Shown: one piece after another, positions 1 to 64,000 of the stretch
How positions within the stretch are numbered: position 1 is the stretch's first letter
Layout of the letters: each line of letters begins with the position of its first letter
Sequence record: PV764601.1
Direction: 5' to 3' (one strand)
Length of the DNA: 64,000 bases
Notes under the pieces: model-generated
Databases searched by the model: none
Seen by the model: the letters and a program-made list of their open reading frames with translations, nothing else
What the model was told of the DNA's origin: nothing
Translations under genes and position numbers: made by a program

Positions 1-1
1 C

Positions 2-2095
2 CAGCGGGAAGTCAGCGTACTCATCGATCCGATGGTTGTAGGTGTCGATGGGCATCCAACCCTGCGGCCACTTGGTACGGTGCATCCACGGTGCGTTTCC
101 GAGTTCCTTACCGAGGCGCAGCGAAGCCTTGATGAGGGCATACATGTGACGCTCGGCCAGTCGATGCAGTTCACGCATACCTTCCGGCGAGTTGAACTTG
201 AGCTTCTTGCGAGCCATGTAGTACGCAACACCCGTCATACCAACGCCAGCAGACAGGCGTTGACGGCTGCTCCATGCAACGTGAGGCAGCGGATGATCCG
301 ACAGGTGGATAGCCTTGTCGATCATCTTGAGGGCGTAGTAAGCAGCGTCCTCGTACTCTTCCTGGGAATGGATGTTGTGCACGCACAGCGCAGCCAGCGA
401 GCACATTGCGACTTCCGGTTCTTTCTTGAGCTTGACAATCTTGTAGACCGTCTGCGGTTCATCCCACGTCCGCTGCTCAATGCGCCCATCCCGCATACGC
501 ATTTCAAGCGTCTGCCCCTCCAGAATAATGTCGCCATCCTGGATTTCCTGTGCGGCAATGAAAATGTCCTGAATGCTTTCAATGAACGGCCCCGGGATAA
601 GGTGGCCCTTCTCATCCCGATACGAGACAAGCTTGCCGGGGTGTTCGTGACGTGCGTACTTGCGGACCGAGCGGCGGACCTTGACCTTACTAGGTGCAGT
701 AAGGGTCAGATCGCAGTTGGTCATTTCCAGTTCGACGTAGCCAACCGGGCCATTGGTATACAGGTCAGGCATCGACTCGTAACCGTAGGTCGGTTCAGTG
801 ATTTCAGCGCACAGGTTGCTGCTGTAGATGGAGTCGTTGAACGGAGTGTGGATGTTCACCTCGTCGCTGTTGAACAGGTACAGGCGACCCGTCTCTAGGC
901 CAACGTTGATGACATTCACCGCCAGCTTACGAGCGCTGACGTACTTCTTGACGAACGAATCGTCGGCCTCGTACTTGGCGTACAGGGACTCGAACAATTC
1001 GGGGTTACCTTGGAACTGCGCCTCCCACAGATCAGGAGCCGACTTGATGTTGAACAGGAACACCTGCTTATTCAGCGCAGCTTGACGCACGAAGAACCGA
1101 TTGAAGATGACGTTGTAGTCAATGTCAAGGTTCTGTTTCTCTTCCGGGGTAAGCGGGTGCTTGAGGCGAATCAGCACTTCAATCTCAGGGTCGTAGACCG
1201 AGAAGTAAGTAGTGCACGCACCACCGCGACCGTTCTGCAAGCTGGACTTCACAGCGCCAGCCAGTGCAGTGTAGTAGGGCAGCTTACCCTGATGCTCGAT
1301 CAAACCACCACGCACCTTGTCGCTCAGGCTCCGGCTCTGGATGATGCCGCCGATGCCTGCACTCTGCGCCGTCATGGCGCGCGCGATATGGTCGCCCACT
1401 TCCAACGAGGGTTCCGTGTCCAGCGTGGTATACAGACAGCACGACGCGTAACCACGATGCGACGTACCGAGGTTGACCCAATTAGGGGTCGGAGCGTTGA
1501 TGCGGTTGTACGAGAAGTGGTCGTACCACTTCCGGGTGTGCTCAAGGCGAGTTGCCTTGGGTTCATCGTGCGCAAGCGAACTCGCCATGCGCATAAAGGT
1601 GAACTGCGGAGTTTCGTACTCCTTACCTGCAACGCGGTCGCGCAGCGAATACTTCCTGCGGATGTGATCCGTCTGGAAGTACGCATAGCCAAAGTCTCGG
1701 TCATGGTCAATCATGCCCTCGATCTTTTCCCAATCAGCATCGGTGTAGTCATAACGTTCGACCACATCACCGAGGTGTTCAGCCATACGCTCTTGCAGTT
1801 CGCGGTAGGTCGGAACCTTACCGTCGAACAGTTGCTTGCGACGCAGTGCGGTGTAGAGACGTCCCGCCATACGATTGTGTGCCCAATCCGCTTGGTCCAG
1901 ACAGGCTTGGATGAGCGCCAGTTGCAGCTTCTCACTATCGCAGTATTCAGGCAGACCCGCCACAGCAGTCATCACAACGCCGGACCAATCTACGTAACCG
2001 CCTAGGGATTGCGCTGCCCACACGCCCCATCCATTGATCTTCTCCGGGCTAAAATCTTCTACTCGCCCGTCCCGCTTGATAATCGTCTTAATCAT
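2..2095 (-). CDS. nrdA: Ribonucleotide reductase class Ia alpha subunit (3' end outside the window)
   Basis: Hand-translated, not in the ORF track: MIKTIIKRDG (ATP cone), ETPQF, APTP..NLG, ASCC, SNLCAEI (thiyl Cys at 809-811), EVAMCSL (Cys at 401-403). Frame stays open to the window edge. Confidence 0.95.
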   Translation of the reverse strand, partial: MIKTIIKRDGRVEDFSPEKINGWGVWAAQSLGGYVDWSGVVMTAVAGLPEYCDSEKLQLALIQACLDQADWAHNRMAGRLYTALRRKQLFDGKVPTYRELQERMAEHLGDVVERYDYTDADWEKIEGMIDHDRDFGYAYFQTDHIRRKYSLRDRVAGKEYETPQFTFMRMASSLAHDEPKATRLEHTRKWYDHFSYNRINAPTPNWVNLGTSHRGYASCCLYTTLDTEPSLEVGDHIARAMTAQSAGIGGIIQSRSLSDKVRGGLIEHQGKLPYYTALAGAVKSSLQNGRGGACTTYFSVYDPEIEVLIRLKHPLTPEEKQNLDIDYNVIFNRFFVRQAALNKQVFLFNIKSAPDLWEAQFQGNPELFESLYAKYEADDSFVKKYVSARKLAVNVINVGLETGRLYLFNSDEVNIHTPFNDSIYSSNLCAEITEPTYGYESMPDLYTNGPVGYVELEMTNCDLTLTAPSKVKVRRSVRKYARHEHPGKLVSYRDEKGHLIPGPFIESIQDIFIAAQEIQDGDIILEGQTLEMRMRDGRIEQRTWDEPQTVYKIVKLKKEPEVAMCSLAALCVHNIHSQEEYEDAAYYALKMIDKAIHLSDHPLPHVAWSSRQRLSAGVGMTGVAYYMARKKLKFNSPEGMRELHRLAERHMYALIKASLRLGKELGNAPWMHRTKWPQGWMPIDTYNHRIDEYADFPL

Positions 2096-2170
2096 GGTTC
2101 ACCTGCAACCGCCGACGTAGTTGGGTGTCAGCCCTGTACGCCCTTGGTCTATTAGTTGGATTTAATTCAC

Positions 2171-2512
2171 TTACGCTTCACAGCTGGACAGCAGATGCTG
2201 GTCAACTGCACTGATGAAAGGCACCGCGCCAGTAAAGCTGTTGAGACGGTACACTTCGTCCCCATACCGATACAGCAGAGTGGTAGGGGCTGCACGTGCT
2301 ACAGTGATGAATTCATCACGGCCGATCTTCTCCAACTTGACGTTAGCAACAACCACCTCAGTGTACTCCGCCTTGCTACGCATGTTCTGCAAGGTAATAT
2401 CCAGAGCGTTGCAGCCGGGGCAGTTGTCCTTACCGAACTTGGCGATCACCAGCGGGTTGCTGGCGACCACTTCATCCAGATGGTCAAGTGATTCAATGGA
2501 GATTTCTTTCAT
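2171..2512 (-). CDS. Thioredoxin-fold redoxin
   Basis: CPGC CxxC motif, 113 aa, directly upstream of nrdA. Confidence 0.85.
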   Translation of the reverse strand: MKEISIESLDHLDEVVASNPLVIAKFGKDNCPGCNALDITLQNMRSKAEYTEVVVANVKLEKIGRDEFITVARAAPTTLLYRYGDEVYRLNSFTGAVPFISAVDQHLLSSCEA

Positions 2513-2572
2513 GGTCAGTAGTCCGATGAGTTTGGGAATGCCCTCAGAGGGGCAAGATGAAATTGCAAAATT

Positions 2573-3406
2573 TCATTCCTTCAACCGCTTCTCTTTCTGG
2601 CGGGTGTCATACAGTTCTTTGACCGTCTTTTGAACCACATGATACTTGCCAAGTTTGCGGACAACACTCATCGTATACCGGAGGTCAAACACAGCCACTC
2701 CGTACTTCGCACTCAACTTCTTGTAGCTCACCGCCTTACCCGCTTCCGTCCTGCTCAGGACTTCGCGGAATGCCTCGCGTGCCTTGTCCATTGGCGTCAT
2801 GGCTTCGACCAACTTGGCAAGTGCGGCGGGAACCTTCTTGTAGTTACCGTCTTCCATGATCTTGGATTGCAGCGCACTGACAGGAGCGTCAGAGAACAAC
2901 CATGTGTATACCAGCTTCTGATAGTGCTGCCTGTTGTCAGGGTCACGCACAGAATGCAGGAACGTCATGATCGGATTCAGGATGCTGGTAAGCTGCTGGT
3001 TCATCAAACGCGGAGCGACTTCAATTCGCTCCCACTCAATGTCAACAGACTTTGCCCCGAACGCCTTGTCCAGTTCTTCACTGACCAATCCCTGAGTCAG
3101 CTTACGGAACGCACACTTGTAGCTAGGACGCTGATACTCAATGTCCAGATGCGTTGCCGGTTGGATCATCGTGCACTGGAGCGGGGCGTCAAACACAATC
3201 ACCACCGACTTCATCTTGGCCAACTTCTCCCGTGCGCTATACAGCATGGAGGAAGCGGGCAGCAACAGCACGTCTGCGTCACGCAGCTTTTCTCCGAAGC
3301 CAATCAATTCGACTTTCGGTTTCTTTGGATGACCCTCAGCCCATCGGTTGACGAGCTTGAGGGTATCCGCGATGCAATTGTTGGAAACAGTCAGTACAGC
3401 CTTCAT
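2573..3406 (-). CDS. Hypothetical protein (277 aa)
   Basis: Long ORF coupled to the MazG-like gene; no motif recognised. Confidence 0.8.
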   Translation of the reverse strand: MKAVLTVSNNCIADTLKLVNRWAEGHPKKPKVELIGFGEKLRDADVLLLPASSMLYSAREKLAKMKSVVIVFDAPLQCTMIQPATHLDIEYQRPSYKCAFRKLTQGLVSEELDKAFGAKSVDIEWERIEVAPRLMNQQLTSILNPIMTFLHSVRDPDNRQHYQKLVYTWLFSDAPVSALQSKIMEDGNYKKVPAALAKLVEAMTPMDKAREAFREVLSRTEAGKAVSYKKLSAKYGVAVFDLRYTMSVVRKLGKYHVVQKTVKELYDTRQKEKRLKE

Positions 3407-4215
3407 TACTTGGAAGCGAGGAGTTCAAAGATGGGTGCGTCTTCCGGCAAGGGCTGGAAGCGCGGCTCGAAGAAGTTGCTGGACTTGAGGAACTTACCAG
3501 CAGGGTAGTCCTTGCCATCAGTGCCCTTCTGATCCTTGGCCGACTTGAGGACAAAGTATTCCACGTCGTTGATGGTGTTCGGGAAGATTTCCACTTCGAC
3601 ACCAACGGTACGCCAGTAGCGACCGACGCCTTCCTCAGCCACACTGCGGTCGGTGTCGAACTTGCTCATGTTCGACTCGTACACGGCCTGCTGATCGGCA
3701 GCAATGTCAACACCGAACATGGAAGACAGTAGGTAGGCAGAGCGGCGCAGTATATCACAGCTGGCAATGGTATCCTTGATCCAAGCTTCGTTGGCCTGTT
3801 CCTTCGTGGAAGTGTGGTTCTTGAATGCCATGCCGTCCAATTGATCCTGGGTCAGGCCACCGACGACAGCAAGGAAGTTGATCTGAGCGTTGATCTGCTC
3901 CAGTACGATACTCAGCAGGGAAGGTGCGCTCTTGACCTCGTACACTGCGGAAACATCCGCAGCAGCCTTTGCCACTTCTTCCAGATCGGCACCATCGATG
4001 CCGAGACGATGGTACATGCCGTCGGTGGTAACGATCACGTCGCTCAGACCGTCACGAACTTCGGTAATGTCCTTGGCCAGAATAGCAGCCATCAACTCTT
4101 CCGCTTCCTGCTTGATGATCCGACCCTGCGAGGTCAAAATGCGCAGCAGCGGGTGGGCGTTCGGGGTATTGCCTACGAGGTTATTGACGTTGGCATTGAG
4201 TTGCTGATGAGACAT
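3406..4215 (-). CDS. MazG/PRA-PH-like NTP pyrophosphohydrolase
   Basis: QEAEEL...EVRDGLSD, VYESNMSK and GKFLK motifs; start moved to MSHQQ. Confidence 0.8.
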   Translation of the reverse strand: MSHQQLNANVNNLVGNTPNAHPLLRILTSQGRIIKQEAEELMAAILAKDITEVRDGLSDVIVTTDGMYHRLGIDGADLEEVAKAAADVSAVYEVKSAPSLLSIVLEQINAQINFLAVVGGLTQDQLDGMAFKNHTSTKEQANEAWIKDTIASCDILRRSAYLLSSMFGVDIAADQQAVYESNMSKFDTDRSVAEEGVGRYWRTVGVEVEIFPNTINDVEYFVLKSAKDQKGTDGKDYPAGKFLKSSNFFEPRFQPLPEDAPIFELLASK

Positions 4216-4277
4216 GGAAACTCCGATTGGGAAATGAAAAATGAGCGGCATGCCGGAGCATACCACCCATAGGTTAT

Positions 4278-4856
4278 TTACACTATTGAAACTGCGGTAA
4301 TGTCCTGCGTTTCCTTGTACTGCTGGAGGGCCTTTACGTACCACTTTGGAGCAGGGCGTGCTCGACTCCACCTAGCAAAGCTAGACTTGTCGGCCACGTA
4401 GAAACGGCGATACGTCTCCACTGCACAATCCGTGATGCACTCAGGCACCTTGTTCACAGCCAGCACAAAGTCCTCCGGTTCCCCCTCAACGTCCTGCACC
4501 CTTTCCATAGTAGGCAAGCGGCGCAACGCGGGTAGCATTTGGATCACGTTTGCGTACTTGCCATCCTTCAAGCCGTCGTACCGATAGTCGTACTCTTTGA
4601 GCATCGCTCTGAGCAGGCGGTAGCCCCAAGCGTAGTTCCGAGGGTCTTCCATCAGCCATACCGTGCAGGGATGCTTTGCGTGCGATGCGTTGAGCTTGAA
4701 CGGGATGTTGCGCTCTACCCACTTCTTCCTCTTGTTCCGAAGGTGGTGGACAAAGCACAGCATCTGTGCTTGCTCAACGATCATTTTGGTGACGTGTTGG
4801 TCACACATCATCCGAGCAGCGATGGTTGGCTTGTGGTGCAGGACAAAGATATTCAT
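4278..4856 (-). CDS. Pyrimidine-dimer DNA glycosylase / endonuclease V (DenV)-like protein
   Basis: MNIFVL...CDQHVTKMIVEQAQML, HAKHPCTVW and ETYRRFYVADK family motifs. Confidence 0.8.
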   Translation of the reverse strand: MNIFVLHHKPTIAARMMCDQHVTKMIVEQAQMLCFVHHLRNKRKKWVERNIPFKLNASHAKHPCTVWLMEDPRNYAWGYRLLRAMLKEYDYRYDGLKDGKYANVIQMLPALRRLPTMERVQDVEGEPEDFVLAVNKVPECITDCAVETYRRFYVADKSSFARWSRARPAPKWYVKALQQYKETQDITAVSIV

Positions 4857-5119
4857 GGGGTGTTACCGAACCATACCTTTGATTTGTGGTACCGAGGTTC
4901 AACCTCTACGCCGTCCTTCATGCAGAAGGTGCGTGGTGGGTATCGCTGGAACGTTAGGTGGCCACCACGTTCTTCACACCATTCCGTGTTGATTGCATCC
5001 TGCTTGCTGTCCAAGTTCTTCCCGATCACGTAGGTGCGGTTGACAAAGACTGCAAGCAGGAGAACACACGCGACGTACAGGGCACCGAACAGGAGCTTAC
5101 GCTGCTGGCGTTTCATCAT
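4853..5119 (-). CDS. Small membrane protein
   Basis: One N-terminal hydrophobic helix; overlaps its neighbours. Confidence 0.7.
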   Translation of the reverse strand: MMKRQQRKLLFGALYVACVLLLAVFVNRTYVIGKNLDSKQDAINTEWCEERGGHLTFQRYPPRTFCMKDGVEVEPRYHKSKVWFGNTP

Positions 5120-5303
5120 CCATTTCCTTGAGGGTCCGGTTGATGTGGGCCTCCTGCTGTTCCTTGGTAGGGATCACAGTGAGGTGTCGGAGGTCAGGGC
5201 GTTGCATGAGCCCTTCCTCAACCGCGATGATGCGTCGGGCTTGCTCAAGATCGTTCGCGCCAGTCAGGAATACCAGTGGGTCCAGCTTATGGGTAAGAAG
5301 CAT
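5097..5303 (-). CDS. Hypothetical protein
   Basis: Coupled ORF in the operon. Confidence 0.6.
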   Translation of the reverse strand: MLLTHKLDPLVFLTGANDLEQARRIIAVEEGLMQRPDLRHLTVIPTKEQQEAHINRTLKEMDDETPAA

Positions 5304-5725
5304 TAGCGTCCTCGTTGCAGAAGTCGAGCGTTACGGAGTGCCTGCAAATCACGTGAGCCCACGTTGTAGCGACCCAGCTCTTTGAGGTCGATCCATTGTG
5401 CATCGTGATGCTTGGCAGGTTCAATGTTGTGGATGGGATACATTTCGTCTACCTGTACCAGGTAGTACAGAATGAGTGTGTGCTTGGATGGCACACCCAG
5501 CTTGGGCGAGGCAAACCAACAGGGTTGCATATCCATGCTGATATAGCCCAGCGAAAGCAAGTCGATGCCCGTCTCTTCCTTGAGTTCACGAATCGCTGTC
5601 ATGACAGGCAACTCGTTGTGGTCAGGCTTACCGCCCGGGATCACCCACTTGTTGTTATCGCGGCGATGGATCATCGCCACGTGCGTGTTGCGAAACATCA
5701 ATATCGGACCAGCCACAAAGTCCAT
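5303..5725 (-). CDS. Nudix hydrolase
   Basis: Nudix box GGKPDHNELPVMTAIRELKEETGI. Confidence 0.92.
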   Translation of the reverse strand: MDFVAGPILMFRNTHVAMIHRRDNNKWVIPGGKPDHNELPVMTAIRELKEETGIDLLSLGYISMDMQPCWFASPKLGVPSKHTLILYYLVQVDEMYPIHNIEPAKHHDAQWIDLKELGRYNVGSRDLQALRNARLLQRGR

Positions 5726-5994
5726 TAGGCGTTCACCTTCTCCAGCGCCTTGAGGGTAGCTACCGCGAACTCCTGAGCACTCTCCCGATTGCCCGCGTGG
5801 ATATGAATGCTCACGCGTTGACCACCATAGGTGGCAGGCGTGGTGTCGTCGGGATGAATCAGGACAACGTTCTCTGGCGTAATCGCAGCGACATAGCCCG
5901 CATAGCGCGCCTCGTCAACCTGCTGTATTCTCATGCCTCGGGTGTGTGGCCCGAAGCTGACCATCTTGCTAACTGACTGCCATTTAAGCTTCAT
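5725..5994 (-). CDS. Hypothetical protein
   Basis: Coupled ORF. Confidence 0.65.
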   Translation of the reverse strand: MKLKWQSVSKMVSFGPHTRGMRIQQVDEARYAGYVAAITPENVVLIHPDDTTPATYGGQRVSIHIHAGNRESAQEFAVATLKALEKVNA

Positions 5995-6307
5995 CGCTTT
6001 TCTCGTTAGGGTCAGGTTCCCACGGATACTGCCGCATGGACAAACGAATGCGCTTCACTTGACTATCATCAACCCGATTGGGTTCTCCCTTGCGGTCAAC
6101 GTTGGCATACCAGCCCGAACCGTTGGGGCGATACTCAGTGAGGACACGACCGTCCTTGAGTTCAATGTCGTGCGCCATCTTGAGCCGATTCTTGTGGTTG
6201 CCTTCGTAGTCTATCCATTGCGTGATGTAGGGCAGGAAGTCCGGGTCACGACTAACCAAGATGGCTTGGAATTGCTCGCGGCGTTCTGAGTATACACTTC
6301 TTGTCAT
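5984..6307 (-). CDS. Hypothetical protein
   Basis: Coupled ORF. Confidence 0.7.
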   Translation of the reverse strand: MTRSVYSERREQFQAILVSRDPDFLPYITQWIDYEGNHKNRLKMAHDIELKDGRVLTEYRPNGSGWYANVDRKGEPNRVDDSQVKRIRLSMRQYPWEPDPNEKSDEA

Positions 6308-6317
6308 GACAGCTCCG

Positions 6318-7313
6318 TTACTTGTTGACTTCGCGTGGACCTAGGAACGCAACGCGGGCTCCATTGGAAATGATGACGCCTTCGGTGGTGGACGAAATCA
6401 TGCACTGGCCTTGCGCTTCAAAGCGCCCGGTCCACACTGGATCGTTGTCTGCATCCACACCCTCTCGCGTAGGGAAGTGATTCCAGTTTGGTTCCGGCTC
6501 CTGCATCAGCAGGATGACGCCGTTGTGACCATTATGCTCCTGCGCGCAAGTAACCGTACCGAACAGGCGACGACCTTCGGAACCAAATATGGAGTCAAGG
6601 TCAACGCTGACTTCGGTGCCTTCGATCATGGTGGGCAGCCAGTCCTGCATGACAAGCTTGATGTATTCCTCCAGCTTCTCCTGACTGTCGAACTCGAACC
6701 AGCTATCTTCGCCAATGGCACCAAGGTCGATAGCACGTTCGTGCACGATGTCCGAGAACATGCGGTCGAGGCCATCCTTGTGATCCCCATCAATGGGAGC
6801 ACGTTCGGCACGGCGACTCTGCATCAGGGTCAGCAGATTGGCCTTGGCTTCGCTTTGATCGTCGGTGACCAGCTGCTCGCGCTTCAACGAATTAAGGTGT
6901 TCCGACAGGGCACGATGTTCGTCAGGCGTGGTGGGTTCCACGATCAGGCGTGGGATAGAACCTGCTGGCTTTGCGTAGGCACCCAGCTTGAACCGAAGGT
7001 CGGTAGGCAGACCCGGTAGTTGTGCAGGGTCCACGTGCTCCATGACTTCGTTCAAAGTGCGCAGGCGCGATGCTAGTGCAGCCAACAGGGCTCGACCCGT
7101 ACCACCAATACCATGCGGCACCAACACGCCGTCAAGGTCCATTGCAATCAAGGATTCAACCGATGCGATCAGACGGGCATCGTCACCTTGGAAGGTGTCT
7201 TGCAGATGCGGCTGCAACTCTGCTTGCTTGCGTGCTCGGAATTCCTCAAACGTTTCTTTCTGTTCGGTCACGACTTCATCCTCTTCTTTTTGAGTTTCTC
7301 GACAAGCTCGCAC
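6318..7313 (-). CDS. Hypothetical multi-domain protein (true start probably about 40 nt downstream)
   Basis: Long ORF, mosaic-looking segments. Confidence 0.75.
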   Translation of the reverse strand: MRACRETQKEEDEVVTEQKETFEEFRARKQAELQPHLQDTFQGDDARLIASVESLIAMDLDGVLVPHGIGGTGRALLAALASRLRTLNEVMEHVDPAQLPGLPTDLRFKLGAYAKPAGSIPRLIVEPTTPDEHRALSEHLNSLKREQLVTDDQSEAKANLLTLMQSRRAERAPIDGDHKDGLDRMFSDIVHERAIDLGAIGEDSWFEFDSQEKLEEYIKLVMQDWLPTMIEGTEVSVDLDSIFGSEGRRLFGTVTCAQEHNGHNGVILLMQEPEPNWNHFPTREGVDADNDPVWTGRFEAQGQCMISSTTEGVIISNGARVAFLGPREVNK

Positions 7314-7501
7314 AATGCAGTAGCTTGCTTCCTCTTGCCTTTGCTGAACTCCCAGCCTGCCAGCGCGAGGATACTTATCTCGGGAACCTCAGATGGTTCG
7401 GCACAGTAGCGCGCGATAGTCCGCTTCCCCAAGTCCAGTTCCTTTGCCCCTTGGATTAGCGTCAAGTTGTTCCGTGTGAGCCAATCCTTGAAGACGTTCA
7501 T
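7268..7501 (-). CDS. XRE/Cro-like HTH DNA-binding protein
   Basis: LTLIQGAKELDLGKRTIARY helix-turn-helix pattern. Confidence 0.7.
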   Translation of the reverse strand: MNVFKDWLTRNNLTLIQGAKELDLGKRTIARYCAEPSEVPEISILALAGWEFSKGKRKQATALCELVEKLKKKRMKS

Positions 7502-7938
7502 GCACTACTATTCGCCAGTGAACTACGGAGGTGACGTTCGATGGATTCAAGTTCTTTCCGCGAACCGTCGGTGAGTGCTACGCCATCAAGGTACAGAACA
7601 TGCGTTGAACACGCACACGTTTCCATGTGGCACGGATGCACATGCTCAAACTCTTTGATTTCTATGCGTTGCTGTGCGGCTGCAACTTTCATCAGCGCCC
7701 GAGTGGTCAGCTTCTTGGCAATCTCTATTGGATGATCGCGCAGGAAGTCAATCTCGCTGTCCTGCAACTCACCATCGTCCCGATACAACAGTGGACTGCC
7801 TGCGTAGCTGGCCAGTAGCTCCCGAAGGATCATTTCCTGCTGAGTAGGATTAGGCTTGCAGCAAGGTGTATCGTGGTCTACCGTGGAATCCGGCACGTGA
7901 CATTTGCATTTGCACTCGTATTGATAAGGCGTATACAT
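7498..7938 (-). CDS. Hypothetical protein
   Basis: Coupled ORF with Cys/His clusters. Confidence 0.7.
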   Translation of the reverse strand: MYTPYQYECKCKCHVPDSTVDHDTPCCKPNPTQQEMILRELLASYAGSPLLYRDDGELQDSEIDFLRDHPIEIAKKLTTRALMKVAAAQQRIEIKEFEHVHPCHMETCACSTHVLYLDGVALTDGSRKELESIERHLRSSLANSSA

Positions 7939-7947
7939 GTGCGTTCC

Positions 7948-8355
7948 TTAGCAGGATGGATACTCGGATTCCCACGCTCGGTTAGGGTGGCGAGCAAGGG
8001 GACGTGCTAGACGTTTTGCATGCGCCTCAATCTCCGCCTCAAACTCAGCAATCCCGCTAATCAGCAGTGAGTGCAATTGTGGGTTGCGTTCCTGACACGC
8101 AGCCTGACACAACTCGGCCAGCGTATTGAAACCCTCGATGGGTTGCTTGAGGCCATACGACAGAACATGCGAGGTTGCGATTTGATGGTGTACCGAAGGG
8201 CAGTTGGCGAGGATGGCGTTAACCGTTTCGATTACGTCCATCTGTTTCATCGTCGGCAGGGTCTTGCCACTCTGCCACATGGCTATGGTTCGGGAGGTGA
8301 CACCTGTAATGGCACGCACGTACTCAAGGTTAAGCCCAGGAATTTTAACGTCCAT
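7948..8355 (-). CDS. HTH-domain protein
   Basis: VRAITGVTSRTIAMWQSGKTLP XRE-like HTH. Confidence 0.65.
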   Translation of the reverse strand: MDVKIPGLNLEYVRAITGVTSRTIAMWQSGKTLPTMKQMDVIETVNAILANCPSVHHQIATSHVLSYGLKQPIEGFNTLAELCQAACQERNPQLHSLLISGIAEFEAEIEAHAKRLARPLARHPNRAWESEYPSC

Positions 8356-8860
8356 CCTCAGCCTCCATTTCCTGTTTCAACAGGCGGTAGATATTGGCGT
8401 CGGGGTTAGCACGTACCAAGCGTGCGAGGTCTTCGTTGTAACAGCAGCGGTACTTGGTGACTTCCTTGCCAAGCCATTCCGGCAAGGCAAACTCTTCGTC
8501 TTCGCTTTTGAGTTCAAGCTCGACCATGACAAAGCCTTGCAGGGGCCCGTGGAAAACGTCAACCTCAAAGGTGTGACCACCATAGGGGACAAGGTGACGG
8601 GTCTTGCTAACGATGAGGCTGCACATGTTCATCAGTGCGTCTGCGTCTTCGGCAGGGATTCGGTATTCAAATTCCTGCCGTGACACGCCTGCGTTTCTTG
8701 ACTTGATGCACACCTGTGCACCCTTGTCTCCGTTACGCACCCGAACAGTCGCGTCGGCAGACATTGCCAAGTAGCCCTGCACGATAGAGTAGTGCATAGT
8801 GGATTGCTTCTCCCATTCCTGGGATTTCACAAACCACTTGCGTTCGATTTCAACGGCCAT
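8345..8860 (-). CDS. CYTH-domain (adenylate cyclase / triphosphatase-like) protein
   Basis: MAVEIERKW, QGYL, VRVR, EFEY, FEVDVF and VELELKSEDE motifs; start moved. Confidence 0.9.
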   Translation of the reverse strand: MAVEIERKWFVKSQEWEKQSTMHYSIVQGYLAMSADATVRVRNGDKGAQVCIKSRNAGVSRQEFEYRIPAEDADALMNMCSLIVSKTRHLVPYGGHTFEVDVFHGPLQGFVMVELELKSEDEEFALPEWLGKEVTKYRCCYNEDLARLVRANPDANIYRLLKQEMEAEDGR

Positions 8861-8880
8861 GAAGACTCCAATAATCGAGG

Positions 8881-8914
8881 GTGCCATTTTGGCACCGTTG
8901 CCATTTTGGCACCC
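8881..8914. promoter_or_regulatory. Two tandem TGCCA-N3-TGGCA palindromic boxes upstream of the CYTH gene
   Basis: gtgccattttggcacc gttgccattttggcaccc, intergenic. Confidence 0.7.
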
Positions 8915-8921
8915 TATGCAA

Positions 8922-9440
8922 TCAGGGCGTCTTGGCGGTAAGGTCGGTGGTGAAGATGACAGCGTAAGAGTCTGCCAGATCAACGGGATTCAGATCGCGT
9001 GGGGCAATCTTGCGGCGTGCGTTGCGTGGATAGTGAGGGTACTCCCACCAGCATTCTGAGCGCAGCGCACGTGCTACGACAAATGTGCTCTCCGGGTGGA
9101 GCTTCTTGAGTGCCTTCGCCGACACCACTGCGAATCGCGCCAGTGAATACTCGACTGTCGGCGGAGTGAGGTTGCCCGGATCGCGGCGCAGAACAACGTA
9201 GCGGCCTTTGGATGGGTAGGTCAGAATCAGCCGTGTGTTGGCCGGCATCTTCTTTTCGCGTGTCAGGAACGGAGCGTCCGCCGGGTAGGTCTTGTGACCT
9301 CGCTTCTGATACCACTCACGCAGTTCTTGTGCACACACTTGAAACAGCTTGCTGCTCAAGGTCGGGCCAACATTGTTGAAGCCCATATCATCTTTCAGTT
9401 CTTCTACTGCGGGCAAGGTGCCCGTCATCGGATCGATCAT
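8922..9440 (-). CDS. Hypothetical protein
   Basis: Coupled ORF. Confidence 0.75.
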   Translation of the reverse strand: MIDPMTGTLPAVEELKDDMGFNNVGPTLSSKLFQVCAQELREWYQKRGHKTYPADAPFLTREKKMPANTRLILTYPSKGRYVVLRRDPGNLTPPTVEYSLARFAVVSAKALKKLHPESTFVVARALRSECWWEYPHYPRNARRKIAPRDLNPVDLADSYAVIFTTDLTAKTP

Positions 9441-9441
9441 T

Positions 9442-10011
9442 TCAATTCACCTGTGCCATAGAGAAGTTGGAACCACCTACGTAACGGCAGCCTACACCGT
9501 GCATAACCTCAAGCAGCGTAGGGCCACCGATGCGGCGCACCTTCGACCGTATCCGATACGTCATGACGTGCACTAGACTAGAGCGCGTGCTCTTGGTGTA
9601 ATTCCGCTCCTTACCATTGCGTGTGGGCAGCGACTCCAGCAAATTCAAGAGTTCGCCGTTACTCACTACCCGATTAGCTTCCATCAGGCAATGCAACAAC
9701 ACGCTCTCAGCGTGCGTAAGCTGAATCGGTACCTGCTGATCGCCCAAGGTTACATAGAGGATGCGATCTAGGTTAAAGTCCGGAGGGAACAGGTAGCGAT
9801 TGAGCGCCTGCATACGGACGCCTAGATGGTCTCGGTACTCATGTGCATTCATCCACTGAGGTACGTCATCCATACCGATGACGATCGGGAAGCGCATCTT
9901 GTTTACTTCATCGACAGAGAACAGGGACCGATGGTTGGCCATCAAAGCTTCCTTGTCCTGCACGTAGTAGGTGACGACGAAAGGGTCGTATAGCCTGATC
10001 GGGGCAGTCAT
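9442..10011 (-). CDS. OmpR/PhoB-type winged-helix DNA-binding protein without a receiver domain
   Basis: IQLTHAESVLLHCLMEANRVVSNGELL...VMTYRIRSKV...MHGVGCRY matches the Trans_reg_C pattern. Confidence 0.75.
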   Translation of the reverse strand: MTAPIRLYDPFVVTYYVQDKEALMANHRSLFSVDEVNKMRFPIVIGMDDVPQWMNAHEYRDHLGVRMQALNRYLFPPDFNLDRILYVTLGDQQVPIQLTHAESVLLHCLMEANRVVSNGELLNLLESLPTRNGKERNYTKSTRSSLVHVMTYRIRSKVRRIGGPTLLEVMHGVGCRYVGGSNFSMAQVN

Positions 10012-10038
10012 GACAGTCCTAGTGTGTTAGGTATCTGA

Positions 10039-10065
10039 TATTTACAGAGTTGCCAAAATGGCACC
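10039..10065 (-). promoter_or_regulatory. Putative phage promoter CTGTAAATA with upstream palindromic box
   Basis: Minus strand GGTGCCATTTTGGCAACTCTGTAAATA, 28 nt before the wHTH start. Confidence 0.7.
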
Positions 10066-10485
10066 CTATACCGTGATTTGATAAGTCCACTTGTGCAAGG
10101 TGGGCGGGGCCACAGTGGTGTTTCGTATCCGAGCTTCCATGACTACCTCGTCCAGTCCAGCGCCTCTTGAATTCTGTAGCACCCCGGTTCGCTTGAACCC
10201 CAAGCTGCTGTAGAATTTCAGCGCCACCTCGTTGTCGTGGTCTACCTTGAAGCTGATAGTCTTGTCAGGATCACGGAGGTAGGTTGCGATCCCCTCTAGC
10301 AGCATCCTACCCATCTTCATCCTACGGAACGGCTCATGCACCAGCACATTGAACACCCACGCGCCACGGTCGTCTGCGTAAAAATTGGCACGGGCGATTT
10401 GCTGGGAGCCACCTTCACTGAGAAGTTGAATGAGGAGCCTTCCTTCTAGCTCGCGCTGGATTAGAAAGATGCCGGGCTTAGTCAT
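10066..10485 (-). CDS. GNAT acetyltransferase
   Basis: VLVHEPFRRMKMGRMLL and NEVALKFYSSLGF motifs. Confidence 0.88.
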   Translation of the reverse strand: MTKPGIFLIQRELEGRLLIQLLSEGGSQQIARANFYADDRGAWVFNVLVHEPFRRMKMGRMLLEGIATYLRDPDKTISFKVDHDNEVALKFYSSLGFKRTGVLQNSRGAGLDEVVMEARIRNTTVAPPTLHKWTYQITV

Positions 10486-11020
10486 AGAGGTAGTCCGAAG
10501 GGTCACGATCAAAGTAAGCAACAGCCACTCGCCCCATCATGCAGCCGTCGAGCACCACCGGGTAGCCTTGACCTTCTTCATACCTGCCCACAAAGCGGCG
10601 CATGTTGGATAGAACAGGGTACTCCTTTTCGATCCAATCATTGAGGGTCTTCTTTACGTCCTGCGGCATAACCGTTATAGGCTTGGCATGCACCAAGGAC
10701 AATTCCGGGTCGATCCAGTTGATCTTGAATCCTTCCGTAGTCGGGTTGCCAGCACGCATCTTGAAACAGGTCAGGCATACCTCACCCGAGTCGATGTACT
10801 TGTTGCGCGCATCTACCCAATTGTGCAGACACTCCGCCTTGTACGTCATGGAGCGATGCCAATCACTAAGCGGGCGACTCCACACCCTACCGTTGTCACC
10901 TTCGTACACGACGGTCGGAGGGTACTTCGGATTCTCTGAATGCTGGTTAGCGATCAGCAGGACAGTGTAGTCCCTCCCGTTTGTGTGGGTCCAAACTTCA
11001 CGCGGCTGCGGCGGTCGCAT
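10478..11020 (-). CDS. Hypothetical protein with DUF1653-like N-terminus
   Basis: WTHTNGRDYTVLLIA...VVYEGDNGRVWSRPLSDW. Confidence 0.65.
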   Translation of the reverse strand: MRPPQPREVWTHTNGRDYTVLLIANQHSENPKYPPTVVYEGDNGRVWSRPLSDWHRSMTYKAECLHNWVDARNKYIDSGEVCLTCFKMRAGNPTTEGFKINWIDPELSLVHAKPITVMPQDVKKTLNDWIEKEYPVLSNMRRFVGRYEEGQGYPVVLDGCMMGRVAVAYFDRDPSDYLYD

Positions 11021-11225
11021 ACGTCACTACCTCCCAAGTTCCAACGGCACGTTCGGCGATGAATTCAGCAATGCCCTGTGCATTGATTTCCGAAGCGAAC
11101 TGAGTGGCCTTGGCCAGATCACCTTCGGACCACGCGGCACCGCCTCGATCAATGGTGGTGAAATACAGCGACTTCGTTCCCAGCTTCTGTTGCACTACAA
11201 AGCTATCACTCATTTGAACGGCCAC
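10998..11225 (-). CDS. Hypothetical protein
   Basis: Coupled ORF. Confidence 0.65.
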   Translation of the reverse strand: MAVQMSDSFVVQQKLGTKSLYFTTIDRGGAAWSEGDLAKATQFASEINAQGIAEFIAERAVGTWEVVTYATAAAA

Positions 11226-11455
11226 TCCGGGGAGATTGTGTTGGGGTCTACACCGCCGTAGTGCACAGCACCACGCACGTAGTAGAGCATTTCAGTGAAG
11301 CCGACCTTGCCCTTGCATTCAGTGCACGTGTACTTCTCCAACGGCGAACGTTTCTCACGTTCGATCTTCGGCCACTTGTGGCCCTTGCACGCTTGCAGTC
11401 GGTCTAGGTTCTCACGCACTTCGCGCATGATTTCCTGTACGTCGATCTTGCTCAT
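11210..11455 (-). CDS. Small Zn-finger-like protein
   Basis: ACKGH and CTEC motifs; start moved to MSKID. Confidence 0.6.
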   Translation of the reverse strand: MSKIDVQEIMREVRENLDRLQACKGHKWPKIEREKRSPLEKYTCTECKGKVGFTEMLYYVRGAVHYGGVDPNTISPEWPFK

Positions 11456-11871
11456 ACCGTGGCCTCGGAATGTAGGTAGTCGGCGATCTTGCCTGCCTTG
11501 AACACGCACACTTGTTTCTTAATCGGGAGATTCTTGCCCTTGTGCCTGCCTTGGCGAACAACCATCGGAACCATCGCAAGCGCAAAGGTGAAGTAGTCTT
11601 CTGCCACGATCAGATGGCCTGTCCCGGTTGCAGTACCGTCGCCATTGCTGACCACGTTAATAGCGCGCAGGTAGGACTCTGCGTTGAGGTACTTGGAATG
11701 CTTCTCAATATCCTCGGGATCGTCGCTGGGGAAGATGCCACGCTTGCCGTTGAATTCCAGAATGTGAGTGAAGCTACCGTTCGCTTCCTTTACCAATCGC
11801 CACACAATCTGGCGACCGTTCATTGCTCGGTAGTCGTTGTAACTCAGTCCTACGCCGTTTTCAATTCCCAT
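11452..11871 (-). CDS. Hypothetical protein
   Basis: Start moved to MGIEN; coupled. Confidence 0.65.
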   Translation of the reverse strand: MGIENGVGLSYNDYRAMNGRQIVWRLVKEANGSFTHILEFNGKRGIFPSDDPEDIEKHSKYLNAESYLRAINVVSNGDGTATGTGHLIVAEDYFTFALAMVPMVVRQGRHKGKNLPIKKQVCVFKAGKIADYLHSEATV

Positions 11872-12187
11872 TGCGATCCCTCTTAGCTTGGAGCGTGATT
11901 GCATCGAGCAGTGCAAGATGCGCAGGCTTGTACCTTCCGTTGTATGTCCGAGGCGGTTGCCAGAAAATACACAGCAGGTAGTTGGACGCTTCGGCCATTG
12001 TAGTAGCATAGGCTTCCACAGGAGTCGCAGCGCTGAACACGAAAGAAGGGCAGTCCTTTGGGTGGTACCCGTTAGTTGGTTTCCATGTGGCCTTCCATTT
12101 GCCGTCCTCTTGGGAGAGGTGAATCTTGGTGAGCCACTTTGTACTGCTACTGATTAGCATAGGTCCGCAGCCGCCTATATATTGCAT
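11861..12187 (-). CDS. Hypothetical protein
   Basis: Start moved to MQYIG. Confidence 0.6.
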   Translation of the reverse strand: MQYIGGCGPMLISSSTKWLTKIHLSQEDGKWKATWKPTNGYHPKDCPSFVFSAATPVEAYATTMAEASNYLLCIFWQPPRTYNGRYKPAHLALLDAITLQAKRDRNGN

Positions 12188-12230
12188 GGTATGTCCCTCA
12201 ATGGAATGGGGCCCGAAGGCCCCCTTTCGA

Positions 12231-12686
12231 TTACTTGCCTCCCCAAGAGTAGAAGCAAACCTCGCCATGCTGGATGGCAACTTGGGTCAGAATCTTGGTG
12301 ACCTTGATTTCGCGTTCGTTCACGTCGATGCCGCCCGAAGCGTCGCGCGTCAGCTTGGCGTAGAAGCGGTCCATATAGGACCCGACGCCGTGGCCAACTT
12401 CCTCTTCCATAGCAGCGAAGCCAAGGTGCGTGGTGAACGCGAGCAGCGGAGACACCGAGAGACGATTGCGCAGGCGCTCGGAAGCAATGCGACGGCCTTC
12501 CACCTTGTTGTAACGATCCCGGTGATCACACAGGGCCAGTGCTACGTTGGCGAACAGGTGGGAGACGCCGGTCGGGTCCTTGGTGGTCCACAGTTCGTAG
12601 GCCACAGTGATGCCGCCGAAGTGTTCACCCGTTTCTTGCAGGTACGGGATTACCGGGGAGCGCAGGTGGATATAGCGAATGGTCAT
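12231..12686 (-). CDS. Hypothetical phage protein
   Basis: ORF with phage-typical spacing. Confidence 0.7.
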   Translation of the reverse strand: MTIRYIHLRSPVIPYLQETGEHFGGITVAYELWTTKDPTGVSHLFANVALALCDHRDRYNKVEGRRIASERLRNRLSVSPLLAFTTHLGFAAMEEEVGHGVGSYMDRFYAKLTRDASGGIDVNEREIKVTKILTQVAIQHGEVCFYSWGGK

Positions 12687-12688
12687 AG

Positions 12689-13072
12689 TCAGTCTCGATC
12701 CGAAGTGTCGTCAGAAGAATTGAAGTTGAGGAGCAGGGGATTGGCGTAACGCACTGGAGCGTAGCCAAGGTGGGTCGTCCACTTGCGCAGACGTGCGGGC
12801 TTGTTGTCAAGCACTTGGACAAGGCGCTGGCGATCTACCAACCCGGCAGCGATTGCCTCGTCGATCAGCGTGAGGACGTCCGCAATTTCCTCAGTGAACT
12901 TTTCCTTGAACGTGAGTGCTTCACCAGTCGCAATGAATGGCAAACCGCAACGCTCGATCTTGCTGCATTCCTTCGCAAGCTCTACGCATTCTTCCGCGAG
13001 AATCTTTGAGGCTTCGGACTGCAACGGAGTAAGCGGATAAATCATTATGCCGCTATGGCCTAACTCTTTCAT
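12689..13072 (-). CDS. MazG-like nucleotide pyrophosphohydrolase
   Basis: LAEECVELAKE...EEIADVLTLI acidic EExxE...ExxD motif. Confidence 0.7.
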   Translation of the reverse strand: MKELGHSGIMIYPLTPLQSEASKILAEECVELAKECSKIERCGLPFIATGEALTFKEKFTEEIADVLTLIDEAIAAGLVDRQRLVQVLDNKPARLRKWTTHLGYAPVRYANPLLLNFNSSDDTSDRD

Positions 13073-13075
13073 GGT

Positions 13076-13354
13076 TTAGTCCCAATAGTCGTGATAGTTC
13101 TCGCTAGTGATTTGTGCTACTTGCTGATTGAGTTCCCGAATCTTGCGATCACGTGCGCTGGCAGCCAACTCACGTTCGGATGCCTCCTTCAAGACAGTGT
13201 AGATGCTGTCAAGGGAAGTGGGCGTCGTCTCTTCGGTGTAACGCTTGCGGTATTCAATCCAGTAGACGTGCAAGATTGCCTGCCACTTGATCTTGTCGTG
13301 GATGAAGTACCGCATCAACTGGACGAACAAGTAGCGTTTGATTTTCTCGAACAT
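13076..13354 (-). CDS. Hypothetical protein
   Basis: ORF. Confidence 0.65.
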   Translation of the reverse strand: MFEKIKRYLFVQLMRYFIHDKIKWQAILHVYWIEYRKRYTEETTPTSLDSIYTVLKEASERELAASARDRKIRELNQQVAQITSENYHDYWD

Positions 13355-13362
13355 GACGATCC

Positions 13363-13815
13363 TCAGCTAAACCAAAACACAAGTCGGTCGATACCCTTAT
13401 CTGGCAGGGAACGAATCTCGGCCACGCGCTCCGGACCGAGGTATTCTTCAAGGGTCATCGTCTCGCCCTGACCCGGCTCGCACGTTAAAGTCCCTGAGCG
13501 TAGATGCGTGCCATCCCATCTACGGTTCTCAACCAACTGCTGATAGTCGATGGCAAGCAGTTCCTCCACGGTGACATAACTAGGGGAACTAGCGTCGTAG
13601 CAGTGATCGTATTCAACCTCGGCCTCCTTGGATACGTCGGCAGGTAGGCCACGTCGTTCGGCAACCGAGGACACAGCTGCATAGTTGCGCACACCACCAA
13701 GCCATCCGAAGTATTCGTAGCACTGATAGTCCAGCAGCCACGGCAGGTGAATCTCTACAACCTCCCAGCCCGAGTCAGTCTTTCGCTCGGCGCATCCACC
13801 AATGTAAGTTCCCAT
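13363..13815 (-). CDS. Hypothetical phage protein
   Basis: MGTYIGG start; YEYFGWLGGVRN segment. Confidence 0.7.
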   Translation of the reverse strand: MGTYIGGCAERKTDSGWEVVEIHLPWLLDYQCYEYFGWLGGVRNYAAVSSVAERRGLPADVSKEAEVEYDHCYDASSPSYVTVEELLAIDYQQLVENRRWDGTHLRSGTLTCEPGQGETMTLEEYLGPERVAEIRSLPDKGIDRLVFWFS

Positions 13816-13825
13816 ACGCGGCCCC

Positions 13826-14131
13826 TTAGATGAGTGGAGCCGGGATGGGCTGGCTGTTGATGCACTCGATTTTGAACGCACGCCAGTCGCGCTTGTCTTC
13901 CCCCGGAGGCTTGCCGTCGTACAGGTCTTTGGTTTCGTTTGAAGTCTCGGCATTCAGCAGCTTGAGCAGCGCAGTGTCGGTACGAACCTTGATGAGGGTT
14001 AGTTCCATGTTCGGCTTGATCTGAATGGCCACGTCGCAGTTTTCAAGAATGCGCAGCGGCATCATTGTGTCTGTGAAGTGGAAGTAGCAGTTGCTGAAAG
14101 CAACGAGGTAACGGGCTTCCGGAAGCAGCAT
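13826..14131 (-). CDS. Hypothetical protein
   Basis: ORF; WRAFK motif. Confidence 0.6.
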   Translation of the reverse strand: MLLPEARYLVAFSNCYFHFTDTMMPLRILENCDVAIQIKPNMELTLIKVRTDTALLKLLNAETSNETKDLYDGKPPGEDKRDWRAFKIECINSQPIPAPLI

Positions 14132-14141
14132 GGTTTGTCCT

Positions 14142-14444
14142 TTAGATTTCGTCGCCTTCCCAAACGTAGCCTACGCATTGGCCGTCGAGAAGAACGTATT
14201 GATTGTTGGTACCGAGGCGCTTGTCAAAGCCTGCATCCTCGAATGTGATTTGCGAAGGGCCCACCACCTGACCGAGTATCTGAGTCAGGTGTGCAGCAAT
14301 ACCCTCGGGGGTGTTACGTACTCGCACAGTCTCAGCGTAGCTAGTTTGAAAGTCGCCACGCTGCGGCCGGAACAACACTGAGTAGCTCACGTCAAACTCC
14401 AATCGACACGGTGCTATCAGGCGGCAGGATGACAGCGGTATCAT
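14142..14444 (-). CDS. Hypothetical protein (start uncertain)
   Basis: ORF. Confidence 0.55.
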   Translation of the reverse strand: MIPLSSCRLIAPCRLEFDVSYSVLFRPQRGDFQTSYAETVRVRNTPEGIAAHLTQILGQVVGPSQITFEDAGFDKRLGTNNQYVLLDGQCVGYVWEGDEI

Positions 14445-14637
14445 TCAGGAGGAGGATGGACGTTTGCCCGTTGACCATAGAAGTCAGGGCTTCGGGTTTG
14501 AACTTGGCAACGTCATCGGGGAAATAGTGCTTGAGGTTGCGCACAATGTTGACTACGGCAGACTGCCTATCTGTCGCAACCGTCAGCATGTGAGTGCCGG
14601 GGCCTTGGATGTACGGTCGGTAGATGTATGTGTTCAT
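14392..14637 (-). CDS. Hypothetical protein
   Basis: Coupled ORF. Confidence 0.6.
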   Translation of the reverse strand: MNTYIYRPYIQGPGTHMLTVATDRQSAVVNIVRNLKHYFPDDVAKFKPEALTSMVNGQTSILLLNDTAVILPPDSTVSIGV

Positions 14638-14801
14638 GGCTTGGGAGGTCCGAGGCGCGCTGCGATAGCACGCGCCAGTTCTTGAATGTCAATGATCTGT
14701 CCATTCATCAGGGTGATCGTAGGCAAGTCCGTACCGATCTGCTCACGGATGGACTGTGCGATACGGGCTGTAACGCTTGTGGTTTCAGGCGCGCTAGTCA
14801 T
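14634..14801 (-). CDS. Small hypothetical protein
   Basis: MTSAPE start overlaps the upstream stop. Confidence 0.55.
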   Translation of the reverse strand: MTSAPETTSVTARIAQSIREQIGTDLPTITLMNGQIIDIQELARAIAARLGPPKP

Positions 14802-14926
14802 TAGAACTCCACGAATCCGCCGCCGGTAGGGCGCAGGTTGGCACCACACAGGAAGCCAAGGCAGCGTTCCGTATTGGGCATGTTGTAGTAGCCGCAGTAG
14901 CTACACTTGATTGCGTCCTTGGGCAT
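14801..14926 (-). CDS. 41-aa Zn-ribbon micro-protein (not in ORF track)
   Basis: MPKDAIKCSYCGYYNMPNTERCLGFLCGANLRPTGGGFVEF*; TAA/ATG overlap with the next gene. Confidence 0.6.
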   Translation of the reverse strand: MPKDAIKCSYCGYYNMPNTERCLGFLCGANLRPTGGGFVEF

Positions 14927-14948
14927 GAACAACGGTCGATGCAGAAGC

Positions 14949-15332
14949 TCACATAGATTCATTGGATTCTACCTGTACTTGGGTGGGCCTGCGGCTCTTG
15001 GCTGCATACGCTGCCTCCCGAAGGTTGCTAAGGTACTTCACTGCATCAGCGCGACTCCACGCGTGAACCATATGCGGGTCCTTGGTGGTGTCGTCCTCGG
15101 TGATGATGCCGCTGTGCATAGCGCTATCCCACTCAATCGAGATAACGCGCTTGCGCCAACCGATGCGAACACCACCGAAGTCAGTGCCTACGACGAACCA
15201 AGGACTTTCGGCTCGCAGCTGTTCGTACAGGGAGGTGCGAGGCCAATAGTCGTTCGGAATCTCAGTGATGCTGGTGACCTTGAAACCTGCAAGGTCGAAC
15301 ATCGTATACGCGGTCAGTAGATCGAATTTCAT
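14949..15332 (-). CDS. Hypothetical protein
   Basis: Start moved to MKFDL (ATGA overlap). Confidence 0.7.
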   Translation of the reverse strand: MKFDLLTAYTMFDLAGFKVTSITEIPNDYWPRTSLYEQLRAESPWFVVGTDFGGVRIGWRKRVISIEWDSAMHSGIITEDDTTKDPHMVHAWSRADAVKYLSNLREAAYAAKSRRPTQVQVESNESM

Positions 15333-15529
15333 TTCAGCTTCTCCGCAGCCTTGTCCATGATCTTGAGTTCTTTGCGCTGCTCGGCCTTGCAAATCTTGAT
15401 GATCTTGTCCAGTGCCGGGTGGACCCGTCCACCGTAGAAGCAACCGCTTTCGCACAGGGACTGGATCGCACCAAACATGGTCAGGTTGGTATGAGCCTCA
15501 GCGTGCTGGGTCAACAGGGTCTTGCTCAT
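15329..15529 (-). CDS. Hypothetical protein
   Basis: Coupled ORF. Confidence 0.65.
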   Translation of the reverse strand: MSKTLLTQHAEAHTNLTMFGAIQSLCESGCFYGGRVHPALDKIIKICKAEQRKELKIMDKAAEKLK

Positions 15530-15696
15530 TTGCGCTTCCCCTTCTTTCGGGTGTACTTACTCTTGCCCCGCCTGCGCGGCTCGGGCTTGCTGTGAGTGTG
15601 GATGCGATGCCCTTCCCATGTAAACATTCCATCAGAGGGATACGTTCGGGGCCGTGGCACAGGGAACTCTGTGATGGTATCAGTAGGTCCTAGCAT
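15526..15696 (-). CDS. 56-aa basic-tail micro-protein (not in ORF track)
   Basis: MLGPTD...PRRRGKSKYTRKKGKRK*; overlaps both neighbours; tail shared with 30541..30666. Confidence 0.75.
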   Translation of the reverse strand: MLGPTDTITEFPVPRPRTYPSDGMFTWEGHRIHTHSKPEPRRRGKSKYTRKKGKRK

Positions 15697-16013
15697 CAGA
15701 AAGGAATATCCTCGTCATTGAGTGGAACGCTGTGATCCTCGTAATCATGATGATCCGGCTGCGGCTTAGGCGCACGCTTCGCACGTGCCTCTTCCTGCAC
15801 AGGGTTGCCCGGTCGCCACTCGTTGACACAGACGTAATGATGACCCGAGCCCTTGGATGCCAACACGTTGAGGCGTACCACGTCGGACTTCTGCTCGCGT
15901 AGGAATGCAATGAATTCCTCAACGTCGAGGGTCAGTGCCGTAACGGCGTGTCGGGGTGCGTGCATCGGTGGACGATAGGCCCGCATGCCCTGCGGGAATT
16001 TGATCTTGCTCAT
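15696..16013 (-). CDS. Small protein ending in an SSB-Ct-like peptide (DEDIPF)
   Basis: C-terminus LNDEDIPF resembles the bacterial SSB DDDIPF tail. Confidence 0.65.
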   Translation of the reverse strand: MSKIKFPQGMRAYRPPMHAPRHAVTALTLDVEEFIAFLREQKSDVVRLNVLASKGSGHHYVCVNEWRPGNPVQEEARAKRAPKPQPDHHDYEDHSVPLNDEDIPF

Positions 16014-16336
16014 GGTTGGTTCCATTCAATGTCAACAGGGACGGCTCCCACAGAGCCCATGTACGGTTCGTAGTTCAGGTCGGCGCGCAGAGTGTATCGA
16101 CCCTCCCAGCAAATGCAGCCCTTGATCGTCAGGTAGATGGGTTGGTCCTGTTCGTCACGTGCGACAATGTTGCCTACGTGAGCGCTTACAGTCATTTGCT
16201 CCACGGTGCCTTTCAGGTAGAAGGGAACTTCGCCTATTCGGGCTACTTCGCGTATCGTACGTGCATCCCAAATCTCAGCGGTCTTGCCCACAAGCTGATC
16301 GGCTATTCGGTTGAGTTCATCCTCATTGAAAATCAT
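16010..16336 (-). CDS. Hypothetical protein
   Basis: Coupled ORF. Confidence 0.65.
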   Translation of the reverse strand: MIFNEDELNRIADQLVGKTAEIWDARTIREVARIGEVPFYLKGTVEQMTVSAHVGNIVARDEQDQPIYLTIKGCICWEGRYTLRADLNYEPYMGSVGAVPVDIEWNQP

Positions 16337-16683
16337 TGCACGCCGTCTCCGAAGATGTTTGACAGGTCGTTGTGGTAGTTGATGTGATCGAACTGTTCGG
16401 CCAATGTCTTGTGTCCCTTGGCAACTAACCGTTCGTCAATCAGGTCGAGGGCAGCACGGTAGGAACCGTATACCTTTTGGTAGGCTTCACGCTCAGGGTC
16501 CACCACGTTGAGGGGTACCGGCTCCCCGAACAGGTGTAGGCAGAATTCAGAACACAGGTCTTCGATGATCCAACGATGACCGTCGCTTTGCTCAATGCGG
16601 ATGCCAAGTTGGTTGGCTGCAAGCATACGAAGGGCGAGCAGTTCCCAGTCAATAACCATTGCTTTACTCCAATCGGTACTCAT
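16333..16683 (-). CDS. Hypothetical protein
   Basis: Start moved to MSTDW. Confidence 0.65.
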   Translation of the reverse strand: MSTDWSKAMVIDWELLALRMLAANQLGIRIEQSDGHRWIIEDLCSEFCLHLFGEPVPLNVVDPEREAYQKVYGSYRAALDLIDERLVAKGHKTLAEQFDHINYHNDLSNIFGDGVQ

Positions 16684-17072
16684 GCGTATGGATCCGTGTC
16701 TTGAAGGTGTAGGCACCACACGTCTTCGGTGACGCCTGCGTCGGAGGGATGCGGGTCCCACGCCAACTGTCCATCCTTGTAGATGACAGTGTGATGCCCT
16801 CGGCCTCTTACCGTGGGACCGCTTACGAGATACACACCCTGTTTGTGCTTGGTGGTGTACTTGATGTAGAGCCCGTGCTCAACCAAGAAGCTTTCAACGC
16901 TCTCCCAAAAGTCAGATGCGTCGTCTTCGCTACGGTTGAATTCGGGAACGGCGCTTAGGGGAATTTGCAGCAGGGTGGCAATAGCCGCCTCAGTGCAGTT
17001 ACCTGTCTTCGAGTTGGGGCCCACGAACTTGGTTTGGCGCACTGCTTTGGACAGGTCAAAGTCTGGGATCAT
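16680..17072 (-). CDS. Hypothetical phage protein (GNC...HTVI...DPHP; papain/C39-like pattern possible)
   Basis: Start moved to MIPDF, 21 nt after the promoter motif. Confidence 0.65.
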   Translation of the reverse strand: MIPDFDLSKAVRQTKFVGPNSKTGNCTEAAIATLLQIPLSAVPEFNRSEDDASDFWESVESFLVEHGLYIKYTTKHKQGVYLVSGPTVRGRGHHTVIYKDGQLAWDPHPSDAGVTEDVWCLHLQDTDPYA

Positions 17073-17092
17073 ATCGTCCTCCTTGTATCCTA

Positions 17093-17120
17093 TATTTACA
17101 GGATTGCCATTTTGGCAACC
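17093..17120 (-). promoter_or_regulatory. Putative phage promoter CCTGTAAATA with palindromic box
   Basis: Minus strand GGTTGCCAAAATGGCAATCCTGTAAATA, just after a terminator. Confidence 0.7.
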
Positions 17121-17138
17121 TCTCATTATTTCCGGCAA

Positions 17139-17168
17139 AAGAAAAGGCCCCAATTGGGGCCTTTTCTT
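17139..17168. terminator. Intrinsic terminator, perfect palindrome (possibly bidirectional)
   Basis: aagaaaaggccccaattggggccttttctt. Confidence 0.85.
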
Positions 17169-17488
17169 CAACGCATCAAATCGCCATAGCCGTCAGACTT
17201 GGTTTCAACGATGTCCAGGATCACGCTGATTGCATTGCACACTGCCAGCACAGGAGCAGCAACCACAGCGAACATCACCAGCTTGGACGCCTCACCGCCG
17301 TTGTCACCGCCAGAAATCAGGACAGACAGCATGGCAGTCACGGGGATAATCAGGATGCTGACCACGGTGGCCAAGAACTGGAGGCCACCCTTCTTCAAAT
17401 GTCCTGCGTAGAAGTTGTGGAACCCCAGCATGCCCGTGAGCAGCGCGATGATGATGTAGAGGCCACGATTACGGGTAGAGTATGGCAT
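17168..17488 (-). CDS. TM2-domain membrane protein
   Basis: ALLTGMLGFHNFYAGHLKKG TM2 motif plus further helices. Confidence 0.8.
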   Translation of the reverse strand: MPYSTRNRGLYIIIALLTGMLGFHNFYAGHLKKGGLQFLATVVSILIIPVTAMLSVLISGGDNGGEASKLVMFAVVAAPVLAVCNAISVILDIVETKSDGYGDLMR

Positions 17489-17498
17489 GAGTCTTTCC

Positions 17499-17801
17499 TT
17501 ATGGTTTGATTGAATTGAGCACGCGACCAGCAAACGGAACCAAGCAGAGATTGCCGTCGATCACAGTGGTCATTTGTTCCAGTGCATCATCGCCTAACGA
17601 AGTGTTGGGCGATTCGTAGTAGCCGCCGTCCATCACGTCTTCGGTCTTGTTCTGTAGCACATGATCCATTGCCTCGGCGAGGTCACGTGGGTGCAGCGTC
17701 CTGCTGGCCTTCTCTAGCTCGTCAGCTACTTCGGTCTTACCTGCACGGCGCAGTACATTGAGCGCCATCGTGAAAGCTCCCGAATCTACAATGTGCATCA
17801 T
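17499..17801 (-). CDS. Hypothetical protein
   Basis: Start moved to MMHIV. Confidence 0.6.
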   Translation of the reverse strand: MMHIVDSGAFTMALNVLRRAGKTEVADELEKASRTLHPRDLAEAMDHVLQNKTEDVMDGGYYESPNTSLGDDALEQMTTVIDGNLCLVPFAGRVLNSIKP

Positions 17802-18043
17802 GGCGCCTTGAGTTCCTCTTCGGTGAAGTATTCGATGCTCTTGACGCACTTGACGTTACCGGAACCTGCTTCGATCAGCACGCCGTTGTGTCGAGGGCAC
17901 CATTCTTTAGCGTGACGATTGGACTTGATCGTAAGCACGTTGATCCATACAATCATGCCGACAACGAACGTAACGCACACCACTATGGCAGCACGGCCGA
18001 TGAACAACCACCAATCATCTACGATCCTAAGTAGCTTCTTCAT
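17798..18043 (-). CDS. Small membrane protein
   Basis: Hydrophobic helix plus WC...C. Confidence 0.7.
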   Translation of the reverse strand: MKKLLRIVDDWWLFIGRAAIVVCVTFVVGMIVWINVLTIKSNRHAKEWCPRHNGVLIEAGSGNVKCVKSIEYFTEEELKAP

Positions 18044-18390
18044 AGGTCAATCCCATAGACTGCAAACAGCAAAGCCACTGCTTTGTTGTTGTCGATCTTT
18101 CGGTCCACCACGTCCTGTAGAATCTGGCGCGTCTGCTCTTGCTGGGAAACGGTAGGACCGTTCACAGAGTCGGCGCAGATTTGTGCCATCGGAAGGAAGT
18201 GGAAACGGACGGGTTTGCCGTCATCATCCACTACAACGTGGTCGGTGTTCTCAACCGTCCACCACTCTTCGAGCAACGTCCTCTTGCCTCCCGAACCAAA
18301 CTTGGTGCGCTTGTTGTAGAGGGGACGGAACTTGGTGGTCTGTTCTTTGAGCCAGTGTTCCTGCGGCTTCGGTGCGACAATGTGTGTCAT
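18040..18390 (-). CDS. Hypothetical protein
   Basis: Coupled ORF. Confidence 0.65.
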   Translation of the reverse strand: MTHIVAPKPQEHWLKEQTTKFRPLYNKRTKFGSGGKRTLLEEWWTVENTDHVVVDDDGKPVRFHFLPMAQICADSVNGPTVSQQEQTRQILQDVVDRKIDNNKAVALLFAVYGIDL

Positions 18391-18797
18391 TTTCGATTCC
18401 TGTTAACGGCGTAATCAACGCTGAGTTGCCATACGTTGTCACCGGGAGCGTATCCACTCAAAGGCCCTTGGATCAGGAAGGTGCCCTCTAGGGAAACACC
18501 TTCTACCAGTCGGTTCTTCTTGAACGTGCGTGGGTGCAGCGGACGCTTGACCTCGGTCCTAGCACGTTCAAACTCAGCTACCATATCCTCTGGACCGAAC
18601 GCAATCAGCGCAGAGGTTTGAACTACGAGGGTCCAATCGGTGTTGAGGATTTCGTCTCTACTGAGGGGCTTACTCATCGGTAAGTGGTTGCCCTCAAGGA
18701 GGCGATCTATCGAAAGAATCAAAGGGTAGGGCTTACCGTACAACTCGGACAGTGTCACCACGCGTGGACGTGGAGGGCCAAGGCCAGTACCATTCAT
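18387..18797 (-). CDS. Hypothetical protein (start uncertain)
   Basis: 3' part of track ORF 18387..19007. Confidence 0.55.
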   Translation of the reverse strand: MNGTGLGPPRPRVVTLSELYGKPYPLILSIDRLLEGNHLPMSKPLSRDEILNTDWTLVVQTSALIAFGPEDMVAEFERARTEVKRPLHPRTFKKNRLVEGVSLEGTFLIQGPLSGYAPGDNVWQLSVDYAVNRNRK

Positions 18798-18925
18798 GCG
18801 GTCTTCTCCACACGTTGAGGAAAGACGATTGCTCCATGCGCGAACAGGAGCGGCGTTACACTCGGGTCGCCGTACCAAAATTCCTCGCTCTTGATCGAGG
18901 CACCCAGCATGGTGCGTAGCGAACG

Positions 18926-19123
18926 TCACAATGGATAATACCCTGTGTTCAAAATCGTACCGTCGGTCAGTTCGTACAGGTAGATAGGCTTGACAACAGG
19001 CTTGCATCCCAAGTCTCGGTACATCTTGGAAGGGTGGCGTACCCGCTCTAGCAAGATTGCTTTGTACTCGGCTATGGTCGTGCCATGCACTACCTGCATC
19101 TTGTCAATCCATTTGCCCATCAT
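18926..19123 (-). CDS. Hypothetical protein
   Basis: Coupled ORF. Confidence 0.6.
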   Translation of the reverse strand: MMGKWIDKMQVVHGTTIAEYKAILLERVRHPSKMYRDLGCKPVVKPIYLYELTDGTILNTGYYPL

Positions 19124-19430
19124 TTCTCTCCTTGCGTTCGGGCAGCCGTTTCAGCGACCGCATCATTTCGTCCACTGCCTCCCACGATTCGCAGTTGGCA
19201 AGGTAGCACCATTCGGTGCTCCACACGTGCACGACGATGCCGCCCTTCGGATACTCGCCGTCGATAAACGGCGTCTTGGTGTAGACCGCTCGGTACTTGC
19301 GGCCGTTCTCCAACTCGTACTCACGCGGCTCTGTGCTACACTGGCACTTGTGCCACTTTCGGTCGCATAGACCGCAGGTATCTGGACAGATGCAGTCCAT
19401 ACACGAATACGATCCACAGTGGCAAGTCAT
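19104..19430 (-). CDS. Cys-rich hypothetical protein
   Basis: Nine N-terminal Cys residues. Confidence 0.65.
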   Translation of the reverse strand: MTCHCGSYSCMDCICPDTCGLCDRKWHKCQCSTEPREYELENGRKYRAVYTKTPFIDGEYPKGGIVVHVWSTEWCYLANCESWEAVDEMMRSLKRLPERKERNDGQMD

Positions 19431-19445
19431 CGTCGGTCTCCTTGG

Positions 19446-19859
19446 TTACAGGAACTTGCTGGGGTCGAAGCTCACGTTGAGCAACGTGAATTGAGGACCA
19501 GCCACGAACATGCCAACCTCTGCACCAATGCGAATGTCCGGATTGGTGAACACAATGATTGCACTCTCATCACCCTCAGCAATACTCTTCATGACCGTAC
19601 TGACAAGATCGGCCGCACCTTCGTAGGCGTGGGGTGGGCAGATGAGCGAGACAACACCGGCGCGACGGTAGGGACTCGGGTTGAGGAACCCTGCGCTTTC
19701 CAGCGCAGTCATCACGTCATCCAGATTGTAGTTGCCTGCGTCGTACTCTTCCAGAATCGGACGCGTGAGATTGAACAAGCGGTCGGTGATACGGGGCACG
19801 TCTGCTGCATCTGCGGCAGGAGCATCGCTGGGCCAACGGATTTGCAAAATGATTTTCAT
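19446..19859 (-). CDS. Hypothetical protein
   Basis: Coupled ORF. Confidence 0.7.
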   Translation of the reverse strand: MKIILQIRWPSDAPAADAADVPRITDRLFNLTRPILEEYDAGNYNLDDVMTALESAGFLNPSPYRRAGVVSLICPPHAYEGAADLVSTVMKSIAEGDESAIIVFTNPDIRIGAEVGMFVAGPQFTLLNVSFDPSKFL

Positions 19860-20635
19860 GGGTATGCCTCAAAGGTAAAGTCAGTCAGCTGCCGCGACAA
19901 AGCGTAAGCTGGATTGGATGAATGACACTCGGTAACAAACTCGTTGGGATCAAGCGGCGACGTACTAAGCATCACCACCTTGTTTGATTCCCGTAACCGC
20001 GCAGGGCTTCGCACCAACACACCTCCATTGAACCCAACCTCCGCTACGGGTAGCTGGGGCACGTCATCAATGAAGTTGAAAGCCACGATCCCGTCGTCGG
20101 TCAACACACTACGTAGCTCCCGCAGGAACTCGGTTGAAAAGAACTGCTGGCCCATCGTGTTGTTCTCGAAGGGGTAGCAGTCCACCAGCACGAAATCAAG
20201 GTACCCAGCTTCGGTACGCTTGACCACTTGCACTGCATCGCCCTTAATGACTGGTCCGACGTCAGGCCACAGCTTTGCCACCGCGATCATTTCGGGACTT
20301 GCTTCGACAGACACTAGGGCTACATCGGGCCACGTGTAGCGAATGTAACGCGAGGCATTGCCGCCACCTAAACCCAGCACCAGCGCACGCCTATTGCTTT
20401 GACGGCGGCACAGCATCCACAAACCGGACATGGCTGAGTACAGGTATGGGAACGACAGGTAAGACGGAAGGTGCGTGTGCACCCCTGTGTGCAGCGAACA
20501 ACTGGACGCCTCAACTTGCTGACCAATCTGTAGCTCTATGGCGCAGGTTACGATGTACTCAACATCGGGAGTGCTCTCATCCACTGCAATGTAGACAGCT
20601 GAACTCCCGGTGCCGTACTTGGCTAAAATCCTCAT
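19856..20635 (-). CDS. Spermidine-synthase-like class I SAM-dependent transferase
   Basis: ALVLGLGGG, SVEASPEMIAVAK, GDA, LDFVLVDCY, FFSTEF...L..DGIVAFN. Confidence 0.8.
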   Translation of the reverse strand: MRILAKYGTGSSAVYIAVDESTPDVEYIVTCAIELQIGQQVEASSCSLHTGVHTHLPSYLSFPYLYSAMSGLWMLCRRQSNRRALVLGLGGGNASRYIRYTWPDVALVSVEASPEMIAVAKLWPDVGPVIKGDAVQVVKRTEAGYLDFVLVDCYPFENNTMGQQFFSTEFLRELRSVLTDDGIVAFNFIDDVPQLPVAEVGFNGGVLVRSPARLRESNKVVMLSTSPLDPNEFVTECHSSNPAYALSRQLTDFTFEAYP

Positions 20636-21030
20636 TCGCCCACCGGACCGTAGCGAATGATTTTGTCGAGCGTATCTTGGATCATGGTCTTGCTGCTACC
20701 GTCTGGAAGGTGGACAACCCATTCACCATACGACCGAATGTCCATAGTCCACCCACCTACCAACGTCGGGCTCCTACGTATCCGCAGGCGAGTGTTGCGC
20801 TTGGGCTCGATCAGGTACTGGGTTTGATCGTCGCTAATGGCCTCAAGGTATTCGTAACCTGGGTACTTGCGGTAGCGAGGATCGTCCACTGGCATCTTGC
20901 CCGTAAGATGCACAGCTTTGTTGGGGCCGAGGTCAGGCAGGTGGCCTTCACGGAACACAGGTTCGCCATCTTGTGTCATCCACAACGTGTGCCCATCGGC
21001 CTTGGTCCATCCTGTGAGCTTGACGGTCAT
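20632..21030 (-). CDS. Hypothetical protein
   Basis: Coupled ORF. Confidence 0.7.
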   Translation of the reverse strand: MTVKLTGWTKADGHTLWMTQDGEPVFREGHLPDLGPNKAVHLTGKMPVDDPRYRKYPGYEYLEAISDDQTQYLIEPKRNTRLRIRRSPTLVGGWTMDIRSYGEWVVHLPDGSSKTMIQDTLDKIIRYGPVGE

Positions 21031-21182
21031 GCGGTAGCCTCCTTGTTGGGCAGCAGCTTCATGATCTTCTGGACCAACGCGCTAGACAGCCACACCTTCT
21101 TGCCGGTCTTTACGTCGGTGGCCACCACGGGACCGTATGGGCAGGTGGGTCGAGTTGCTTTGCACAGCGGGCAATCATTCAT
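21027..21182 (-). CDS. Small hypothetical protein (CPLC)
   Basis: 3' part of track ORF; MNDCPLC start. Confidence 0.5.
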   Translation of the reverse strand: MNDCPLCKATRPTCPYGPVVATDVKTGKKVWLSSALVQKIMKLLPNKEATA

Positions 21183-21693
21183 CGTGGGCCTCCCTACACT
21201 CTGCCTGTTCTGCCTCACGCTTGGCCCGGATGACCCACGCGGCTTTGTGTTGTGGATGCAGCTGACTCCAGTAAGCAGGGCGGTTCTCTCGCTTGACTGC
21301 GTTGTGCTGGTGTTCGCACCACAGTTCGTAGGCACGATCCCCATACTGCAAAATGTCGGTCTCCAACTGCAACCGCTCTGCCTCGCGTTCTTCGTTGCGG
21401 CGGCGCAGCTGCCGGGCCATGCGCAGACTGGCAATTTCGCTGGTCACCATAGCGACGGCCAACGCTTCCATGTCGTGACTGTCGGCTCCACGCTCAATAA
21501 AGTGGGTGAGCACTGGTTGGATCGCAGCATGCAACGCCGCGTCAAACTCTTGGCCCATGTCACTGAGGGTTTCAGCTGGGGTGTACAGTCGAGTGTACGT
21601 GTTGGCCTTCGGAATCTGCTGGAAGGCAGGCGCAGGCATAGTCACGGTTCCAGTGACCACACGTGGGGGTTTGCTCAGGTCAATTGTGTCCAT
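21175..21693 (-). CDS. Hypothetical protein
   Basis: ORF. Confidence 0.7.
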   Translation of the reverse strand: MDTIDLSKPPRVVTGTVTMPAPAFQQIPKANTYTRLYTPAETLSDMGQEFDAALHAAIQPVLTHFIERGADSHDMEALAVAMVTSEIASLRMARQLRRRNEEREAERLQLETDILQYGDRAYELWCEHQHNAVKRENRPAYWSQLHPQHKAAWVIRAKREAEQAECREAHDE

Positions 21694-21735
21694 TGTCTCT
21701 CCACAGTGCGTCGGTGATTGCTTGTTCGTGGTTGG

Positions 21736-21867
21736 TCATACCAACATTTCCTTATCGCAATGATCGCACGTGACTACGGAACCTCGTTGATCGCCTTCGA
21801 CCTCAAAGGTGTTGTCACAATACGGACAGTCTACGTGGGTGTATAACATGCTGACGGCTTCTTCCAT
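21736..21867 (-). CDS. Zn-ribbon micro-protein
   Basis: CPYC...CDHC. Confidence 0.6.
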   Translation of the reverse strand: MEEAVSMLYTHVDCPYCDNTFEVEGDQRGSVVTCDHCDKEMLV

Positions 21868-22133
21868 CAGAGCACACTCGGTACGTGGTGGATGATCCCG
21901 AACTGCTCGCCAGTGGGGAACGGCCACACTACCACGTCGTTGACCGCCAAGTGTTGGGCCTTGACGCTCAGGTAGCTGACGCTATGGCTGTGACGGTGGG
22001 GAACCACACGCAGCAACAGGTGGTCGGGATCGAGGCTGGCTTCGTACACCTTGGCGAAGCTAGGCGGGTGCAGCCAGCAGTTCCTTTCTTCGCTCCAACC
22101 CGAGATTGGTTGGATGGTCAGATCGAAGGTCAT
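21867..22133 (-). CDS. Hypothetical protein
   Basis: Coupled ORF. Confidence 0.6.
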   Translation of the reverse strand: MTFDLTIQPISGWSEERNCWLHPPSFAKVYEASLDPDHLLLRVVPHRHSHSVSYLSVKAQHLAVNDVVVWPFPTGEQFGIIHHVPSVL

Positions 22134-22396
22134 AGATCACCTCGGGCGCTCTTGCATTGGGTGGGACGGTCGGCCCCATCTTTGGTCAGTAGATGGAACA
22201 CCGTAGCGCCTAGCAACGCAGGCCACGTGGCGCTGACGATCCCAGCTTCGGTGATGGTCAACATGCCACCGGCCTCACCGGGGCATTCCTTGGCGTACTG
22301 GCGCTCCACGATGCCGGTGATTAGACCACCTAGCATCAGGTAGATGCACAGCTTGGTGAAGAACTCGGTCTTGATGTTGAAGGTCTTGTTGGTCAT
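22130..22396 (-). CDS. Membrane protein
   Basis: Two hydrophobic segments; start MTNKT. Confidence 0.65.
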   Translation of the reverse strand: MTNKTFNIKTEFFTKLCIYLMLGGLITGIVERQYAKECPGEAGGMLTITEAGIVSATWPALLGATVFHLLTKDGADRPTQCKSARGDL

Positions 22397-22578
22397 AGCC
22401 TTTCCAGTAGAAGGAAGATGCCAGTGTAGCAGGCACCGAAACCAAAGGCGCTGGCGAAGACAGGAGTGATGCCGGTACGTGCACGACCACGCCATGCACC
22501 ACGTCCCAGCCACAGGAACACAAACGACAGCAGGACGAATACCACGATGAAGAGAATGCTGAGTGCGTCCAGGTTCAT
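22393..22578 (-). CDS. Two-helix membrane protein
   Basis: Hydrophobic, coupled. Confidence 0.7.
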   Translation of the reverse strand: MNLDALSILFIVVFVLLSFVFLWLGRGAWRGRARTGITPVFASAFGFGACYTGIFLLLERL

Positions 22579-23333
22579 GGCTTGTCCCTCTTCGTAGGTA
22601 CGGGCTTCTTGTGGTTCATCAATGCGTCGATGGCCTCGCGGAACTCAGGCGGTGGGCAGAAGCCATGATGCTCAATGTAGTGGACCAGCGTTTCCTTCCA
22701 CGTCACGTTTACCTGACGGCCACGATACCACATGCCCTTGCCGGTACCAACATGCAGATAGCGACCGCTGCCCAAGTCTCGGCACTGTGACATAGTGCAA
22801 CGACTGGTTCCCTTGGTGGTCTCGCGGGAGACACGCAAGCGATCCTTCTCCAGCTTCTTGATACGGGCCAAGAACGCAAGGCGCACGGTGTTGGATACCC
22901 AACAGAGGCCCATCCGATCCTGCTCGGGATCAAGCTCGATCCAGTTTGCACCTAGGTGCGCGTTGACCTCGTTCTCGGTACCGCAGTCACAGGGCTCACC
23001 CGGATCAGCGTCGCACTCACGACACTGTGGTGCCTGTTCGGGAGTCCTACGCGGGCGTACCCCTGGGGAACGGGCCTGCGGGGCGGGAGCATCATCATCA
23101 TCATCGGCTTCTTCCTCATCCTCCTCTACCTGCATGCGACGGTAGCCAGAGGTCAGCACACGCAGCTGCCGTACAAAGTCGTCATCGTCGGTGGACGTGA
23201 TGGTGACCACGGCGTCACCCGAATGGGCGATGAGGATCAGTTTAGTGCGCGTCAGTTCAAGGGTAGTGCGCTCCCACCCCGAGGTGCGGAGGAACTCGGT
23301 GATGGCTTTGGTGACGGAGTTGGTGACGTTCAT
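22575..23333 (-). CDS. Hypothetical multi-domain protein
   Basis: Acidic linker and Cys clusters. Confidence 0.75.
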   Translation of the reverse strand: MNVTNSVTKAITEFLRTSGWERTTLELTRTKLILIAHSGDAVVTITSTDDDDFVRQLRVLTSGYRRMQVEEDEEEADDDDDAPAPQARSPGVRPRRTPEQAPQCRECDADPGEPCDCGTENEVNAHLGANWIELDPEQDRMGLCWVSNTVRLAFLARIKKLEKDRLRVSRETTKGTSRCTMSQCRDLGSGRYLHVGTGKGMWYRGRQVNVTWKETLVHYIEHHGFCPPPEFREAIDALMNHKKPVPTKRDKP

Positions 23334-23848
23334 TACTGGTCCTTGTGTTGGCAGATGCAGTTCGGTCCCACGTGGCAGTCCTCAGTTGGAGGGAAGCGCA
23401 CTGGCAGCAGGCCCCGATCGTCGGCGCGGTCGATGATGATTTCCACGTCATCGATGGTTTTGTTTGTGCAGCCGTTCCCGAAGATGCCAGTGATGAGCAG
23501 GGTCGGTCGGTTGATGCACAGCCATTGCCAGCGTCGGGCCATTGCCGCCACGTCTTCCACGTCTTCCTCGGGATACTTGCCTGTCAGGAAGTGGTAGGTC
23601 TGCCTGTTGCCTCCTAGTGCAGCCAGCAGCGGATCAGGTTGGTCACTACCCGTAGATAGGGAGGTCGAGACCTCTCCGTACACTTCGGTTTCGTTGATCG
23701 CGTTGGTTAGCAGAGCACGCACGTGACCGGCCGGGTAGTTGAGGGTCAGTACGGCACCTATGCTGCGGCCGGAGTCCAGTCGGATGCGGAAGATCGAAGT
23801 GACCAGTTCGGATATGGTGTCTTCGTCCAGCAGTTCGGATATCTTCAT
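23333..23848 (-). CDS. Hypothetical protein, MKISE(L/I)L paralog family
   Basis: N-terminus aligns with 30656..31186. Confidence 0.7.
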   Translation of the reverse strand: MKISELLDEDTISELVTSIFRIRLDSGRSIGAVLTLNYPAGHVRALLTNAINETEVYGEVSTSLSTGSDQPDPLLAALGGNRQTYHFLTGKYPEEDVEDVAAMARRWQWLCINRPTLLITGIFGNGCTNKTIDDVEIIIDRADDRGLLPVRFPPTEDCHVGPNCICQHKDQ

Positions 23849-24381
23849 TTGGCGTCCTCACAGTGGCGGCACGGCTCAACAGTACGGAAGTTCTCGTTGA
23901 TGACCTTGCCGTCATCGCAGTGCGCGCACGGGTTACGTGCACCTTCCCCACGCTCGGTCATGGCCACCAGTTCTTGCAGCTGTCCGTACTCGGGTTGGTC
24001 GCTCATGTCCAGATGACCTATAGCAAACTTCAACGCCTCCCGGTACTTGGGATTGAGAGCGGGTGCTGAATCTTGCGTGTCGCCAATCAGCGCGCGAATG
24101 TCGTCAACCGGGCTGCCCTTGTAGTCACGATCAGCTGCCCAACGGTCGGCCAGCTGACGCAGGGTGTTGACAGGAACCACGCTCGGATCAAGCACGCTGT
24201 CGATCAGGTCACGCAGGCGCATCAGGCTACCCCGATCGGTGGGCAGGCGGAAACGAGGGCCTTCCGGGTCACCTTCGTAGGCAAACTTTATCGTGTGGGC
24301 AATCACGTCTTTCTGGAGGGTGACGATCACAGCCGACTGCTGGTTGTGGGTGTCGTTCATGATGCAGAGCTTCGGGCTCAT
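23845..24381 (-). CDS. Hypothetical protein
   Basis: ORF, C-terminal CAHC...CRHC. Confidence 0.7.
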   Translation of the reverse strand: MSPKLCIMNDTHNQQSAVIVTLQKDVIAHTIKFAYEGDPEGPRFRLPTDRGSLMRLRDLIDSVLDPSVVPVNTLRQLADRWAADRDYKGSPVDDIRALIGDTQDSAPALNPKYREALKFAIGHLDMSDQPEYGQLQELVAMTERGEGARNPCAHCDDGKVINENFRTVEPCRHCEDAK

Positions 24382-24494
24382 GGGGCTTCCTTGTTGGGCT
24401 ATGGGTGATGTAGCGAACGTCTACGAAGTCGGGGATAAAAGGACCACCCCGTTGGACCCGTTCTTTGAGGGGCATAGCGCCTCCTTTGTCCCTA

Positions 24495-24520
24495 TATTTA
24501 CAGGATGCCAAAATGGCACC
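24495..24520 (-). promoter_or_regulatory. Putative phage promoter CCTGTAAATA with palindromic box
   Basis: Minus strand GGTGCCATTTTGGCATCCTGTAAATA, just after the ART terminator. Confidence 0.7.
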
Positions 24521-24545
24521 CTCGACTCGGGAGCGCAGAAACGAC

Positions 24546-24567
24546 AAAGGCACCCTTTCGGATGCCT
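24546..24567 (-). terminator. Intrinsic terminator after the ART gene
   Basis: Minus strand AGGCATCC-GAAA-GGGTGCCT-TT. Confidence 0.7.
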
Positions 24568-24574
24568 GAGTCGC

Positions 24575-25363
24575 TCATTTGCGTTGCTTTACTAGCTTGA
24601 CGTGGGTTACGTGCACCCGGTGCTTGGTGCTATCGAATGAGGAAGAGTGTCCGGACGGACTACCCGGTAGATCGTGGACGCTGTGACCCAAGACCTTGAA
24701 CTTGTTACCGTGGTGCAGCACCGTTTCTGCCTCATGCCGGGTAAGGCCATCATCAACGTGGTGAGGTACGTGCATAATCTTGGAGCCTTTGGGCAAATGA
24801 ATCTTGACGACGTGATGCTCTCGATGCGTACCCGTGTGCTCGCTATGACCGAAGGAAGAAATGGCTACTGAGGGGCTATGGCTGGTACTGGTGTACCCGT
24901 GGTCAGTGAAGGTGTCTCCCTTCTTGAGCGCCTTGATCTTGTGGGCGGCTTCGCCCACCCCACGGTACACAGCGGTCTTGTGTTTCAGCTGATAACTGGT
25001 AGCGTGCCCCAATCCTTTATGCAGATCATGTAGCGAATGGTCGGTGAAGTTGTAGTCACCGTTGCCTTTGATCTTACCCTTGTGGGAGGGATGGCGGAGT
25101 TCTCGGTTAAAATCGTTGTGTCCGATACTTCTGTAGTGATCTACTGCATGGCCAACGTGTTCGGATGTTTGGCGTGCCCGAGTTACGTGTGCCTTGTGCC
25201 CTTTTTGGTCTTCGGGATGTAAGGAAGTACGTTTCAACGCATGAGCGTGTTCTTCGGAGGAAGCAGTCTCACTAGATAGCGAATCGTCTTCGGGTGCGGT
25301 GTAGTCTAGGTGATGATCGGTCCAGACGAACTTGTTGGACCCTACGGTAGACAGGACTCTCAT
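24575..25363 (-). CDS. His-rich mono-ADP-ribosyltransferase (VIP2/Alt/Mod-like, R-S-E class)
   Basis: VYRGV, GYTSTS, HEAETVL..G.KFKV catalytic motifs; about 39 His in 262 aa by hand count. Confidence 0.85.
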   Translation of the reverse strand: MRVLSTVGSNKFVWTDHHLDYTAPEDDSLSSETASSEEHAHALKRTSLHPEDQKGHKAHVTRARQTSEHVGHAVDHYRSIGHNDFNRELRHPSHKGKIKGNGDYNFTDHSLHDLHKGLGHATSYQLKHKTAVYRGVGEAAHKIKALKKGDTFTDHGYTSTSHSPSVAISSFGHSEHTGTHREHHVVKIHLPKGSKIMHVPHHVDDGLTRHEAETVLHHGNKFKVLGHSVHDLPGSPSGHSSSFDSTKHRVHVTHVKLVKQRK

Positions 25364-25448
25364 GGTTTCTCTGCTTAGGGGAAGACACCTGAAATTAGAG
25401 GACTCAGATGATGCACAGGTGCAGGGTAACGTCGGGCATGGGATTTCC

Positions 25449-25700
25449 TTATGCGTGCCGGCCCACTACGGGCATCAGTGTGTTGAGGTGGATGGCAGTA
25501 CACTGCACGTAATGATACCCGCAGTAGCCGACGGTGAACGTGACAAGACTCGGATAGGCGGTGGGCCAGTCGTGAATCGTGTCGCCCTTTACCTTACCGC
25601 CCCATGCTTTGAGGGCATGTCGGAAGCCTGCTTGCGTGCGCACCACGAAGGTGTTGTGGGTCACGGCCTCGACGTTGGGCAACGGGGTGTCGGTACTCAT
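25449..25700 (-). CDS. Hypothetical early protein
   Basis: Coupled ORF in the sigma70 cassette. Confidence 0.65.
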   Translation of the reverse strand: MSTDTPLPNVEAVTHNTFVVRTQAGFRHALKAWGGKVKGDTIHDWPTAYPSLVTFTVGYCGYHYVQCTAIHLNTLMPVVGRHA

Positions 25701-25963
25701 GCGGCTGCGTCGATGGCGTTGTCGGGGAGTACCTTGACGATGACCAGTCGGCCCGTGCTGACCAGCAGGTACTCGGGATGCTGCTGTTCGACGAAGTGCC
25801 AGTAGTTGCCGTGGCGCTGCACGAACTCAGGGTCGGCCACAGCGGCACGCCCTTCATCCAGCAGTTCCAGCGTGCGCTCACCTTTGACCTTGATGGAGAA
25901 CCCGTCAATGTCGGTAGCGGAAGAGGCGATCAGGTTGGAGAAGAATGCGGAGAGCTTGTTCAT
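25697..25963 (-). CDS. Hypothetical early protein
   Basis: Start MNKLS. Confidence 0.65.
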   Translation of the reverse strand: MNKLSAFFSNLIASSATDIDGFSIKVKGERTLELLDEGRAAVADPEFVQRHGNYWHFVEQQHPEYLLVSTGRLVIVKVLPDNAIDAAA

Positions 25964-26044
25964 GATGGTTCCTTTAGGTCGGGAGGGCAGACACGACAAA
26001 GCCGCCCGAAGGCGGCAGGGTCTAATCTAGGTTTACAGGGTGGG

Positions 26045-26380
26045 TCAGAGGAACTTGGCGTCGTCCGGACCTACTTGCTCGCGTGCCCAGCTGGACCGGC
26101 AGACGAGGTAGCCGCCCCATGTGTCCGGGTTGGTTGCGTGGGGCACCAGCGCAGCCATGAGGCCGAGGGATTCCAGCGCGTCAAGGTGGGCGGCACCGCC
26201 ACGGCCAGCGGGAGCGAGACCGAAGGTGTGGGCCTTGTCGAGGGGGACGAACAGGGGACCGTCGGCCGTCATGCTTTGCAGCAGGGAGTGGCGGCGGAAC
26301 TGCTCGGCCTTGTTGGCTTTCTGCATGGCATCGCGCTGTGCATCAACGTCCGAAGTGGTCTTGGCGGTCTTGGCGTTCAT
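26045..26380 (-). CDS. Hypothetical early protein
   Basis: Start MNAKT (or MTMNA). Confidence 0.65.
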   Translation of the reverse strand: MNAKTAKTTSDVDAQRDAMQKANKAEQFRRHSLLQSMTADGPLFVPLDKAHTFGLAPAGRGGAAHLDALESLGLMAALVPHATNPDTWGGYLVCRSSWAREQVGPDDAKFL

Positions 26381-26405
26381 GGTCATTCCTTTGGTGCTGG
26401 TTGGG

Positions 26406-26525
26406 TTAGGCGCGGACGGTGGTGGAAAGGGTGGGGCCGACGAACGGGGCGCTGCCAATCATGGCGACGGCCCAAAGGATGGCCGAGATAGCAACGGCGG
26501 TCAGCAGGATGGTCTTGATCTTCAT
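26406..26525 (-). CDS. 39-aa membrane/signal-like peptide (not in ORF track)
   Basis: MKIKTILLTAVAISAILWAVAMIGSAPFVGPTLSTTVRA*. Confidence 0.55.
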   Translation of the reverse strand: MKIKTILLTAVAISAILWAVAMIGSAPFVGPTLSTTVRA

Positions 26526-26535
26526 GGTCGGTTCC

Positions 26536-26898
26536 TTAGTGGTGGGCAGCGTTGCGGTTCAGCAGGCCGAGGAAGGTAAAGAGGGGCATGACGGCTTCGG
26601 GCTTGAAGTGGGTCTTCATCTTTTCGATGCAGTCGCGCAGTTCGTCGCCCCGAACGCCCTTGGTGGCGAACCCGATGGCCTGCAACTCCCCTTCGTGGTA
26701 TCCCATGTGAGCTTCGGGGTAGGCGGTCAGGACAGGGCCATACACAAATCGAAGGGCCGGAGCAGCTTGCACCAACATGCCTGCCGCTTCCATCTCCGAT
26801 TCATCAAACAGGACAGTAATGTCGTTGGCGGTATGCTGGACCACCAGTCCCATTTCAACGGCGGTCTGTACGATCAGGGCGAGGACGTTGGCGTTCAT
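26536..26898 (-). CDS. Hypothetical early protein
   Basis: ORF with C-ending codon bias. Confidence 0.7.
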   Translation of the reverse strand: MNANVLALIVQTAVEMGLVVQHTANDITVLFDESEMEAAGMLVQAAPALRFVYGPVLTAYPEAHMGYHEGELQAIGFATKGVRGDELRDCIEKMKTHFKPEAVMPLFTFLGLLNRNAAHH

Positions 26899-26915
26899 GA
26901 GGGGGCTCCGAAGGG

Positions 26916-27260
26916 TTAGACGATGCTGTCGAGGAAGGCGATGACCGAGGCGATGCGGTCGCGCTCCACGTCATAGTCGTCAAGCGTGGCGCTCAGGCTG
27001 TTCCGAAGCATGGCACCGCGCAGGTAAGGGGTGGCGCACTGCACATGACCCGCACGTTCCAGTTCCACCGAGGCCACCAGCTGGGCATTCTTGTTCAGCA
27101 TGAAGGTCAGGATAACCTGGGAGCCGTCCTGCTCCGGGAACTCCACCGTCATCAGGTGGCTGGACAGGTTGGCGGTCCGAAGGTCCATGCGCTCGGCGGC
27201 AGCGCGTACCGGCATCAGTTCAGCGATCAGGGGACGGTTCCGAGGGGACTTGCGCTTCAT
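26916..27260 (-). CDS. Hypothetical early protein, first gene after the sigma70 promoter
   Basis: GGAGA RBS. Confidence 0.75.
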   Translation of the reverse strand: MKRKSPRNRPLIAELMPVRAAAERMDLRTANLSSHLMTVEFPEQDGSQVILTFMLNKNAQLVASVELERAGHVQCATPYLRGAMLRNSLSATLDDYDVERDRIASVIAFLDSIV

Positions 27261-27343
27261 GAGATTCTCCGAGGTATCTGACTAGGGGTTCCGATAGGTG
27301 GGTCCCGGTGGGCATCAGCCCCTTGTTTCCCTACCACAAGCCT

Positions 27344-27372
27344 ATTATGCCTGGACCCTATCCCCCTGTCAA
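27344..27372 (-). promoter_or_regulatory. Host sigma70-type promoter
   Basis: TTGACA-17 nt-CATAAT on the minus strand. Confidence 0.85.
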
Positions 27373-27456
27373 CCACTGTTCATTTTCGTTCAGCTGCCGT
27401 TCAGGTTCGATTCAGGGACAACTTGCACGAAATTGGAACCTATCGCCGGGCTATGC

Positions 27457-27492
27457 AAAAGGGCCTACCCCACGTCAGCAGGATAGGCCCTT
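27457..27492 (-). terminator. Intrinsic terminator
   Basis: Minus strand AAGGGCCTATCC-loop-GGGTAGGCCCTT-TT. Confidence 0.75.
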
Positions 27493-27496
27493 CGGA

Positions 27497-27655
27497 TTAG
27501 TGCTTCGGACTGTGTGCGGTCAGGTGGACCACGTGGTAGATATGCCCGCTGTCGGGATCAGTGTGCTGGGAGTGGTGCGATACCTTGTACTTGGTGCCGG
27601 GATGCAGGATGACCTCGCCTTCATGGTGGTTGAGCTTCCCGATGTTGTACCACGT
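27497..27655 (-). pseudogene. 3' relic of a second His-rich ADP-ribosyltransferase gene
   Basis: Startless frame TWYNIGKLNHHEGEVILHPGTKYKVSHHS...HIYHVVHLTAHSPKH* aligns with the ART C-terminus HEAETVLHHGNKFKVLGHS. Confidence 0.7.
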
Positions 27656-27928
27656 TCATTGCGCTACCTCCGCATCCATCACGTCCAGTACGCGGTGGTG
27701 TCCGATGCTGCCTTGGTCGTCGTGGAGTTCCACAATGTCACCGAGGCACAGGAACAGGTAGGTCTGGGACAACGTTTTGCCGGTGGATTCGCCGTTGTCG
27801 TCAAACTGCAACACCGCCAGTGTATCCGTGGTGTTCATCAGGTGACTGCGCTCAACACGATCCGGGTCGCTCACCCAACCGCCGAACGCCCTGCATACAG
27901 GCTGCAACACAACTCGATACATGCTCAC
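27656..27928 (-). CDS. Hypothetical protein
   Basis: Coupled ORF; its TGA is in frame with the ART relic. Confidence 0.65.
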   Translation of the reverse strand: MSMYRVVLQPVCRAFGGWVSDPDRVERSHLMNTTDTLAVLQFDDNGESTGKTLSQTYLFLCLGDIVELHDDQGSIGHHRVLDVMDAEVAQ

Positions 27929-28083
27929 TTGGACTCTCCTTTGTATCGTTGCGCCTGCTTCTTGGCAAGCACCATTTCCAGCATCTTGATGTGGTCACGC
28001 AGACGTTCTTCTGTCCACTGTTCGTACTGGTGGCCGCAGCCACACGGCGTGTCCCAACACTTAGGGCAATCACTCAGACTCAT
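27925..28083 (-). CDS. 52-aa Cys-motif micro-protein (not in ORF track)
   Basis: MSLSDCPKCWDTPCGCGHQY...; overlaps both neighbours. Confidence 0.65.
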   Translation of the reverse strand: MSLSDCPKCWDTPCGCGHQYEQWTEERLRDHIKMLEMVLAKKQAQRYKGESK

Positions 28084-28448
28084 TCTGCGGCCTCCACGGG
28101 GAAGGTGACGCCCGTCAGTTCGGTGGCGATGGAGAGGATCATGTCTTCGGTGTGCGTGATGGTGGTCAGTGCTTTGTGCAGACCCGCGCGCTGTTGTGCA
28201 AGGGAACTCAGGATCGCCAGTACGTGAGCGCGCTGTTCATGGCTGGCCTCTTCCAGCTTCTTCGTCCACTCAGCATGCAGAGCTTCGGTGGTGAGGTGCA
28301 TTTCATGCAGGGCGCTACGCGTAGAGCTGAAAGCGCGGAGTCCACGTGCGATACCCTGCATCGCCTCTGTGCCCGAGGACAGAGTGAAGTTCTGCATGTT
28401 GATGCTGTTGAGGGCATTGGCCAGTTCGTCATTGCTAAGGTCAAGCAT
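28080..28448 (-). CDS. Hypothetical coiled-coil protein
   Basis: Coupled ORF. Confidence 0.7.
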   Translation of the reverse strand: MLDLSNDELANALNSINMQNFTLSSGTEAMQGIARGLRAFSSTRSALHEMHLTTEALHAEWTKKLEEASHEQRAHVLAILSSLAQQRAGLHKALTTITHTEDMILSIATELTGVTFPVEAAE

Positions 28449-30057
28449 TGTTGTCTCCGGGTACGTGTCGCTGTAGGGTGTGGTGAACGATCTCGGCCAA
28501 CGGTTGTTCAGTGCTGGTGCGCACCATTGCGTTGAAGTGATCGCGGATCTTCGTGGCCGTAGCCTTACGGAAGAAGTGGACGTGGGAGCCTCGGTTGAAA
28601 CGCTGGATCAGCGGGGAAGGATCGTAGTAGGCGTTCGGCCCGATGGACAGCGGCAGCATCACAGCCCACACGGGACCATCCTCGCCACCAAGATCAGCAT
28701 CGGCAGGCACCGGGTTGGTGGTCACCTGCCATTCGGTATCAAGGGGAACGACAGCACCGTGATCGATAGCAGTAAGCGGCAGGGGTTCGGCCCACCACAC
28801 GTCATCTGGGTCCTTGCTCAGGTGGTTGTGTTCGTGCAGCGCGCGCTCAGCATCACGGGCAAGACGCAGTGCCTCAGCACGATCAATCCCACGTTCCTCC
28901 AACTCAGTGTCGCTGGCATCAACGTAGAACCGAAGAGCATCATACGCTCGCTTGAGGTTGGTGCACGGAGTCTCCATCCCATCAAAGGTAACGAAGCGTG
29001 CCATATCGGGATCAGTGCAGACGTACCACTGGCCATCAATCCTCCGGCAGTCACCCTTCTGCAAAGCATCGACGCGCGCTGCCGAGAGGGTGTTGAGAAT
29101 ACCGGTCATGCGTTCCTCCTGTGCAGCAAAGAATGCAACGGTAGACCGAATGCTTTCACGCATCTGCTCAGAGGGAAGAGTCTCGGTCAGGACAATGGCT
29201 GCGTCCTTGCCACGCTGAGACACAGCCCGCATTTCATGTGCAGCGAGCGCCACCGCGTGCAAGCCCTGTTCGGCTCGCTCACGCAGCGCCATGTACTTGT
29301 TGCAACGTTCAACCAAATCGTTGGGATCACTGGTGGTCATCGGCGCATCCGAGTCAAGGTAGTCGAGGTAATCAGCAGAGCCAAGGCGCATATCGGGAGG
29401 CAGGGATTCGAGGCTATCCACCGGGTCCATGCAATCAGCAGGCAGGCTACTGATCTTCATGGTGACCGAGGGCGACGGTGCACCAGCAGCATGAGGTGCG
29501 GGGTTCTCCCACAGTAGCTCATGGCCGTTCGGGTGGTCTGTCGTGCGTGCACAGTAGCAGGGTAGAGACTCTGCACCCCGATGCACGTGATGGGTGGACA
29601 CAGGGTCTACGGGTACAGCGCGCGCATCCCGTGCTTCCTCCACCGCTGTCTCTGATTGTACATCGGCTACGGCATCCCGTGATGCGCGCGCTGTACCCTC
29701 CGGCATCACCGTTACCCTAAGCTCATCCTCCAGCCACCGCATGCACATGGGCGTACCCGTCTCGCTGTATCGAGCAAGGTAGCACTCGGTGCCGAAGCTC
29801 ATGAGGTAGATGCCACCCTTGTACCCGTCGTATGCACCCACACCTTCCCGAAGCCTGTGCAACAACTCTGCCTTGCTGATGGTCTCGGGGCTAGGAGTGA
29901 ACGCCAAGCATTGGTAGTAGCCCCGGTAACTGTGCGGCATGTGCAGGCCATAGAAGCATTGACCTTCCGGCTGTGTCTCCACCCACTTGATGATCTGACC
30001 CAGCGTCAGGGGCGCGTTCGCATCCTCATCGTATCGGTCACGGTCAATCTTGAGCAT
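28441..30057 (-). CDS. Large mosaic hypothetical protein
   Basis: Start moved to MLKID; PHSYRGYY...GYKGG N-terminal module. Confidence 0.75.
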   Translation of the reverse strand: MLKIDRDRYDEDANAPLTLGQIIKWVETQPEGQCFYGLHMPHSYRGYYQCLAFTPSPETISKAELLHRLREGVGAYDGYKGGIYLMSFGTECYLARYSETGTPMCMRWLEDELRVTVMPEGTARASRDAVADVQSETAVEEARDARAVPVDPVSTHHVHRGAESLPCYCARTTDHPNGHELLWENPAPHAAGAPSPSVTMKISSLPADCMDPVDSLESLPPDMRLGSADYLDYLDSDAPMTTSDPNDLVERCNKYMALRERAEQGLHAVALAAHEMRAVSQRGKDAAIVLTETLPSEQMRESIRSTVAFFAAQEERMTGILNTLSAARVDALQKGDCRRIDGQWYVCTDPDMARFVTFDGMETPCTNLKRAYDALRFYVDASDTELEERGIDRAEALRLARDAERALHEHNHLSKDPDDVWWAEPLPLTAIDHGAVVPLDTEWQVTTNPVPADADLGGEDGPVWAVMLPLSIGPNAYYDPSPLIQRFNRGSHVHFFRKATATKIRDHFNAMVRTSTEQPLAEIVHHTLQRHVPGDNNA

Positions 30058-30544
30058 CTTGTTCTCCTTGTTGGTCACGCTTGATTGCTTCCCAGTTACG
30101 CAGACTCCACTCGCCCGCCTCGTATGCTGGTCCTCGCAGGGGATCACCATTCTCATCAACCCGTACTGCCCTGAGTCCTGACATGCTACGGAACACCCGA
30201 GCCTCAGCCAAGCTCACGGCCTCTCGTAGGTTCCAGTCTGTCTCCGCCTTGCCTAGCAGCCTGCGCGTGGTACCCGGCTGCATGGACAGGGCGTGCATAC
30301 TATCGGCCAGCCCCTCACCTAACTTCTGCATCGACTCCGGCGACACGCTATCCCATATCAGGGGAGGATCATCCTCGGTAGCGCACGTTGCAAGCTTGTG
30401 TGCCTCCACTGCTACCCCGATCATATAGGGTGGTTCAAACTCATACCCACCCAGCTTCTCGATCAGGGATTCGTAGTTCCCGGACGACACCTCATCTGCC
30501 AGATCAATCAAATCCCGCTCAGTCAGAATGTCACTCAACTTCAT
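30044..30544 (-). CDS. Hypothetical protein, MKLSDIL paralog family
   Basis: Coupled ORF. Confidence 0.7.
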   Translation of the reverse strand: MKLSDILTERDLIDLADEVSSGNYESLIEKLGGYEFEPPYMIGVAVEAHKLATCATEDDPPLIWDSVSPESMQKLGEGLADSMHALSMQPGTTRRLLGKAETDWNLREAVSLAEARVFRSMSGLRAVRVDENGDPLRGPAYEAGEWSLRNWEAIKRDQQGEQDAQD

Positions 30545-30666
30545 TTCCGCTTACCCCTCTTCCTAGTGTACTTGGATTTCCCGCGTTTCCTCACTCCCAT
30601 AGTGGTAGCCAATTCGGTCCACCCTTTGAAGAACCCATACAAGGCTGGGCTGATCCTAAACATCAT
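30541..30666 (-). CDS. 41-aa basic-tail micro-protein (not in ORF track)
   Basis: MMFRISPALYGFFKGWTELATTMGVRKRGKSKYTRKRGKRK*; GAGGT RBS; overlaps both neighbours. Confidence 0.75.
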   Translation of the reverse strand: MMFRISPALYGFFKGWTELATTMGVRKRGKSKYTRKRGKRK

Positions 30667-31186
30667 TAGGTACCTCGATAGCATGCTGGACTATCCCTAC
30701 CTTATGCAGCGCTTCGTCTATCAGATCGTCAGCGGTAGCGGTGTAGTAGAAGTAGCCGGGATCGAGTCGCATCCCGTTCACCCGATTCTGGACCGCCTCT
30801 ACGCTCTCAAAGTGAGTCAGCGCATCCTGGGGTATGGACTGCTGCCACCCGTACAGATTCGTGCTCACGTGCAGGTATTCCCTCCGGCCCCTACCACTCT
30901 TGTCCTGCCGGAACAGGACATAATCGCGCACACCCCTCTTGTACCCTCGGTCCTCCCTTGAATCTGGAGTCGCTACCTCGGTCCCCTTCGATGAGGCAGG
31001 AATTTGCACCTCGGTGTTGGCGATCACTGAGAAAAGTCGTGCTCCGAACAGGTCAGGATCAATATCGCTGTTGTCCCTGATGATTTCGGAGAGAGAAAGA
31101 CCTCGGACCACCACTAGGCGATGCAAAACAGATCGCACCACTTCGGTCACTGCGTCGTCGGGTAAAATATCTGAAATTTTGGTCAT
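30656..31186 (-). CDS. Hypothetical protein, MTKISDIL paralog family
   Basis: Start moved; first gene after the large intergenic region. Confidence 0.7.
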   Translation of the reverse strand: MTKISDILPDDAVTEVVRSVLHRLVVVRGLSLSEIIRDNSDIDPDLFGARLFSVIANTEVQIPASSKGTEVATPDSREDRGYKRGVRDYVLFRQDKSGRGRREYLHVSTNLYGWQQSIPQDALTHFESVEAVQNRVNGMRLDPGYFYYTATADDLIDEALHKVGIVQHAIEVPNDV

Positions 31187-31189
31187 TTT

Positions 31190-31830
31190 TGACCCTCGGC
31201 CATCAAAAAATTCATACCCTCGGACGGAGGGTGCGTTCTGCGTCGAAAAATTGGTCGGACAGGGCAGTGATGTTGCCATTTTGGCACCCTGTTTTGCCCA
31301 CACCCAATATTTACAGGATTGGCCTGCTCAGACTCAAAATATTTGAAAAATCCTTGCATCAAACTCGGTAATCCTTGGCAAGGATCGGGTGTCTAGACGC
31401 ATCCTGGAGCCCCTAAATTTTTTGCCCTGTGGGGTACCACGTCAAGGGCCATTTTCGGGTGTATTCCGACACTCCGACGGTGCCATTTTGGCAACGCATG
31501 AGGGGATGCCCGAGGTCCGAGAAGAAAATCTTCTTTCGGCCTCTACAGGAAGGTGCCAAATCCTTGACTCCGGTCATTCAGATGGTCAATCAGTCATATT
31601 TCGGTCAAAAAGAAGGGCCTCCACTCGTTCAAAGGGGAAGCCCTAGGGGTTTGCAGGGTGTTCGCACGAAAATACTGGTCTTTAGTGCCCTAAACTCCGG
31701 TAGTTGTCCAGATGATGCCAAAATGGCACCCTGTTGCCTTATCTGCCCGATTACTCAGTGGGTGTAACCGACAAGTAGGGAATTAGGGCGCTCAATGGTG
31801 CTGAGGATATGGGAGGGAAGTGGGTATGCG
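31190..31830. other. Candidate replication origin or genome-terminus region
   Basis: Non-coding, A/T tracts, three TGCCA-N3-TGGCA boxes (31274, 31481, 31716), promoter motif at 31308, GC-skew flip across it. Confidence 0.5.
31308..31317 (-). promoter_or_regulatory. Putative phage promoter CCTGTAAATA
   Basis: Exact motif, intergenic. Confidence 0.6.
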
Positions 31831-31970
31831 CACCGGATAGCGATCTGCCCTTGAGTTGGGTCGGCAGACAGGATGGTCACGCAGTAGGTGAGGTGTTTCG
31901 TGTTGTAGTCCGATTGAGAACAGTTGACCACAGCTGTTATGCCCAGCTTGGATCGCTGTGTCGAGTAGGG

Positions 31971-32243
31971 TCAGTAATGGGGAGACGTGGATTCCCCATA
32001 GCGACGGTAATAGGGTGATCCTCCCGTGATGGTGAATGGTGTGGTAAGCAGGGCAGTCAGTGTAGGATGACCAATGATTGCCGTGCGGTCAGACAGTAGG
32101 GCGGTGGAGCGCTGCTCCGAGAGGATAGCTCTGACCATAGGGGAGATTAGGTCATTGTCTACTAACTGCCTAGTCTGCTCCTGTAGGGTGGTTACTTCAT
32201 TCTGGAACGTATGATCTGGATGCGTAGCTGCTATCTCTTGCAT
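31971..32243 (-). CDS. Hypothetical protein with atypical codon usage
   Basis: GGAG RBS, ORF. Confidence 0.5.
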   Translation of the reverse strand: MQEIAATHPDHTFQNEVTTLQEQTRQLVDNDLISPMVRAILSEQRSTALLSDRTAIIGHPTLTALLTTPFTITGGSPYYRRYGESTSPHY

Positions 32244-32545
32244 GATCTTCCTATGCTCCTTCTTCTCTATGGGGTGGATACCAGCTTATGTCCCTGTGCT
32301 CTCTGTATTGTGTGCAGTAGGCTTATCCCCTGTCTATGCTTCCTCCCCTATGTTCTTCCCTGTATTCTCTTCCCTCACTGTCTATGCTGCTATGGTTGTC
32401 TCCCTATCCTCCCTATCCCTAACTACCTTGTTAGTGGGGTGGGAAGCTTTTGCCGGAGGGAATGTGCAGGGGAGGAGGATAGGCGGGATGGGTGTGGATG
32501 GGCCTAGAGTGGAGGGACAGGGGAATAGGGATTGCCGGAGGGAGG

Positions 32546-33274
32546 TTAGGAGTGCCACACCGTTCCCAGGATGTTTGCGGGCAGGCATCGCTCTGTCTTG
32601 ACCGTAACCTCCATGATCCTGTGGCTGCTGGCTGGGTCGAGGGCGTCGATACTGAGGTGGTCGATGGTCAGGGTGTGGACCGTGTTCCCTGCGGGGCTGT
32701 GGTGGTGCAGACACAGGGGTAGATTGGGCAGCAGGGGCAGCAGGATGTGGATTCCCAGAGTGTGGGGAATCTTGGCGGTCAGCGTGTAGGTAAGCTGGTC
32801 CTGCTGCTCGATGCTGGTCAGGAAGGTGAGAAGGGCAATCAGTTCAGAACTACCCTCCAGACCGAGTAGTTCGTTGTACCTGTGCAGCGCCCTATCCTGC
32901 TCTAGAATCGTAGCTAGGTTGGGGTGGTCGATCCGAAGCAGGTCTATTGCCTCCTTCCTGCCCTTCCTCCTATCCTCAGACTCTGCCGCAGCCTCCATAA
33001 TCTGAGACGTGGAGTTAGACTTTGGCGGGACTAGATCGCGGGTGAAGGTAGCCGGGCGTGCGTATGGGTCGTCGTAGGGGTAGCCGGAAGGATGTGCGTG
33101 CGGTGCTGGACAGATGCCCGTCAGGTATGCAGCCATGCTGGCGCGTGCAGCCGCCAAATCCTTGTCACCCGGTCCCCAATAGTTGATGTCTGCGTTAGCC
33201 TGCCGGTCTTCCTCAATCAGCTGGTCCAAAAGCTCCAAGATGGTTTCTGCTTTGTCGCGCATGAGCGTGTTCAC
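32546..33274 (-). CDS. Hypothetical protein
   Basis: GGAG RBS, coupled. Confidence 0.7.
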   Translation of the reverse strand: MNTLMRDKAETILELLDQLIEEDRQANADINYWGPGDKDLAAARASMAAYLTGICPAPHAHPSGYPYDDPYARPATFTRDLVPPKSNSTSQIMEAAAESEDRRKGRKEAIDLLRIDHPNLATILEQDRALHRYNELLGLEGSSELIALLTFLTSIEQQDQLTYTLTAKIPHTLGIHILLPLLPNLPLCLHHHSPAGNTVHTLTIDHLSIDALDPASSHRIMEVTVKTERCLPANILGTVWHS

Positions 33275-33642
33275 TGGGTTCTCCTTTCCCGCTGCATGAG
33301 GTAGTGGGCTTGCTGGTAGGCTGGGTATGCCTGCTCACAGATGGCCAGCAGGTGCTGGGTGTTGAAGGGGTCGAAGGGCTGGCCGTACACCCGAGTACAG
33401 TAGTGATCGAGGAAGGGGTCAGGACTGTCGGTGAACGTCAGCTTCCTGTAGAACTCGTCAATGTCCTCGATGCGCGTGGGGTCTAGCCCGTCTGCAATCA
33501 TACGCTCTGCCGCCCTGTCTGCGTACAGCTGGAGCATTTCCTTGTTGCTCAAGGGGCTAAGGACTTCGCGGTACACTTCTGACAGGCGGATGATTAGTCC
33601 CACGATGATAATAGCGCCCACGAAGGCGACTACTTGCCACAT
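33271..33642 (-). CDS. Membrane-anchored hypothetical protein (GQPFDP motif)
   Basis: N-terminal TM helix. Confidence 0.7.
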   Translation of the reverse strand: MWQVVAFVGAIIIVGLIIRLSEVYREVLSPLSNKEMLQLYADRAAERMIADGLDPTRIEDIDEFYRKLTFTDSPDPFLDHYCTRVYGQPFDPFNTQHLLAICEQAYPAYQQAHYLMQRERRTQ

Positions 33643-33902
33643 AGCTGGTTCTCCCTCGGTGGTTCAAGTTTGGTGCAGATCATTACCAGCACCTGCATAC
33701 AGGCAAAGTCTTCGGGATCGAAGGGCTGGCCAAAGAGGGTGCCCCCTCGCATCGCTTGTTCCCATTCTTCGTAGTTGATGTTGCAGTGCTCAACCACGTA
33801 GGCCCGAAGGTGGGTGAGGTCGTAGGGATCAAGATGCAGGCGCTCCATCCGCTCTAACCCGCGCTTCTTAATCTGCATGAAGATGGGTGACGGCTCAATC
33901 AT
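33630..33902 (-). CDS. Hypothetical protein (GQPFDP motif)
   Basis: Shares motif with neighbour. Confidence 0.65.
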   Translation of the reverse strand: MIEPSPIFMQIKKRGLERMERLHLDPYDLTHLRAYVVEHCNINYEEWEQAMRGGTLFGQPFDPEDFACMQVLVMICTKLEPPRENQLCGK

Positions 33903-34236
33903 GGCGCTTCACCTTGCCCATGACGCTCCAGATCACAATGTCACCCGTAGGGCCTAGGCGTACTGCTATTGCGCGTAGGGCCCAGTTCACGTCCACCACG
34001 TACAACGGCGTCAGGGTCCAGCCTGCTGCGTAAACTTCGTCTCCCTTCTTGATGCTGTAGTCTGCGTATTCGGGATCGTGCAGGCGTGGATCGTCGATGG
34101 GGTCAGGCTTCTTTACTCCCTTTGGCCAGAATTGAGCTTTGCCGGAGACGTTCCTGTGTGGGTCGCTGGTGCTCAGTGTGTCGGTAGGACGCGGGAGGTG
34201 GGGAGCACCCCGGTCTTGGAATTCGCTGTCGATCAT
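33895..34236 (-). CDS. Hypothetical protein
   Basis: Coupled ORF. Confidence 0.65.
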   Translation of the reverse strand: MIDSEFQDRGAPHLPRPTDTLSTSDPHRNVSGKAQFWPKGVKKPDPIDDPRLHDPEYADYSIKKGDEVYAAGWTLTPLYVVDVNWALRAIAVRLGPTGDIVIWSVMGKVKRHD

Positions 34237-34742
34237 ACCTCGATCCCCGTGTTGCCGCGCAGCAGCCAGATGGCCAGTCGTTCACGGGCAGTAGCGAACC
34301 TAGACTTGCCACGTCCGGTGATAAGCAGCAGCCCGTCCTTCTTCTTGTGGACGCGAATGGCCACGCTGTCGAGAGCATGGGATGCTTCGTGCAGGCGATG
34401 CTTGAGTGGCCCGTTCTCATCGTTGTAGCTCAGGCAACGCGCATGGCCCTGTAGGCTGCTGGCGAGGTCAGAGAAATACTTTTCGCGGGTCTTCGGCGGC
34501 GTAGGATCACCCATGCGGTTGTCTCCTTCCGGCTGGTTGGCGTAGGGGAGGTTGGTTTGATCCTGACTGCTGGTGTTACCGAGTTCAGACTTCTTCATGG
34601 TGGCGTCCTTTATGGGTTGACGATCGGGGTCAGTGAGTGCAGCCATCGTGGTTTGGCTGAAACCACGGGCGCGTCCTTTGGTTGGCGAGCGCAGGCCCTT
34701 GCCCGAGCAGCTGCTGCCCAGTCCTTCACCGTACTTTGTCAT
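34233..34742 (-). CDS. Hypothetical protein (start uncertain)
   Basis: Coupled ORF. Confidence 0.6.
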   Translation of the reverse strand: MTKYGEGLGSSCSGKGLRSPTKGRARGFSQTTMAALTDPDRQPIKDATMKKSELGNTSSQDQTNLPYANQPEGDNRMGDPTPPKTREKYFSDLASSLQGHARCLSYNDENGPLKHRLHEASHALDSVAIRVHKKKDGLLLITGRGKSRFATARERLAIWLLRGNTGIEV

Positions 34743-35095
34743 GGTGCTTTGATCCTTGTGATTGGCACACCGTGATGTGCGCAGTGGTCAGTCATATCCT
34801 TGGTGCCGTTACCGCCGGGGAACGACAAGAGCCGAGCGATCAGGGGACGCATTGCCCTATTCCTGATCGGCCCGGCTGCCTTGTTGCCATCACGATTCCA
34901 CATGGCACGGCAGCACACAGGTTGCACACCCGGCTTCGTCTCACACCATTGATCGGCTAACGTGTCCAGCCCTCTTGCCCCTCCGTGGACAAGATGGGTG
35001 AACTGGTACTTCTTGTGGTAGCGGTCGAGCTTCTTGTAGACCCAGGCTCTATCCTCTTCACCTAGGTCCCGCCCTCCTGTTACACCAACGATCAT
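34739..35095 (-). CDS. SLOG-superfamily YspA/DUF2493-like protein
   Basis: VTGGRD, LVHGGARGLD, AAGPIRN..M, FPGGNGTKDM. Confidence 0.88.
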   Translation of the reverse strand: MIVGVTGGRDLGEEDRAWVYKKLDRYHKKYQFTHLVHGGARGLDTLADQWCETKPGVQPVCCRAMWNRDGNKAAGPIRNRAMRPLIARLLSFPGGNGTKDMTDHCAHHGVPITRIKAP

Positions 35096-35505
35096 TAGAA
35101 CAGGCCACGCACCGCTTTCGGGATATGGCCCACGATGGTGTAATACTTACGTACCAGTTCCATGCTGCGAGGGTCTGCAATCAGCTGGTGCATGACCGAC
35201 AGGTGCTTGGGGTGCGACGGATCATCCAGCAGACGCTTCATGGCGATGCGTTCGCTGGAAGTGATCTGCGTGTAGCCAAGCAGACGTAGCAGCTGGGTGA
35301 TGAGGGGCGACGGATCGTTGGCGTCTACTTTGTTCTTCTTGACAATAGGCGGAACAGGTGCTGCCTTGTTCATGCCCACGCTGTCATCGGGATACGATGC
35401 ACGCTTGGGTGCCTCACGCTGACCATTGACCGTAGGACCGCGCCCGAGGGTAGGGCCACGGCCAATCCTGATTGCTTGAGTGATGGATGGGGACCAGTTA
35501 GTCAT
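35095..35505 (-). CDS. Hypothetical protein
   Basis: Coupled ORF. Confidence 0.7.
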   Translation of the reverse strand: MTNWSPSITQAIRIGRGPTLGRGPTVNGQREAPKRASYPDDSVGMNKAAPVPPIVKKNKVDANDPSPLITQLLRLLGYTQITSSERIAMKRLLDDPSHPKHLSVMHQLIADPRSMELVRKYYTIVGHIPKAVRGLF

Positions 35506-35893
35506 CAGGGTATTCTCCCTCAGCAGATGCAGGGGCAGCAGCTTCCGTGTTCAGCGGCAGGACCGCAGCTGGTGCCTCGACGTTCTGCTGGGCGGTTTCG
35601 ATCATGCGAACGTAGTTCTCATTGGCCGCAGTCACGTCTTCCAGTCTCTGCGTCAGCACAGTGACCAGTGCCCGTTGTTCGTCGGCTGCCTGATTGACCA
35701 CGTTGCCGTTGGCTTCGATCCGAACGCCTTGGGTGAGCAGCGCGGAGGTCAGGCATTGCAGGAACAGTTCCTTCATACCAAGCAGCTGCGTGGACTGCTG
35801 GAGTGCAGTGCGGGTAGCAGCCAAGTCACGGGTGAGGGAGGCGAGGCGTTCTTCAACACTCATGGAGGGGATTTCGATTCCAGCTTCTTGCAT
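35498..35893 (-). CDS. Coiled-coil hypothetical protein
   Basis: Start MQEAG. Confidence 0.7.
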   Translation of the reverse strand: MQEAGIEIPSMSVEERLASLTRDLAATRTALQQSTQLLGMKELFLQCLTSALLTQGVRIEANGNVVNQAADEQRALVTVLTQRLEDVTAANENYVRMIETAQQNVEAPAAVLPLNTEAAAPASAEGEYPDD

Positions 35894-35894
35894 G

Positions 35895-36269
35895 TTACTT
35901 CTCCGGGTAGATAGTGACGACCGACAGGTCATCCTTGACAGTGAGGGCGGCGATGGTCTTGCGCTTGTACTTGAGGCGGCACCCGTTAGCGTGCAGGTGG
36001 TTGACGACTTCGGTTACAACCTCGTTGGCAATGGCAACCACTTCTGCCCAACGCTCCACGTCATCACGGGTGGTCTTGGAGTGACCTGCCATAGCGATCC
36101 GCACTTCGATGCGCTGATAGATGACGGTTAGAATGAAGCTGCCCTCCATGCTGGCATCCAGATGGATGATCCGATTGCTGTAGAGCGGTAGGCGTCGCTC
36201 TGCCTTCACTGCATTGTCATATGCCTCGGGCCACGATCCCGCTTCTTCGACGTGGTTAAACTGCTGCAT
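35895..36269 (-). CDS. Hypothetical protein
   Basis: Coupled ORF. Confidence 0.7.
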   Translation of the reverse strand: MQQFNHVEEAGSWPEAYDNAVKAERRLPLYSNRIIHLDASMEGSFILTVIYQRIEVRIAMAGHSKTTRDDVERWAEVVAIANEVVTEVVNHLHANGCRLKYKRKTIAALTVKDDLSVVTIYPEK

Positions 36270-36636
36270 CGGTCTTCCTCTTCATGAAATAAATGTTGGC
36301 AACGTGCGGAGAGAGTGTGGCGAACGGCGTCTCACCTTCGGGGTAGATTTGGAAGTAAAGCTCCTTGTCCTCAGCGTAGCAGCATGCGGTGTTCCCGTTT
36401 ATCGCCCAATCACCTACAGGTACGGGCAGAGCCAGCTTGTCAGGGAAGTTGATTACCAGCTTGGCGCCACCCGCTACAATGCACAGCACTTCACCGCTTT
36501 CCATTTCGCACAGCACTTCATTGCCTGCGTGCGTGATTGATACCAGCTTCGCTCCCCAAATCAATTTGCTGAACTCGCCCGTGGACTGCTCTAGCTCACT
36601 CTTCATTACCATTTTCGGTCTCCTCTTCTTGTGCAT
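36256..36636 (-). CDS. Hypothetical protein
   Basis: Coupled ORF. Confidence 0.65.
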   Translation of the reverse strand: MHKKRRPKMVMKSELEQSTGEFSKLIWGAKLVSITHAGNEVLCEMESGEVLCIVAGGAKLVINFPDKLALPVPVGDWAINGNTACCYAEDKELYFQIYPEGETPFATLSPHVANIYFMKRKTDAAV

Positions 36637-37015
36637 CGGTATCGTGTAGGTCCAGCGACTTATACATCAGTGGAACAATGTTGATTTCGCTCGGGCGCAT
36701 CGGGTTGGCGCGTGCAACGAAACCTACCACTTGATTGCCCGGCTTCACTTCACCCCGATAGAAGGAGACACCACGCGCTTGCAGGTTGGTGAACACTTCG
36801 TTGACGCGACCTGTGATCGCAGCCCGGTTGGCAGCAGTGTTGGTTACACCTTCGTAGGAATGTGCTGCCATATGTACCAGCTTCTGGACTGCGGTGCCGA
36901 CCGCAGGATCATTAAGATCGTAACAGCCCGGAGTGGTGAATTCAGGTGGGACGATTAAGGTCGTCTCTTGCGTGTCCACTACCCTGACGTGTAGGTTCGG
37001 TGTTTGGTCGTTCAT
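36596..37015 (-). CDS. Hypothetical protein
   Basis: Coupled to SbcC. Confidence 0.7.
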   Translation of the reverse strand: MNDQTPNLHVRVVDTQETTLIVPPEFTTPGCYDLNDPAVGTAVQKLVHMAAHSYEGVTNTAANRAAITGRVNEVFTNLQARGVSFYRGEVKPGNQVVGFVARANPMRPSEINIVPLMYKSLDLHDTDAQEEETENGNEE

Positions 37016-39327
37016 GACATACCCGTTGAAATGAGTTTGGATTCGTTGCCATCCTTGACCACGGTGAAGACTCGGGCGGATGGGTATACGTCATCTAGTG
37101 GAGTGATGACGATGACGTGAGGCACTACCTTTTGCAATGCTGGGATGAAGTCGTTGACATACAGGTCACGCGCTGCCTCGCTGAGATTCGCTTCGCATTC
37201 GTCCAGCACAATGATGTTGGCACGGCGCGAGGCAGGGATCATCGGAAGCAGGGACTTCACTAGGCACAGGTTGAACTGCTTACTCTCGGCACCACTAAGG
37301 AACCGAACGTCAGAAGTCAGCGCTTCCTTGCCAGTCCCTCGGGTGACGTTGATGCTAAAGTTGTTCGCCTGCACCACGAACTCAAAACGCATAGGCTCCG
37401 GGAACACCAGCGGGGCGTTAGCGTTCATGTGGTGCTCTAGACTCAGGGCGAACTGTTTCATCACCTCCAACTTGCGGCCGTTCTTGGAGTAAATGTCGAT
37501 CAGGCTATCGAGGATCGGGAGGTCTTCCAAGTCTGCGCCAATGTTGCGTACCTGTGCCCGAAGCTGCTTGATGGCGCGCAGCAGCTTTTCCTGATACTCA
37601 ATGCGAGGTGCAAGCTCCGCGTTCTTGGCCACCATGTTAGACAGCTTCTTGCTTACCGACTCATATTCCTTGTCAGCCGATCGGAGTTCCTCAACGTCGA
37701 TCTGCGCCGCTTCCCTCAACTGTTCTTCAACAGGTAGCAGGGTGCGGATCACCGACTGCTGTGCAACCAACTTGTCACGTGCCTTGGTGCTGGGCTTCTC
37801 AGGAACGTCGCCCTTCCACTTGGGCTTGGGATTCTCTTCCAGCCATTCCAGATACTTGATGGCCTTCTCATACTTGGACACGTCGGGCAAGTCATCAAGG
37901 ATCGCTTGCAGCTTCTTGCGCTGCTTCTTGAATGCCGACAGTTCCTTCTCGTACTCTGCTGCCTCTTCCTGATACTCAGCGTAGTCCCGTGCTGCTTCGA
38001 TCCGCTCTGTTGCCTTGCGCCAGCGCTTCGCCTGATTCTCGTACTCGGGAAGATGGTCAGTGACTTTCCCGCCTTTCGAGCCACACACGAAACACTTGCC
38101 ACCCTTGCTACCGATCTTGTTGATCTGCTTCTGTAGACCGATCAGTGCTTCAAAGCGCGCACGTTCCTTATCGGCTGCCACGATCCAGTGCTTGAACGTG
38201 TCGCCTTCCAACCCGTAGTCAGCAGGGTTGAACGTGGCCTTGGCTACGGCCTCGGGTTGGGTCGGCTTGCGCAGCCCATCCAGTGCTCGACGTGCATCAC
38301 GGTCCGCCCTCTTGGCGCTTTCGATTTTCTCCCTGCACTTTTCCAGCGTGAGCTTACCCGCCTTCTCAGTGGCCTTGAGGTACTCGGCCTTCCAGCGAGT
38401 CAAGTCATCTTGGTGGCGTTCGTACTTGCGCCATGCGGTTGCAGCGTCATCCAACTTCGTGATCTTGGCGCTGACCTGTTTCAGCTGGTCCTTCAACGGA
38501 ATGCTGTGATCCAGCTTCTCCCATTCCTTCGCATGCGTGGTGTAGACCGTGTAGATGCGCTGGCGACTACGCAGTCGTTTGACCTTCTTCTCCAGCTTCT
38601 TGATCTTGCCCTGATACTTGACAGCCCTAGCGCGCAGCATATCAATGTCTACGCGTCCCGCTTCTTCGTCCAAGGCAGCCAGCTGCTTGCGTAGCTCCTT
38701 GATCCGAATCTCGCTGTCCTTCAACTCGTTGCGTCGTGCATTACATGCCGCGCGTACCAAGTCGAACTTCTCCAACCGGAACATATCAGAGAAGAACTGC
38801 ATACGATCCGTGGAGGTGCCCATCTGCAACGGGAAGGTGCGGGTGCCATGCAGATAGACGTAACTGTAGAACTCATCATCCGAAATAGGGAACAGGGTGT
38901 CAGCGATGTGCGCTTCGGCCTTGGTCGCGGTAGGGAACTTCATGTCCTTACCGTTCTCGGTGATCTGATACTTCACTGACGCAGACTTATCCCGGTACTT
39001 CTTGATGCCGTAGTCATTGCCATTACACCGAACGTCAAACTCAATTGCGCTGTTCGGTTTGATTAGCAGGCTAGTTTTGGCACCACTGTTGCGCTTGCCG
39101 ATGCTGAGTGCTGGTGCCGAGTTGCGCACCACGTTAGCAAGGGATGCAACCAACACCGACTTACCTACGCCGTTGCTGGTCTTGCGCTTGAGCCGAGAGT
39201 TCTTGTTCAGACCTTTGATGACGGTGGTGCCCTCGTACCCGAGGTCTAACTCCGCCTTCTTGAAATACACAACGTTGGTGAGGCTGAGGTGGCCGAATCG
39301 CCACCCCAGCTTCTGCTTCTTAGCCAT
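37012..39327 (-). CDS. SbcC/Rad50/gp46-like SMC ATPase
   Basis: Walker A NGVGKS, coiled coil with CFVC Zn hook, LSGAE signature, IIVLDE Walker B. Confidence 0.93.
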   Translation of the reverse strand: MAKKQKLGWRFGHLSLTNVVYFKKAELDLGYEGTTVIKGLNKNSRLKRKTSNGVGKSVLVASLANVVRNSAPALSIGKRNSGAKTSLLIKPNSAIEFDVRCNGNDYGIKKYRDKSASVKYQITENGKDMKFPTATKAEAHIADTLFPISDDEFYSYVYLHGTRTFPLQMGTSTDRMQFFSDMFRLEKFDLVRAACNARRNELKDSEIRIKELRKQLAALDEEAGRVDIDMLRARAVKYQGKIKKLEKKVKRLRSRQRIYTVYTTHAKEWEKLDHSIPLKDQLKQVSAKITKLDDAATAWRKYERHQDDLTRWKAEYLKATEKAGKLTLEKCREKIESAKRADRDARRALDGLRKPTQPEAVAKATFNPADYGLEGDTFKHWIVAADKERARFEALIGLQKQINKIGSKGGKCFVCGSKGGKVTDHLPEYENQAKRWRKATERIEAARDYAEYQEEAAEYEKELSAFKKQRKKLQAILDDLPDVSKYEKAIKYLEWLEENPKPKWKGDVPEKPSTKARDKLVAQQSVIRTLLPVEEQLREAAQIDVEELRSADKEYESVSKKLSNMVAKNAELAPRIEYQEKLLRAIKQLRAQVRNIGADLEDLPILDSLIDIYSKNGRKLEVMKQFALSLEHHMNANAPLVFPEPMRFEFVVQANNFSINVTRGTGKEALTSDVRFLSGAESKQFNLCLVKSLLPMIPASRRANIIVLDECEANLSEAARDLYVNDFIPALQKVVPHVIVITPLDDVYPSARVFTVVKDGNESKLISTGMS

Positions 39328-39763
39328 TGTTACTCTTGAAGATGAGGGCCATCATGGTGATAAACAGACCGATCACACCACACGTCAGCAACCCTGCCTG
39401 TCGCTTCCACCAACCACGAGCCAGCATCCACTCACGGGCTTGGCGTTCGGCATCGTGCTTCTTGGCGTACACCTCAGCCAACTCTTCGGCCTGCTCGGCG
39501 ATGGTGGCGGTTAGCGTTTCCACCTCCACCTCCAGCGTGCTGTTCTCTGCTCCCAACATTTGAACGTCGCGCAGCGCGGCAGACTTTTCTGAGCGCAACC
39601 GAATCACTTCCCCTTCAAGATGCTCCACCTTACGGGCCAGCTTGACTGTCTTGCGGCGAGCATCACGGCGATCCCGTTTTGCTGTGGCTACTTGATTGTC
39701 TTTCTTTCGGTTGGCGTTACGCTTGGTGAAAGCTTCGGTCGTGGCGCTCTTATCGGTGTTCAT
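39320..39763 (-). CDS. Coiled-coil protein with C-terminal TM helix
   Basis: Heptad repeats and hydrophobic tail. Confidence 0.75.
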   Translation of the reverse strand: MNTDKSATTEAFTKRNANRKKDNQVATAKRDRRDARRKTVKLARKVEHLEGEVIRLRSEKSAALRDVQMLGAENSTLEVEVETLTATIAEQAEELAEVYAKKHDAERQAREWMLARGWWKRQAGLLTCGVIGLFITMMALIFKSNNG

Positions 39764-39999
39764 CTGTTCACCATAGTGAGTAGTGGCTGCACAGTTTCAG
39801 GAGTGGTACCGATGACGTGGAAGCCCACTACTTCGTGCCATCCCAAAGGCAGCTTAATGAATATCTTGCGGGTCAAGCGTAAATCTTCGTACACGGTTGC
39901 CCGTTTGAATGGATCAGTGTGTTGCAACACGTCTGCGGCCATGTCTTTGCACAGCCGCTCCATAGCGTCGTCCCCGACGTATTCAATGACCTTGCTCAT
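39760..39999 (-). CDS. Hypothetical protein
   Basis: Start MSKVI overlaps the dnaX stop. Confidence 0.6.
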   Translation of the reverse strand: MSKVIEYVGDDAMERLCKDMAADVLQHTDPFKRATVYEDLRLTRKIFIKLPLGWHEVVGFHVIGTTPETVQPLLTMVNR

Positions 40000-41246
40000 T
40001 ATCCCTTCTTGGAATCCACAACCCAGCCGATCAGGTGGGAGGTAATCATCATCCGCTCGACGCTGGCAATGCCGCCACTGATGCACTTCTGTCGGAGGTC
40101 GATCAGGGTACGCTGCAACGATGCGAGCATTTCAATCACCTTGCCCTTGCTGGGATCGAAGCCCTCGACCGAGTTCTTGATGACAGACGCGAAGCGCTTG
40201 TTGAGTGGGTTATGCCACACGTTCGGGTGGTAGCGCATGTTCTTGGTCAGTTCCGCATCCACGATGTACTGATTCAGCCAGATGCACTTGGACAGGAACG
40301 GCACCCAATCGGTACGCAGGTCGAGCATGTACTTGGCGACGCCAACACGATTGAGCCCGTAGCACGCAGTCAGCACCTTGATCGCTAGGTCGTCCAAACC
40401 TTCCTGACCACCAGCTTGTGCGTTGTTGCTCAAGATGGCCTTGAGTTCGTCGGCACTGAGCTTCGGGTTGTTAGCCAGCTGCATCTGCACAGCTTCCAGC
40501 AACTGCACGCTGTCACGCATGTAACCCTGCGACAGGTTGGCCAGATGCTCGATCACCTCATCCCCGACCTTGATGTTCTCCTTCCCTGCGATGAACTTGA
40601 TGCGCTTGATTACGTCCGCCGTCGGCACCAGCTGGATGTTCATCGGCACACAGCGATTGCGCATCGTCTGCTTGAGCATCTGCGGATCGGTGGTGCTCAG
40701 GATATACAGCGTCTGTTCCGGTGGCTTCTCCAGAGGCACCAGCAGGGCCTCAGCAGCCTGTGGTGTAAGCTGGTGCACTTCGTCCAGATGCAGGATGCGA
40801 AGGTTACCGAGGCGCGGACGGTTCTTGCTGCGCTGGATGATCGCGCGCACGTCGTCGATGCCACGCTTCTCCGAAGCATTCACCTGCTCGTAGTCAGGAT
40901 GGGACTCAATCGGCATCAGGCAGTTCTGACACTTGCCACATGCGTTCATGGTTTCGCAGTTGACGTACCGAGCGATCATCTGGCTAACAGTGGTCTTGCC
41001 ACAGCCAGTGGGACCGACCAGCAGGATCGCGCCCGGAATCTTCTTGGTCTTCAACATGCCCCTGAACTTGTTGATGATCTCCGTCTGACCAACGAGGTCA
41101 TCAATGTCCTTCGGACGCCAGCGCACAGCGAGGCTGCGATTGTCCACCGTATCGCTTACGGGTACTGCAACCTCCGTAGACTTGGACTTCTTCTTGACCT
41201 TCCCATCCTTGTTCTTGGACTTCTTCTTACTCTTCGTGTCGCTCAC
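39999..41246 (-). CDS. dnaX: DNA polymerase III gamma/tau-like clamp-loader ATPase
   Basis: LAVRWRPK, GPTGCGKTT, Zn CxxC, LDEVHQL, EKPP, RNRC, GYMRD; GTG start at 41246 with GGAGA RBS. Confidence 0.92.
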   Translation of the reverse strand: MSDTKSKKKSKNKDGKVKKKSKSTEVAVPVSDTVDNRSLAVRWRPKDIDDLVGQTEIINKFRGMLKTKKIPGAILLVGPTGCGKTTVSQMIARYVNCETMNACGKCQNCLMPIESHPDYEQVNASEKRGIDDVRAIIQRSKNRPRLGNLRILHLDEVHQLTPQAAEALLVPLEKPPEQTLYILSTTDPQMLKQTMRNRCVPMNIQLVPTADVIKRIKFIAGKENIKVGDEVIEHLANLSQGYMRDSVQLLEAVQMQLANNPKLSADELKAILSNNAQAGGQEGLDDLAIKVLTACYGLNRVGVAKYMLDLRTDWVPFLSKCIWLNQYIVDAELTKNMRYHPNVWHNPLNKRFASVIKNSVEGFDPSKGKVIEMLASLQRTLIDLRQKCISGGIASVERMMITSHLIGWVVDSKKG

Positions 41247-41280
41247 TTCGGGTTCTCCAATGGAGGCATCTGCCACTGAT

Positions 41281-41290
41281 TATTTACAGG
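41281..41290 (-). promoter_or_regulatory. Putative phage promoter CCTGTAAATA upstream of dnaX
   Basis: Exact motif following a terminator-like hairpin. Confidence 0.65.
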
Positions 41291-41302
41291 ATTCCGAATA
41301 CG

Positions 41303-41334
41303 AAAAAGGCCCCATCCCGCTAGGGAATGGAGCC
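41303..41334 (-). terminator. Probable intrinsic terminator
   Basis: Imperfect hairpin followed by TTTTT on the minus strand. Confidence 0.5.
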
Positions 41335-41340
41335 TCGGTT

Positions 41341-41652
41341 TCAACCTTCGTAAGTGGCAGGATGGTCGCCCTGCTCAATGATCCGATGGGCCAGTCGGTA
41401 GCCTTCCAACTCCCAAATCTTGTTGGTGGCCTGCTTGAACGCGGCCTCTTCCCCGAACTGCGCGTTGAACTGGCCGTCACATACGCATGCGCTCTGACCA
41501 GTCACCGGGAAGCCAACCGACTTGCCATCCCGCAGCACGTCAATGGTGCAGACGGTGATGGTGGTGCCGGGGATACGGTCGTAACGAACCTCGCCGATGC
41601 ACGGCAGAATATCACGCACGTAGTCCAGCTTTACAGGTGCACGTTCACTCAT
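41341..41652 (-). CDS. N4 gp49/Sf6 gp66-family protein (probable Acb4-like nucleotide sponge)
   Basis: TITVC...GFPVTGQSACV...FNAQFGEEAA...KIWELEGYRL family signature. Confidence 0.75.
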   Translation of the reverse strand: MSERAPVKLDYVRDILPCIGEVRYDRIPGTTITVCTIDVLRDGKSVGFPVTGQSACVCDGQFNAQFGEEAAFKQATNKIWELEGYRLAHRIIEQGDHPATYEG

Positions 41653-41891
41653 TGATAGTTCCTCATGTATGCGATGATGGCGTGTAGGCTACGCGGGTCA
41701 GTGATGTTAGTGATGGCATACGATTTGCCATCCACTTCCACACAGCGATTGTCGATAGTGCCGGGAGGTAATGCTTGGTCAATGAACCAGTCCGGCAGCT
41801 TCGACTGATCTTCTGCCCACTCTACCCGAACAGACCCTTCGGTCTGTTCTTGATTTCCTTCACCCTCTTGGCTGCTGCATTCAGTTCCCAT
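41649..41891 (-). CDS. Hypothetical protein (start probably near 41820)
   Basis: Coupled ORF. Confidence 0.5.
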   Translation of the reverse strand: MGTECSSQEGEGNQEQTEGSVRVEWAEDQSKLPDWFIDQALPPGTIDNRCVEVDGKSYAITNITDPRSLHAIIAYMRNYQ

Positions 41892-42688
41892 TTGTCGAAT
41901 ATCTCCAGCAGTTTTTCCGTGTCGATCTTGGTAGGTGTCAAGTCGTCCACACTGAACGGTAGCGCGATCTTGCGACGGATGCGCGCCACCTTGTAGTTAG
42001 CCTCCAGCGTTTCCAGATTGGCCTTGACAGTCTTGGCAAGCTTGCCTGCGGTCTTCGGGTCAGCCAGCATGGCCTTAACCGATCCACCGGCAGAAAGCAA
42101 CGCCTTGGCCGTCTTCGGTCCACAGTCAGGAAGGCCGGGGTAACCGTCAGTGCTGTCTCCCATCAACGCTAGGTAGTCAACAAAACGTGCAGCACCGAAA
42201 CCAAACTCCTTCTTGAGTGTTGCCTCAGTAGTGATCTTCCCCGACACTGGATGGATAATGTCTACCTTGGTTCCTTTCAGAAGCTGGTTCATATCCTTGT
42301 CGCCAGTATGGATGCGGACGCGTGCGCCTTGCTCTAAGGCCATGCGTGTCACTGTACCGATCACGTCGTCCGCTTCCACTCCAGCCTTCGCCCACGTCTT
42401 GATGCCATAGGCTGCAACAATGTCCATCAGCACTTTCATCTGCACCCCAATGTCTGGGTCGTGCACACGATTTGCTTTGTACGTAGGGACCAGCTTTGCA
42501 CGCCACTTGCACTTGCCAATGTCAAAGGCGAACAAGGTTGGACCCATCTTCTTGTCTGCGGCCAGCTTGTGAATCGCAGACGCAGCACCGACCAGCATGC
42601 CAACGGGTTTGCCCAAGCTGTTGGTCAGCTTGGGCATCCCGTGGAAGTTACGATGTGCGAAATAGCTGCCATCGTACAGGTGAATCAC
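41822..42688 (-). CDS. 5'-3' exonuclease / flap endonuclease (PolA N-terminal-like)
   Basis: DGSY, YKANR, EADD, GDKD, GDSTDGYPG..GPKTA. Confidence 0.95.
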   Translation of the reverse strand: MIHLYDGSYFAHRNFHGMPKLTNSLGKPVGMLVGAASAIHKLAADKKMGPTLFAFDIGKCKWRAKLVPTYKANRVHDPDIGVQMKVLMDIVAAYGIKTWAKAGVEADDVIGTVTRMALEQGARVRIHTGDKDMNQLLKGTKVDIIHPVSGKITTEATLKKEFGFGAARFVDYLALMGDSTDGYPGLPDCGPKTAKALLSAGGSVKAMLADPKTAGKLAKTVKANLETLEANYKVARIRRKIALPFSVDDLTPTKIDTEKLLEIFDKWELNAAAKRVKEIKNRPKGLFG

Positions 42689-43038
42689 AGAGAGGACCGC
42701 TCCACCAGCGAGATAAGACGGAAGCGTGCCTCAACGATTCGATCACGCATGGAGAGTAGGGTGTTGACAAGATCGGACGATGAAGCATCCGCGATCTTGG
42801 CTTCATCCTTGACCGAAGCTTCGTCAGTCAGCACGATGGAGAACGTGTCGTTGACCTCGGTGATGTTGTCGTGCAGGTTGCGCAGTTCGCTGTCAATCGA
42901 CTGGATCAAGGAGCGGACCGAGGACGGCGGCAGAGGATCAGTGCTTTCCGAAGCGATACGCTTGACGCCAGTGACGACAACCTTGCTGTCAGCGGGGAGT
43001 TTGCCGGAGAGCTTACCGGGAATGCGTGGGTTAGCCAT
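42685..43038 (-). CDS. Hypothetical helical protein, paralog of 43049..43627
   Basis: Start MANPR; shared C-terminal pattern. Confidence 0.7.
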   Translation of the reverse strand: MANPRIPGKLSGKLPADSKVVVTGVKRIASESTDPLPPSSVRSLIQSIDSELRNLHDNITEVNDTFSIVLTDEASVKDEAKIADASSSDLVNTLLSMRDRIVEARFRLISLVERSSL

Positions 43039-43048
43039 TGTTCGTTCC

Positions 43049-43627
43049 TTACAGGCTGATACGATGGGTGAGACTGTAGACTTCACCGCGCAGTTTGCGG
43101 ATGTTGTTCAGCAGTCGGATCAGGGTGCGGTTGTTGGACGCAACGTTATCCGGCGTCTCAGCGAATTCAGTCGGAATACCCAGCACGTCAGTGTTGAGCA
43201 CAGGATAGAGCATGTCCTCCGTATGACTCAGAGCGCCAGTCAGTTGATTGAACTCCGATTCCACGTAGGTCAGCAGGCTGCCCACACTGTACACCGAGAG
43301 TTCACAGCAATCAGCTGCATCATCGCTCAGGAGGTTGGTGACGCTGCGCTCTGCCTGCTTCACCGGATCCGACGACTTCCACACCCTCGGGGACTCGCTG
43401 ATAGACACCGCGTTGCTTTCCACTTCGGCCGCAGCAGGTTCGTCGCCATCTGCCACCAGCACCGCACGCTGGAGCAGTTCCAGCTGGTCATGGGTCAGCG
43501 GGGTGTCACCGTTGATGATGCCGTTGATGAACTTGTCCGTCAGGGTCAAGGTCTTGGCAGGCTTGGCAGGCTTCACTACCTTCTTTGCCTTCGGTGCAGC
43601 CGACTTCTTCTTGCGCGGAGTAGCCAT
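43049..43627 (-). CDS. Hypothetical protein with Lys/Ala/Pro-rich N-terminus
   Basis: MATPRKKKSAAPKAKKVVKPAKPAK. Confidence 0.75.
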   Translation of the reverse strand: MATPRKKKSAAPKAKKVVKPAKPAKTLTLTDKFINGIINGDTPLTHDQLELLQRAVLVADGDEPAAAEVESNAVSISESPRVWKSSDPVKQAERSVTNLLSDDAADCCELSVYSVGSLLTYVESEFNQLTGALSHTEDMLYPVLNTDVLGIPTEFAETPDNVASNNRTLIRLLNNIRKLRGEVYSLTHRISL

Positions 43628-44484
43628 TAGTTTTCCTCGTTATCAGTGGATACAGCAGTGGTGAAGTACAGACCTTCGATACCGATCAGATGGTTGTACT
43701 TGGTCGGGTCAAGATAGCCAGTGGTCACAACAGGAGTGCCATGCCACGTACCGCAGTAGCCGCGCCCGATCATGAGGCTGTACTGCTTTGCGGGCTGCCA
43801 ATCAGCAAGGAATTTCTCGTTGAGCAGCAGAGTCTTGAGGCCGTCAACCGAAGTGTAGAGAATCTTTTCGTGATCGTGGGCGTACTGAACCGCTTCGAGT
43901 GCTGCGTCACTTCCGGTCAGCGTGGTCGGCACCGGAATCAGTTCCTCCACCACAAGGTTGCGCGCGTCGAGGTCATCAATCTCTTCGACGCCAACGTCCA
44001 GCAGTTCGCGGTGCTCAGAGTTCAGACGCTCCCACACAACCTGCGGAATCTCGTTGCCATCAAAGTCAACGTGACGTTCCTTGACGTCGGACATGATCGG
44101 CAGCTTGACCTCGATAGCAGGACCGTGGAAGCGTTCGCCCGAGGGGTCGATGCTGACCACTGCACCATGCAGGCGCATCACACCCTCGCCGTCCTTGAAC
44201 AGTCGGCTCAGGCGACGGTGCTGGAAGCACGGGTATCCGCTGGGCTCTGACACGTCATGCCAATCCTCCGGTTTATCCTCAACGATGGGCGTCAGGATTT
44301 CGTAGCGGGCGACCCGGCTAAATAGGTCGATTACAACCTCTGCACTTGCGCCGCTGTGGCCTTGCGCAGAGAAGGTGTCGATCAGCTGGAGCACGGCATC
44401 GCCAAGCATACCGCCGTAGTCACTCTCCGGGCTCAGTAGGCCCGCCAGTTCCAGTTCGCGTCGTGCGTGATTACTCAGTGACAT
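43627..44484 (-). CDS. Hypothetical phage protein
   Basis: ARRELEL...FSAQGHSGAS phage-type module. Confidence 0.75.
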   Translation of the reverse strand: MSLSNHARRELELAGLLSPESDYGGMLGDAVLQLIDTFSAQGHSGASAEVVIDLFSRVARYEILTPIVEDKPEDWHDVSEPSGYPCFQHRRLSRLFKDGEGVMRLHGAVVSIDPSGERFHGPAIEVKLPIMSDVKERHVDFDGNEIPQVVWERLNSEHRELLDVGVEEIDDLDARNLVVEELIPVPTTLTGSDAALEAVQYAHDHEKILYTSVDGLKTLLLNEKFLADWQPAKQYSLMIGRGYCGTWHGTPVVTTGYLDPTKYNHLIGIEGLYFTTAVSTDNEEN

Positions 44485-44485
44485 T

Positions 44486-44746
44486 TCAATTTCCTTGTTC
44501 CTTGTTTACGGGAGCAGGTGGTAGCCCATAAGGGTTGAAGGGTACGCCTGCGGCTGTGAGCATTAGTTCCAGATACTCGATGTGGTCGCTCATATCCAAC
44601 ATCATACGTTCGTCAGACGTGATTGCACTGTGGCTGGGTGCGGTAGGAAGTATCACCACACGGGCTAAAGTCCCGTCCTTGCTCTTGATGAATCGTGCAG
44701 ACTGCACGCTCTCAGGAACCTTTACAGGTTCATTGTTGACGCTCAT
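44486..44746 (-). CDS. Hypothetical protein
   Basis: ORF. Confidence 0.65.
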   Translation of the reverse strand: MSVNNEPVKVPESVQSARFIKSKDGTLARVVILPTAPSHSAITSDERMMLDMSDHIEYLELMLTAAGVPFNPYGLPPAPVNKEQGN

Positions 44747-44748
44747 GA

Positions 44749-45792
44749 CTACACTCCGATAGTGGGAAGGATTTCAGATACGATGGCTTCGCCGCGCTTG
44801 CGCTGCGCCTTGTTGTGACCTCGGGTCTTCAATTCACCATGCAGGTTGTCAGTGATACCGAACTTGATTTCAGTGTCAGTGTCAGCCAGCAGGGTTTCAG
44901 CTTGCCTGTCCGTCTTGTAGGTCACCACGTTATTGACCACGTTCGGATGGCGCGCGCCTACGTCGTAGGGCAACTCCACTCCACGTTTCACCACAACCTT
45001 GTAGAGCTTGAGCGGGTCATCTGCGATCTTCTTCAAGTCGCTGACCTTTTCCACCTTGAGATTGTGCAGGGTGAAGCCGGGCTGCGTCTCGATGAACTCG
45101 CGCTCGATCTTGAGTTTACCCGAAGTCAATCGCTTCGCCCTAAGCACACCGAACCCCTTGGGCAATGACTCGCCAAAGTTAGTTTGGTAGGGCGTGCCTA
45201 CGAACCAGCTGTTACCCATCATCTGCTGCGTGTGCAGGTGGCCAATGACCCAGTGATCGCTACCCTCTTCGGGCGTACCGTGGTTGAGGTCCATACGCGT
45301 GCCGTTGTCACGAATAGCGCCCGGACGTTCAAGGTGTGCAAGATTGAGTGTCTCACCTCCCTTCCGATAAGGCATCGCCTTCTTCTCAGGGAAGGGAAGG
45401 AAGTTGATGGGGACACCACCGACCACTACCTGCTTCTTGACGCAATGGAATCGGATGGACTTGAACATGCCCATCTTGGCCATTTCCTCAAACTGCTGCA
45501 TGGAATGGTAGCCCTCGTACTCGGTGTCGTGGTTACCGAGAATCCAATCCTGCTCCAGCAGTCCGTCATACTTGTGCATGAACCGCAGGAGCCAAACGCG
45601 AGCCTCTTCCGAGAGACGTGGCTTATCCGCTACGTCGCCCATCTGATACCAATTCTTGATGCCGTGCTCAAGTGCGTAGTCGGCACTCTTGCACCACTCG
45701 TTGTACTGCAATTCAAGGGATCGTTCAGCACCGAACAGGTGTGCGAGTTTGTCGGCGTGAATGTCCCCCATGAATACTCCGGCGAAGCTCAC
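44749..45792 (-). CDS. SbcD/Mre11/gp47-like metallophosphoesterase nuclease
   Basis: GDIH, GDV.D, GNHD, GHLH, GTPYQ. Confidence 0.92.
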   Translation of the reverse strand: MSFAGVFMGDIHADKLAHLFGAERSLELQYNEWCKSADYALEHGIKNWYQMGDVADKPRLSEEARVWLLRFMHKYDGLLEQDWILGNHDTEYEGYHSMQQFEEMAKMGMFKSIRFHCVKKQVVVGGVPINFLPFPEKKAMPYRKGGETLNLAHLERPGAIRDNGTRMDLNHGTPEEGSDHWVIGHLHTQQMMGNSWFVGTPYQTNFGESLPKGFGVLRAKRLTSGKLKIEREFIETQPGFTLHNLKVEKVSDLKKIADDPLKLYKVVVKRGVELPYDVGARHPNVVNNVVTYKTDRQAETLLADTDTEIKFGITDNLHGELKTRGHNKAQRKRGEAIVSEILPTIGV

Positions 45793-46910
45793 TCTGCGTT
45801 ACCTTCCTTACGCTCCAGAACGACAGTGCACATAGCACGCTGAGGGTCTGTAGGCATGTACCGAACATGGAAGTGCATAGGGTCGCTAGGGTCGATGTAC
45901 CAACACGGCAGCTGCGTACAGCTGTTGAACTCTTCCAGCGTGTGACATTGAGTAGGCTCACCATTGTACCGGGTGACTCCCATTGCCGTCAGCATCTTGA
46001 TGATGGTATCGGAGACGTGCAGTGCTCGTTCCTTCTCGGTCGGCGGAGGAACTACGCTGAGGCCGTTGTTGCCTTGGATGCTCAGTGTGCCATCTGCGAG
46101 GCCACGTTTCAGGTGCTCACTAAAGGCACCCGACACCAGCTGCGTCATGGTCAGGACGACAGGAGGGCGCGAGTACGTACCGATAGTGAACTCTACGCGA
46201 TCATCCAACACCAGCGCACGTGGGACCACGTCCGAGTTGTCAAAGGCAGTCTTGTTGTCGAAGATGTGAGCGAACGGAATACCCAGCACACCGAAAGCGT
46301 TCAACGCCAGAGCCGCTTGACTCAGGTTGGCGTTCTCGGGATTGGCCATGCACTCGAAGTAGGCGTCATGCAGCTTGGACCGGAAATTCAGTTCGTCGCG
46401 CACCTGCATCAGAATGAAGCCGTCATGATTGTCTCCCTTGTACGGACCATTCTTGCGGCGGGTGACTCCCCAATACCGATCGAGGAAACGATTGTGGAAG
46501 TAAATCTTGGCTTCGCCCGTGTCGATCAACTGCTGGGCCAGAGTGCTGCCATAGGGGAATTGCTGACGACGCATTTCCAGTCGCAGTCGCAGCTTCTTCC
46601 GAATCCACTGCCATGCCACCTTCTCTTCCCACGAGAACTTCTTGACTTCATGGGGATCATCAATCAGGAGGATCATTGCGTGACGTGCCCGATCGTTGGT
46701 CTTGCTCGCTTGGAAGGCGTGTAGCACCGAAGGGAACACTGTACCTGCATGCTCAATAGGCGCAGGGTAGGACTCAGACAGGAAGGCGTAGCGCCCGGTA
46801 AATGAATCAATGACGTTCTCAGCATTCGGCTTCAAGTGACCCTTGAGCGCAGCCAATTCCTCAAACGAATTCTTCTTGTGTTGCATGAGTTTCTCCGATA
46901 GCGAGTGCAT
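45789..46910 (-). CDS. NADAR (YbiA-like) domain fused to an unknown C-terminal domain
   Basis: FLSE.Y, HAFQASK, DRYWGV, N..G.ILMQVRDEL. Confidence 0.8.
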   Translation of the reverse strand: MHSLSEKLMQHKKNSFEELAALKGHLKPNAENVIDSFTGRYAFLSESYPAPIEHAGTVFPSVLHAFQASKTNDRARHAMILLIDDPHEVKKFSWEEKVAWQWIRKKLRLRLEMRRQQFPYGSTLAQQLIDTGEAKIYFHNRFLDRYWGVTRRKNGPYKGDNHDGFILMQVRDELNFRSKLHDAYFECMANPENANLSQAALALNAFGVLGIPFAHIFDNKTAFDNSDVVPRALVLDDRVEFTIGTYSRPPVVLTMTQLVSGAFSEHLKRGLADGTLSIQGNNGLSVVPPPTEKERALHVSDTIIKMLTAMGVTRYNGEPTQCHTLEEFNSCTQLPCWYIDPSDPMHFHVRYMPTDPQRAMCTVVLERKEGNAE

Positions 46911-46928
46911 AACACTCTCGTCAATACA

Positions 46929-47489
46929 CTAAGTACCCGACGCCTTCTCTTCCGCTTCTGTTAGGTATACTCGGCGTCGAACCGTGTTGCGTCTGCTGAA
47001 TTCCGCTGTACGATATGACAGGCGCATAGCAATGGAACGCCATACGTCATCGCCTAGATCGTACTCTTTAGTCCGCCTAACTGAGCGCAGCAACCCTGTC
47101 TTCATTGACAGGACCAATACGCCACAGCCTTCGGGAAACGGATACTTGTCCTTCATTTTCTTCCACACCGTTTCCGTGGTTACGATCCACAGACGATGGC
47201 AGTATCCACAATAGTTGTGCAGCTTCTTGTCAGCACGTAGATCGCTGACGCTGGACTTTATCTCGATTGCGGCGTACTTGCCTTTCAAGGTGTTGCAGAA
47301 TAGGTCCGCGCGGTAGTGGCCCTGTCCACCTCGCCGCGCCCTACCATTTAGACCAAACTCCCGATGGACGGCCCATCCTCTTTTGACCATGTGCCCGATG
47401 GCTGCACGGTACAGCTTCTCCCGCACAGTCACCCGACTGTTAGCTTTGACTACTGCCATGATAGATCGCAGAGTTTGCGCCGTGCTCAC
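46929..47489 (-). CDS. MmcB-like PD-(D/E)XK nuclease
   Basis: RADL...AIEIKSSVSDLRADKKL..Y..YC..LW. Confidence 0.8.
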   Translation of the reverse strand: MSTAQTLRSIMAVVKANSRVTVREKLYRAAIGHMVKRGWAVHREFGLNGRARRGGQGHYRADLFCNTLKGKYAAIEIKSSVSDLRADKKLHNYCGYCHRLWIVTTETVWKKMKDKYPFPEGCGVLVLSMKTGLLRSVRRTKEYDLGDDVWRSIAMRLSYRTAEFSRRNTVRRRVYLTEAEEKASGT

Positions 47490-47904
47490 TTACTTCTACC
47501 GATACCAACCGGCAGCGAGGACTGAACCCTGCATCCTTTAGCCACTGTTCGGTCACAGCGTACACCATTTCGGCGAAGCGCTCGCAACCCGCGTATGGGA
47601 ATACGACAAGGCGCAGGACACCACGGCGGTCTGCTTCCCTGAACCATTCCAGTTCCGGGTCGTCTTCGGCGATGATGGTTGTGTGGTCGAAGTTGTCCGC
47701 GAGGATTTGCTTGAGGTCGTCAAGGCCCCCGAAGTCCACTACCCAATTGCGTTCGTCCAGCTGGTCTGTCTCGAAGACAAACTTGAAGCCAAGGGCGTAC
47801 CCGTGAACCAATCGGCAATGGCTGTCGTGAGCACGCCACTGTCGGAAGGCACAGCTAAAGCCTCGTTCATGGCCCCATGTTTTCGTGCTACGGTACACGC
47901 TCAC
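47440..47904 (-). CDS. queD: 6-carboxy-tetrahydropterin synthase (QueD/PTPS family)
   Basis: HCRLVHGY, WVVDFGGL, FDHT, GCE.FA, EHGANSA. Confidence 0.88.
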   Translation of the reverse strand: MSVYRSTKTWGHERGFSCAFRQWRAHDSHCRLVHGYALGFKFVFETDQLDERNWVVDFGGLDDLKQILADNFDHTTIIAEDDPELEWFREADRRGVLRLVVFPYAGCERFAEMVYAVTEQWLKDAGFSPRCRLVSVEVSEHGANSAIYHGSSQS

Positions 47905-48218
47905 TTCTCCATCAATTGAATGCGGTTTAGGTGTTTCAGGTCAGAGCCGGGAACCAATCGTGCCTTAGACTCACTCACCTTGGCGAATGCCTTGATGATC
48001 TTCGGTTCAAGCTGTCGGCGCAGGAACGCGCTTAGGCTTGTCGCGTTGATGGGGTCGAGCACGATAGTGTTCCCGATCTGTGAATAGAGGTACGTGACAG
48101 TGAGGTTCAGCGTCAGCACTTCTGCTTCGGACTTGTGCTTAGTGCTCACTGTGATGGACAGGCTACCGTCAGGCTGCCCGAACCTTCCACGCAGTTTGTC
48201 GATAGCCTGTTGCATCAT
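47901..48218 (-). CDS. Hypothetical protein
   Basis: Coupled ORF. Confidence 0.7.
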   Translation of the reverse strand: MMQQAIDKLRGRFGQPDGSLSITVSTKHKSEAEVLTLNLTVTYLYSQIGNTIVLDPINATSLSAFLRRQLEPKIIKAFAKVSESKARLVPGSDLKHLNRIQLMEK

Positions 48219-49687
48219 TATTCCTCGTCCTCCTGTTCCTCAGCGGCACCCGCCTTGGAATGCTGGTACATGAGTTCCTTAGCCTTGCCCGACTTGATCT
48301 GCTTGAGACAGAACGCCTTTATGTCGAACGGCTTGAGCTTCATCTTACGGAAGTGTTCCTTGCGCTCGGCGCCCTTGAGCAGGATCATCTTCTTGAGGTC
48401 AACCATGTTGGCCTTGAACTCTTGACCCTTGTTCAATTTGACCGAGAACTTCTTCTGGCTGCCGGACAACTGGCCCGTCATCTTGAGGAAGTACCACACG
48501 TCGAACGCGGGACAGAAGCCATGCGCGATACCGTCTTCGTCAGCCACCCAAATGCGAGCGAAGCACTCATGGCCCGGAACGGCCAGCTTGTTCTTCTTCG
48601 CAACCATGTGGATGTACCGATACTTGTCAGTACCTTCGCCAGTGATCGAAGTCTCTTCATGCACAGGACCGCTCGCACCACTCAGGCCGATCTGCGGGGT
48701 GCTAAGAGCACGCGGCGTTTGCCAGATACGAATGTCCGACTGGAAGCGCAGCGCCTGACCACCGGGTTCATAGCGAGGATCACCCTGCGCCATCGGCTTC
48801 TCACGAAGCTGGTTCACACCCATTAGGATCGCGTTCTTACGACGCAGCTTACCCTTGATCTTCGACAGGTTAGCGGCCAGCAGACGTGCAACCGCTGCGA
48901 GGCCCGCTGCCGGATCATCATCGTCCATGTTCTCAGGGACCAAGCTAACCCAGCTATCCAACACGATCACGCACTGCGGTGCGTTGTTCGGTGCCTGTAC
49001 GTAGAACTTGTTGTGCTTGGAGAAGAAACTCTTGTTGTACCGATCACCAACGATCCTACGGTTCTCCTTGGTGTTCTCGTACACGTAGTACCACTGCTGA
49101 TCCATCAACTCCATGTCCGGCAGACGACGCAGGATCATCGCCAGTGCATTGAGCAGTAGTTCACCGCGCTCTTCCGGGTAGTAGCGGATGCGAGGACGTA
49201 CAGCCCACGACCCGTCCTTGGCGCGCTGGCCAAAGATTTCCTCTACCGGAATTCGATTCTTCATCATGTTGCTCATGTAGACTGCATCGGTCGAACCCTC
49301 GGGGTCGGCAGACACAATCAGACCGGGCTGTTCTTCTTCCGGCAGGTCGAGCAAGGTGGCGAGGAAGTTAGAGCAGTTGGTGGACTTGGCAGACTGTTCA
49401 CCACCGACGTTCGTTACCATTGCACCATACACGTAGCCACCACCCAGCAGCATGTCCTGACAGAGCAGTCCCGAGTGCATGGCGTAGTCGAAACGATTCT
49501 GCATGTTGCTAGACAGCTTGGACTTCTTTTCCACGACCGTGATAACGTCGTCGTAGTTAGGACGCCAAACCTTTACCGCAGGTGCAGAAGCCTTGAGTTT
49601 AGCTGGGGCTTCCTTCTTCTTGGAGGCAGCCTTGGCCGCTCCCTTCTTTACCGATTTCTTTGCAGGCTTGACAGCCTTCTTTGCCAT
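48218..49687 (-). CDS. RecA/UvsX-like recombinase with H1-like basic N-tail
   Basis: GGEQSAKST Walker A variant, VLDS Walker B, NQLREK, PGGQALRFQSDIR; start moved to MAKKA. Confidence 0.88.
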   Translation of the reverse strand: MAKKAVKPAKKSVKKGAAKAASKKKEAPAKLKASAPAVKVWRPNYDDVITVVEKKSKLSSNMQNRFDYAMHSGLLCQDMLLGGGYVYGAMVTNVGGEQSAKSTNCSNFLATLLDLPEEEQPGLIVSADPEGSTDAVYMSNMMKNRIPVEEIFGQRAKDGSWAVRPRIRYYPEERGELLLNALAMILRRLPDMELMDQQWYYVYENTKENRRIVGDRYNKSFFSKHNKFYVQAPNNAPQCVIVLDSWVSLVPENMDDDDPAAGLAAVARLLAANLSKIKGKLRRKNAILMGVNQLREKPMAQGDPRYEPGGQALRFQSDIRIWQTPRALSTPQIGLSGASGPVHEETSITGEGTDKYRYIHMVAKKNKLAVPGHECFARIWVADEDGIAHGFCPAFDVWYFLKMTGQLSGSQKKFSVKLNKGQEFKANMVDLKKMILLKGAERKEHFRKMKLKPFDIKAFCLKQIKSGKAKELMYQHSKAGAAEEQEDEE

Positions 49688-49710
49688 ACTGGATTCCGTC
49701 GAAAATACCG

Positions 49711-49746
49711 AAAAATAAGGGAGGACGTGGGGTAGCACGTCCTCCC
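49711..49746 (-). terminator. Intrinsic terminator after the SSB gene
   Basis: Minus strand GGGAGGACGTG-CTACCC-CACGTCCTCCC-TTATTTTT. Confidence 0.9.
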
Positions 49747-49853
49747 AAATCTGATGGTCCCAGGATGCCTCAAAACCCCTAATCCTACCGACTTTTGGGC
49801 GTTTTGAGGCAAGGATTTTCCTGTGTTTTTAGGCCAATCAGGGACTGCCGAGG

Positions 49854-51468
<1,615 letters not shown>

Positions 51469-51491
51469 AGTTGGGTCTCCTGTTGAATCAC

Positions 51492-52508
51492 TTATTGTTT
51501 ACAAGAATGTCGTTTGGCGTCGATGCGTACCACTTCATGCGGAAGCAGCAGTTCCTCAATGCCCAACTCTTGGCGCGCAAAACCATCCGGGTCAGCAATC
51601 TTTGCCAGCAGGCGTACCCGCTGTGCCCGATCTTCCTCGGTGAGTTTCTCAAACTCATCTGTGCTATCCGGTTGGTTGAACACTTCCTCAGTCTCAAAGT
51701 CCGAAGAAATATTCACCAGTTGTAGATCGCCCCTAGCCACAGCCCGCTTTGCATGCGGAGACAGGGAGTATGCGATCCCGTACTCATGAGACTGTGTAGG
51801 CGAATGCTTGGCATTCGTGATCCAGTTCTGAGTATAAGGAGCGAGCGTTCCCTTATCGGGGTTCATCTTGTTCACCGCTTTGTTCACCGCCAGCACAAAG
51901 TTTTGCGTTACGTCTTCAAGGTCAGTGCGTGGATTCTCCCGGTTGAACTTCACCGCTTGCATCATGGCGTGCCGCATGAACCGTTCAAGAATCTGATTCC
52001 TGAATTTGGTAGCTTCGGTTTCCCATGACTTGACGCGTTGAAGCACGCGACCTAGGTTCTTACCCGCACCGACTAGCTGCTCAATTCTCTCCATAGCTAT
52101 CCGACGCGACGGCAGGCGCTTCTGAGCGTAAAGCACCTCCAATTTCGGATAGTCCTTGGCCAACGTGCAGAAGCGCTTGATGATGAAGAAGAGGATGTTT
52201 CTCTCCAGCTTCATTCGGCGCACCAAGCGCACCTTATCCTGAGCCTTGTCGGCCAACAAGTACAGGTTCATGAGGTGCAGAACCTTGGGCTTGTCAACCG
52301 AACTAATCTTGCGTCCTGTGTTTGTTGCGTACCAGCAAAGCATCGCTGGCATGTTTCTATCAAAGAACTCCGTGTGCCTGATGATAGGCTCCACGGCCAG
52401 CATGAGAAGCTGGTCCAATGCAGTCATCATCTGACTATCATTCCAGCGTCCCTGCATCGTTTCCTTGACTGTCTTTGTAGCTTGGATAGATGCAGAGTTG
52501 CGACTCAT
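51492..52508 (-). CDS. Phage sigma-70-family factor (region 2 recognisable)
   Basis: EDVTQNFVLAVNKAVNKMNPDKGTLAPYTQNWI resembles region 2.2-2.4. Confidence 0.75.
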   Translation of the reverse strand: MSRNSASIQATKTVKETMQGRWNDSQMMTALDQLLMLAVEPIIRHTEFFDRNMPAMLCWYATNTGRKISSVDKPKVLHLMNLYLLADKAQDKVRLVRRMKLERNILFFIIKRFCTLAKDYPKLEVLYAQKRLPSRRIAMERIEQLVGAGKNLGRVLQRVKSWETEATKFRNQILERFMRHAMMQAVKFNRENPRTDLEDVTQNFVLAVNKAVNKMNPDKGTLAPYTQNWITNAKHSPTQSHEYGIAYSLSPHAKRAVARGDLQLVNISSDFETEEVFNQPDSTDEFEKLTEEDRAQRVRLLAKIADPDGFARQELGIEELLLPHEVVRIDAKRHSCKQ

Positions 52509-52909
52509 AGCTTCTTGGATCGTATTGCTAAGGCGATGCGCAGAGTGTGGTGGCAGAGCATCATGACTCCGCCCGGATTGCGAATGTTAGGCATGCTGCC
52601 GTCAGAGTACCGAATGCTACTGGCACCCTGCTTAGTCAGCAGCACTTCCTGTCCGTAGAAGACTTGGAATCCGCAGTCACACCACACCTTTACGTAGCCC
52701 TCACCGAGTAGAGTGTCAGGCTCTACGCACTGAATCTCTACCCGATGCTTGTCATGCGCGCCCTTGTCGCTGACGCGCTGTACTACGGCTCTGATGGTGC
52801 GAAGGCCCGAACGGCTCAGTCCGGCGCTGGCATTCAAGATGCGAGTCTCTCGTGCCTTCTCGTACTGAACCTTCGGGCAAAGCGCCATCAAGTCTGTGAT
52901 GGTCTTCAC
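52505..52909 (-). CDS. SWIM-like Zn-finger protein
   Basis: WCDC...LCHH. Confidence 0.65.
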   Translation of the reverse strand: MKTITDLMALCPKVQYEKARETRILNASAGLSRSGLRTIRAVVQRVSDKGAHDKHRVEIQCVEPDTLLGEGYVKVWCDCGFQVFYGQEVLLTKQGASSIRYSDGSMPNIRNPGGVMMLCHHTLRIALAIRSKKL

Positions 52910-54618
52910 TTCTTTTTCTTCTTGACCTTCTGCTTACCGGGGCGTTTGCTTCGAGTCACACCCATCGCCTTGTTACCGATCTTGGTCGCGCTGGCGATGT
53001 TCTTCTTCTTGCGGCCTGCCTTGTCCAACTTGACAGGTTCGACAACCTCGGGCTCAGGAGCCGCGCCTTCCTCAGCTTCCAGCTTCACCTTCTTTTTCTT
53101 CGGTGGGGCAGGCTTGCGTTCAGGGGTAGAGGACAACTTGAGCCTACCAGCCTGGGCGTCTTCATACTTCTTGAGGATCGCCAAGTCTCGGGTGGGATCA
53201 GCCGTCTCTTCCATTTCGATGCCCGAGAACAGAGTCTTGGTAGCACCTGTGTCACTGTCCGTCTTCGGCAAGTAGAACGCGAATTCCTTTCGCGCATCAG
53301 CCAAGCCCGAGGTCTTGACCATATCAACAAAGTCCAACGTGTGGAAGAACTCTTGCAGCTGCTTGCGCTTGGCCTTGGAGTTACCGAACAAGGTGCGCAA
53401 AGCATCCTTTGCTTCGCCGACAGGCACACCCGCCACCCGATCGTACAGGGACTTCTGGAACATTTGGATCGAGAACAGATTGTGGTACACCAGCAGCAGC
53501 GTGATCGTGTTGCTATTGACCATGCTTAGAACGTCGGTGTACTTCACCACTGAGCAGATAGGGCAGGTGCAGTTGAGCAGCTGGTTGCCGCCCGGATGGT
53601 AGCCACCCGCGTCAGCGTAGAACAGCACTTCCGGCAGCGCTTCGGTGCCGTTGGGCTTGTAATACTTGCGCCCATTAGCTGCCTGTAGGTGCGAGCTACT
53701 ATCCGAGGTGATGAGGGGCGCAATGTCGCTACCACTCAAACGCATCAAGGGAATCGTCTGCGTGATGTTGGCGATACCCAGCGCGTGATAGTGCTTGTAT
53801 CGCTGCCCACCTGTCATGATGGCGCACAGGCGGTCGATACTCGACAGGATGGAACCGAAGTAGATACCACCGACTGCAAGGCGATCAATGTCAGGGCGTT
53901 CAACGATCTTGCGGAAGGTGTCCATTTCCTTGCCGACCGCACCGTGGATGATGTTCAGCAGTTCCAGACCCGGCCGCTTGTTGTCCATCATGATGCGTGT
54001 GTTCTCAGCCTGCACCTTGGCGGACCGAGTGTAGATTTCAAGGCCGTTGGACGCCAGCGGCGTATCCAGCACCATGCCCCAATCCACATTGTCGTTGTAC
54101 CACGTGACCAGTTCCTTCGGGTCGATGTAGTCCACCGTACCCTTGACCAACTGGAAGCCACCGGAGTCTGCGATGATCTTGGTATGCTGGTCGATCCCGT
54201 AGCGGAAGTCCTTGCGACGGATGCCCGAAGAGCGTTTCTCCTTACCGATGTAGCTGGTGTAGTTCGTCATCACGCAACCATATTCAAGGTCGGCGGACGA
54301 ATGTTCCCAGAACGGCGAGAAGTTGTAGAACTCGTCGTAGGTGCCCTGCATGGGCCGGTAGATATGGGCACGCTGACCATTGGCTACGATCAGCAGTTCC
54401 CGGTCAGGACACTTGATACGCATGAAGTCGCTATCATGATCCACCACAGTTACGTGGCTCGGACCTCGACCATAGCGCACATAGATATGCACGCCTCCGC
54501 GCTTTGAATACTCACTTGCCGCAGGAACAAAGTTGTAGCTGGCTCCGCTTCGGAAGTCAGAGGCGGGAGTCCACCCTCCCCACGGTGCCCCTCCCGTTTT
54601 CTTCTTGCTCATTCTCAA
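52906..54618 (-). CDS. TGT/DpdA-family 7-deazaguanine transglycosylase
   Basis: DSGGFQ, MVLD, IHG, AVGG, HALG, SDSSS, CTCPIC...HN Zn site. Confidence 0.85.
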   Translation of the reverse strand: MRMSKKKTGGAPWGGWTPASDFRSGASYNFVPAASEYSKRGGVHIYVRYGRGPSHVTVVDHDSDFMRIKCPDRELLIVANGQRAHIYRPMQGTYDEFYNFSPFWEHSSADLEYGCVMTNYTSYIGKEKRSSGIRRKDFRYGIDQHTKIIADSGGFQLVKGTVDYIDPKELVTWYNDNVDWGMVLDTPLASNGLEIYTRSAKVQAENTRIMMDNKRPGLELLNIIHGAVGKEMDTFRKIVERPDIDRLAVGGIYFGSILSSIDRLCAIMTGGQRYKHYHALGIANITQTIPLMRLSGSDIAPLITSDSSSHLQAANGRKYYKPNGTEALPEVLFYADAGGYHPGGNQLLNCTCPICSVVKYTDVLSMVNSNTITLLLVYHNLFSIQMFQKSLYDRVAGVPVGEAKDALRTLFGNSKAKRKQLQEFFHTLDFVDMVKTSGLADARKEFAFYLPKTDSDTGATKTLFSGIEMEETADPTRDLAILKKYEDAQAGRLKLSSTPERKPAPPKKKKVKLEAEEGAAPEPEVVEPVKLDKAGRKKKNIASATKIGNKAMGVTRSKRPGKQKVKKKKK

Positions 54619-54854
54619 TCCTTCTTCTCAGCGGCCTGTCGGTACCACTCAGGAAGCTGATGATAGCGCACAATGGCGTTGTCCATCTGACGCTGTAACG
54701 TAGGGCTCAGGGTGACTTCCCTCGGACTCCAGATAATGGTACCCGGTTCCGCAGTGGTGGTCAGCTTGGCGTTGATAGTGTGGTGCACGTCCAGCGCAGT
54801 TGCGACAGGCTTTGACTGGTGCCCGGTCATGGCGTTACTCCTTGGTAGCTTCAA
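54615..54854 (-). CDS. Small hypothetical protein
   Basis: Coupled ORF. Confidence 0.55.
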   Translation of the reverse strand: MKLPRSNAMTGHQSKPVATALDVHHTINAKLTTTAEPGTIIWSPREVTLSPTLQRQMDNAIVRYHQLPEWYRQAAEKKD

Positions 54855-55779
54855 TGGTTTTGAGTAGGAGGGTCCGAATGCGCTTAGGAAGTTGGATGCC
54901 CGTCATGTGCATCGCCAGAGCTTCGCAGAAGAATTCGTTCCAGTTCTTGTTGGCGTAATCAGTGAGGGGCACTTCGTTGTCCGCTAGGTCCAGCGGGTGC
55001 GTCGGCCAGTAATCCTCAAGTGTGTATCCCTGTTCCAGCAGTTCCTCAATGTCACGCTTCTTGAGGCCGTAGTTGGAATGAATCGAGTCGATGCAGAGGT
55101 CGAGCTTCTCAGGGTCCACACCGTCAACACCATTGAGCGATCCTGTCCCTTCCACCAGCGCCCGAATGGCACGGATTTCGTCAGGGTCCAATTTGCTCAA
55201 CGTGGTGTAGTGGGTGTACGCCTTGATCCAGCGAGCGCGATACTCGACAGGCATCATGCGATCAAGGATGCCGTGGCCTGCCTCATGGTAGAACAGACGG
55301 ACCAGTTCATCGTAGTGGAACTCACGGGGCTTGAGGCACAGCACGTCAGTTTCCTGTGCCTTGTGAATCTTGTAGTAGCCGATTTCGCTACCCTTCGCCA
55401 ATCGCACTTCAATGGTCAGGGGTGCGAACGCAACCAATCCCAACTTCTTTAGGTGCTTCCACGACTTCGCAGCTGCCCGTTTGATCGTCTTCTTTTCGTC
55501 ACGCTCTAGGTCGCGGTAGTAATGGATATGGCCCCATCCGTCAATCTCGGCGGAGCTAACGTAGGGTTCGATCTTGCAGCCGTACACTAATCCCGGCTGT
55601 GGGTTTTGACCGAGGTTGAGAATTACAGATTCAGTGGACACCGTTTCTGTGATCCGACGACCTTCAACCTTGCTCTCTTCTCGACGGACGACCAACTCGC
55701 CTTCATTCGGGATAGAGACGATCTTGACGAGCGCATTTTTGCGCCCGTTTTTGATAATCAGAAAATCACCTTGATGCAC
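54835..55779 (-). CDS. Zincin-like metallopeptidase-domain protein
   Basis: YHEAGH plus YA..NWNEFFCEAL. Confidence 0.7.
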   Translation of the reverse strand: MHQGDFLIIKNGRKNALVKIVSIPNEGELVVRREESKVEGRRITETVSTESVILNLGQNPQPGLVYGCKIEPYVSSAEIDGWGHIHYYRDLERDEKKTIKRAAAKSWKHLKKLGLVAFAPLTIEVRLAKGSEIGYYKIHKAQETDVLCLKPREFHYDELVRLFYHEAGHGILDRMMPVEYRARWIKAYTHYTTLSKLDPDEIRAIRALVEGTGSLNGVDGVDPEKLDLCIDSIHSNYGLKKRDIEELLEQGYTLEDYWPTHPLDLADNEVPLTDYANKNWNEFFCEALAMHMTGIQLPKRIRTLLLKTIEATKE

Positions 55780-55807
55780 AAATGTCTCCAGCGGGACGTT
55801 TCAATAC

Positions 55808-56395
55808 TCAGCGTTTATTTACAGGATTGATCTTTACGAGGATTCCCTGCAACGCCTGCCCCAACTTGTCTTGGAGGTTCTCCAGAGGCAAGCCCGAGGG
55901 TGCGGAAATTTGGTAGTCGATGTAGTTGCTAAGGTCTTGGATTTCGACCCGATGATTGTGGAGGCCGTCCACAATGGGCTGGTCTTCGCGCTGCACTTCG
56001 ATGACGGTAAAGCCAGCACGTCGCAACACCATAGCCTCGATGGGGAAGCGCAGGTCCGTCACTACGATGTTGTCAGAGTGATAGTGGACCGATGCTTCCT
56101 TAGTCAGGGCGCGCGCAAAGAAGTCCTGCCCGAAACGTGGCTTGATGTAGTTCTCCGCCATATCGCGCCAAATGTCGCGCTTGCTCAGGTAGTCCCCTGC
56201 GATGTTACGGATCAGAGGACTGTCCTTGTCCTCCTCATCGTTAGCATCCCATCCGAACATTTCTGCGGCAGCCATCTTGACTGGAGTAGCGAACCGAAGG
56301 CGTACAAAGTCGAAGCGATCAACGAGAATATCTGCGCTGGTATCCTTGCCCGAGTGCGGCAAGCCGCAGAGTGCGATGCGGATGGGATTAGTCAC
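55808..56395 (-). CDS. Deoxynucleoside monophosphate kinase
   Basis: GLPHSGKDT, RFATPVK, VVTDLRFPIE. Confidence 0.9.
   Translation of the reverse strand: MTNPIRIALCGLPHSGKDTSADILVDRFDFVRLRFATPVKMAAAEMFGWDANDEEDKDSPLIRNIAGDYLSKRDIWRDMAENYIKPRFGQDFFARALTKEASVHYHSDNIVVTDLRFPIEAMVLRRAGFTVIEVQREDQPIVDGLHNHRVEIQDLSNYIDYQISAPSGLPLENLQDKLGQALQGILVKINPVNKR
55816..55825 (-). promoter_or_regulatory. Putative phage promoter CCTGTAAATA
   Basis: Exact motif at the end of the kinase gene, 37 nt before the next start. Confidence 0.6.
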
Positions 56396-56397
56396 TG

Positions 56398-57393
56398 TTA
56401 GTCCTTGGGTTTGATCTGACCCTTTAGGGCCTTGTCGATTTGTTTGAGCAATTGTCGGCGTCTAAAGCATACGTTGACTAACGGACACTCATCGTATCTG
56501 CTGTGCATCTTCTGATCGTAGTCATCCCGATCAGCGCAGGGCTTTTCCTCGATCAACTCGATGAAGAGTTTCTTGGAACGCTTGGCTACAGCTTCCTTCA
56601 TCGTGACGAACAGTGCATCGTCGCGCACTGCCTTCCGATATTCCTTCTTCTTGCGCTTACGCGTAGCGGGCAAGTACACGAACGCCACGTCACGGACAGT
56701 CTCGCGGCTCACGTAAGCCAAGATTGCGCCCATGACCGTAGTGCCTTCAAAGCGACCGCCGGGTTCAAACTCCTTGGCGAACACCTTTTCAAACAGACCG
56801 ACGTAACGCATGATCTGCGCGCGGTTGGCTGGGTATGGGAAGTAAGGCTCACCAGCAGGAGCGCCAGCGCGATGCTTGCGTATCGCCATAGAGCCCGTGG
56901 TCTTGTAGTCAAGAATGAAGAGGCAGTTGCCCACCCGGATCACCTTGTCGATGTGGCCAACGGTGGTACGCCAGTGGATAGAGATTTCCTCGTACTCGGG
57001 CGTGCCTCCGCACTTGCATGGCTTGTAGATGGTGAATCTACGCTTCCGACCGCATGCCTTGCAGTGCCAATGGCCTAGTGTCTCGACCTTGAGTTCTACG
57101 CCTTTGGAAACGGCCAAACGGCCCACGAAATTCTGCAAGAGTTCGTGAACCGCTGTACCGATGGAGGTGTAGAAGCTTTCGTTGAAGCTGGAGTAACGCT
57201 CTGTCTCCACGCCATTGACCACACGATTGTAGCCGACTTTGAGGGGACAGAAAGGGAGGGCGGAAGGTCGCAGGAATTCGTTACGTGATTGATCCACGGG
57301 GTCCATGCCACCGTGGTCGATTGCTTCCTTCCACCAAGAGAACAACTGTCGCTGCACCCAAGTATTGTCAGGAGGTGCGGTGAATTTTTTCAT
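56398..57393 (-). CDS. Cas4-like PD-(D/E)XK exonuclease
   Basis: LRPSALPFCP, GT.VHE, GHID, LDYKT, C-terminal CP..C. Confidence 0.8.
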   Translation of the reverse strand: MKKFTAPPDNTWVQRQLFSWWKEAIDHGGMDPVDQSRNEFLRPSALPFCPLKVGYNRVVNGVETERYSSFNESFYTSIGTAVHELLQNFVGRLAVSKGVELKVETLGHWHCKACGRKRRFTIYKPCKCGGTPEYEEISIHWRTTVGHIDKVIRVGNCLFILDYKTTGSMAIRKHRAGAPAGEPYFPYPANRAQIMRYVGLFEKVFAKEFEPGGRFEGTTVMGAILAYVSRETVRDVAFVYLPATRKRKKKEYRKAVRDDALFVTMKEAVAKRSKKLFIELIEEKPCADRDDYDQKMHSRYDECPLVNVCFRRRQLLKQIDKALKGQIKPKD

Positions 57394-57427
57394 TATGGGT
57401 ACCGGTTAGCGACAATCCTGTCTGGAG

Positions 57428-57790
57428 TTATGCGGCTACCGTTTCTCCTTTATGTGTGCGATCATGCAACCATCCTTTCCATCCCGTCTTCTTGCCAGTG
57501 GGAGTAAGGACCAATTCGTAGATGACTGTTGAGGCCGATAGGGATGGGCACTCGTAGGTCACTGTCTGAATCAATGTTCGTTGTAGATTCGCGGAGTTGC
57601 CAAGGGCGTCATGCTCGTTGGCAAACACACGGTTGCGCATACTGAAATTGGCGGCAGGAAATGCGACTTCCCGAAGGTAGTGTTTGAGGCTTTCGTGCAT
57701 GAACTCGCTGAATACACGGGCGAATCCATCGTGGGTGGTTGGACAAGGGACTTCCGCAGTTAACCGATCTTGATGTCTACGAAATCGCAT
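57428..57790 (-). CDS. Hypothetical protein
   Basis: ORF. Confidence 0.55.
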   Translation of the reverse strand: MRFRRHQDRLTAEVPCPTTHDGFARVFSEFMHESLKHYLREVAFPAANFSMRNRVFANEHDALGNSANLQRTLIQTVTYECPSLSASTVIYELVLTPTGKKTGWKGWLHDRTHKGETVAA

Positions 57791-58074
57791 GGCGGCCCGC
57801 TCAACAAAGTTGTGTGGTCAGGGAAGGTCATCCTCGGGAGGATTTCCCGAGCACGCTCTACGTTCTGCTGATGACTGATACCGAGCCAGAAGTCAGGGGT
57901 GGTTCCCCAATATCGGGCGAAGGCAGCGGCCATCAAGGGGTCAATCATGCACCAGCCCTTCCCGATGTTGGCATGGATAGCCTGCTCGGGAATGCCAATG
58001 CGCTGTGCGAACTGAGACAGGGTGATTCCTGCCTCAGCCAGTCGGGTGTCCAGTTCAGTGAGAACTGCCGTCAT
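57760..58074 (-). CDS. HigA-like XRE HTH protein (orphan antitoxin-like)
   Basis: ITLSQFAQRIGIP...MAAAFARYWGTTPDFWLG. Confidence 0.75.
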   Translation of the reverse strand: MTAVLTELDTRLAEAGITLSQFAQRIGIPEQAIHANIGKGWCMIDPLMAAAFARYWGTTPDFWLGISHQQNVERAREILPRMTFPDHTTLLSGPPCDFVDIKIG

Positions 58075-59006
58075 ACCGCAACGTCCGCCTTGATTGCAGG
58101 GTGCGACTTGTAGCCGATGATTTCCACGTCATCAAACTTGTAATCCCACAGGTTGTCCCGAGCGGTCTTGATGTTGATGAAGGGATAGGGATACGGCTCG
58201 CGGGTCAGCTGCATCTTGGCCAGAGACAGATGATTCGAGTACAGGTGGAAGTCAGTCACCGACAGCACAAGCTCACCCGGCTGCACACCGATAGTCTTGG
58301 CGACCAACGCATTCAGCAGCGCATACTGTGCGATGTTGAAGGGCGTTCCGAGGAAGGCGTCATTCGACCTCATGAAGAAGTGGCAGTTCATTCGACCGTT
58401 GCGCACGATGAACTGGAACAGGATGTGGCACGGCTGCAACTTCATTTCCGGCAAGTCCTGCGGATTCCACGCGCTGATGACCAGTCGGCGGCTGTACGGG
58501 TTGCGCTTCATTTCTGCCAGCACTTCCGTGATTTGATCGACACCAGCGAAATCACGCCACTGCTTGCCGTACACAGGACCGAGGTCGCCATTCTCGTCTG
58601 CCCACTCATCCCAAATCGTGACCTTGTTGTCGGTAAGGTACTTGATGTTGGTCAGGCCCTTGAGCATCCAAATCAGTTCATGGAACACCGACTTGAAGTG
58701 CACCTTCTTCGTGGTGACCAGTGGGTACACCGGCAGGCTCTGACCGAAGTAAGGACTGCTACTGTCAAGCACCGTATGCGGGTGCATGTTGAATCGCATC
58801 TGATGGCAGAACTGCGACAGGGTGCCGGTGCCAGTACGATCAGGGACAGGATCACCGTGCCCGAAGATGCTAGCGAGGCCGCGCTCGTATTCGCCAAAGG
58901 GACTGCGAACGGCAACGCATTGATCGTATCGGAAGGTGTCACGTTCGTGACGAATCTGCTCCTCAATGGGAGCGAACCACTTGGGGTAGGTCAGGTCGAG
59001 AGTCAT
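58071..59006 (-). CDS. thyA: Thymidylate synthase
   Basis: DRTGTGT, TTKK, GPVYG.QWR, SRR, PCH, RSND..G.PFNIA. Confidence 0.97.
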   Translation of the reverse strand: MTLDLTYPKWFAPIEEQIRHERDTFRYDQCVAVRSPFGEYERGLASIFGHGDPVPDRTGTGTLSQFCHQMRFNMHPHTVLDSSSPYFGQSLPVYPLVTTKKVHFKSVFHELIWMLKGLTNIKYLTDNKVTIWDEWADENGDLGPVYGKQWRDFAGVDQITEVLAEMKRNPYSRRLVISAWNPQDLPEMKLQPCHILFQFIVRNGRMNCHFFMRSNDAFLGTPFNIAQYALLNALVAKTIGVQPGELVLSVTDFHLYSNHLSLAKMQLTREPYPYPFINIKTARDNLWDYKFDDVEIIGYKSHPAIKADVAV

Positions 59007-59263
59007 GGCTGGATTACGTTGATGGGAGTGTTGCCGACCAAGCAAGTACGATGGTCAGGGTCGTTTGCGTACAGAGGGTTGCCACCCTGCTTCTTACACA
59101 GCTCCGAATACAGCTGGCTGTTGTGCTCGTTGAGTCGAGCCTCGTTCCGTTCCTTGATGAAGGTACCGTAAACGATGATTGCGACTAGGGCCAAGATCAA
59201 CACGACTAGAACCGGATTGTACGAGGGAGGGTCTTTCTGAGTATGGTGAGGGATCGTCATCAC
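59003..59263 (-). CDS. Small membrane protein
   Basis: TM helix plus a Cys pair. Confidence 0.7.
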   Translation of the reverse strand: MMTIPHHTQKDPPSYNPVLVVLILALVAIIVYGTFIKERNEARLNEHNSQLYSELCKKQGGNPLYANDPDHRTCLVGNTPINVIQP

Positions 59264-59463
59264 TATGCCTTTATGAGTCTGGACCCGTAGGGTAAGAGTT
59301 CGTCCATGCGTTGACTGGTAGAGCCTTCGCCAATCAAAGCTCCATTCTGCACTCGGAGGGGATCATGAAATTTCTTGCTGCGATCCATCGCTGCCCGCTG
59401 TTCAGGGGTTGGAGTGTACGGCCTGTTTCGGGCCAAGAACGGAGACAGTTCGGAATCGTTCAT
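59263..59463 (-). CDS. Hypothetical protein
   Basis: Coupled ORF. Confidence 0.6.
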   Translation of the reverse strand: MNDSELSPFLARNRPYTPTPEQRAAMDRSKKFHDPLRVQNGALIGEGSTSQRMDELLPYGSRLIKA

Positions 59464-60065
59464 GACTTTTTCTTACGCTTCTTCTTGGGAGTTGTGGTAG
59501 GTACGGCGTTAACCTTCGCGTCAATGTAATCGTGGTACTTGGCCCGGAAGGTCTTGACCATGAGGGGAGACTTGCGCTTGGCATTGGTCTTGCTAAGAGC
59601 GGCAAGAAACGGACTATCCTTGACCGCCAGCACAAGATCGGATTTACTCAGGACACGGCGGCGCGCAGATACGCTAGTGTTGAGTGTGTCCCGTGCTACA
59701 GGGGTGGGCAGAGTCCTACCATCGTCGCTGTCCACGTTGATGACCATGTAATCCAGCCCAAGGCGGCGTGCCATGATTTCGCAAGCACCTCGGTAGTAGT
59801 CGTGAGCCACCAACGTTACGTCGTTCTTGCGTGCAAGGCCGCTGACCTCAGCTTCGATGTCCGCCATTGCAGGATCGTACTCTATGCGTCCGGGCAGGAT
59901 CAGCACGCGCATCTTCGTGCTCAACTTGGCGTGCTTGGAGAACGGGTAGTGACGTGGTGCAGGGATCGTACACGGCCACGTACCCGGATACTTCTTGGCG
60001 TCCGTTGGAGTAATGTCTACTTCCGGCTTGGCTGGTTCAGGTTGTTTGGCCATCGGTGTACTCAA
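59460..60065 (-). CDS. Hypothetical alpha/beta protein (possible SLOG-like fold) with basic C-tail
   Basis: Weak pattern only. Confidence 0.6.
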   Translation of the reverse strand: MSTPMAKQPEPAKPEVDITPTDAKKYPGTWPCTIPAPRHYPFSKHAKLSTKMRVLILPGRIEYDPAMADIEAEVSGLARKNDVTLVAHDYYRGACEIMARRLGLDYMVINVDSDDGRTLPTPVARDTLNTSVSARRRVLSKSDLVLAVKDSPFLAALSKTNAKRKSPLMVKTFRAKYHDYIDAKVNAVPTTTPKKKRKKKS

Positions 60066-60549
60066 CAGTTGGGTTCAAGGCTGCGGTCTGCATGACTTCC
60101 CAAAGAGCATGCCATCGGAAGGAGTGAGGCAAGGTGAACCTGTTCTGGAAGGCCACCGACCGAATGTATTCATCGCCTGCTTCGCCCATCGCCACGGTGT
60201 ATTCAAGAGCACGTGGAACCACCTTCAACACCGGCTCTCCGTCGTGGATCACGAACTCATAGCTAACGCCCGGCGTGTTCGCAAGGCCATCCATCACAAC
60301 CTTGTTGAGGGACACTGCTTCCGAATGCGCAGCTTCCATTTCTCGCAGGGACTGCTGATAGCGGGTAGCTGCCAGCGGAAGGGCCGCAACCAAATCGCGC
60401 AGGCGGCGCAGATGGATCAAGCGCTTCTGATCGAACTCATCGGTATCATCAGCAGTCGCTTCACTGACTTCCAGTTCTTCTTCAAGCCACTTGAGCGTGG
60501 AGTGGTGTGGAGCAAGATCGAACAGGTCAAACACTGGATTGCGAATCAT
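60037..60549 (-). CDS. Hypothetical protein
   Basis: Coupled ORF. Confidence 0.7.
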   Translation of the reverse strand: MIRNPVFDLFDLAPHHSTLKWLEEELEVSEATADDTDEFDQKRLIHLRRLRDLVAALPLAATRYQQSLREMEAAHSEAVSLNKVVMDGLANTPGVSYEFVIHDGEPVLKVVPRALEYTVAMGEAGDEYIRSVAFQNRFTLPHSFRWHALWEVMQTAALNPTVEYTDGQTT

Positions 60550-60946
60550 TGGCTTCTCTCAGAATCATAAATGGATGCTTGCTACCATTCGGCGAAAACT
60601 TGAGGTGTTGCATGCCGAGCTTGTAGCCTTGAATGAGACTGCGCATGTAGAGCGGTTCAACTCGGCGCAGCAATTTACGGGCGCAGGGGTAGAGCACAGT
60701 GTACTCGGTGCCTAGCGCGTTGATAGCGTGGCGCAGTAGTTCGTGCAGGACTGCGCGAGGGAAGCGCTTGAATCGTTTCGGAAGTTCAATGTCCGTCACG
60801 ATTGCCCACCACTTCCCGTCATATTGGTGGGTGGCGTACCAAACCACTACCACCGGAACTCCATCTGAGCACCACGTCTCCGTTTGGACAGGTCCGTTGA
60901 ATGGTTTTCGGGAGGGCTCAGTAGTAAGTTCGACAGTCAAATCCAT
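60527..60946 (-). CDS. Hypothetical protein
   Basis: First gene after the promoter motif. Confidence 0.7.
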   Translation of the reverse strand: MDLTVELTTEPSRKPFNGPVQTETWCSDGVPVVVVWYATHQYDGKWWAIVTDIELPKRFKRFPRAVLHELLRHAINALGTEYTVLYPCARKLLRRVEPLYMRSLIQGYKLGMQHLKFSPNGSKHPFMILREANDSQSSV

Positions 60947-60975
60947 AGTAGAAAAATCCCTAGGTCGTCAGGGGT

Positions 60976-60998
60976 TATTTACAGGATGCCAAAACGCA
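60976..60998 (-). promoter_or_regulatory. Putative phage promoter CCTGTAAATA with a degenerate box
   Basis: + strand tatttacagg atgccaaaacgca. Confidence 0.6.
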
Positions 60999-61032
60999 AA
61001 GAGGGGCGCTGCCCGTAAGCAGACGCCCCTCT
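60998..61032 (-). terminator. Intrinsic terminator after the prohead protease gene
   Basis: aagaggggcg-ctgc..gcag-a-cgcccctctt. Confidence 0.85.
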
Positions 61033-61035
61033 TGG

Positions 61036-61842
61036 TTATCGCGTAATCAATGTTTCGGAGTTGTTGATGGGGATCACCGTATCTTGCGCCGCTACGCTGT
61101 ACGCAGGGGTTCCGACAGCGCTCGTTTCAAAGCCGCGAGGCTTCTTGACACGGCGGTAGACAAGGTGATTACCCAGCTTGTAGAAGTCGAGCTTCTTGTC
61201 CGGGTGCAGATGGCTACACGTACCCATCAAGCCGCCACACATGGAGCAGGTGTACCCGCCCACGTATGCGCCCATCGAATAGGCGTTGATCCTTCCCTTG
61301 AGAATGTCGTTGCACAGGTCAACGTCACGGGTGCGGTCGAACATGAGCAGTTCGACCATCTTGTAGATTTTGTTCTCGCTCCAGCCATCCAGCCTACGCA
61401 GGTACACGTCCGCAATGACGCCCTTGGCAATCGTGTAGTCTTTGTTGGCATGCTCGTAGTGAGTCGGCTTACCCTTGAACGTCTTGTAATACTGCATGCC
61501 GTCTTCGGGAGAGAACGCTACCAGTTCTTCCAGCGGGAAGCCAACGCCGTTACGGTTCGGCAGCTCCGAGGGAATGGTGAACACGGGGACCATCAGGTAG
61601 TCGTCAATGTTCGGGCTGATGTTGTATACCTTGGCAGCACTTGGCAGCCAGTTGGTAACGTCCAGCGTCTCACCCTGCGGAACGTCCGAGCTAATAGCCG
61701 AGGCTACCACAAGGCCGTTGGCGCCGTTGTTCACAATGTCTTTCCGCTTGAGCATCTTGTGCATGTCAAGTGGATTGATCGTAGTCGGAGTCAGGTCGAT
61801 GTGCTCGATGCCTGCCGTTTCCAGTAGAATGCGGTTACTCAT
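61036..61842 (-). CDS. Probable prohead (capsid maturation) protease
   Basis: GKPTHYEH, GVIAD, AYSMG...CSMCG; directly after the portal. Confidence 0.65.
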   Translation of the reverse strand: MSNRILLETAGIEHIDLTPTTINPLDMHKMLKRKDIVNNGANGLVVASAISSDVPQGETLDVTNWLPSAAKVYNISPNIDDYLMVPVFTIPSELPNRNGVGFPLEELVAFSPEDGMQYYKTFKGKPTHYEHANKDYTIAKGVIADVYLRRLDGWSENKIYKMVELLMFDRTRDVDLCNDILKGRINAYSMGAYVGGYTCSMCGGLMGTCSHLHPDKKLDFYKLGNHLVYRRVKKPRGFETSAVGTPAYSVAAQDTVIPINNSETLITR

Positions 61843-61871
61843 CTGTGATACCTCAATGGTAGGGAGCCCGG

Positions 61872-63710
61872 TTAGGGGACTCCCTTAGTCTTTGCATCTG
61901 CCAGCACCTTTGCGAAGTGATCCGCGTTGGTAAGGCGTCCAATAACAGTTGCCATCTGTTCGTTGTACTGGCGGTTGGCCCGGGCCTGATTGAGCACTGC
62001 CTTGGGCTTGCCAGTACGGCTGGTGCCGATAATCTCAGATGCACCGCCGAAGTCACGTGCGAGGATGGGTACCCGGTACTGACCAGTCTGCATGCGAACG
62101 GCAGCAGCGATTTCGGTATCACTCATGCTATCCACGATAGCAGCGACGTGTGCCTGAGCTTCCGAACCCTGATAGCTGTCGTCAGGGCCTTCATCCTGCT
62201 GCTGACCTTGGTTGCCTAGCACACCCGTAATCGACTGAATCTTCTTTCGGATCTGAATGTCGTTCTCCAGTTCCTTCACTTCCTTGTCGAGGTCGAGGCC
62301 ACCGGCAGCAGCCCAAGTCCGAAGGCCCACAGGCACGCCACGTTCAGCCATCGTGTTCAGCACGTCAAGGTGCTCACGGTCAGCCTCGGGGCGCAGCTGC
62401 TTGTGCCAACGCACTTGGGGAATCAGCACGTTATGGTCGCCCAGCTGGTGGAAGATGATTGCGTCTTCCGTCTCTTCGTCCAGCTGGTCAATGTTGCCAT
62501 TGGCCGTCTCGGTCAGAATCTTGGACTCTTCATGCTTGGACGGCTTGAACCCATTGACGATACTAATCATCGGGAAGATGCGGTCGTAGAACGTGCGGCG
62601 AGTAGCGTAGTCTCGGTAGGTACGCAACTGTTCAAGGAACAGAGACAGCGATGCTTCCTGTGTGCTGATGTTCGCTTCACCCGACAGCAGCGCGTCATTG
62701 ATTCCCAGTGCGCGCATCTTGAACGGCGTCAGCTGCTCCGCAGTGTCCGTCCACTTCCAGAAGTCGCCACCCGGTCGAATGTCCTGATACTGCACGTCGT
62801 TACGCGTAGCGATCATGGCACCGTTAGGGTCGAGGTCCGCTTGCTGGAACATGGCCAGCAGGTTCTGCAAGTCAGCGTCCTGTGGTTCCCAATACTGCGA
62901 GCCTGCCATGATGTGACCGATAGCACGCTGACGGCGAGCCGCCTCAGTGATGGTACCGCGATACAGCACCTTCTCCAGCAGGTAGATCGGGATCAGACGG
63001 CGGTACAGCGACGTACCAGTAGACCGAGGGGTCAGAGCACGCGGCAGGAACAAGGTAGTCAGCGGATCGAGAACCACATGGCTGTTCTTGAGTGCATGCA
63101 ACACACTCTCCGGCATGCGCTCCTTGAGCTTCGTGAAGTAAGGATCACGGGAGTCTAGGAACTGGCGTAGCTCGGGGTCGACACGACACTTGATGCGAGG
63201 CTCCTGATCGTACAGAGGATTCGGGGTAATCTCTGCGTTGTCAGGATTGTGCGACATTAGATCGGTGAAGACCTTCTTGTCGTTGTCGTACAGCATGCTC
63301 GAAATGCTACGCCCGGAGACATAGTAGTCCACACTCAGCTGTGGGAAGAGTGTGCGCATACCGAGGTTGTCGATGTTGCGGTTGAATACCTCCAGTTGTT
63401 TCGGCGTACCACCCTGCAAGGTGAAGTCCGAGAACGGAAGCACGCTCATCATTTCGACAGCGGTACCGGCAACAACGTCGTACCTGTATATGTCGCGGTA
63501 GAAAGTACGGAACGCCAATTCCTGTTCGTCAGCAATGCCTCGGAGCAGGGTTTCACTTCGTTGGAAGAAAGTGCTGATCGCACTTACGTTGAGGTTGCTG
63601 TAAGTACCCATGCTGGTACTCAAGCCACCCGAACCCATCAGGGGCATCTGCGCAGCAGTGACGAGGCCCCTGCCCCGCTTAACTGAAATGCGCTTGGTGG
63701 AATCAAACAT
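61872..63710 (-). CDS. Probable portal protein
   Basis: About 612 aa, helical, FYRDIYRYD..AGTAVEM..LPFSDF; portal-protease gene order. Confidence 0.6.
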   Translation of the reverse strand: MFDSTKRISVKRGRGLVTAAQMPLMGSGGLSTSMGTYSNLNVSAISTFFQRSETLLRGIADEQELAFRTFYRDIYRYDVVAGTAVEMMSVLPFSDFTLQGGTPKQLEVFNRNIDNLGMRTLFPQLSVDYYVSGRSISSMLYDNDKKVFTDLMSHNPDNAEITPNPLYDQEPRIKCRVDPELRQFLDSRDPYFTKLKERMPESVLHALKNSHVVLDPLTTLFLPRALTPRSTGTSLYRRLIPIYLLEKVLYRGTITEAARRQRAIGHIMAGSQYWEPQDADLQNLLAMFQQADLDPNGAMIATRNDVQYQDIRPGGDFWKWTDTAEQLTPFKMRALGINDALLSGEANISTQEASLSLFLEQLRTYRDYATRRTFYDRIFPMISIVNGFKPSKHEESKILTETANGNIDQLDEETEDAIIFHQLGDHNVLIPQVRWHKQLRPEADREHLDVLNTMAERGVPVGLRTWAAAGGLDLDKEVKELENDIQIRKKIQSITGVLGNQGQQQDEGPDDSYQGSEAQAHVAAIVDSMSDTEIAAAVRMQTGQYRVPILARDFGGASEIIGTSRTGKPKAVLNQARANRQYNEQMATVIGRLTNADHFAKVLADAKTKGVP

Positions 63711-63712
63711 GG

Positions 63713-63973
63713 TCAGAGTTCGCTGTTGGGTACCGGCAGGCACACGCGATGTTCAAGGCAGGCGTAGGCGTGAGTTTCCGTATCGGTGCCCTTCACGCCA
63801 CACATGACTCGCTGCATAGGACGCCCATCAACCGGACACCTGTTGGTGGTCTCCAGCTTGTTGGGGCGGATGGTGGCAGTTTCCTCGACCGGCGCGGTGG
63901 TGGCAGTTTCAGCAGCCGGAGCCGCAGGAGCGACCACAGGAAGGTCGGAGAAAGGATTGATCGTTTTGGTCAT
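63713..63973 (-). CDS. Small protein with Cys motif
   Basis: CPVD...C...CLEHRVC. Confidence 0.65.
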   Translation of the reverse strand: MTKTINPFSDLPVVAPAAPAAETATTAPVEETATIRPNKLETTNRCPVDGRPMQRVMCGVKGTDTETHAYACLEHRVCLPVPNSEL

Positions 63974-64000
63974 GGAACTGTCCTCGTTTACTGAGTAAAA

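Follow-up and report, generated by a model that had tools for sequence, protein, structure and literature searches.

The non-structural genes of the Xanthomonas phage PhiXhv-12 appear to be transcribed from a -10-type middle promoter, and a separate 17-bp operator for a lineage-specific dimeric protein, with repression as its most likely action, appears to control some of these promoters. We give this combined reading a probability of about 0.65. PhiXhv-12 is a virulent jumbo phage with a genome of 227.6 kb, and the stretch of DNA analysed here, referred to as the window, is its last 64 kb. Control of genes by a promoter and a local operator is of an ordinary phage kind; these particular sequences are not previously described.

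The promoter block

The strongest non-coding motif of the PhiXhv-12 genome is a promoter block of the TGTAAATA type. Genome-wide there are 19 copies of TGTAAATA against 0.48 expected, all 19 in the sense orientation of the genes and every one at a gene boundary. Thirteen of them lie inside annotated gaps, which make up 3.9% of the genome (P ~1e-14), and the remainder are found at gene ends or in short gaps. The consensus is ATCCTGTAAATA(A/T), in which TGTAAATA is invariant over the 19 copies and the base 3' of TAAATA is A, T or C.

The initial annotation had listed plus-strand copies of TATTTACAG in the window, and exactly seven are present, at 10039, 17093, 24495, 31308, 41281, 55816 and 60976 (expectation 0.16; 0 of 100 shuffles reach seven). 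The variant that it reported at 4275 is likewise real. These eight copies are all on the minus strand, which is gene-sense, at 6-59 nt before likely start codons, and visible terminator hairpins precede four of the eight, in agreement with the earlier description of copies ahead of minus-strand genes and often after a terminator.

4275..4286, minus strand: variant promoter block (sense ATAGTGTAAATA), then a terminator-like hairpin, then gene 3406-4251
10039..10050, minus strand: promoter block ACTCTGTAAATA (ACCCTGTAAATA in relatives), 27 nt 5' of the ATG of ORF 9442-10011
17093..17104, minus strand: promoter block ATCCTGTAAATA, 20 nt 5' of the ATG at 17072; a terminator precedes
24495..24506, minus strand: promoter block ATCCTGTAAATA, after terminator 24567-24548 and 19 nt 5' of an unannotated ATG
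31308..31319, minus strand: promoter block ATCCTGTAAATA, heading the 30656-31279 operon, with an operator downstream at about +14 to +30
41281..41292, minus strand: promoter block ATCCTGTAAATA, upstream of the clamp-loader gene; a terminator precedes
55816..55827, minus strand: promoter block ATCCTGTAAATA, within the final codons of a kinase gene, heading an operon that runs from a peptidase-like gene to the sigma gene
60976..60987, minus strand: promoter block ATCCTGTAAATA, adjoined by TTTTGGCA, an operator half-site only; a terminator precedes

The annotated gene start at 17171, at promoter 17093, is probably wrong. The clamp-loader gene downstream of promoter 41281 carries the annotation DnaA.

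Profiling the information content of all 19 genomic copies gives no -35-like conservation, which confirms what had been noted for the window, and upstream information stops at ATCC. The block does not match a bipartite sigma-70 consensus of the TTGACA-17-TATAAT kind. Because the start codons are too near for any other position, the block would be placed at -10. As judged from the sequence, ATCCTGTAAATA is a -10-only promoter specific to the phage, which supports its first reading as a phage promoter.

Genes served and distant relatives

Genes downstream of the promoter include those for helicase, primase, clamp, clamp loader and topoisomerase, among others. The class consists of replication, nucleotide-metabolism and accessory genes, and the structural blocks of PhiXhv-12 and Motura are nearly devoid of the motif. 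The 70-kb structural block of PhiXhv-12 lacks the motif in gene sense, 33 kb of the Motura structural block contain a single gene-sense copy, and outside structural blocks the density is 9-19 per 50-70 kb.

The more distant comparison set comprised BCSR5, Motura, phiRSL1, PaBG and metagenomic relatives including L012, L014 and L015. In BCSR5 (50 kb: 16 sense, 0 antisense) and in Motura (19 sense, 0 antisense) a GTAAATA core ranks first among gene-sense motifs, and it is weaker in phiRSL1 (4 sense, 0 antisense). PaBG has the variant TGTAAA(C/G)A (TGTAAA 11 sense, 2 antisense), and forms related to the core are present in the metagenomic relatives, where a GTAAA-type core likewise ranks first in gene sense. 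The position of the promoter before the peptidase-like gene (55816 in PhiXhv-12) is kept in L012, L014 and L015.

Two other promoter classes can be distinguished. A separate early class has a sigma-70 consensus, for example TTGACA-17-CATAAT at 27372-27344; a scan of the window found no enrichment of sigma-70 promoters. A candidate late motif, AATTTTA(G/C), occurs five times genome-wide, always gene-sense and always in the structural block. In PaBG, TAATTT is found 7 times sense and 0 antisense, with five copies before annotated gene starts, including that of the tail sheath. TAATTT retains T-12, A-11 and T-7 of the canonical -10, and the AATTTTA(G/C)/TAATTT candidate would better suit a sigma-70-type -10.

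The palindromic site

The palindrome TGCCAWWWTGGCA is present in eight copies against an expectation of 0.00, at 8882, 8899, 10051, 17105, 24506, 31274, 31481 and 31716. The copies had been recognised in the initial annotation, with the tandem pair placed one base off at 8881/8898. In a genome-wide count all eight are confined to window positions 8.9-31.7 kb, a single 23-kb accessory region in which they form five loci, and the palindrome abuts only three of the 19 promoters, which argues against the window-wide coupling and the general two-part code that had been proposed. The gap of 2-3 nt to CTGTAAATA and the AAA or TTT spacer in either orientation were described correctly. The supposed degenerate copy at 60987 keeps TTTTGGCA but lacks the other arm and so is a half-site only.

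The full site is a 17-bp two-fold sequence, G-N-TGCCA-WWW-TGGCA-N-C, with half-site centres 10 bp apart, a central A/T spacer (AAA or TTT, either way round) and an outer G/C that is kept in 17 of 18 flanks (9 sites). Compared with PhiXhv-15, Ep026 and L018, the core has 0 changes in 260 positions and the flanks differ by 2.5%; we give conservation among these close relatives little weight because they are ~97% identical. At the abutted promoters the site overlaps the 5' edge of the block by 2-3 bp.

8880..8913, unstranded: two 17-bp operators in tandem, 17 bp from centre to centre, immediately before the likely CYTH start
10049..10065, unstranded: 17-bp operator GGTGCCATTTTGGCAAC (sense strand), sharing 2 bp with the 5' edge of promoter 10039
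17103..17119, unstranded: 17-bp operator, 2-bp overlap with promoter 17093
24504..24520, unstranded: 17-bp operator, 3-bp overlap with promoter 24495
31272..31288, unstranded: 17-bp operator downstream of promoter 31308, spanning the annotated ATG of ORF 30656-31279
31479..31495, unstranded: free 17-bp operator in the 475-nt intergenic hub
31554..31566, unstranded: operator with one arm replaced in PhiXhv-12 (TTGCCAT to CAAGGAT), intact in PhiXhv-15 and Ep026
31714..31730, unstranded: free 17-bp operator at the upstream end of the 475-nt hub

No TGTAAATA lies near the tandem pair at 8880..8913, and the 475-nt hub holds 3-4 operators. The sites thus resemble those of dimeric repressors, both in being two-fold and within 14-18 bp with half-sites one helical turn apart, and in overlapping or following promoters and clustering in a control region. 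Of the two options offered originally, an operator for a dimeric regulator is the best reading of the palindrome, and this predicted regulator is most likely a repressor. Repression is favoured over recruitment because of the copy at +14 to +30, the tandem pair and the hub copies off promoters. Other palindromes occupy the same promoter-abutting place elsewhere in the genome, namely GATTTCTA-CAGT-TAGAAATC at record position 88708 and GGCCA-AGGA-TGGCC at record position 161980.

Candidate proteins

A sigma factor and four HTH/wHTH proteins had been put forward as the matching factors. The sigma factor is real, and of the four others only one weak OmpR-type winged helix could be substantiated. 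The candidates retained are as follows.

51492..52508, minus strand: phage sigma-70-family protein, 338 aa, candidate promoter reader
9442..10011, minus strand: ORF with a C-terminal domain weakly matching an OmpR/PhoB-type winged helix, candidate operator-binding protein
30656..31279, minus strand: 207-aa ORF, no fold assigned, its control region holding 3-4 operators, alternative candidate regulator

The body of the sigma protein is sigma1.2/sigma2-like, its C-terminus forms a small, conserved helical domain, and its model resembles sigma-70 region 1.2-2. It matches Sigma70_r2 (E 0.0013), a generic sigma-70/ECF superfamily model and phrog_17569; SigE-type matches are weaker and sub-threshold. 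It is the only sigma-family protein detectable, no second sigma-like protein having been found, and PaBG gp112 has no homologue in PhiXhv-12. Its gene is downstream of the GTAAATA promoter class: in the PhiXhv group it belongs to an operon, and in BCSR5 it follows the block directly. Phage cascades offer an analogy by which this placement would fit a sigma that serves a later class.

The 9442-10011 product matches Trans_reg_C with an E value of 1.7e-4, below the Pfam threshold, and is encoded by the first gene of an operon under a predicted operator. Beyond this one weak winged-helix match, no clear helix-turn-helix protein is seen near the operators. The annotated DNA-binding protein at 4278-4856 was excluded as operator binder, Ep026 being without it yet keeping all the palindromes. 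PhiXhv-12 encodes its own clamp and clamp loader. Neither the record annotation nor Pfam/PHROG scans, which covered unannotated ORFs of 475-892 aa, revealed a virion or single-subunit RNA polymerase; the largest ORF (1623 aa) is annotated as a helicase, and one ORF of 892 aa has no assignment.

Proposed mechanism and alternatives

From the observed statistics, orientation, position, conservation and site geometry we infer the start sites, the promoter reader, the operator binder and the regulatory sign. ATCCTGTAAATA(A/T) would serve the non-structural "middle" genes, those of replication, nucleotide metabolism and accessory functions, as a -10-type promoter with a single block, and the host core RNA polymerase would use it with a phage-encoded specificity factor, a role for which the 51492-52508 sigma is the putative candidate. 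Transcription would start a few bases 3' of TAAATA, as suggested by start-codon distances down to 6-20 nt. The 17-bp operator would be a separate element bound by a lineage-specific dimeric DNA-binding protein. At the abutted promoters it would span about -33 to -17 and cover the promoter 5' bases; a fourth promoter would have it at about +14 to +30, and it also occurs in tandem before the CYTH gene and in 3-4 copies in one hub. Most likely it would repress four or five transcription units of the 8.9-31.7 kb accessory region, or shut them off at a set time, by occlusion or as a roadblock. An operator centred near -25 could activate instead of repress.

It is possible, although we lean against it, that the promoter is read by another phage early factor or a modified host holoenzyme and that the annotated sigma serves the late class, the operator reading staying the same. 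GTAAATA promoters ahead of the sigma gene in both BCSR5 and the PhiXhv group are consistent with this, as are the confinement of the five gene-sense AATTTTA(G/C) copies to the structural block and the sense-only TAATTT of PaBG (five of its seven copies before annotated starts, tail sheath included), with its canonical T-12, A-11 and T-7. However, melting at an element of the -10 type normally depends on a sigma-family reader, no second one was found, PaBG gp112 has no PhiXhv-12 counterpart, and the late motif is built on few sites. A T4-type late promoter, the analogy drawn at first, would have a gp55-like reader and a link to replication by way of the phage sliding clamp. T4 late promoters are read by gp55 with gp33/gp45. 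The T4 sequence TATAAATA is a single base away from TGTAAATA and, like it, has no -35 element (PMC7892883), and a clamp and clamp loader are phage-encoded here; but the motif heads replication genes, those of the clamp and clamp loader among them, it is nearly absent from the structural modules of PhiXhv-12 and Motura, and the 338-aa sigma has a sigma-70-like sigma1.2/sigma2 body with matches limited to Sigma70_r2, the sigma-70/ECF superfamily and phrog_17569, all of which makes such a promoter highly improbable.

For the palindrome, a true two-part promoter, in which the bound protein activates, or stands in for a -35 element, by recruiting or re-shaping polymerase at the -10-like block in the manner of MotA/AsiA on T4 middle promoters or of MerR-type proteins bound in the spacer, is unlikely. 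A site at about -33 to -17 touching the block, the missing -35 element and the different palindromes at the same place on other promoters would suit it, but 16 of 19 promoters have an identical core and no palindrome, one copy is at +14 to +30, and the tandem pair and hub copies are away from promoter blocks. More speculatively still, the slot just upstream of this -35-less promoter may be a general docking site, where various lineage-specific dimeric proteins on TGCCA-N3-TGGCA, GGCCA-N4-TGGCC or TTTCTA-N4-TAGAAA switch on promoter subsets as interchangeable -35 surrogates for a sigma without -35 reading; if true, phiRSL1/PaBG-like jumbo phages would have a modular two-part code. That the free palindromes (31274, 8882/8899) act as RNA hairpins masking start codons or ribosome-binding sites seems very unlikely: the annotated starts 31279 and 8887 are ATGs within a palindrome and the tandem pair, folded as DNA, reaches -15.4 kcal/mol (z -6.2), but the three promoter-abutting copies are upstream of the start site and after terminators, the spacer orientation varies, and gene callers place the CYTH start downstream. 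An RNA-level role would be a secondary effect at most. Least credible is a DNA hairpin extruded and read by polymerase in the style of N4 early promoters, the second option offered originally. The stem of 5-7 bp and 3-nt loop match N4 geometry and single strands fold at -4.9 to -6.9 kcal/mol, but the loop on the same strand is AAA or TTT depending on the promoter, recognition of duplex DNA is suggested by the 17-bp symmetry and the conserved outer G/C, some copies are found downstream of or far from promoters, and the annotation and the scans of 475-892 aa ORFs gave no virion or single-subunit polymerase.

Relation to known systems

The preferred reading, a -10-type middle promoter with a separate operator, shares features with several phage systems. 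T4 late promoters also have a single 8-bp A/T-rich block at -10 without a -35 element, one base apart from that of PhiXhv-12, and use the host core polymerase. They serve virion genes, whereas the PhiXhv-12 block serves replication, nucleotide-metabolism and accessory genes and has a conserved 5' extension, ATCC; the 338-aa sigma is also sigma-70-like and not gp55-type, as judged by its Pfam/PHROG matches and model. In the sigma cascades of SPO1 (gp28, gp33/34) and phiEco32 (gp36), a host sigma-70-type early class is likewise followed by phage-specific classes on the host core, but their promoters are bipartite (-35 and -10) whereas PhiXhv-12 has one conserved block and a putative sigma pairing. 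T4 middle promoters (MotA box at -30 plus sigma-70 -10) similarly have a protein site upstream of the -10 in place of the -35, but the MotA box is asymmetric and at all middle promoters, unlike a palindrome at only 3 of 19. With N4 early hairpin promoters the likeness is a short inverted repeat with a 3-nt spacer; in PhiXhv-12 loop identity is not strand-specific, copies are untied to start sites, and no virion RNA polymerase was found (annotation and ORFs of 475-892 aa).

The predicted operator is most like lambdoid-type operators (17-18 bp, bound by helix-turn-helix dimers) in its 17-bp two-fold site, half-site centres 10 bp apart, orientation-free A/T centre, promoter overlap and tandem and clustered copies, with a hub that is probably autoregulated. 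It differs in that PhiXhv-12 is virulent, the best candidate binder is an OmpR-type winged helix and not a Cro/CI fold, and the sites are scattered over five loci in 23 kb.

Probable promoter block and the genes downstream of it

The window is identical to record positions 163649-227648 of PhiXhv-12 (PV764601.1), a virulent jumbo myovirus of 227,648 bp, and every annotated gene in it except one small ORF is on the minus strand. Motif counts were made genome-wide and the remainder of the PhiXhv-12 genome was also read. A short promoter block had been placed at seven positions in the window, and these coordinates were found to be correct, with seven copies of TATTTACAG observed against 0.16 expected; the variant at 4275 is also real. 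Over the whole genome TGTAAATA occurs 19 times (0.48 expected), nine copies being on the plus strand in plus-strand gene blocks and ten on the minus strand in minus-strand blocks, with no antisense copy among the 19. Thirteen lie wholly within annotated gaps, which account for 3.9% of the genome (P about 1e-14); of the other six, some are in shorter gaps and others in the final codons of the preceding gene or in a probably mis-annotated N-terminus. Among non-coding words it ranks strongest both genome-wide and within the intergenic set.

The aligned sites give the consensus A-T-(C/a)-C-T-G-T-A-A-A-T-A-(A/T) and show no conservation in the −35 region. In most cases the likely start codon is 6-39 nt beyond the block (19 nt at 24495 and 20 nt at 17093), hence the block can sit only at about −10. 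Sequence similarity suggests a few extra members, for example the variant ATCCTGTAAACG before the DNA polymerase gene.

Genes downstream of the block encode a helicase, a primase, the Pol III beta clamp, a clamp-loader subunit (annotated as DnaA but matching DNA_pol3_delta2), a topoisomerase, an acyl carrier protein and a nucleotide pyrophosphohydrolase, and the sigma-gene operon and operons of small unknown genes also lie behind it. The 70-kb structural block of PhiXhv-12 contains no gene-sense copy. The initial annotation had likened the block to the T4 late promoter; the downstream genes, the empty structural block and the existence of a distinct early class argue instead for a phage-specific class serving non-structural genes. 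As judged from sequence, the promoter reading is supported, extended to a group of jumbo phages and corrected in its timing.

Directly after the variant promoter at 4275, ahead of gene 3406-4251, there is a hairpin with a 13-bp stem and a T-run (window 4241-4270), which either forms an attenuator-like arrangement or terminates the upstream gene. The 192-aa gene upstream of this hairpin is absent from the close relative Ep026.

Early and candidate late classes

The early class comprises five promoters with a sigma-70 consensus or extended −10. Each is preceded by a conserved stretch of ~70 nt (GATTTTTCAAAGGGTGCTCGAACTGAACCTGAACGGCAGCTGAACGGGAATCAGGGGTGG), and the leader that they share is conserved as well.

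Early-class promoters
window 27372-27344 (element 27344-27460), minus strand: TTGACA-17-CATAAT, the sole window copy of the five
record 90.7k, 125.1k, 134.5k and 149.2k: sigma-70 consensus or extended −10

Scans for the sigma-70 consensus showed no enrichment, and the only strong site was the early promoter at 27372-27344.

The motif AATTTTA(G/C) has five copies genome-wide, all gene-sense within the structural block, and four of them occupy gaps before virion genes.

Copies of AATTTTA(G/C)
record 25645, 34865, 46224, 53010 and 55104: gene-sense, outside the window

In PaBG, TAATTT has seven sense and no antisense copies, five of which precede annotated gene starts, including that of the tail sheath, and in Motura TAAATTTTATA is present twice. 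AATTTTA(G/C)/TAATTT is a possible late promoter class. A first, looser late pattern was dropped as it had no strand bias (12 sense versus 32 antisense copies).

The promoter core in related phages

The major capsid protein and the sigma factor place PhiXhv-12 with BCSR5, BcepSauron, Motura, phiRSL1, PaBG and others, at 26-43% amino-acid identity.

Promoter core in relatives
BCSR5, 50 kb: GTAAATA ranks first among over-represented words, and each of its 16 copies is gene-sense; consensus GTAGTAAATA
Motura, 1-50 kb: 19 sense, 0 antisense; consensus AATCGTAAATA
Motura, 33-kb structural block: a single sense copy
phiRSL1, 50 kb: 4 sense, 0 antisense
L015, L012 and L014 (metagenomic, sigma 56-62% identical), sigma neighbourhood: (C/T)TTGTAAATAA
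L016 (sigma 42% identical), 21 kb: TCCTGTAAA(G/C)A
PaBG, 50 kb: TGTAAA(C/G/A), 11 sense, 2 antisense; GTAAATA absent

The copies in the three metagenomic sequences include the position equivalent to window 55816, at the end of a kinase-like gene and before a peptidase-like gene, and one of the PaBG copies lies between a terminator and a ribosome-binding site. A family-wide GTAAATA proved too strong a description, since 50 kb of PaBG has none and carries TGTAAA(C/G)A; judging by these scans, what is common to several genera of the group is a GTAAA core with lineage-specific flanks. In the PhiXhv group, Motura and BCSR5, GTAAA is followed by T-A, whereas L016 and PaBG have (C/G)-A there, a lineage difference that could be matched with residues of sigma region 2.

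The paper describing PhiXhv-12 makes no mention of promoters, and we found no published promoter map for phiRSL1, PaBG, BCSR5, Motura or the PhiXhv group. Literature searches for TGTAAATA or GTAAATA in phages and jumbo phages gave nothing relevant, and those for promoters of phiRSL1, PaBG and Y3 gave nothing. The results outline a testable transcription programme for these jumbo phages, comprising a GTAAA-type core, a sigma-70-type early class and a 17-bp operator. Promoter block and operator both belong to known kinds of element, and no current idea of phage gene control is overturned. PhiXhv phages are under development as biocontrol agents against lettuce leaf spot, so compact promoters specific to the phage, together with an operator, would be useful parts for engineering and timing studies.

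Candidate reader of the promoter

No phage RNA polymerase was found in the record annotation or in Pfam and PHROG scans of unannotated ORFs of 475-892 aa, and none of phiRSL1, PaBG, BCSR5, Motura and the PhiXhv group encodes a multisubunit polymerase. ORF 51492-52508 matches Sigma70_r2 (weakly), a sigma-70/ECF superfamily model and phrog_17569. A structural model built from 15 homologues (pLDDT 76.5) is similar to regions 1.2-2 of sigma-70 as seen in holoenzyme structures (Foldseek probability 1.0, E about 3e-3, TM 0.4-0.47) and predicts a small, highly conserved helical domain at the C-terminus. An IMG/VR search with this protein gave no relatives, and the proposed second sigma PaBG gp112 has no homologue in the PhiXhv-12 genome.

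Sequence matches and model together make it conceivable, at slightly less than even odds, that this sigma factor reads the promoter. Its gene lies behind the GTAAATA class, via an operon in PhiXhv-12, L012, L014 and L015 and directly in BCSR5, which could reflect autoregulation or a sigma that serves a later class. This location, together with the existence of a candidate late motif (5/5 gene-sense in the structural block, and 7/0 for TAATTT in PaBG), would fit a different factor acting at the promoter, which we regard as somewhat less likely. ORF 51492-52508 is the sole candidate reader found.

The palindrome as a probable local operator

The block had been described as coupled throughout the window to the palindrome TGCCA-WWW-TGGCA. 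The palindrome itself is well above expectation (TGCCAWWWTGGCA, eight observed versus 0 expected), although its tandem pair lies at 8882/8899 and not 8881/8898, and the copy called degenerate at 60987 is present but keeps a single arm. The coupling does not hold: the palindrome occurs at only 3 of the 19 promoters and all eight copies in the 227-kb genome are between window 8882 and 31728, which reduces the claim to a local operator system. The flanks define a 17-bp site, G-N-TGCCA-WWW-TGGCA-N-C, whose outer G and C are kept in 17 of 18 flanks, the extra copy of the relatives included, and whose half-site centres are 10 bp apart.

Operator copies (window)
10051, 17105 and 24506: overlap the first 2-3 bases of the promoter, spanning about −33 to −17
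31274: downstream of promoter 31308 (about +14 to +30), covering the annotated ATG
8882/8899: two copies 17 bp apart before a CYTH gene, promoter block not nearby
31481 and 31716: in the 475-nt intergenic hub upstream of 31308

A fourth hub copy is intact in the close relatives PhiXhv-15 and Ep026, and has one arm replaced in PhiXhv-12. In PhiXhv-15, Ep026 and a Logan contig, all 260 positions of the 13-bp cores are unchanged, against 2.5% divergence in the flanks, which lends modest support to an operator, the compared genomes being closely related.

The palindrome had also been read as an extruded hairpin of the N4 type, and its single strands do have predicted folding energies of −4.9 to −6.9 kcal/mol. 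The A/T centre is present in both orientations, however, which would be tolerable to a two-fold protein on duplex DNA and not to a strand-specific hairpin reader; the symmetry extending over a 17-bp duplex, the location of the free copies and the failure of the annotation and the ORF scans to reveal a virion polymerase likewise weigh against this mechanism. Given that the site is an operator, a dimeric regulator bound to its 17 bp could repress or roadblock transcription, and because of the downstream and promoter-distant copies we favour repression over recruitment, with a probability of about 0.55-0.6.

Homologues of the operator-region genes are absent from intermediate relatives, and searches with the winged-helix ORF and the aminopropyltransferase returned near-identical proteins only. 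The composite operator-plus-promoter pattern had no match in IMG/VR and is absent from related metagenomic contigs. JGI metagenomes gave 14 matches, all in unrelated contigs of 36-42% GC; nine are one locus copied, and the about four independent matches that remain equal the estimated chance number. Hence the operator system looks specific to the species-level lineage of PhiXhv-12.

Four HTH/wHTH proteins had been proposed as binders, but no clear helix-turn-helix protein emerged when about 25 ORFs near operators were scanned with Pfam, PHROG and NCBIfam. One candidate binder is ORF 9442-10011, the first gene behind the operator-bearing promoter 10039, in which Pfam and two NCBIfam models weakly match an OmpR/PhoB C-terminal domain over the same residues; its single-sequence AlphaFold model was unusable (pLDDT 34). 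ORF 30656-31279, with the richest operator context and no detectable fold, is another candidate. The annotated 'DNA binding protein' 4278-4856 is not required, being absent from Ep026, which keeps all palindromes.

Other palindromes upstream of promoters

Three more promoters carry different palindromes, which end 1-4 nt before TG and are the sole support for a general promoter-plus-palindrome architecture.

Other promoter palindromes
record 88708: GATTTCTA-CAGT-TAGAAATC, of an iteron-like family in an 803-bp divergent region
record 161980: GGCCA-AGGA-TGGCC
record 150371: a 10-bp GC-rich pair

The 803-bp region (record 87950-88780, outside the window; 37950-38780 of record stretch L004) separates the structural block from a plus-strand block. 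Its iteron-like repeats GTTAGAAATCGAACTCCTAAAGG are present in 3-4 direct plus inverted copies, one overlapping promoter 88708, and the region may serve as an origin or as a control hub.

Annotation corrections and repeated elements

The results also correct several gene starts and annotations. The annotated starts at window 8887, 17171, 31279 and 41276 look wrong from their sequence context: two are ATG codons within the palindrome, one puts the promoter block in coding sequence and one is a GTG 5 nt past the block. Further downstream there are better starts with ribosome-binding sites, such as the ATG at 17072.

Revised annotations (window)
39999-41276, 'DnaA': AAA+ clamp-loader subunit (DNA_pol3_delta2, 7.5e-29)
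50041-51468, hypothetical 475-aa ORF: ssDNA-binding protein (phrog_15004)
37012-39327, 'endonuclease': SbcC-like
56398-57393, 'CRISPR/Cas associated protein': PD-(D/E)XK nuclease

An Rfam scan of the whole window gave zero matches. The 302-nt non-coding stretch at 32244-32545 changes on its sense strand from C/T-rich in the first half to purine-rich in the second, with repeated CATAG(A/G) and ATAGGGA words and many internal complementarities; its RNA fold is no better than that of shuffles (z 0.3). A long intergenic element, CCCACAGGGCnnnAAATTTAGRGGCTCCAG...ATCCTTGC(G/C), is repeated.

Copies of the repeated intergenic element
window 31371-31430 and about 49816
record 64234-64268 and 160820

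The CAAGGAT word also substitutes the lost operator arm in PhiXhv-12, and the hub copy of the element contains a perfect 15-bp palindrome, ATCCTTGCCAAGGAT.

Follow-up and report, generated by a model that had tools for sequence, protein, structure and literature searches.

Why do two very small open reading frames of one phage genome, otherwise unlike each other, end in nearly the same 14 residues, and what might such an ending do? The question arises in the last 64 kb of the genome of the Xanthomonas jumbo phage PhiXhv-12 (PV764601.1; full genome 227,648 bp), a stretch of 64,000 nucleotides referred to here as the window. Phage genomes hold very many small genes that are unannotated or unexplained, few of which come with clear evidence of being real.

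Two small genes and their shared tail

The two ORFs, here termed micro1 and micro2, were proposed in a first-pass annotation and are found on translation of the minus strand (Table 1). A plus-strand reading was rejected, as that strand is not open at these coordinates and its translation is unrelated. Both ORFs had been described as unannotated. This is true of micro1 in PhiXhv-12 and also in PhiXhv-15, although it is annotated as XYR93392.1 in PhiXhv-16; micro2, however, is already present in PV764601.1 as XYR92926.1. Use of a second ATG at 30663 would shorten micro2 to 40 residues.

Table 1. Coordinates of the two micro-genes, their tail modules and the adjoining features in the window.
Feature	Position	Strand	Description
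micro1	15526..15696	-	56 aa (P0002); Pro-rich, probably disordered N-terminal part, then basic tail; ends ...PRRRGKSKYTRKKGKRK*
micro1 tail module	15526..15570	-	RGKSKYTRKKGKRK + TGA stop overlapping the ATG of the next gene
Gene upstream of micro1	15696..16025	-	109 aa, orphan; stop overlaps micro1 start (TGATG); no family match
Gene downstream of micro1	15329..15529	-	66 aa, orphan; ATG overlaps micro1 stop (ATGA)
micro2	30541..30666	-	41 aa (P0003); predicted amphipathic helix, then basic tail; ends ...VRKRGKSKYTRKRGKRK*
micro2 tail module	30541..30585	-	RGKSKYTRKRGKRK + TGA stop overlapping the ATG of the next gene
Gene upstream of micro2	30656..31279	-	207 aa as annotated, orphan
Gene downstream of micro2	30044..30544	-	166 aa, acidic, orphan; ATG overlaps micro2 stop (ATGA)
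122-nt segment	30541..30662	-	micro2 minus its first 4 nt; exactly absent from related Logan contig L066

The C-terminal end common to both proteins, RGKSKYTRK(K/R)GKRK, is identical at 13 of 14 positions. It carries a charge of about +9 and consists of two [KR]-G-K units with a single tyrosine and glycine spacers; structure prediction gives it low confidence or disorder. HMMER finds only these two copies in the phage genome (E 1.6e-4 and 4.7e-4 for one genome). When 14-residue ORF ends were compared genome-wide (8.46 million pairs), the background reached a maximum of 9/14 identities. Only three pairs exceeded this value, namely micro1 and micro2 at 13/14 and two others that are DNA repeats. 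The identity of the tails is far beyond chance.

The N-termini had been called unrelated, and this is borne out by a local alignment score of 16, where shuffled sequences average 17.5 (p = 0.68). The same shuffle test led to rejection of an N-terminal homology suggested by the pattern F..P..Y..G.F..W in a MAFFT alignment. Paralogous cassettes were likewise rejected, there being no similarity between the flanking genes of the two loci.

Searches of Pfam (hmmscan, E up to 10), PHROGs and NCBIfam returned no family for either micro-protein, the sole NCBIfam entry scoring 12.8 bits against a cut-off of 130. There were no matches in IMG/VR scans with micro1 and both neighbour proteins, or in a word search with micro2, and exact-sequence look-ups gave no called genes. 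The back-translated pattern RGKSKYTRK matched nothing in IMG/VR, 34 times in metagenomes and 11 times in genomes, which is the chance rate; none of these matches is a similar tail. An HMMER search of 1.84 billion proteins with micro1 produced a single match, which proved spurious, the protein being repetitive and rich in S, Q and P. Distant homologs (L067-L070) of the second gene downstream of micro1 (14949-15332, 127 aa) were also set aside, as they are not syntenic and are accompanied by no similar micro-ORF.

Selection on the peptides

The proposal that selection acts on the peptide is well supported. The tail codons quoted in the first-pass annotation are correct and most of them do differ synonymously, with eight synonymous differences and one non-synonymous but conservative (K/R) in the last 14 codons. 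At the nucleotide level 11 of 39 positions differ between the two tails, and 10 of these 11 differences are silent (binomial p about 2e-5).

Conservation in relatives is also found. Among the alleles compared (PhiXhv-15, PhiXhv-16, Ep026 and the Logan contigs L071-L075), start, stop, frame and tail are all kept, as are the Shine-Dalgarno-like sequence before micro2 and the gene overlaps. Differences in the tails within each locus are all synonymous, with no amino-acid changes despite up to four synonymous changes in any one comparison. This applies to micro1, for which three alleles are available, and to micro2, whose four synonymous changes across alleles include the serine codons TCC and AGT. 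The parts upstream of the tails have accumulated at least nine replacements and one in-frame indel.

Over the whole of micro1, PhiXhv-12 and PhiXhv-16 differ by 11 synonymous and 2 non-synonymous codon changes (p about 4e-5), while micro2 differs from its PhiXhv-15 counterpart by 6 synonymous and 3 non-synonymous changes and has an in-frame two-codon deletion in Ep026. Residues 1-39 of micro1 are identical in PhiXhv-12 and PhiXhv-16 despite seven synonymous changes, so that its N-terminal part, too, is under purifying selection and matters as peptide. An upstream extension of micro2 by six codons is not conserved as peptide, and the start therefore lies at 30666 or 30663. Sequencing runs from 13 studies contain the phage, as contigs only; those from RNA libraries that include the locus do not show transcription, and the contigs from these studies contain no new micro1 variation.

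The antisense frame is not conserved, and RNA structure does not rise above background (z-scores 0.0 to 0.6). Together with the almost wholly synonymous pattern, this indicates that both ORFs behave as translated genes; each has the synonymous excess and the conserved start, stop and frame of a protein-coding gene. On this comparative evidence micro1 and micro2 are judged to be real protein-coding genes under purifying selection, and in each of them the tail is under the tightest constraint. A 21-nt stretch, differing at one position, is common to certain PhiXhv-16 and PhiXhv-15 alleles of the two tails, and thus occasional gene conversion may add to the identity of the tails.

Gene junctions and the origin of the pair

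Each gene had been said to overlap both of its neighbours, which coordinates and stop/start sequences confirm. Micro1 overlaps the stop of the gene before it by a single nucleotide (TGATG) and the start of the gene after it by 4 nt (ATGA); for micro2 the overlap is 11 nt with the upstream gene and again 4 nt with the downstream start (ATGA). The gene upstream of micro2 is the first after an intergenic region of roughly 0.45 kb; scans for promoters and terminators gave nothing exceeding shuffle level. It is proposed that micro1 and micro2 are translated within polycistronic minus-strand messages, and that their translation is coupled to that of their neighbours through the overlapping stop and start codons. 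A programmed frameshift that would join the upstream protein to the tail was considered and rejected, as PhiXhv-16 keeps the ATG but not the sequence ahead of the junction.

The junctions bear on the tail itself. Shine-Dalgarno-like sequences of the downstream genes, GAAGGGG in micro1 and GAGGGG in micro2, sit within the tail codons, where the constraint they impose could explain at most the K(K/R)G codons. Other ATGA-coupled genes of the region have ends unrelated to the tail.

In the contig L066 micro2 is missing. The absent segment is flanked in PhiXhv-12 by the direct repeat AATGA (30663-30667 and 30541-30545), and deletion of the 122 nt recreates the L066 junction, at which the upstream and downstream genes overlap directly. 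Thus, micro2 is dispensable in at least that genome. The simplest origin of the pair would be that a complete micro-gene unit, ATG to ATGA, was duplicated into a second gene junction, after which the N-terminal part may have diverged fast whilst the tail stayed frozen. A bolder proposal is that the tail is a portable localisation tag carried on self-contained ATG-to-ATGA cassettes, inserted by microhomology at overlapping stop/start junctions without disturbing the flanking genes, and bringing distinct effector peptides to a single polyanionic site of the infected cell, which might be the nucleoid, the ribosome or a condensate based on the poly-Asp block of the phage SSB. This is unlikely, and the term ‘portable’, introduced in the first-pass annotation, is unproven, since an old duplication of the whole micro-gene followed by fast N-terminal divergence explains the data equally well.

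What the tail may bind

The 14-residue C-terminal peptide may be one functional module common to both proteins, in the form of an extended polycationic arm that binds a polyanion. Nucleic acid is the favoured ligand, either the groove or backbone of DNA, or rRNA. The tail would thereby hold two differing N-terminal peptides, one Pro-rich and disordered, the other an amphipathic helix, at the same cellular site. Binding to a polyanion is consistent with the pI of 11-12 of both micro-proteins and their net charges of +10 (micro1) and +11.5 (micro2). Taken as a whole, the picture of real, coupled micro-proteins of duplicate origin, whose shared tail binds a polyanion and most likely nucleic acid, is held tentatively, at a little under an even chance. 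The earlier suggestion of a tag for nucleic-acid, ribosome or membrane binding, or for localisation, fits the chemistry of the tail, whose composition suits nucleic acids, anionic membranes and acidic proteins equally.

Several known systems offer partial parallels. Like the tail, the Antp/Ubx homeodomain arm (RKRGRQTYTRY), the AT-hook and the R-G-R motifs of H-NS type are short, unstructured basic peptides, with the pattern [KR][KR]RG[KR]xxYTR, and arms of the homeodomain type occupy the DNA minor groove. The best match in the PDB (phmmer), which is below significance at E 0.08-0.11, is the minor-groove arm of the Ubx homeodomain, RRRGRQTYTRY, aligned with residues 13-36 of micro2. Unlike a homeodomain arm, however, the phage tail is C-terminal, has no homeodomain or fold behind it, contains a second unit, [KR]GKRK, and belongs to a bacterial virus.

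ArfA (PF03889) possesses a basic tail, KGKGSYxRKGK, that fills the empty mRNA channel of stalled ribosomes. Like the micro-proteins, it is small and has a G-K-x-x-Y-x-R-K basic stretch. Nevertheless, when the whole phage record was searched in six frames with PF03889, nothing matched at E up to 10, while an E. coli control was matched; no ArfA chain of the PDB was matched either, and the similarity does not extend beyond the short basic stretch. Small GIY-YIG proteins (PF01541) contain a comparable motif, G-K-[GS]-[AK]-K-Y-T-[RS]-K, and three GIY-YIG-like ORFs in public contigs (L054, L026 and L027) carry RGKSKYTRK or SGKSKYTSK. This family was rejected too, its profile finding nothing in the phage record at E up to 10 and neither micro-protein having a Pfam match. 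Neither of these has the GIY and YIG strands or the catalytic half of the family, and at 41 and 56 residues both are too short for the domain.

Among small, basic phage proteins with nucleic acid or ribosomes as their targets are the J protein of phiX174 and the internal proteins of T4. The latter provide a parallel for unrelated proteins that share a short targeting peptide, although the T4 tag is N-terminal and cleaved, unlike the one described here. Micro1 and micro2 have in common with both, and with T4 MotB and a phiKZ protein, that they are phage-encoded and highly cationic, and those proteins act on polyanions of host or phage; no sequence relationship of micro1 or micro2 to these small basic phage proteins was found. 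The nucleoid protein MotB (PMC8450097) and the ribosome-binding protein of phiKZ (PMC10914614) are cited in a review (PMC11323111), whose passage on them describes them as larger proteins.

The same charge could serve at a membrane. The two proteins might be membrane-active cationic peptides, attached to the anionic inner or outer membrane by the tail together with the aromatic or amphipathic N-terminal stretches, with disruptin-type help in lysis, depolarisation or membrane anchoring as possible effects. In micro2 AlphaFold2 predicts a helix at residues 7-29, and residues 4-21 are predicted to form an amphipathic helix with many F, Y and W residues (hydrophobic moment 0.47-0.55, mean hydrophobicity about 0.2), followed by the +9 tail; micro1 likewise has five aromatic residues ahead of its tail. 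Micro1 is, however, Pro-rich and without regular structure (AlphaFold2, pTM 0.14), predicted helix or hydrophobic segment, and neither ORF has a transmembrane segment. Both ORFs also sit within arrays of small orphans, and no lysis gene was recognised nearby; the only element they share is the hydrophilic tail. A membrane role is judged improbable.

Given similarly low weight is the idea that the tail docks on an acidic protein surface, such as the poly-Asp block of the phage's own gp32-like SSB, encoded in the window, or, as a packaging or localisation tag, the capsid interior. The phage does encode proteins with extreme acidic blocks, a repeat at 49854-50700 having been seen in the ORF-end comparison, and neighbours of the micro-genes also have acidic regions: the protein encoded upstream of micro1 at its C-terminus, and that encoded downstream of micro2 along much of its chain, C-terminus included. 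There is also precedent, in the capsid-targeting sequence of T4, for unrelated phage proteins sharing a short targeting peptide. Against this, the genes around micro1 bear no relation to those around micro2, L066 has the homolog of the gene downstream of micro2 but no micro2, and the micro-genes sit among early-looking small genes, outside any structural module.

Less probable still is an action in cis, as leader or arrest peptides whose nascent C-terminus pauses the ribosome at ATGA and tunes downstream re-initiation. The conserved last 14-17 residues match roughly the stretch of chain that the exit tunnel of the ribosome accommodates, they end exactly at the stop that overlaps the next start, and the N-terminal parts are less constrained. 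Yet PhiXhv-12 and PhiXhv-16 agree in the first 39 residues of micro1, the ribosome-binding site downstream is not sequestered by any RNA structure, and L066 shows the downstream gene coupled straight to the upstream one. In addition, polybasic sequences are not known as typical bacterial arrest motifs. It is most improbable of all that the tail has no function of its own and is a by-product of Shine-Dalgarno constraint, gene conversion or low-complexity chance: the K(K/R)G codons do coincide with the Shine-Dalgarno-like sequences and some alleles share the 21-nt stretch, but this constraint cannot fix RGKSKYTR, other ATGA-coupled genes end differently, substitutions within and between loci are almost only synonymous, and the genome-wide background stops at 9/14.

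Binding to a polyanion, probably nucleic acid, is the preferred reading. Sequence comparison by itself demonstrates purifying selection on two micro-proteins and singles out the 14-residue module as the constrained element, a small and cheap experimental handle on what the tail binds. Should the tail be merely a generic cationic one, there would still be a well-supported correction to the annotation of a candidate phage for biocontrol. If it is a transferable targeting tag, it could direct cargo in Xanthomonas, and would show how micro-genes spread between coupled genes.

The phage and the two micro-genes

The window derives from the Xanthomonas jumbo phage PhiXhv-12 (record PV764601.1, 227,648 bp, phage GC 55%), with which positions 13000-33000 are 100% identical by megablast; record position 163649 is window position 1. 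PhiXhv-12 infects X. hortorum pv. vitians, and its authors describe a new lineage whose genome has no homology to phages in databases (PMC13340338). Four close relatives, PhiXhv-15, PhiXhv-16, Ep026 and Ep032, are present in the phage collection at 97-98% identity (megablast). Public sequencing runs of 13 studies, among them wastewater and a honey metagenome, also contain DNA near-identical to window 15000-16400; the PhiXhv lineage is thus more widespread than the three French isolates suggest. The locus is found in RNA-library contigs from wastewater as well, although such contigs do not establish transcription.

Micro-genes and neighbouring features, in window coordinates
Feature	Position	Strand	Description
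micro1	15526-15696	-	56 aa; C-terminal end RGKSKYTRKKGKRK, then stop
micro2	30541-30666	-	41 aa; C-terminal end RGKSKYTRKRGKRK, then stop
109-aa orphan	15696-16025	-	upstream of micro1; C-terminal end ...NDEDIPF
127-aa orphan	14949-15332	-	two genes downstream of micro1; motif IGWRKRVISI-W
Intergenic gap	31280-31755		~0.45 kb; just upstream of the operon whose first gene precedes micro2

The peptides quoted in the first-pass annotation are encoded by the minus strand, whilst the plus strand at these positions gives other peptides. Its description of both genes as unannotated is half right: micro1 lacks annotation except in PhiXhv-16, but micro2 is annotated in all three PhiXhv phages in GenBank. 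Both genes do overlap both neighbours, as had been proposed. micro1 meets its upstream gene at a TGATG start junction, micro2 shares 11 nt with the gene before it, and each stop codon lies in an ATGA that overlaps the downstream start. A six-codon extension of micro2, up to an ATG at 30684, encodes a peptide that varies freely among alleles, which places the start at 30666 or 30663. Programmed frameshifting out of the upstream genes is improbable, as the sequence before the junction differs in PhiXhv-16 and the ATG is retained.

Several neighbouring features were recorded. The 109-aa orphan has an end similar to that of bacterial SSB, whose C-terminal tip (DDDIPF) recruits SSB-partner proteins; the PhiXhv-16 allele has a different end, ...EEQAPY, still acidic and with an aromatic last residue. 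The 127-aa orphan belongs to a wider family without an assigned function: the Logan assemblies contain homologs 41-52% identical to it in phage contigs that look unrelated (L067, L069, L070), one beside a gene of the T4_Y16D family and one close to a muramidase. A scan of the intergenic gap gave a single sigma-70-like match (31445-31417, minus strand), a yield not above that of shuffled sequence. Elsewhere, at record 151,980-152,204 (+) in locus L064, a 74-codon frame encodes little other than G and R (GRRGRR...); another charge-block or repeat-coding region, read in a different frame, is its probable source.

A shared tail under selection

The claim that the two genes share a tail is confirmed, with identity at 13 of 14 residues and two copies in the whole record; neither six-frame scans of the window nor HMMER searches of the whole phage record revealed a third. 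To set a background, the last 14 residues were compared for every stop-to-stop ORF of 30 aa or more (4,115 in all). Among these 8.46 million pairs the background ceiling was 9 identities, exceeded by three pairs only: the micro1/micro2 tails and two plain DNA repeats. One repeat of ~166 bp (87% identity) has copies far apart in the phage genome, at L061:10697-10860 and L063:5051-5214 (loci of the phage record; about 90,697-90,860 and 125,051-125,214), and yields a pair of ORF ends with 13/14 identities. The N-termini of micro1 and micro2 are unrelated, as stated earlier (p = 0.68 against shuffles), and so are the genes flanking the two loci.

Between the two tails, 11 of 39 nucleotides are different, 10 of them silently, and every tail codon with four or more synonymous alternatives differs between the genes. 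Comparison of alleles likewise bears out the proposal of selection on the peptide. Between PhiXhv-12 and PhiXhv-16, micro1 carries 11 codon changes that are synonymous and 2 that replace the residue conservatively (binomial p about 4e-5 for a neutral non-synonymous share of 72%). micro2 differs from its PhiXhv-15 allele by 6 synonymous and 3 non-synonymous changes, and in Ep026 it has an in-frame deletion of two codons. From the Logan assemblies came one more allele of each gene, the third for micro1 (L071) and an additional one for micro2 (L073). Across all alleles, from related phages and Logan assemblies alike, the tail shows no amino-acid change and up to 4 synonymous changes per comparison; the Ser codon of the micro2 tail passes from TCC to AGT with the residue kept. 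The parts upstream of the tail have accumulated at least nine replacements.

Constraints other than on the peptide were considered. The antisense frame of both ORFs is not conserved, and RNA at the 3' and 5' junctions folds no better than shuffles. The Shine-Dalgarno-like sequences of the downstream genes, GAAGGGG and GAGGGG, cover only the K(K/R)G codons of the tail, and the C-terminal residues of other ATGA-coupled genes in the region are unrelated to it. An excess of synonymous changes, a general mark of protein-coding DNA, is found for both genes, and micro2 adds the in-frame indel. From these sequence comparisons it is concluded that both are, in all likelihood, translated genes and that the tail is the most constrained part of both proteins.

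Origin of the pair

In Logan contig L066, diverged homologs of the neighbours of micro2 keep their order, but micro2 itself is absent. When precisely 122 nt (30541-30662) are taken out of the PhiXhv-12 sequence, the L066 junction results; this segment is bordered by the direct repeat AATGA. micro2 is thus a self-contained unit, inserted or deleted precisely where a stop and a start overlap, with neither neighbour disrupted. For micro1, no empty site was seen. The data fit either transplantation of the tail or duplication of a whole micro-gene followed by N-terminal divergence; the latter would be simpler, because N-terminal change is fast among near-identical phages.

Pfam, PHROGs and NCBIfam contain no match for the micro-proteins, and a word-based protein search with micro2 returned nothing. 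A full HMMER search of micro1 against 1.84 billion representatives gave a sole match, to a repetitive protein, which is spurious. IMG/VR yielded no relative of micro1, of the gene downstream of micro2 or of the gene two places downstream of micro1; back-translated RGKSKYTRK is likewise absent from it. This pattern occurs 34 times in metagenome and 11 times in genome collections, about the chance expectation, and none of these matches has a comparable tail; three are GIY-YIG-like ORFs with the string inside the domain. Profiles for GIY-YIG and for ArfA find nothing in the phage. The family is thus, across the databases searched, an orphan restricted to this phage lineage.

Possible roles of the tail

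Three facts bear on mechanism: the conserved peptide, the coupled translation signals and the exact indel of a unit. Beyond these, the proposed roles are inferred. The tail by itself has a charge of roughly +9, and structure prediction places it with low confidence. The favoured reading, held tentatively and at somewhat under even odds, is that it would be a polyanion-binding arm, nucleic acid being the most likely ligand, and would gather the two dissimilar N-terminal peptides at a single site. Among PDB entries, the best-scoring match was to the N-terminal arm with which the Ubx homeodomain contacts DNA, at a non-significant E of 0.08.

micro1 (pI 11.0, charge +10, 7 Pro) has no predicted secondary structure and a pTM of 0.14; for micro2 (pI 11.7, charge +11.5, six aromatic residues), a helix is predicted over residues 7-29, and its hydrophobic moment is high. 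Membrane binding is unlikely, as is, to the same degree, a tail that docks on an acidic protein or acts as a tag for packaging. A nascent peptide regulating in cis, at the coupled junctions, is more doubtful again. That the tail should lack function is very improbable.

As an orphan family, the micro-proteins are of modest general interest until it emerges what the tail binds. The observation itself is sound: the two form a real pair of micro-protein genes, and the deposited annotation lacks one of them.

What the first reader, a model, noticed from the sequence alone, without database searches (positions are those of the whole stretch)
39999..60065. Lys-rich disordered tags on replication proteins plus a poly-Asp SSB: possible electrostatic replication compartment
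Basic low-complexity tails are added to otherwise standard proteins: RecA-like (MAKKAVKPAKKSVKKGAAKAASKKK), DnaX (KSKKKSKNKDGKVKKKSKS), DpdA-like (PKKKKVK...KQKVKKKKK), 43049 (PRKKKSAAPKAKK) and 59460 (PKKKRKKKS). The SSB carries alternating poly-Asp and Lys blocks. Hypothesis: SSB-coated DNA forms a charge-patterned condensate that recruits Lys-tagged clients, giving a shell-less replication factory. No nuclear-shell gene is seen in this window.
Basis: inference. Interest (0 to 1): 0.7.

Follow-up and report, generated by a model that had tools for sequence, protein, structure and literature searches.

The report
Charge-block tails on phage replication proteins
A jumbo Xanthomonas phage has a T4-gp32-type DNA-binding protein with an extremely long poly-aspartate/lysine-block tail and puts lysine-only tails on many of its DNA enzymes; both are real and inherited from wider phage families, but nothing here shows that they build a replication compartment.

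Summary
The window is the last 64 kb of Xanthomonas phage PhiXhv-12, a 227.6-kb jumbo myovirus. Every quoted tail is present.

The "SSB" is a gp32-type protein: the model has pLDDT 90, hits RB69/T4 gp32, and keeps a His/Cys3 site. Its 213-residue tail has 125 Asp and 39 Lys, net charge -96, and a longest Asp run of 68.

These are family traits:
- 108 of 139 long-tailed SSB relatives alternate acidic and basic blocks.
- 76 of 119 RecA relatives have Lys-rich N-termini.
- 20 of 25 relatives of the TGT-fold (DpdA-like) enzyme have Lys-rich C-termini.

Across the genome, 10 of about 30 DNA-transaction proteins carry Lys-rich segments, against 7 of about 300 others (p = 1e-7).

The two traits separate in relatives. 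One has a short SSB tail with tagged RecA and DpdA. Five keep an acid/basic SSB tail (one of them short) but have an untagged RecA.

Best reading: the lysine tails are polyanion (DNA) tethers, and the SSB tail is an overgrown, microsatellite-driven gp32-style acidic domain. Electrostatic hand-off between them is plausible. A condensate compartment is untested. I rate this a new variant of a known kind.

The parts
49854..51468 (-). gp32-type single-stranded-DNA-binding protein, given as the whole gene. Core domain is 50674-51468 (residues 1-265). The acidic/basic block tail is 49854-50673. The reading frame is interrupted once near its 3' end inside the repeats.
   Evidence: phrog_15004 E=3.5e-64. 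AF2 model has pLDDT 90. Foldseek hits RB69 gp32 core 2a1k at E=4.9e-6 and T4 gp32 8gme at E=2.1e-4. His59/Cys77/Cys93/Cys96 are kept in 51-58 of 72 relatives. Tail composition is; repeats are; comparison with PhiXhv-15/16 is.
48218..49687 (-). RecA/UvsX-like recombinase, 489 aa. It has an N-terminal Lys tail (residues 3-25: 11 Lys, 0 Arg, 0 Asp/Glu) and an acidic C-terminal end.
   Evidence: PF00154 E=7.5e-13 and phrog_97 E=2.8e-33. Of 119 homologues, 76 have at least 5 Lys in 15 residues in the N-terminal extension, and 99 have an acidic C-terminus. Most homologues shown begin with Met-Ala followed closely by Lys residues, which supports the annotated start.
39999..41276 (-). Clamp-loader AAA+ subunit (DnaX-like N-terminal half) with a 47-residue N-terminal extension. 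The extension holds a Lys run at residues 15-32 (11 Lys).
   Evidence: PF13177 E=7.5e-29, TIGR02397 E=1.6e-57 (below the curated cut-off), phrog_5846 E=1e-63. The domain starts at residue 47-48. Orthologues in L012, L013, L017 and L018 lack the extension.
52906..54612 (-). tRNA-guanine-transglycosylase-fold enzyme (DpdA-like by genomic context), 568 aa, with a disordered Lys-rich C-terminal tail at residues 495-568 (21 Lys, 4 Arg, net +17).
   Evidence: Profile hits to archaeosine TGT 1iq8 at E=1.1e-9. AF2 model hits human, mouse and bacterial TGT from E=1.8e-11, with tail pLDDT below 50. Six homologues carry PF01702. Of 25 homologues, 20 have at least 5 Lys in 15 residues near the C-terminus. 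The QueD-like gene lies at 47440-47904.
43049..43627 (-). 192-aa protein of unknown family with an N-terminal Lys/Pro/Ala tail at residues 5-25 (9 Lys, 1 Arg).
   Evidence: Translation. No Pfam, PHROG or NCBIfam hit. The protein at the same syntenic position in L011 has a similar C-terminal end and also a basic N-terminus.
59460..60053 (-). 197-aa protein of unknown family that ends in a 7-residue basic run (6 Lys, 1 Arg).
   Evidence: Translation. No family hit. The tail is identical in PhiXhv-15 and PhiXhv-16.
51492..52508 (-). Phage sigma factor. It is untagged. It forms a conserved gene block with RecA and the SSB.
   Evidence: The PF04542 hit is weak, E=1.3e-3. The RecA-SSB-sigma order is kept in phiRSL1, BcepSauron, Motura and L011, and SSB-RecA adjacency is also kept in L012, L014, L017 and L018; a sigma-like gene lies next to the SSB in L018, and in L019 a 136-aa acidic protein lies between SSB and RecA.

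Best explanation
SHOWN. The SSB is a T4-gp32-type single-stranded-DNA-binding protein. It has an OB/zinc core, a basic and poorly ordered N-terminus, and a C-terminal acidic domain. That domain has grown to more than 200 residues of Asp runs separated by Lys/Gly/Pro blocks. The runs are encoded by hexa- and nona-nucleotide microsatellites. Their length differs between three almost identical sister phages. The extreme poly-Asp length is therefore an expansion of a family-wide trait, not a separate invention.

SHOWN. Lys-only tails sit outside the catalytic domains of many DNA enzymes of this phage. In RecA and the TGT-fold enzyme, the composition of the tail is conserved across relatives but its sequence is not.

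INFERRED. The Lys tails are non-specific polyanion tethers. They hold the enzymes on DNA, raising local concentration and processivity, as lysine repeats do in actinobacterial topoisomerase I.

INFERRED. As proposed for gp32, the SSB's acidic blocks probably fold back on its own DNA-binding surface. When displaced by ssDNA, they would offer a polyanionic surface that basic elements of partner proteins can bind.

INFERRED. On SSB-coated DNA, Lys-tailed enzymes would then be captured and passed between SSB tails and DNA by weak multivalent charge contacts. Whether this network becomes a separate liquid phase is open.
For: gp32 kinship:
- Model pLDDT is 90. Foldseek gives E=4.9e-6 to 2.1e-4 with probability 1.00 against RB69 and T4 gp32. 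The next hits are at E=0.07 or worse.
- His59/Cys77/Cys93/Cys96 are conserved.

Family-wide tails:
- There are 494 SSB cluster representatives at E<=1e-3.
- Of the best 153, 139 have tails of at least 40 aa. Median Asp+Glu is 0.40, median Lys+Arg is 0.22 and median net charge is -30.
- 108 have at least 2 acidic and at least 2 basic blocks.

Microsatellites and length polymorphism.

Lys tails:
- 17 proteins genome-wide carry a Lys-rich segment: 10 of about 30 DNA-transaction CDS against 7 of about 300 others (Fisher p=1e-7).
- None occurs among about 64 non-DNA CDS of the structural and lysis block.
- Lys:Arg is 7.6 in the tails and 1.13 elsewhere, in a 55% GC genome.
- RecA: 76 of 119. TGT-fold enzyme: 20 of 25, and all 25 are net positive over the last 70 residues.
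- The TGT-fold enzyme's tail is predicted to be disordered.
- Tags persist where the SSB tail is short (L011). That fits binding to DNA rather than only to the SSB.

Precedents:
- Lysine repeats stabilise the enzyme-DNA complex and give processivity in Streptomyces TopA (PMC5714199).
- The very acidic end of gp32 is proposed to occupy its own ssDNA site and binds the Dda helicase only weakly (PMC11551737).
Against: - No binding, localisation or expression data exist for any of these proteins.
- The Pfam gp32 model does not hit the SSB. TM-scores to gp32 are moderate, at 0.46-0.58.
- In T4, partner recruitment uses an amphipathic segment rather than the acidic end (PMC11551737). Charge-only recruitment is therefore not the established gp32 mechanism.
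- The window SSB, and the intact PhiXhv-15 copy, end in a basic block rather than an acidic or hydrophobic tip.
- Two tagged proteins have no known function.
- My classes 'DNA-transaction' and 'other' rest on GenBank product names plus my own re-annotations, and 76% of genes are hypothetical.
Confidence: 0.55

Rival explanations
1. SSB tails, Lys-tailed clients, other charge-block proteins and possibly polyamines coacervate on phage DNA. The result is a liquid, shell-less replication factory that concentrates phage enzymes and may exclude host factors.
For: - The SSB tail is more charge-segregated than its shuffles. The sequence charge decoration score is 142 against 166 +/- 4.7; for PhiXhv-15 it is 50 against 74 +/- 3.4.
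- The genome holds a whole set of charge-block proteins. One is a 468-aa protein with a +49 Lys/Ala/Thr N-terminal part and a -108 poly-Glu C-terminal part (record 150817-152223). Motura encodes a protein of the same build (Lys-rich N-terminus, poly-acidic C-terminus) about 1.6 kb from its acyl-carrier-protein gene, three genes away; in PhiXhv-12 the charge-block protein lies immediately beside that gene. Homology between the two proteins was not tested.
- A spermidine-synthase-like gene lies at 19856-20635.
- Acidic tracts plus Lys blocks are the IDR grammar of nucleolar condensate proteins (PMC11938373). Low-complexity hits of the tail to Utp5, MAK16 and nucleophosmin reflect the same composition.
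- E. coli SSB phase-separates (PMC7584906).
- No shell gene is annotated.
Against: - Net charge per residue of -0.45 argues against self-coacervation, so polycations would have to be supplied.
- SSB block tails and client tags show no co-distribution in 10 lineages.
- The tags are old family traits, also found where the SSB tail is short.
- There are no imaging or biophysical data for this phage group. Four literature searches found none.
Confidence: 0.2
2. The tails are mostly tolerated low-complexity expansions made by replication slippage, with little specific function. The extreme poly-Asp length in particular would be neutral drift.
For: - The Asp runs are hexa- and nona-nucleotide microsatellites (34 copies of one hexamer) plus a perfect longer tandem duplication.
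- Tail length differs among three sister phages whose other tagged proteins are identical or differ by at most 7 substitutions.
- The SSB frame is interrupted once in PhiXhv-12 and once in PhiXhv-16, yet both phages were isolated as plaque formers (PMC13340338).
- The longest acidic run here is 71 residues. The longest among 153 relatives is 45.
Against: - Composition is conserved across hundreds of divergent homologues in three protein families.
- There is a strong Lys-over-Arg bias in a GC-rich genome.
- Tags are enriched on DNA enzymes and absent from virion proteins.
- This rival explains the length of the Asp runs better than it explains why the tails exist.
Confidence: 0.12
3. The polyanionic SSB tail acts as a nucleic-acid mimic or sink. 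It would soak up host DNA-binding proteins, defence nucleases or polyamines rather than organise phage enzymes.
For: - The tail has a very high negative charge density: 125 Asp in 213 residues.
- The neighbourhood carries counter-defence genes: a Tad3 domain at 43627-44484 and a NADAR domain at 45789-46910.
- 23 of 153 relatives end in [IVL]PF, and Motura ends in the hexapeptide DDDIPF. From my own knowledge, this resembles the tip by which bacterial SSB binds host partner proteins.
Against: - From my own knowledge, known DNA-mimic proteins are folded.
- The tail is always fused to an ssDNA-binding core and is interleaved with Lys blocks.
- The PhiXhv tail lacks the hydrophobic tip.
Confidence: 0.08
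4. The Lys tails are sorting signals that direct proteins into a protein-bounded phage nucleus.
For: Only the superficial resemblance to eukaryotic nuclear-localisation signals, and the fact that this is a jumbo phage.
Against: - No shell, PhuZ-type tubulin or multisubunit phage RNA polymerase is annotated in the record. Instead a sigma factor sits beside the SSB, which implies use of host RNA polymerase.
- The relatives phiRSL1, BcepSauron and Motura belong to genera outside Chimalliviridae.
Confidence: 0.03

Closest known systems
[quoted passage not shown]
   Same: - Same core fold (Foldseek E=4.9e-6).
- A His/Cys3 site at nearly the same positions.
- A basic N-terminal segment.
- An acidic C-terminal domain thought to self-inhibit DNA binding and to take part in partner contacts (PMC11551737).
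   Different: - No sequence-level match to the Pfam gp32 model.
- By my recollection, the tail is about four times longer than that of gp32.
- It is built of near-pure Asp runs alternating with Lys blocks, and ends in a basic block.
- About a quarter of family members lack the Cys ligands.
Lysine-repeat C-terminal domains of actinobacterial topoisomerase I
   Same: Lys-rich low-complexity extensions lie outside the catalytic core of a DNA enzyme. Composition is conserved but sequence is not. They are shown to stabilise the enzyme-DNA complex and raise processivity (PMC5714199).
   Different: Here the tails are on many different enzymes of one phage: RecA, clamp loader, family-A polymerase, a topoisomerase A subunit and a TGT-fold enzyme. 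They occur at either terminus, are shorter, and are untested.
E. coli SSB disordered linker and acidic tip, with SSB phase separation
   Same: A disordered C-terminal tail mediates partner binding and higher-order SSB-SSB contacts, and condensates form in vitro (PMC7584906). 23 of 153 relatives of the phage SSB end in an [IVL]PF tip.
   Different: The fold differs: a gp32-type monomer rather than, from my own knowledge, the homotetrameric OB fold of bacterial SSB. From my own knowledge, the E. coli linker is Gly/Gln/Pro-rich rather than charge-blocked. The PhiXhv SSB has no such tip.
T7 gp2.5 acidic tail binding basic patches of the T7 polymerase and helicase (my own knowledge, not tested here)
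   Same: Electrostatic docking of an acidic SSB tail onto basic elements of replisome enzymes.
   Different: In T7 the basic elements are surface patches on folded domains, not disordered Lys tails. From my own knowledge, the T7 tail is short and ends in an aromatic residue.
Nucleolar IDR grammar (acidic tracts plus Lys blocks) and the histone H1 / prothymosin-alpha pair
   Same: The same compositional grammar drives complex coacervation and localisation of nucleolar proteins (PMC11938373). From my own knowledge, Lys-only tails paired with a polyacidic disordered partner resemble H1 and prothymosin-alpha.
   Different: These are eukaryotic systems with no homology to the phage proteins. The resemblance is compositional only, and the phage tail carries a far larger net negative charge.
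Chimallin-bounded phage nucleus of Chimalliviridae
   Same: It is a jumbo-phage strategy for concentrating replication proteins around phage DNA.
   Different: No shell, tubulin or phage RNA-polymerase genes are annotated here. This phage group carries a sigma factor and belongs to other genera.

Membership tests
gp32-type SSB | Core fold like T4/RB69 gp32 | tested here: met
   The AF2 model (pLDDT 90, pTM 0.84) hits 2a1k at E=4.9e-6 and 8gme at E=2.1e-4, with probability 1.00 and TM 0.46-0.58. The next unrelated hits are at E=0.07 or worse.
gp32-type SSB | Zinc site formed by one His and three Cys | tested here: met
   His59, Cys77, Cys93 and Cys96 are present. They are kept in 55, 58, 52 and 51 of 72 aligned relatives. 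Metal binding itself was not tested.
gp32-type SSB | Match to the curated sequence family | tested here: not met
   No Pfam or NCBIfam hit for the SSB. Sequence and profile searches of PDB gave only low-complexity hits. PHROG phrog_15004, annotated 'single strand DNA binding protein', matches at E=3.5e-64.
gp32-type SSB | Basic N-terminal cooperativity segment and acidic C-terminal domain | tested here: inconclusive
   Residues 1-30 are basic with low pLDDT (48-67). The C-terminal tail is strongly acidic. Only composition was tested, not function.
gp32-type SSB | Cooperative binding to single-stranded DNA | not testable with these tools
   This needs biochemical data.
Bacterial-type SSB C-terminal tip | Acidic tail ending in a hydrophobic [IVL]-Pro-Phe tip | tested here: not met
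   The window SSB and the intact PhiXhv-15 copy end in a Lys block. 23 of 153 relatives do end in [IVL]PF.
Condensate scaffold (charge-block IDR) | Disordered region with segregated blocks of opposite charge | tested here: met
   There are five acidic runs of 9-71 residues separated by Lys blocks. The sequence charge decoration score is about 5 SD below shuffles.
Condensate scaffold (charge-block IDR) | Near-neutral net charge allowing self-coacervation | tested here: not met
   Net charge is -96 over 213 residues, or -0.45 per residue. PhiXhv-15 gives -0.32.
Condensate scaffold (charge-block IDR) | Observed phase separation, or a dense zone in infected cells | not testable with these tools
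   No data exist. Literature searches found nothing for this phage group.
   In 10 lineages:
- 4 have both traits: PhiXhv, phiRSL1, BcepSauron, Motura.
- 5 have an acid/basic-block SSB tail (L019's is short) but a RecA N-terminus with at most 3 Lys in 15: L012, L014, L017, L018, L019.
- 1 has a short SSB tail with tagged RecA and DpdA: L011.
The sample is small and was chosen by RecA tail status.
Lysine-repeat DNA tethers | Lys-rich low-complexity extension outside the catalytic domain of DNA enzymes | tested here: met
   Enrichment is 10 of about 30 against 7 of about 300.
Lysine-repeat DNA tethers | Composition conserved among orthologues while sequence is not | tested here: met
   RecA: 76 of 119. 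TGT-fold enzyme: 20 of 25.
Lysine-repeat DNA tethers | The tail binds DNA and raises processivity | not testable with these tools
   This needs biochemical data. The precedent is PMC5714199.
TGT superfamily / DpdA | TIM-barrel TGT fold with a Cys3-His zinc subdomain | tested here: met
   Foldseek E=1.8e-11 to human TGT, with many bacterial and archaeal TGTs also hit. Profile search hits 1iq8 at E=1.1e-9. Cys348, Cys350, Cys353 and His377 are invariant in 24 sequences.
TGT superfamily / DpdA | Acts on DNA, next to 7-deazaguanine synthesis genes | tested here: inconclusive
   The QueD-like gene is in the window. GTP cyclohydrolase and a radical-SAM gene are annotated elsewhere in the record. No QueC was looked for. 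No solved DpdA appeared among the 50 fold matches listed. The substrate cannot be tested here.
Chimallin phage nucleus | Shell protein, PhuZ tubulin and multisubunit phage RNA polymerases | tested here: inconclusive
   None is annotated among 330 CDS, and relatives lie outside Chimalliviridae. However, 76% of CDS are hypothetical, and no tool finds a protein by name. The 572-aa unknown protein at 28441-30159 matches only a small PHROG of unknown function.

The most novel reading that the evidence does not exclude
PhiXhv-type and related RSL1-like jumbo phages organise replication and recombination in a shell-less electrostatic coacervate. Its components would be the gp32-type SSB's polyacidic/Lys-block tail, a second protein that is H1-like at one end and poly-Glu at the other, about 17 Lys-only tagged proteins and phage-made polyamines. 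This would be a bacterial-virus counterpart of nucleolus-type condensates, and an alternative to the chimallin nucleus.
Probability: 0.2. Interest if true: 0.85.

Novelty: new variant of a known kind. Interest (0 to 1): 0.55.

Why it matters
How jumbo phages without a protein nucleus organise replication is little studied. This analysis defines a large, apparently undescribed clade of gp32-type SSBs: 494 clusters at 50% identity, whose tails alternate acidic and basic blocks.

It also shows that Lys-only tails are a recurrent, selected feature of jumbo-phage RecA and TGT-fold enzymes. In this phage they extend to the family-A DNA polymerase, a topoisomerase subunit and the clamp loader.

That gives concrete, sequence-defined candidates for asking whether charge-driven assemblies act as viral factories in bacteria. 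The co-distribution result warns that the simple scaffold-client picture is not what the phyletic pattern shows.

If the tails turn out to be only DNA tethers, the finding is a tidy extension of known biology. It also corrects three annotations in the public record.

Tried and rejected
1. Pfam, NCBIfam and PDB sequence searches with the SSB gave nothing, or only low-complexity hits to acidic eukaryotic proteins. The fold search was needed instead.
2. The word-indexed homologue search found only 4 SSB relatives. The exhaustive representative search found 494.
3. A motif-based definition of the core end covered only 62 of 153 proteins. I replaced it with phmmer domain ends.
4. My greedy ORF picker chose spurious plus-strand ORFs. 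I used the minus-strand gene list and the GenBank table instead.
7. Sister phages PhiXhv-15 and PhiXhv-16 are too close to say anything about conservation of the Lys tails, which are identical.
8. Searches for papers on this SSB family, on phiRSL1 SSB, and on replication compartments of non-nucleus jumbo phages found nothing specific. The PhiXhv paper does not discuss these genes.
9. L013, L015 and L016 had no SSB next to RecA and were uninformative.
10. Likeness to chimallin could not be tested, because no comparator could be obtained without recalling a sequence or an accession.

Full report
SOURCE AND ANATOMY

The window is 100% identical to the last 64 kb of Xanthomonas phage PhiXhv-12 (PV764601.1). 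This is a 227,648-bp virulent jumbo myovirus from sewage that infects X. hortorum pv. vitians (PMC13340338). Window position equals record position minus 163,648.

All genes between 37 and 64 kb lie on the minus strand. The region is a replication, recombination and nucleotide module. In order along the window it contains:
- an SbcC-like ATPase
- a clamp-loader AAA+ subunit
- a 5'-3' exonuclease
- a Tad3-domain protein
- an SbcD-like protein
- a NADAR-domain protein
- an MmcB-like protein
- a QueD-like protein
- RecA
- the SSB
- a sigma factor
- a TGT-fold enzyme
- a peptidase
- a dNMP kinase
- a PD-(D/E)XK nuclease
- thymidylate synthase

- The RecA tail starts at the annotated ATG. Most homologues shown begin with Met-Ala followed closely by Lys residues, so the tail is translated.
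- The clamp-loader tail lies in a 47-residue extension ahead of the DnaX-like domain. The most plausible starts are codon 1, or codon 11 with a GGAG ribosome-binding site. Both include the Lys run.
- The five basic tails hold 29.9% Lys and 3.9% Arg. The rest of the region's proteins hold 7.4% and 6.5%.
- A run of at least 7 Lys in 15 residues is expected less than once in a proteome of this size.

WHAT THE SSB IS

Sequence libraries other than PHROGs do not recognise the SSB.
- An AlphaFold model of residues 1-265, built on 72 relatives, has pLDDT 90.
- The only significant PDB matches are the RB69 gp32 core and T4 gp32 in its Dda complex.
- His59, Cys77, Cys93 and Cys96 are kept in 51-58 of 72 relatives. 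From my own knowledge, this matches the His/Cys3 zinc site of gp32.
- The first 30 residues are basic and poorly ordered.

The domain plan is therefore that of gp32: a basic N-terminus, a zinc/OB core and an acidic C-terminus.

The tail in the uninterrupted frame is 213 residues long. It holds 125 Asp, 10 Glu, 39 Lys and no Arg, for a net charge of -96. It forms five acidic runs of 9 to 71 residues, separated by Lys/Gly/Pro/Ser blocks. The longest pure Asp run is 68 residues.

THE TAIL IS A FAMILY TRAIT TAKEN TO AN EXTREME

An exhaustive search found 494 cluster representatives of this SSB core at E<=1e-3. Among the best 153:
- 139 have tails of at least 40 residues, with a median of 155.
- Median Asp+Glu is 0.40, median Lys+Arg is 0.22 and median net charge is -30.
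- 108 have at least two acidic and two basic blocks.
- 23 end in [IVL]PF.

The cultured jumbo phages phiRSL1, BcepSauron and Motura show the same design, in the same RecA-SSB-sigma gene order. Motura's SSB ends in DDDIPF.

No relative has an acidic run longer than 45 residues, against 71 here.

At the DNA level the Asp runs are hexa- and nona-nucleotide microsatellites. Their length differs among PhiXhv-12, -15 and -16, whose other tagged proteins are identical or nearly so.

Break count for the SSB gene:
- PhiXhv-12: one frameshift near the 3' end, associated with a perfect tandem duplication inside the repeats. The GenBank record therefore splits the gene into three CDS.
- PhiXhv-16: one frameshift.
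- PhiXhv-15: none. That copy is 465 aa and ends in a Lys block.

I compared the pieces separately and joined nothing.

THE LYS TAGS ARE WIDER AND OLDER THAN THE FINDING SAYS

A six-frame scan of the whole record found Lys-rich segments in 17 proteins. Outside the window these include:
- the family-A DNA polymerase (C-terminus)
- a topoisomerase A subunit (N-terminus)
- two helicases and another topoisomerase (internal segments)
- six hypothetical proteins

One of the hypothetical proteins is a second charge-block protein with a +49 Lys/Ala/Thr N-terminal part and a -108 poly-Glu C-terminal part. It lies immediately beside the acyl-carrier-protein gene. Motura encodes a protein of the same build (Lys-rich N-terminus, poly-acidic C-terminus) about 1.6 kb and three genes away from its own acyl-carrier-protein gene; I did not test whether the two are homologous.

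By GenBank product names plus my own re-annotations, 10 of about 30 DNA-transaction CDS are tagged, against 7 of about 300 others (Fisher p=1e-7). None of about 64 non-DNA CDS in the structural and lysis block is tagged.

Among 119 RecA homologues, 76 have at least 5 Lys in 15 residues in the N-terminal extension. Some others use Arg instead. 99 have an acidic C-terminus.

Among 25 homologues of the TGT-fold enzyme, 20 have a Lys-rich C-terminus, and all are net positive over the last 70 residues. That enzyme's tail is predicted to be disordered.

TESTING THE SCAFFOLD-CLIENT IDEA WITH NATURAL VARIATION

If Lys tags existed in order to dock on long acidic SSB tails, the two traits should travel together. 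They do not, in the small sample I could afford.
- L011 is the closest relative outside the PhiXhv group, with 62% SSB identity and the same gene order. Its SSB has only one short basic block and one short acidic block. Its RecA and TGT-fold enzyme still carry long Lys tails.
- L012, L014, L017 and L018 have SSB tails of roughly 150-200 residues that alternate acidic and basic blocks. Their RecA N-termini have at most 3 Lys in any 15 residues; L014's is moderately basic in Arg and Lys. The clamp loaders seen in L012, L017 and L018 are untagged. L019 has a shorter SSB tail and an untagged RecA.
- Four lineages have both traits.

I chose the sample by RecA tail status and did not correct it for phylogeny, so it shows separability rather than the absence of any interaction.

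MECHANISM

Shown:
- the identities above
- the composition, conservation and distribution of the tails
- predicted disorder of one tail
- the microsatellite origin of the Asp runs

Inferred:
- The Lys tails bind polyanions non-specifically and so tether enzymes to DNA. The precedent is the lysine repeats of Streptomyces topoisomerase I (PMC5714199).
- The acidic blocks of the SSB behave like the acidic end of gp32. That end is proposed to occupy the protein's own ssDNA site and to contact Dda only weakly, while an amphipathic segment upstream does the specific recruiting (PMC11551737). A helix at residues 248-257 of the phage SSB, just before the tail, could play that second role.
- Because the tail is a strong net polyanion, it should not coacervate by itself. 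It could do so with polycations: the Lys tails, the H1-like protein, or polyamines from the phage's spermidine-synthase-like gene.

It resembles the nucleolar IDR grammar (PMC11938373) and E. coli SSB condensates (PMC7584906). It remains possible and untested.

COMPARISON AND VERDICT

This is a gp32-type SSB with a hypertrophied, block-charged acidic domain, set in a phage whose DNA enzymes carry Lys tethers. I rate it a new variant of a known kind.

I found no paper that describes this SSB clade or these tags.

The compartment hypothesis is the most novel reading that the evidence does not exclude. I give it about 0.2.

Noticed in passing
Outside the window: PV764601.1 150691-152223 (L005:691-2223, plus strand); Motura L008:2090-2977: A second charge-block protein. 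It has about 170 residues of Lys/Ala/Thr repeats (net +49), a small central domain, and then Lys blocks alternating with poly-Glu (net -108). It matches no family. It lies immediately beside the acyl-carrier-protein gene. Motura encodes a protein of the same build (Lys-rich N-terminus, poly-acidic C-terminus) about 1.6 kb and three genes from its acyl-carrier-protein gene; homology between the two was not tested.
   Followed up: partly
Outside the window: PV764601.1 12822-15890, 16007-16648, 22413-23213, 132476-133429, 138203-138976, 139726-140166, 147186-148700: More Lys-tagged proteins: the family-A DNA polymerase (C-terminus), a topoisomerase A subunit (N-terminus) and five hypothetical proteins. 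Two of the hypothetical proteins also carry long acidic blocks.
   Followed up: partly
window 49854-51468: The SSB's acidic runs are microsatellites whose length differs among three sister phages. The frame is interrupted once in PhiXhv-12 and once in PhiXhv-16, and is intact in PhiXhv-15. GenBank splits the PhiXhv-12 gene into three 'hypothetical' CDS. It is not known whether these are real alleles or assembly artefacts.
   Followed up: partly
window 39999-41276; 49854-51468; 52906-54612: Public annotation problems. The clamp-loader subunit is labelled 'chromosomal replication initiator protein DnaA'. The gp32-type SSB and the TGT-fold enzyme are labelled 'hypothetical protein'.
   Followed up: yes
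window 43627-44484: A 285-aa protein whose first 115 residues match Pfam Tad3, the type I Thoeris inhibitor (E=4.4e-27). Tad3-domain genes also lie near RecA in L011, L017 and L019.
   Followed up: no
window 45789-46910: A NADAR-domain protein (E=1e-13) with a 200-residue C-terminal extension. It may be a hydrolase that reverses ADP-ribosylation.
   Followed up: no
window 24575-25363: A 262-aa protein matching the ADP-ribosyltransferase exoenzyme family (Pfam E=2e-8), with weak PHROG hits to Alt/Mod-like RNA-polymerase ADP-ribosyltransferases. It is probably a host-takeover enzyme.
   Followed up: no
window 19856-20635: A spermine/spermidine-synthase-like gene (Pfam E=2.9e-5, just above the cut-off). 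Phage-made polyamines would be relevant to a genome that encodes so many polyacidic proteins.
   Followed up: no
Relatives: L008:19709-21223 (Motura SSB), P0003, and 23 of 153 family members: Many SSB relatives end in [IVL]-Pro-Phe after an acidic run; Motura ends in DDDIPF. From my own knowledge, this is the look of the host SSB tip that recruits bacterial repair and replication proteins. The PhiXhv SSBs lack it.
   Followed up: partly
L017:2705-3928: This SSB relative builds its tail from Ser/Glu acidic blocks and AT-hook-like basic blocks, rather than Asp and Lys blocks. The block pattern, not the residue type, is what is kept.
   Followed up: no
window 47440-47904 and 52906-54612, with PV764601.1 8706-9386 and 11391-12290: A QueD-like gene, a TGT-fold enzyme, a GTP cyclohydrolase and a radical-SAM gene together suggest a 7-deazaguanine DNA modification. 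I did not look for a QueC-like gene.
   Followed up: no
P0191-P0210 and similar RecA homologues of about 840 aa (Erwinia jumbo phages): A block of RecA homologues is nearly twice as long as the window's. P0168, P0223, P0250 and P0270 carry intein-splicing domains, and P0223, P0229, P0264 and P0270 carry the PF03161 domain.
   Followed up: no
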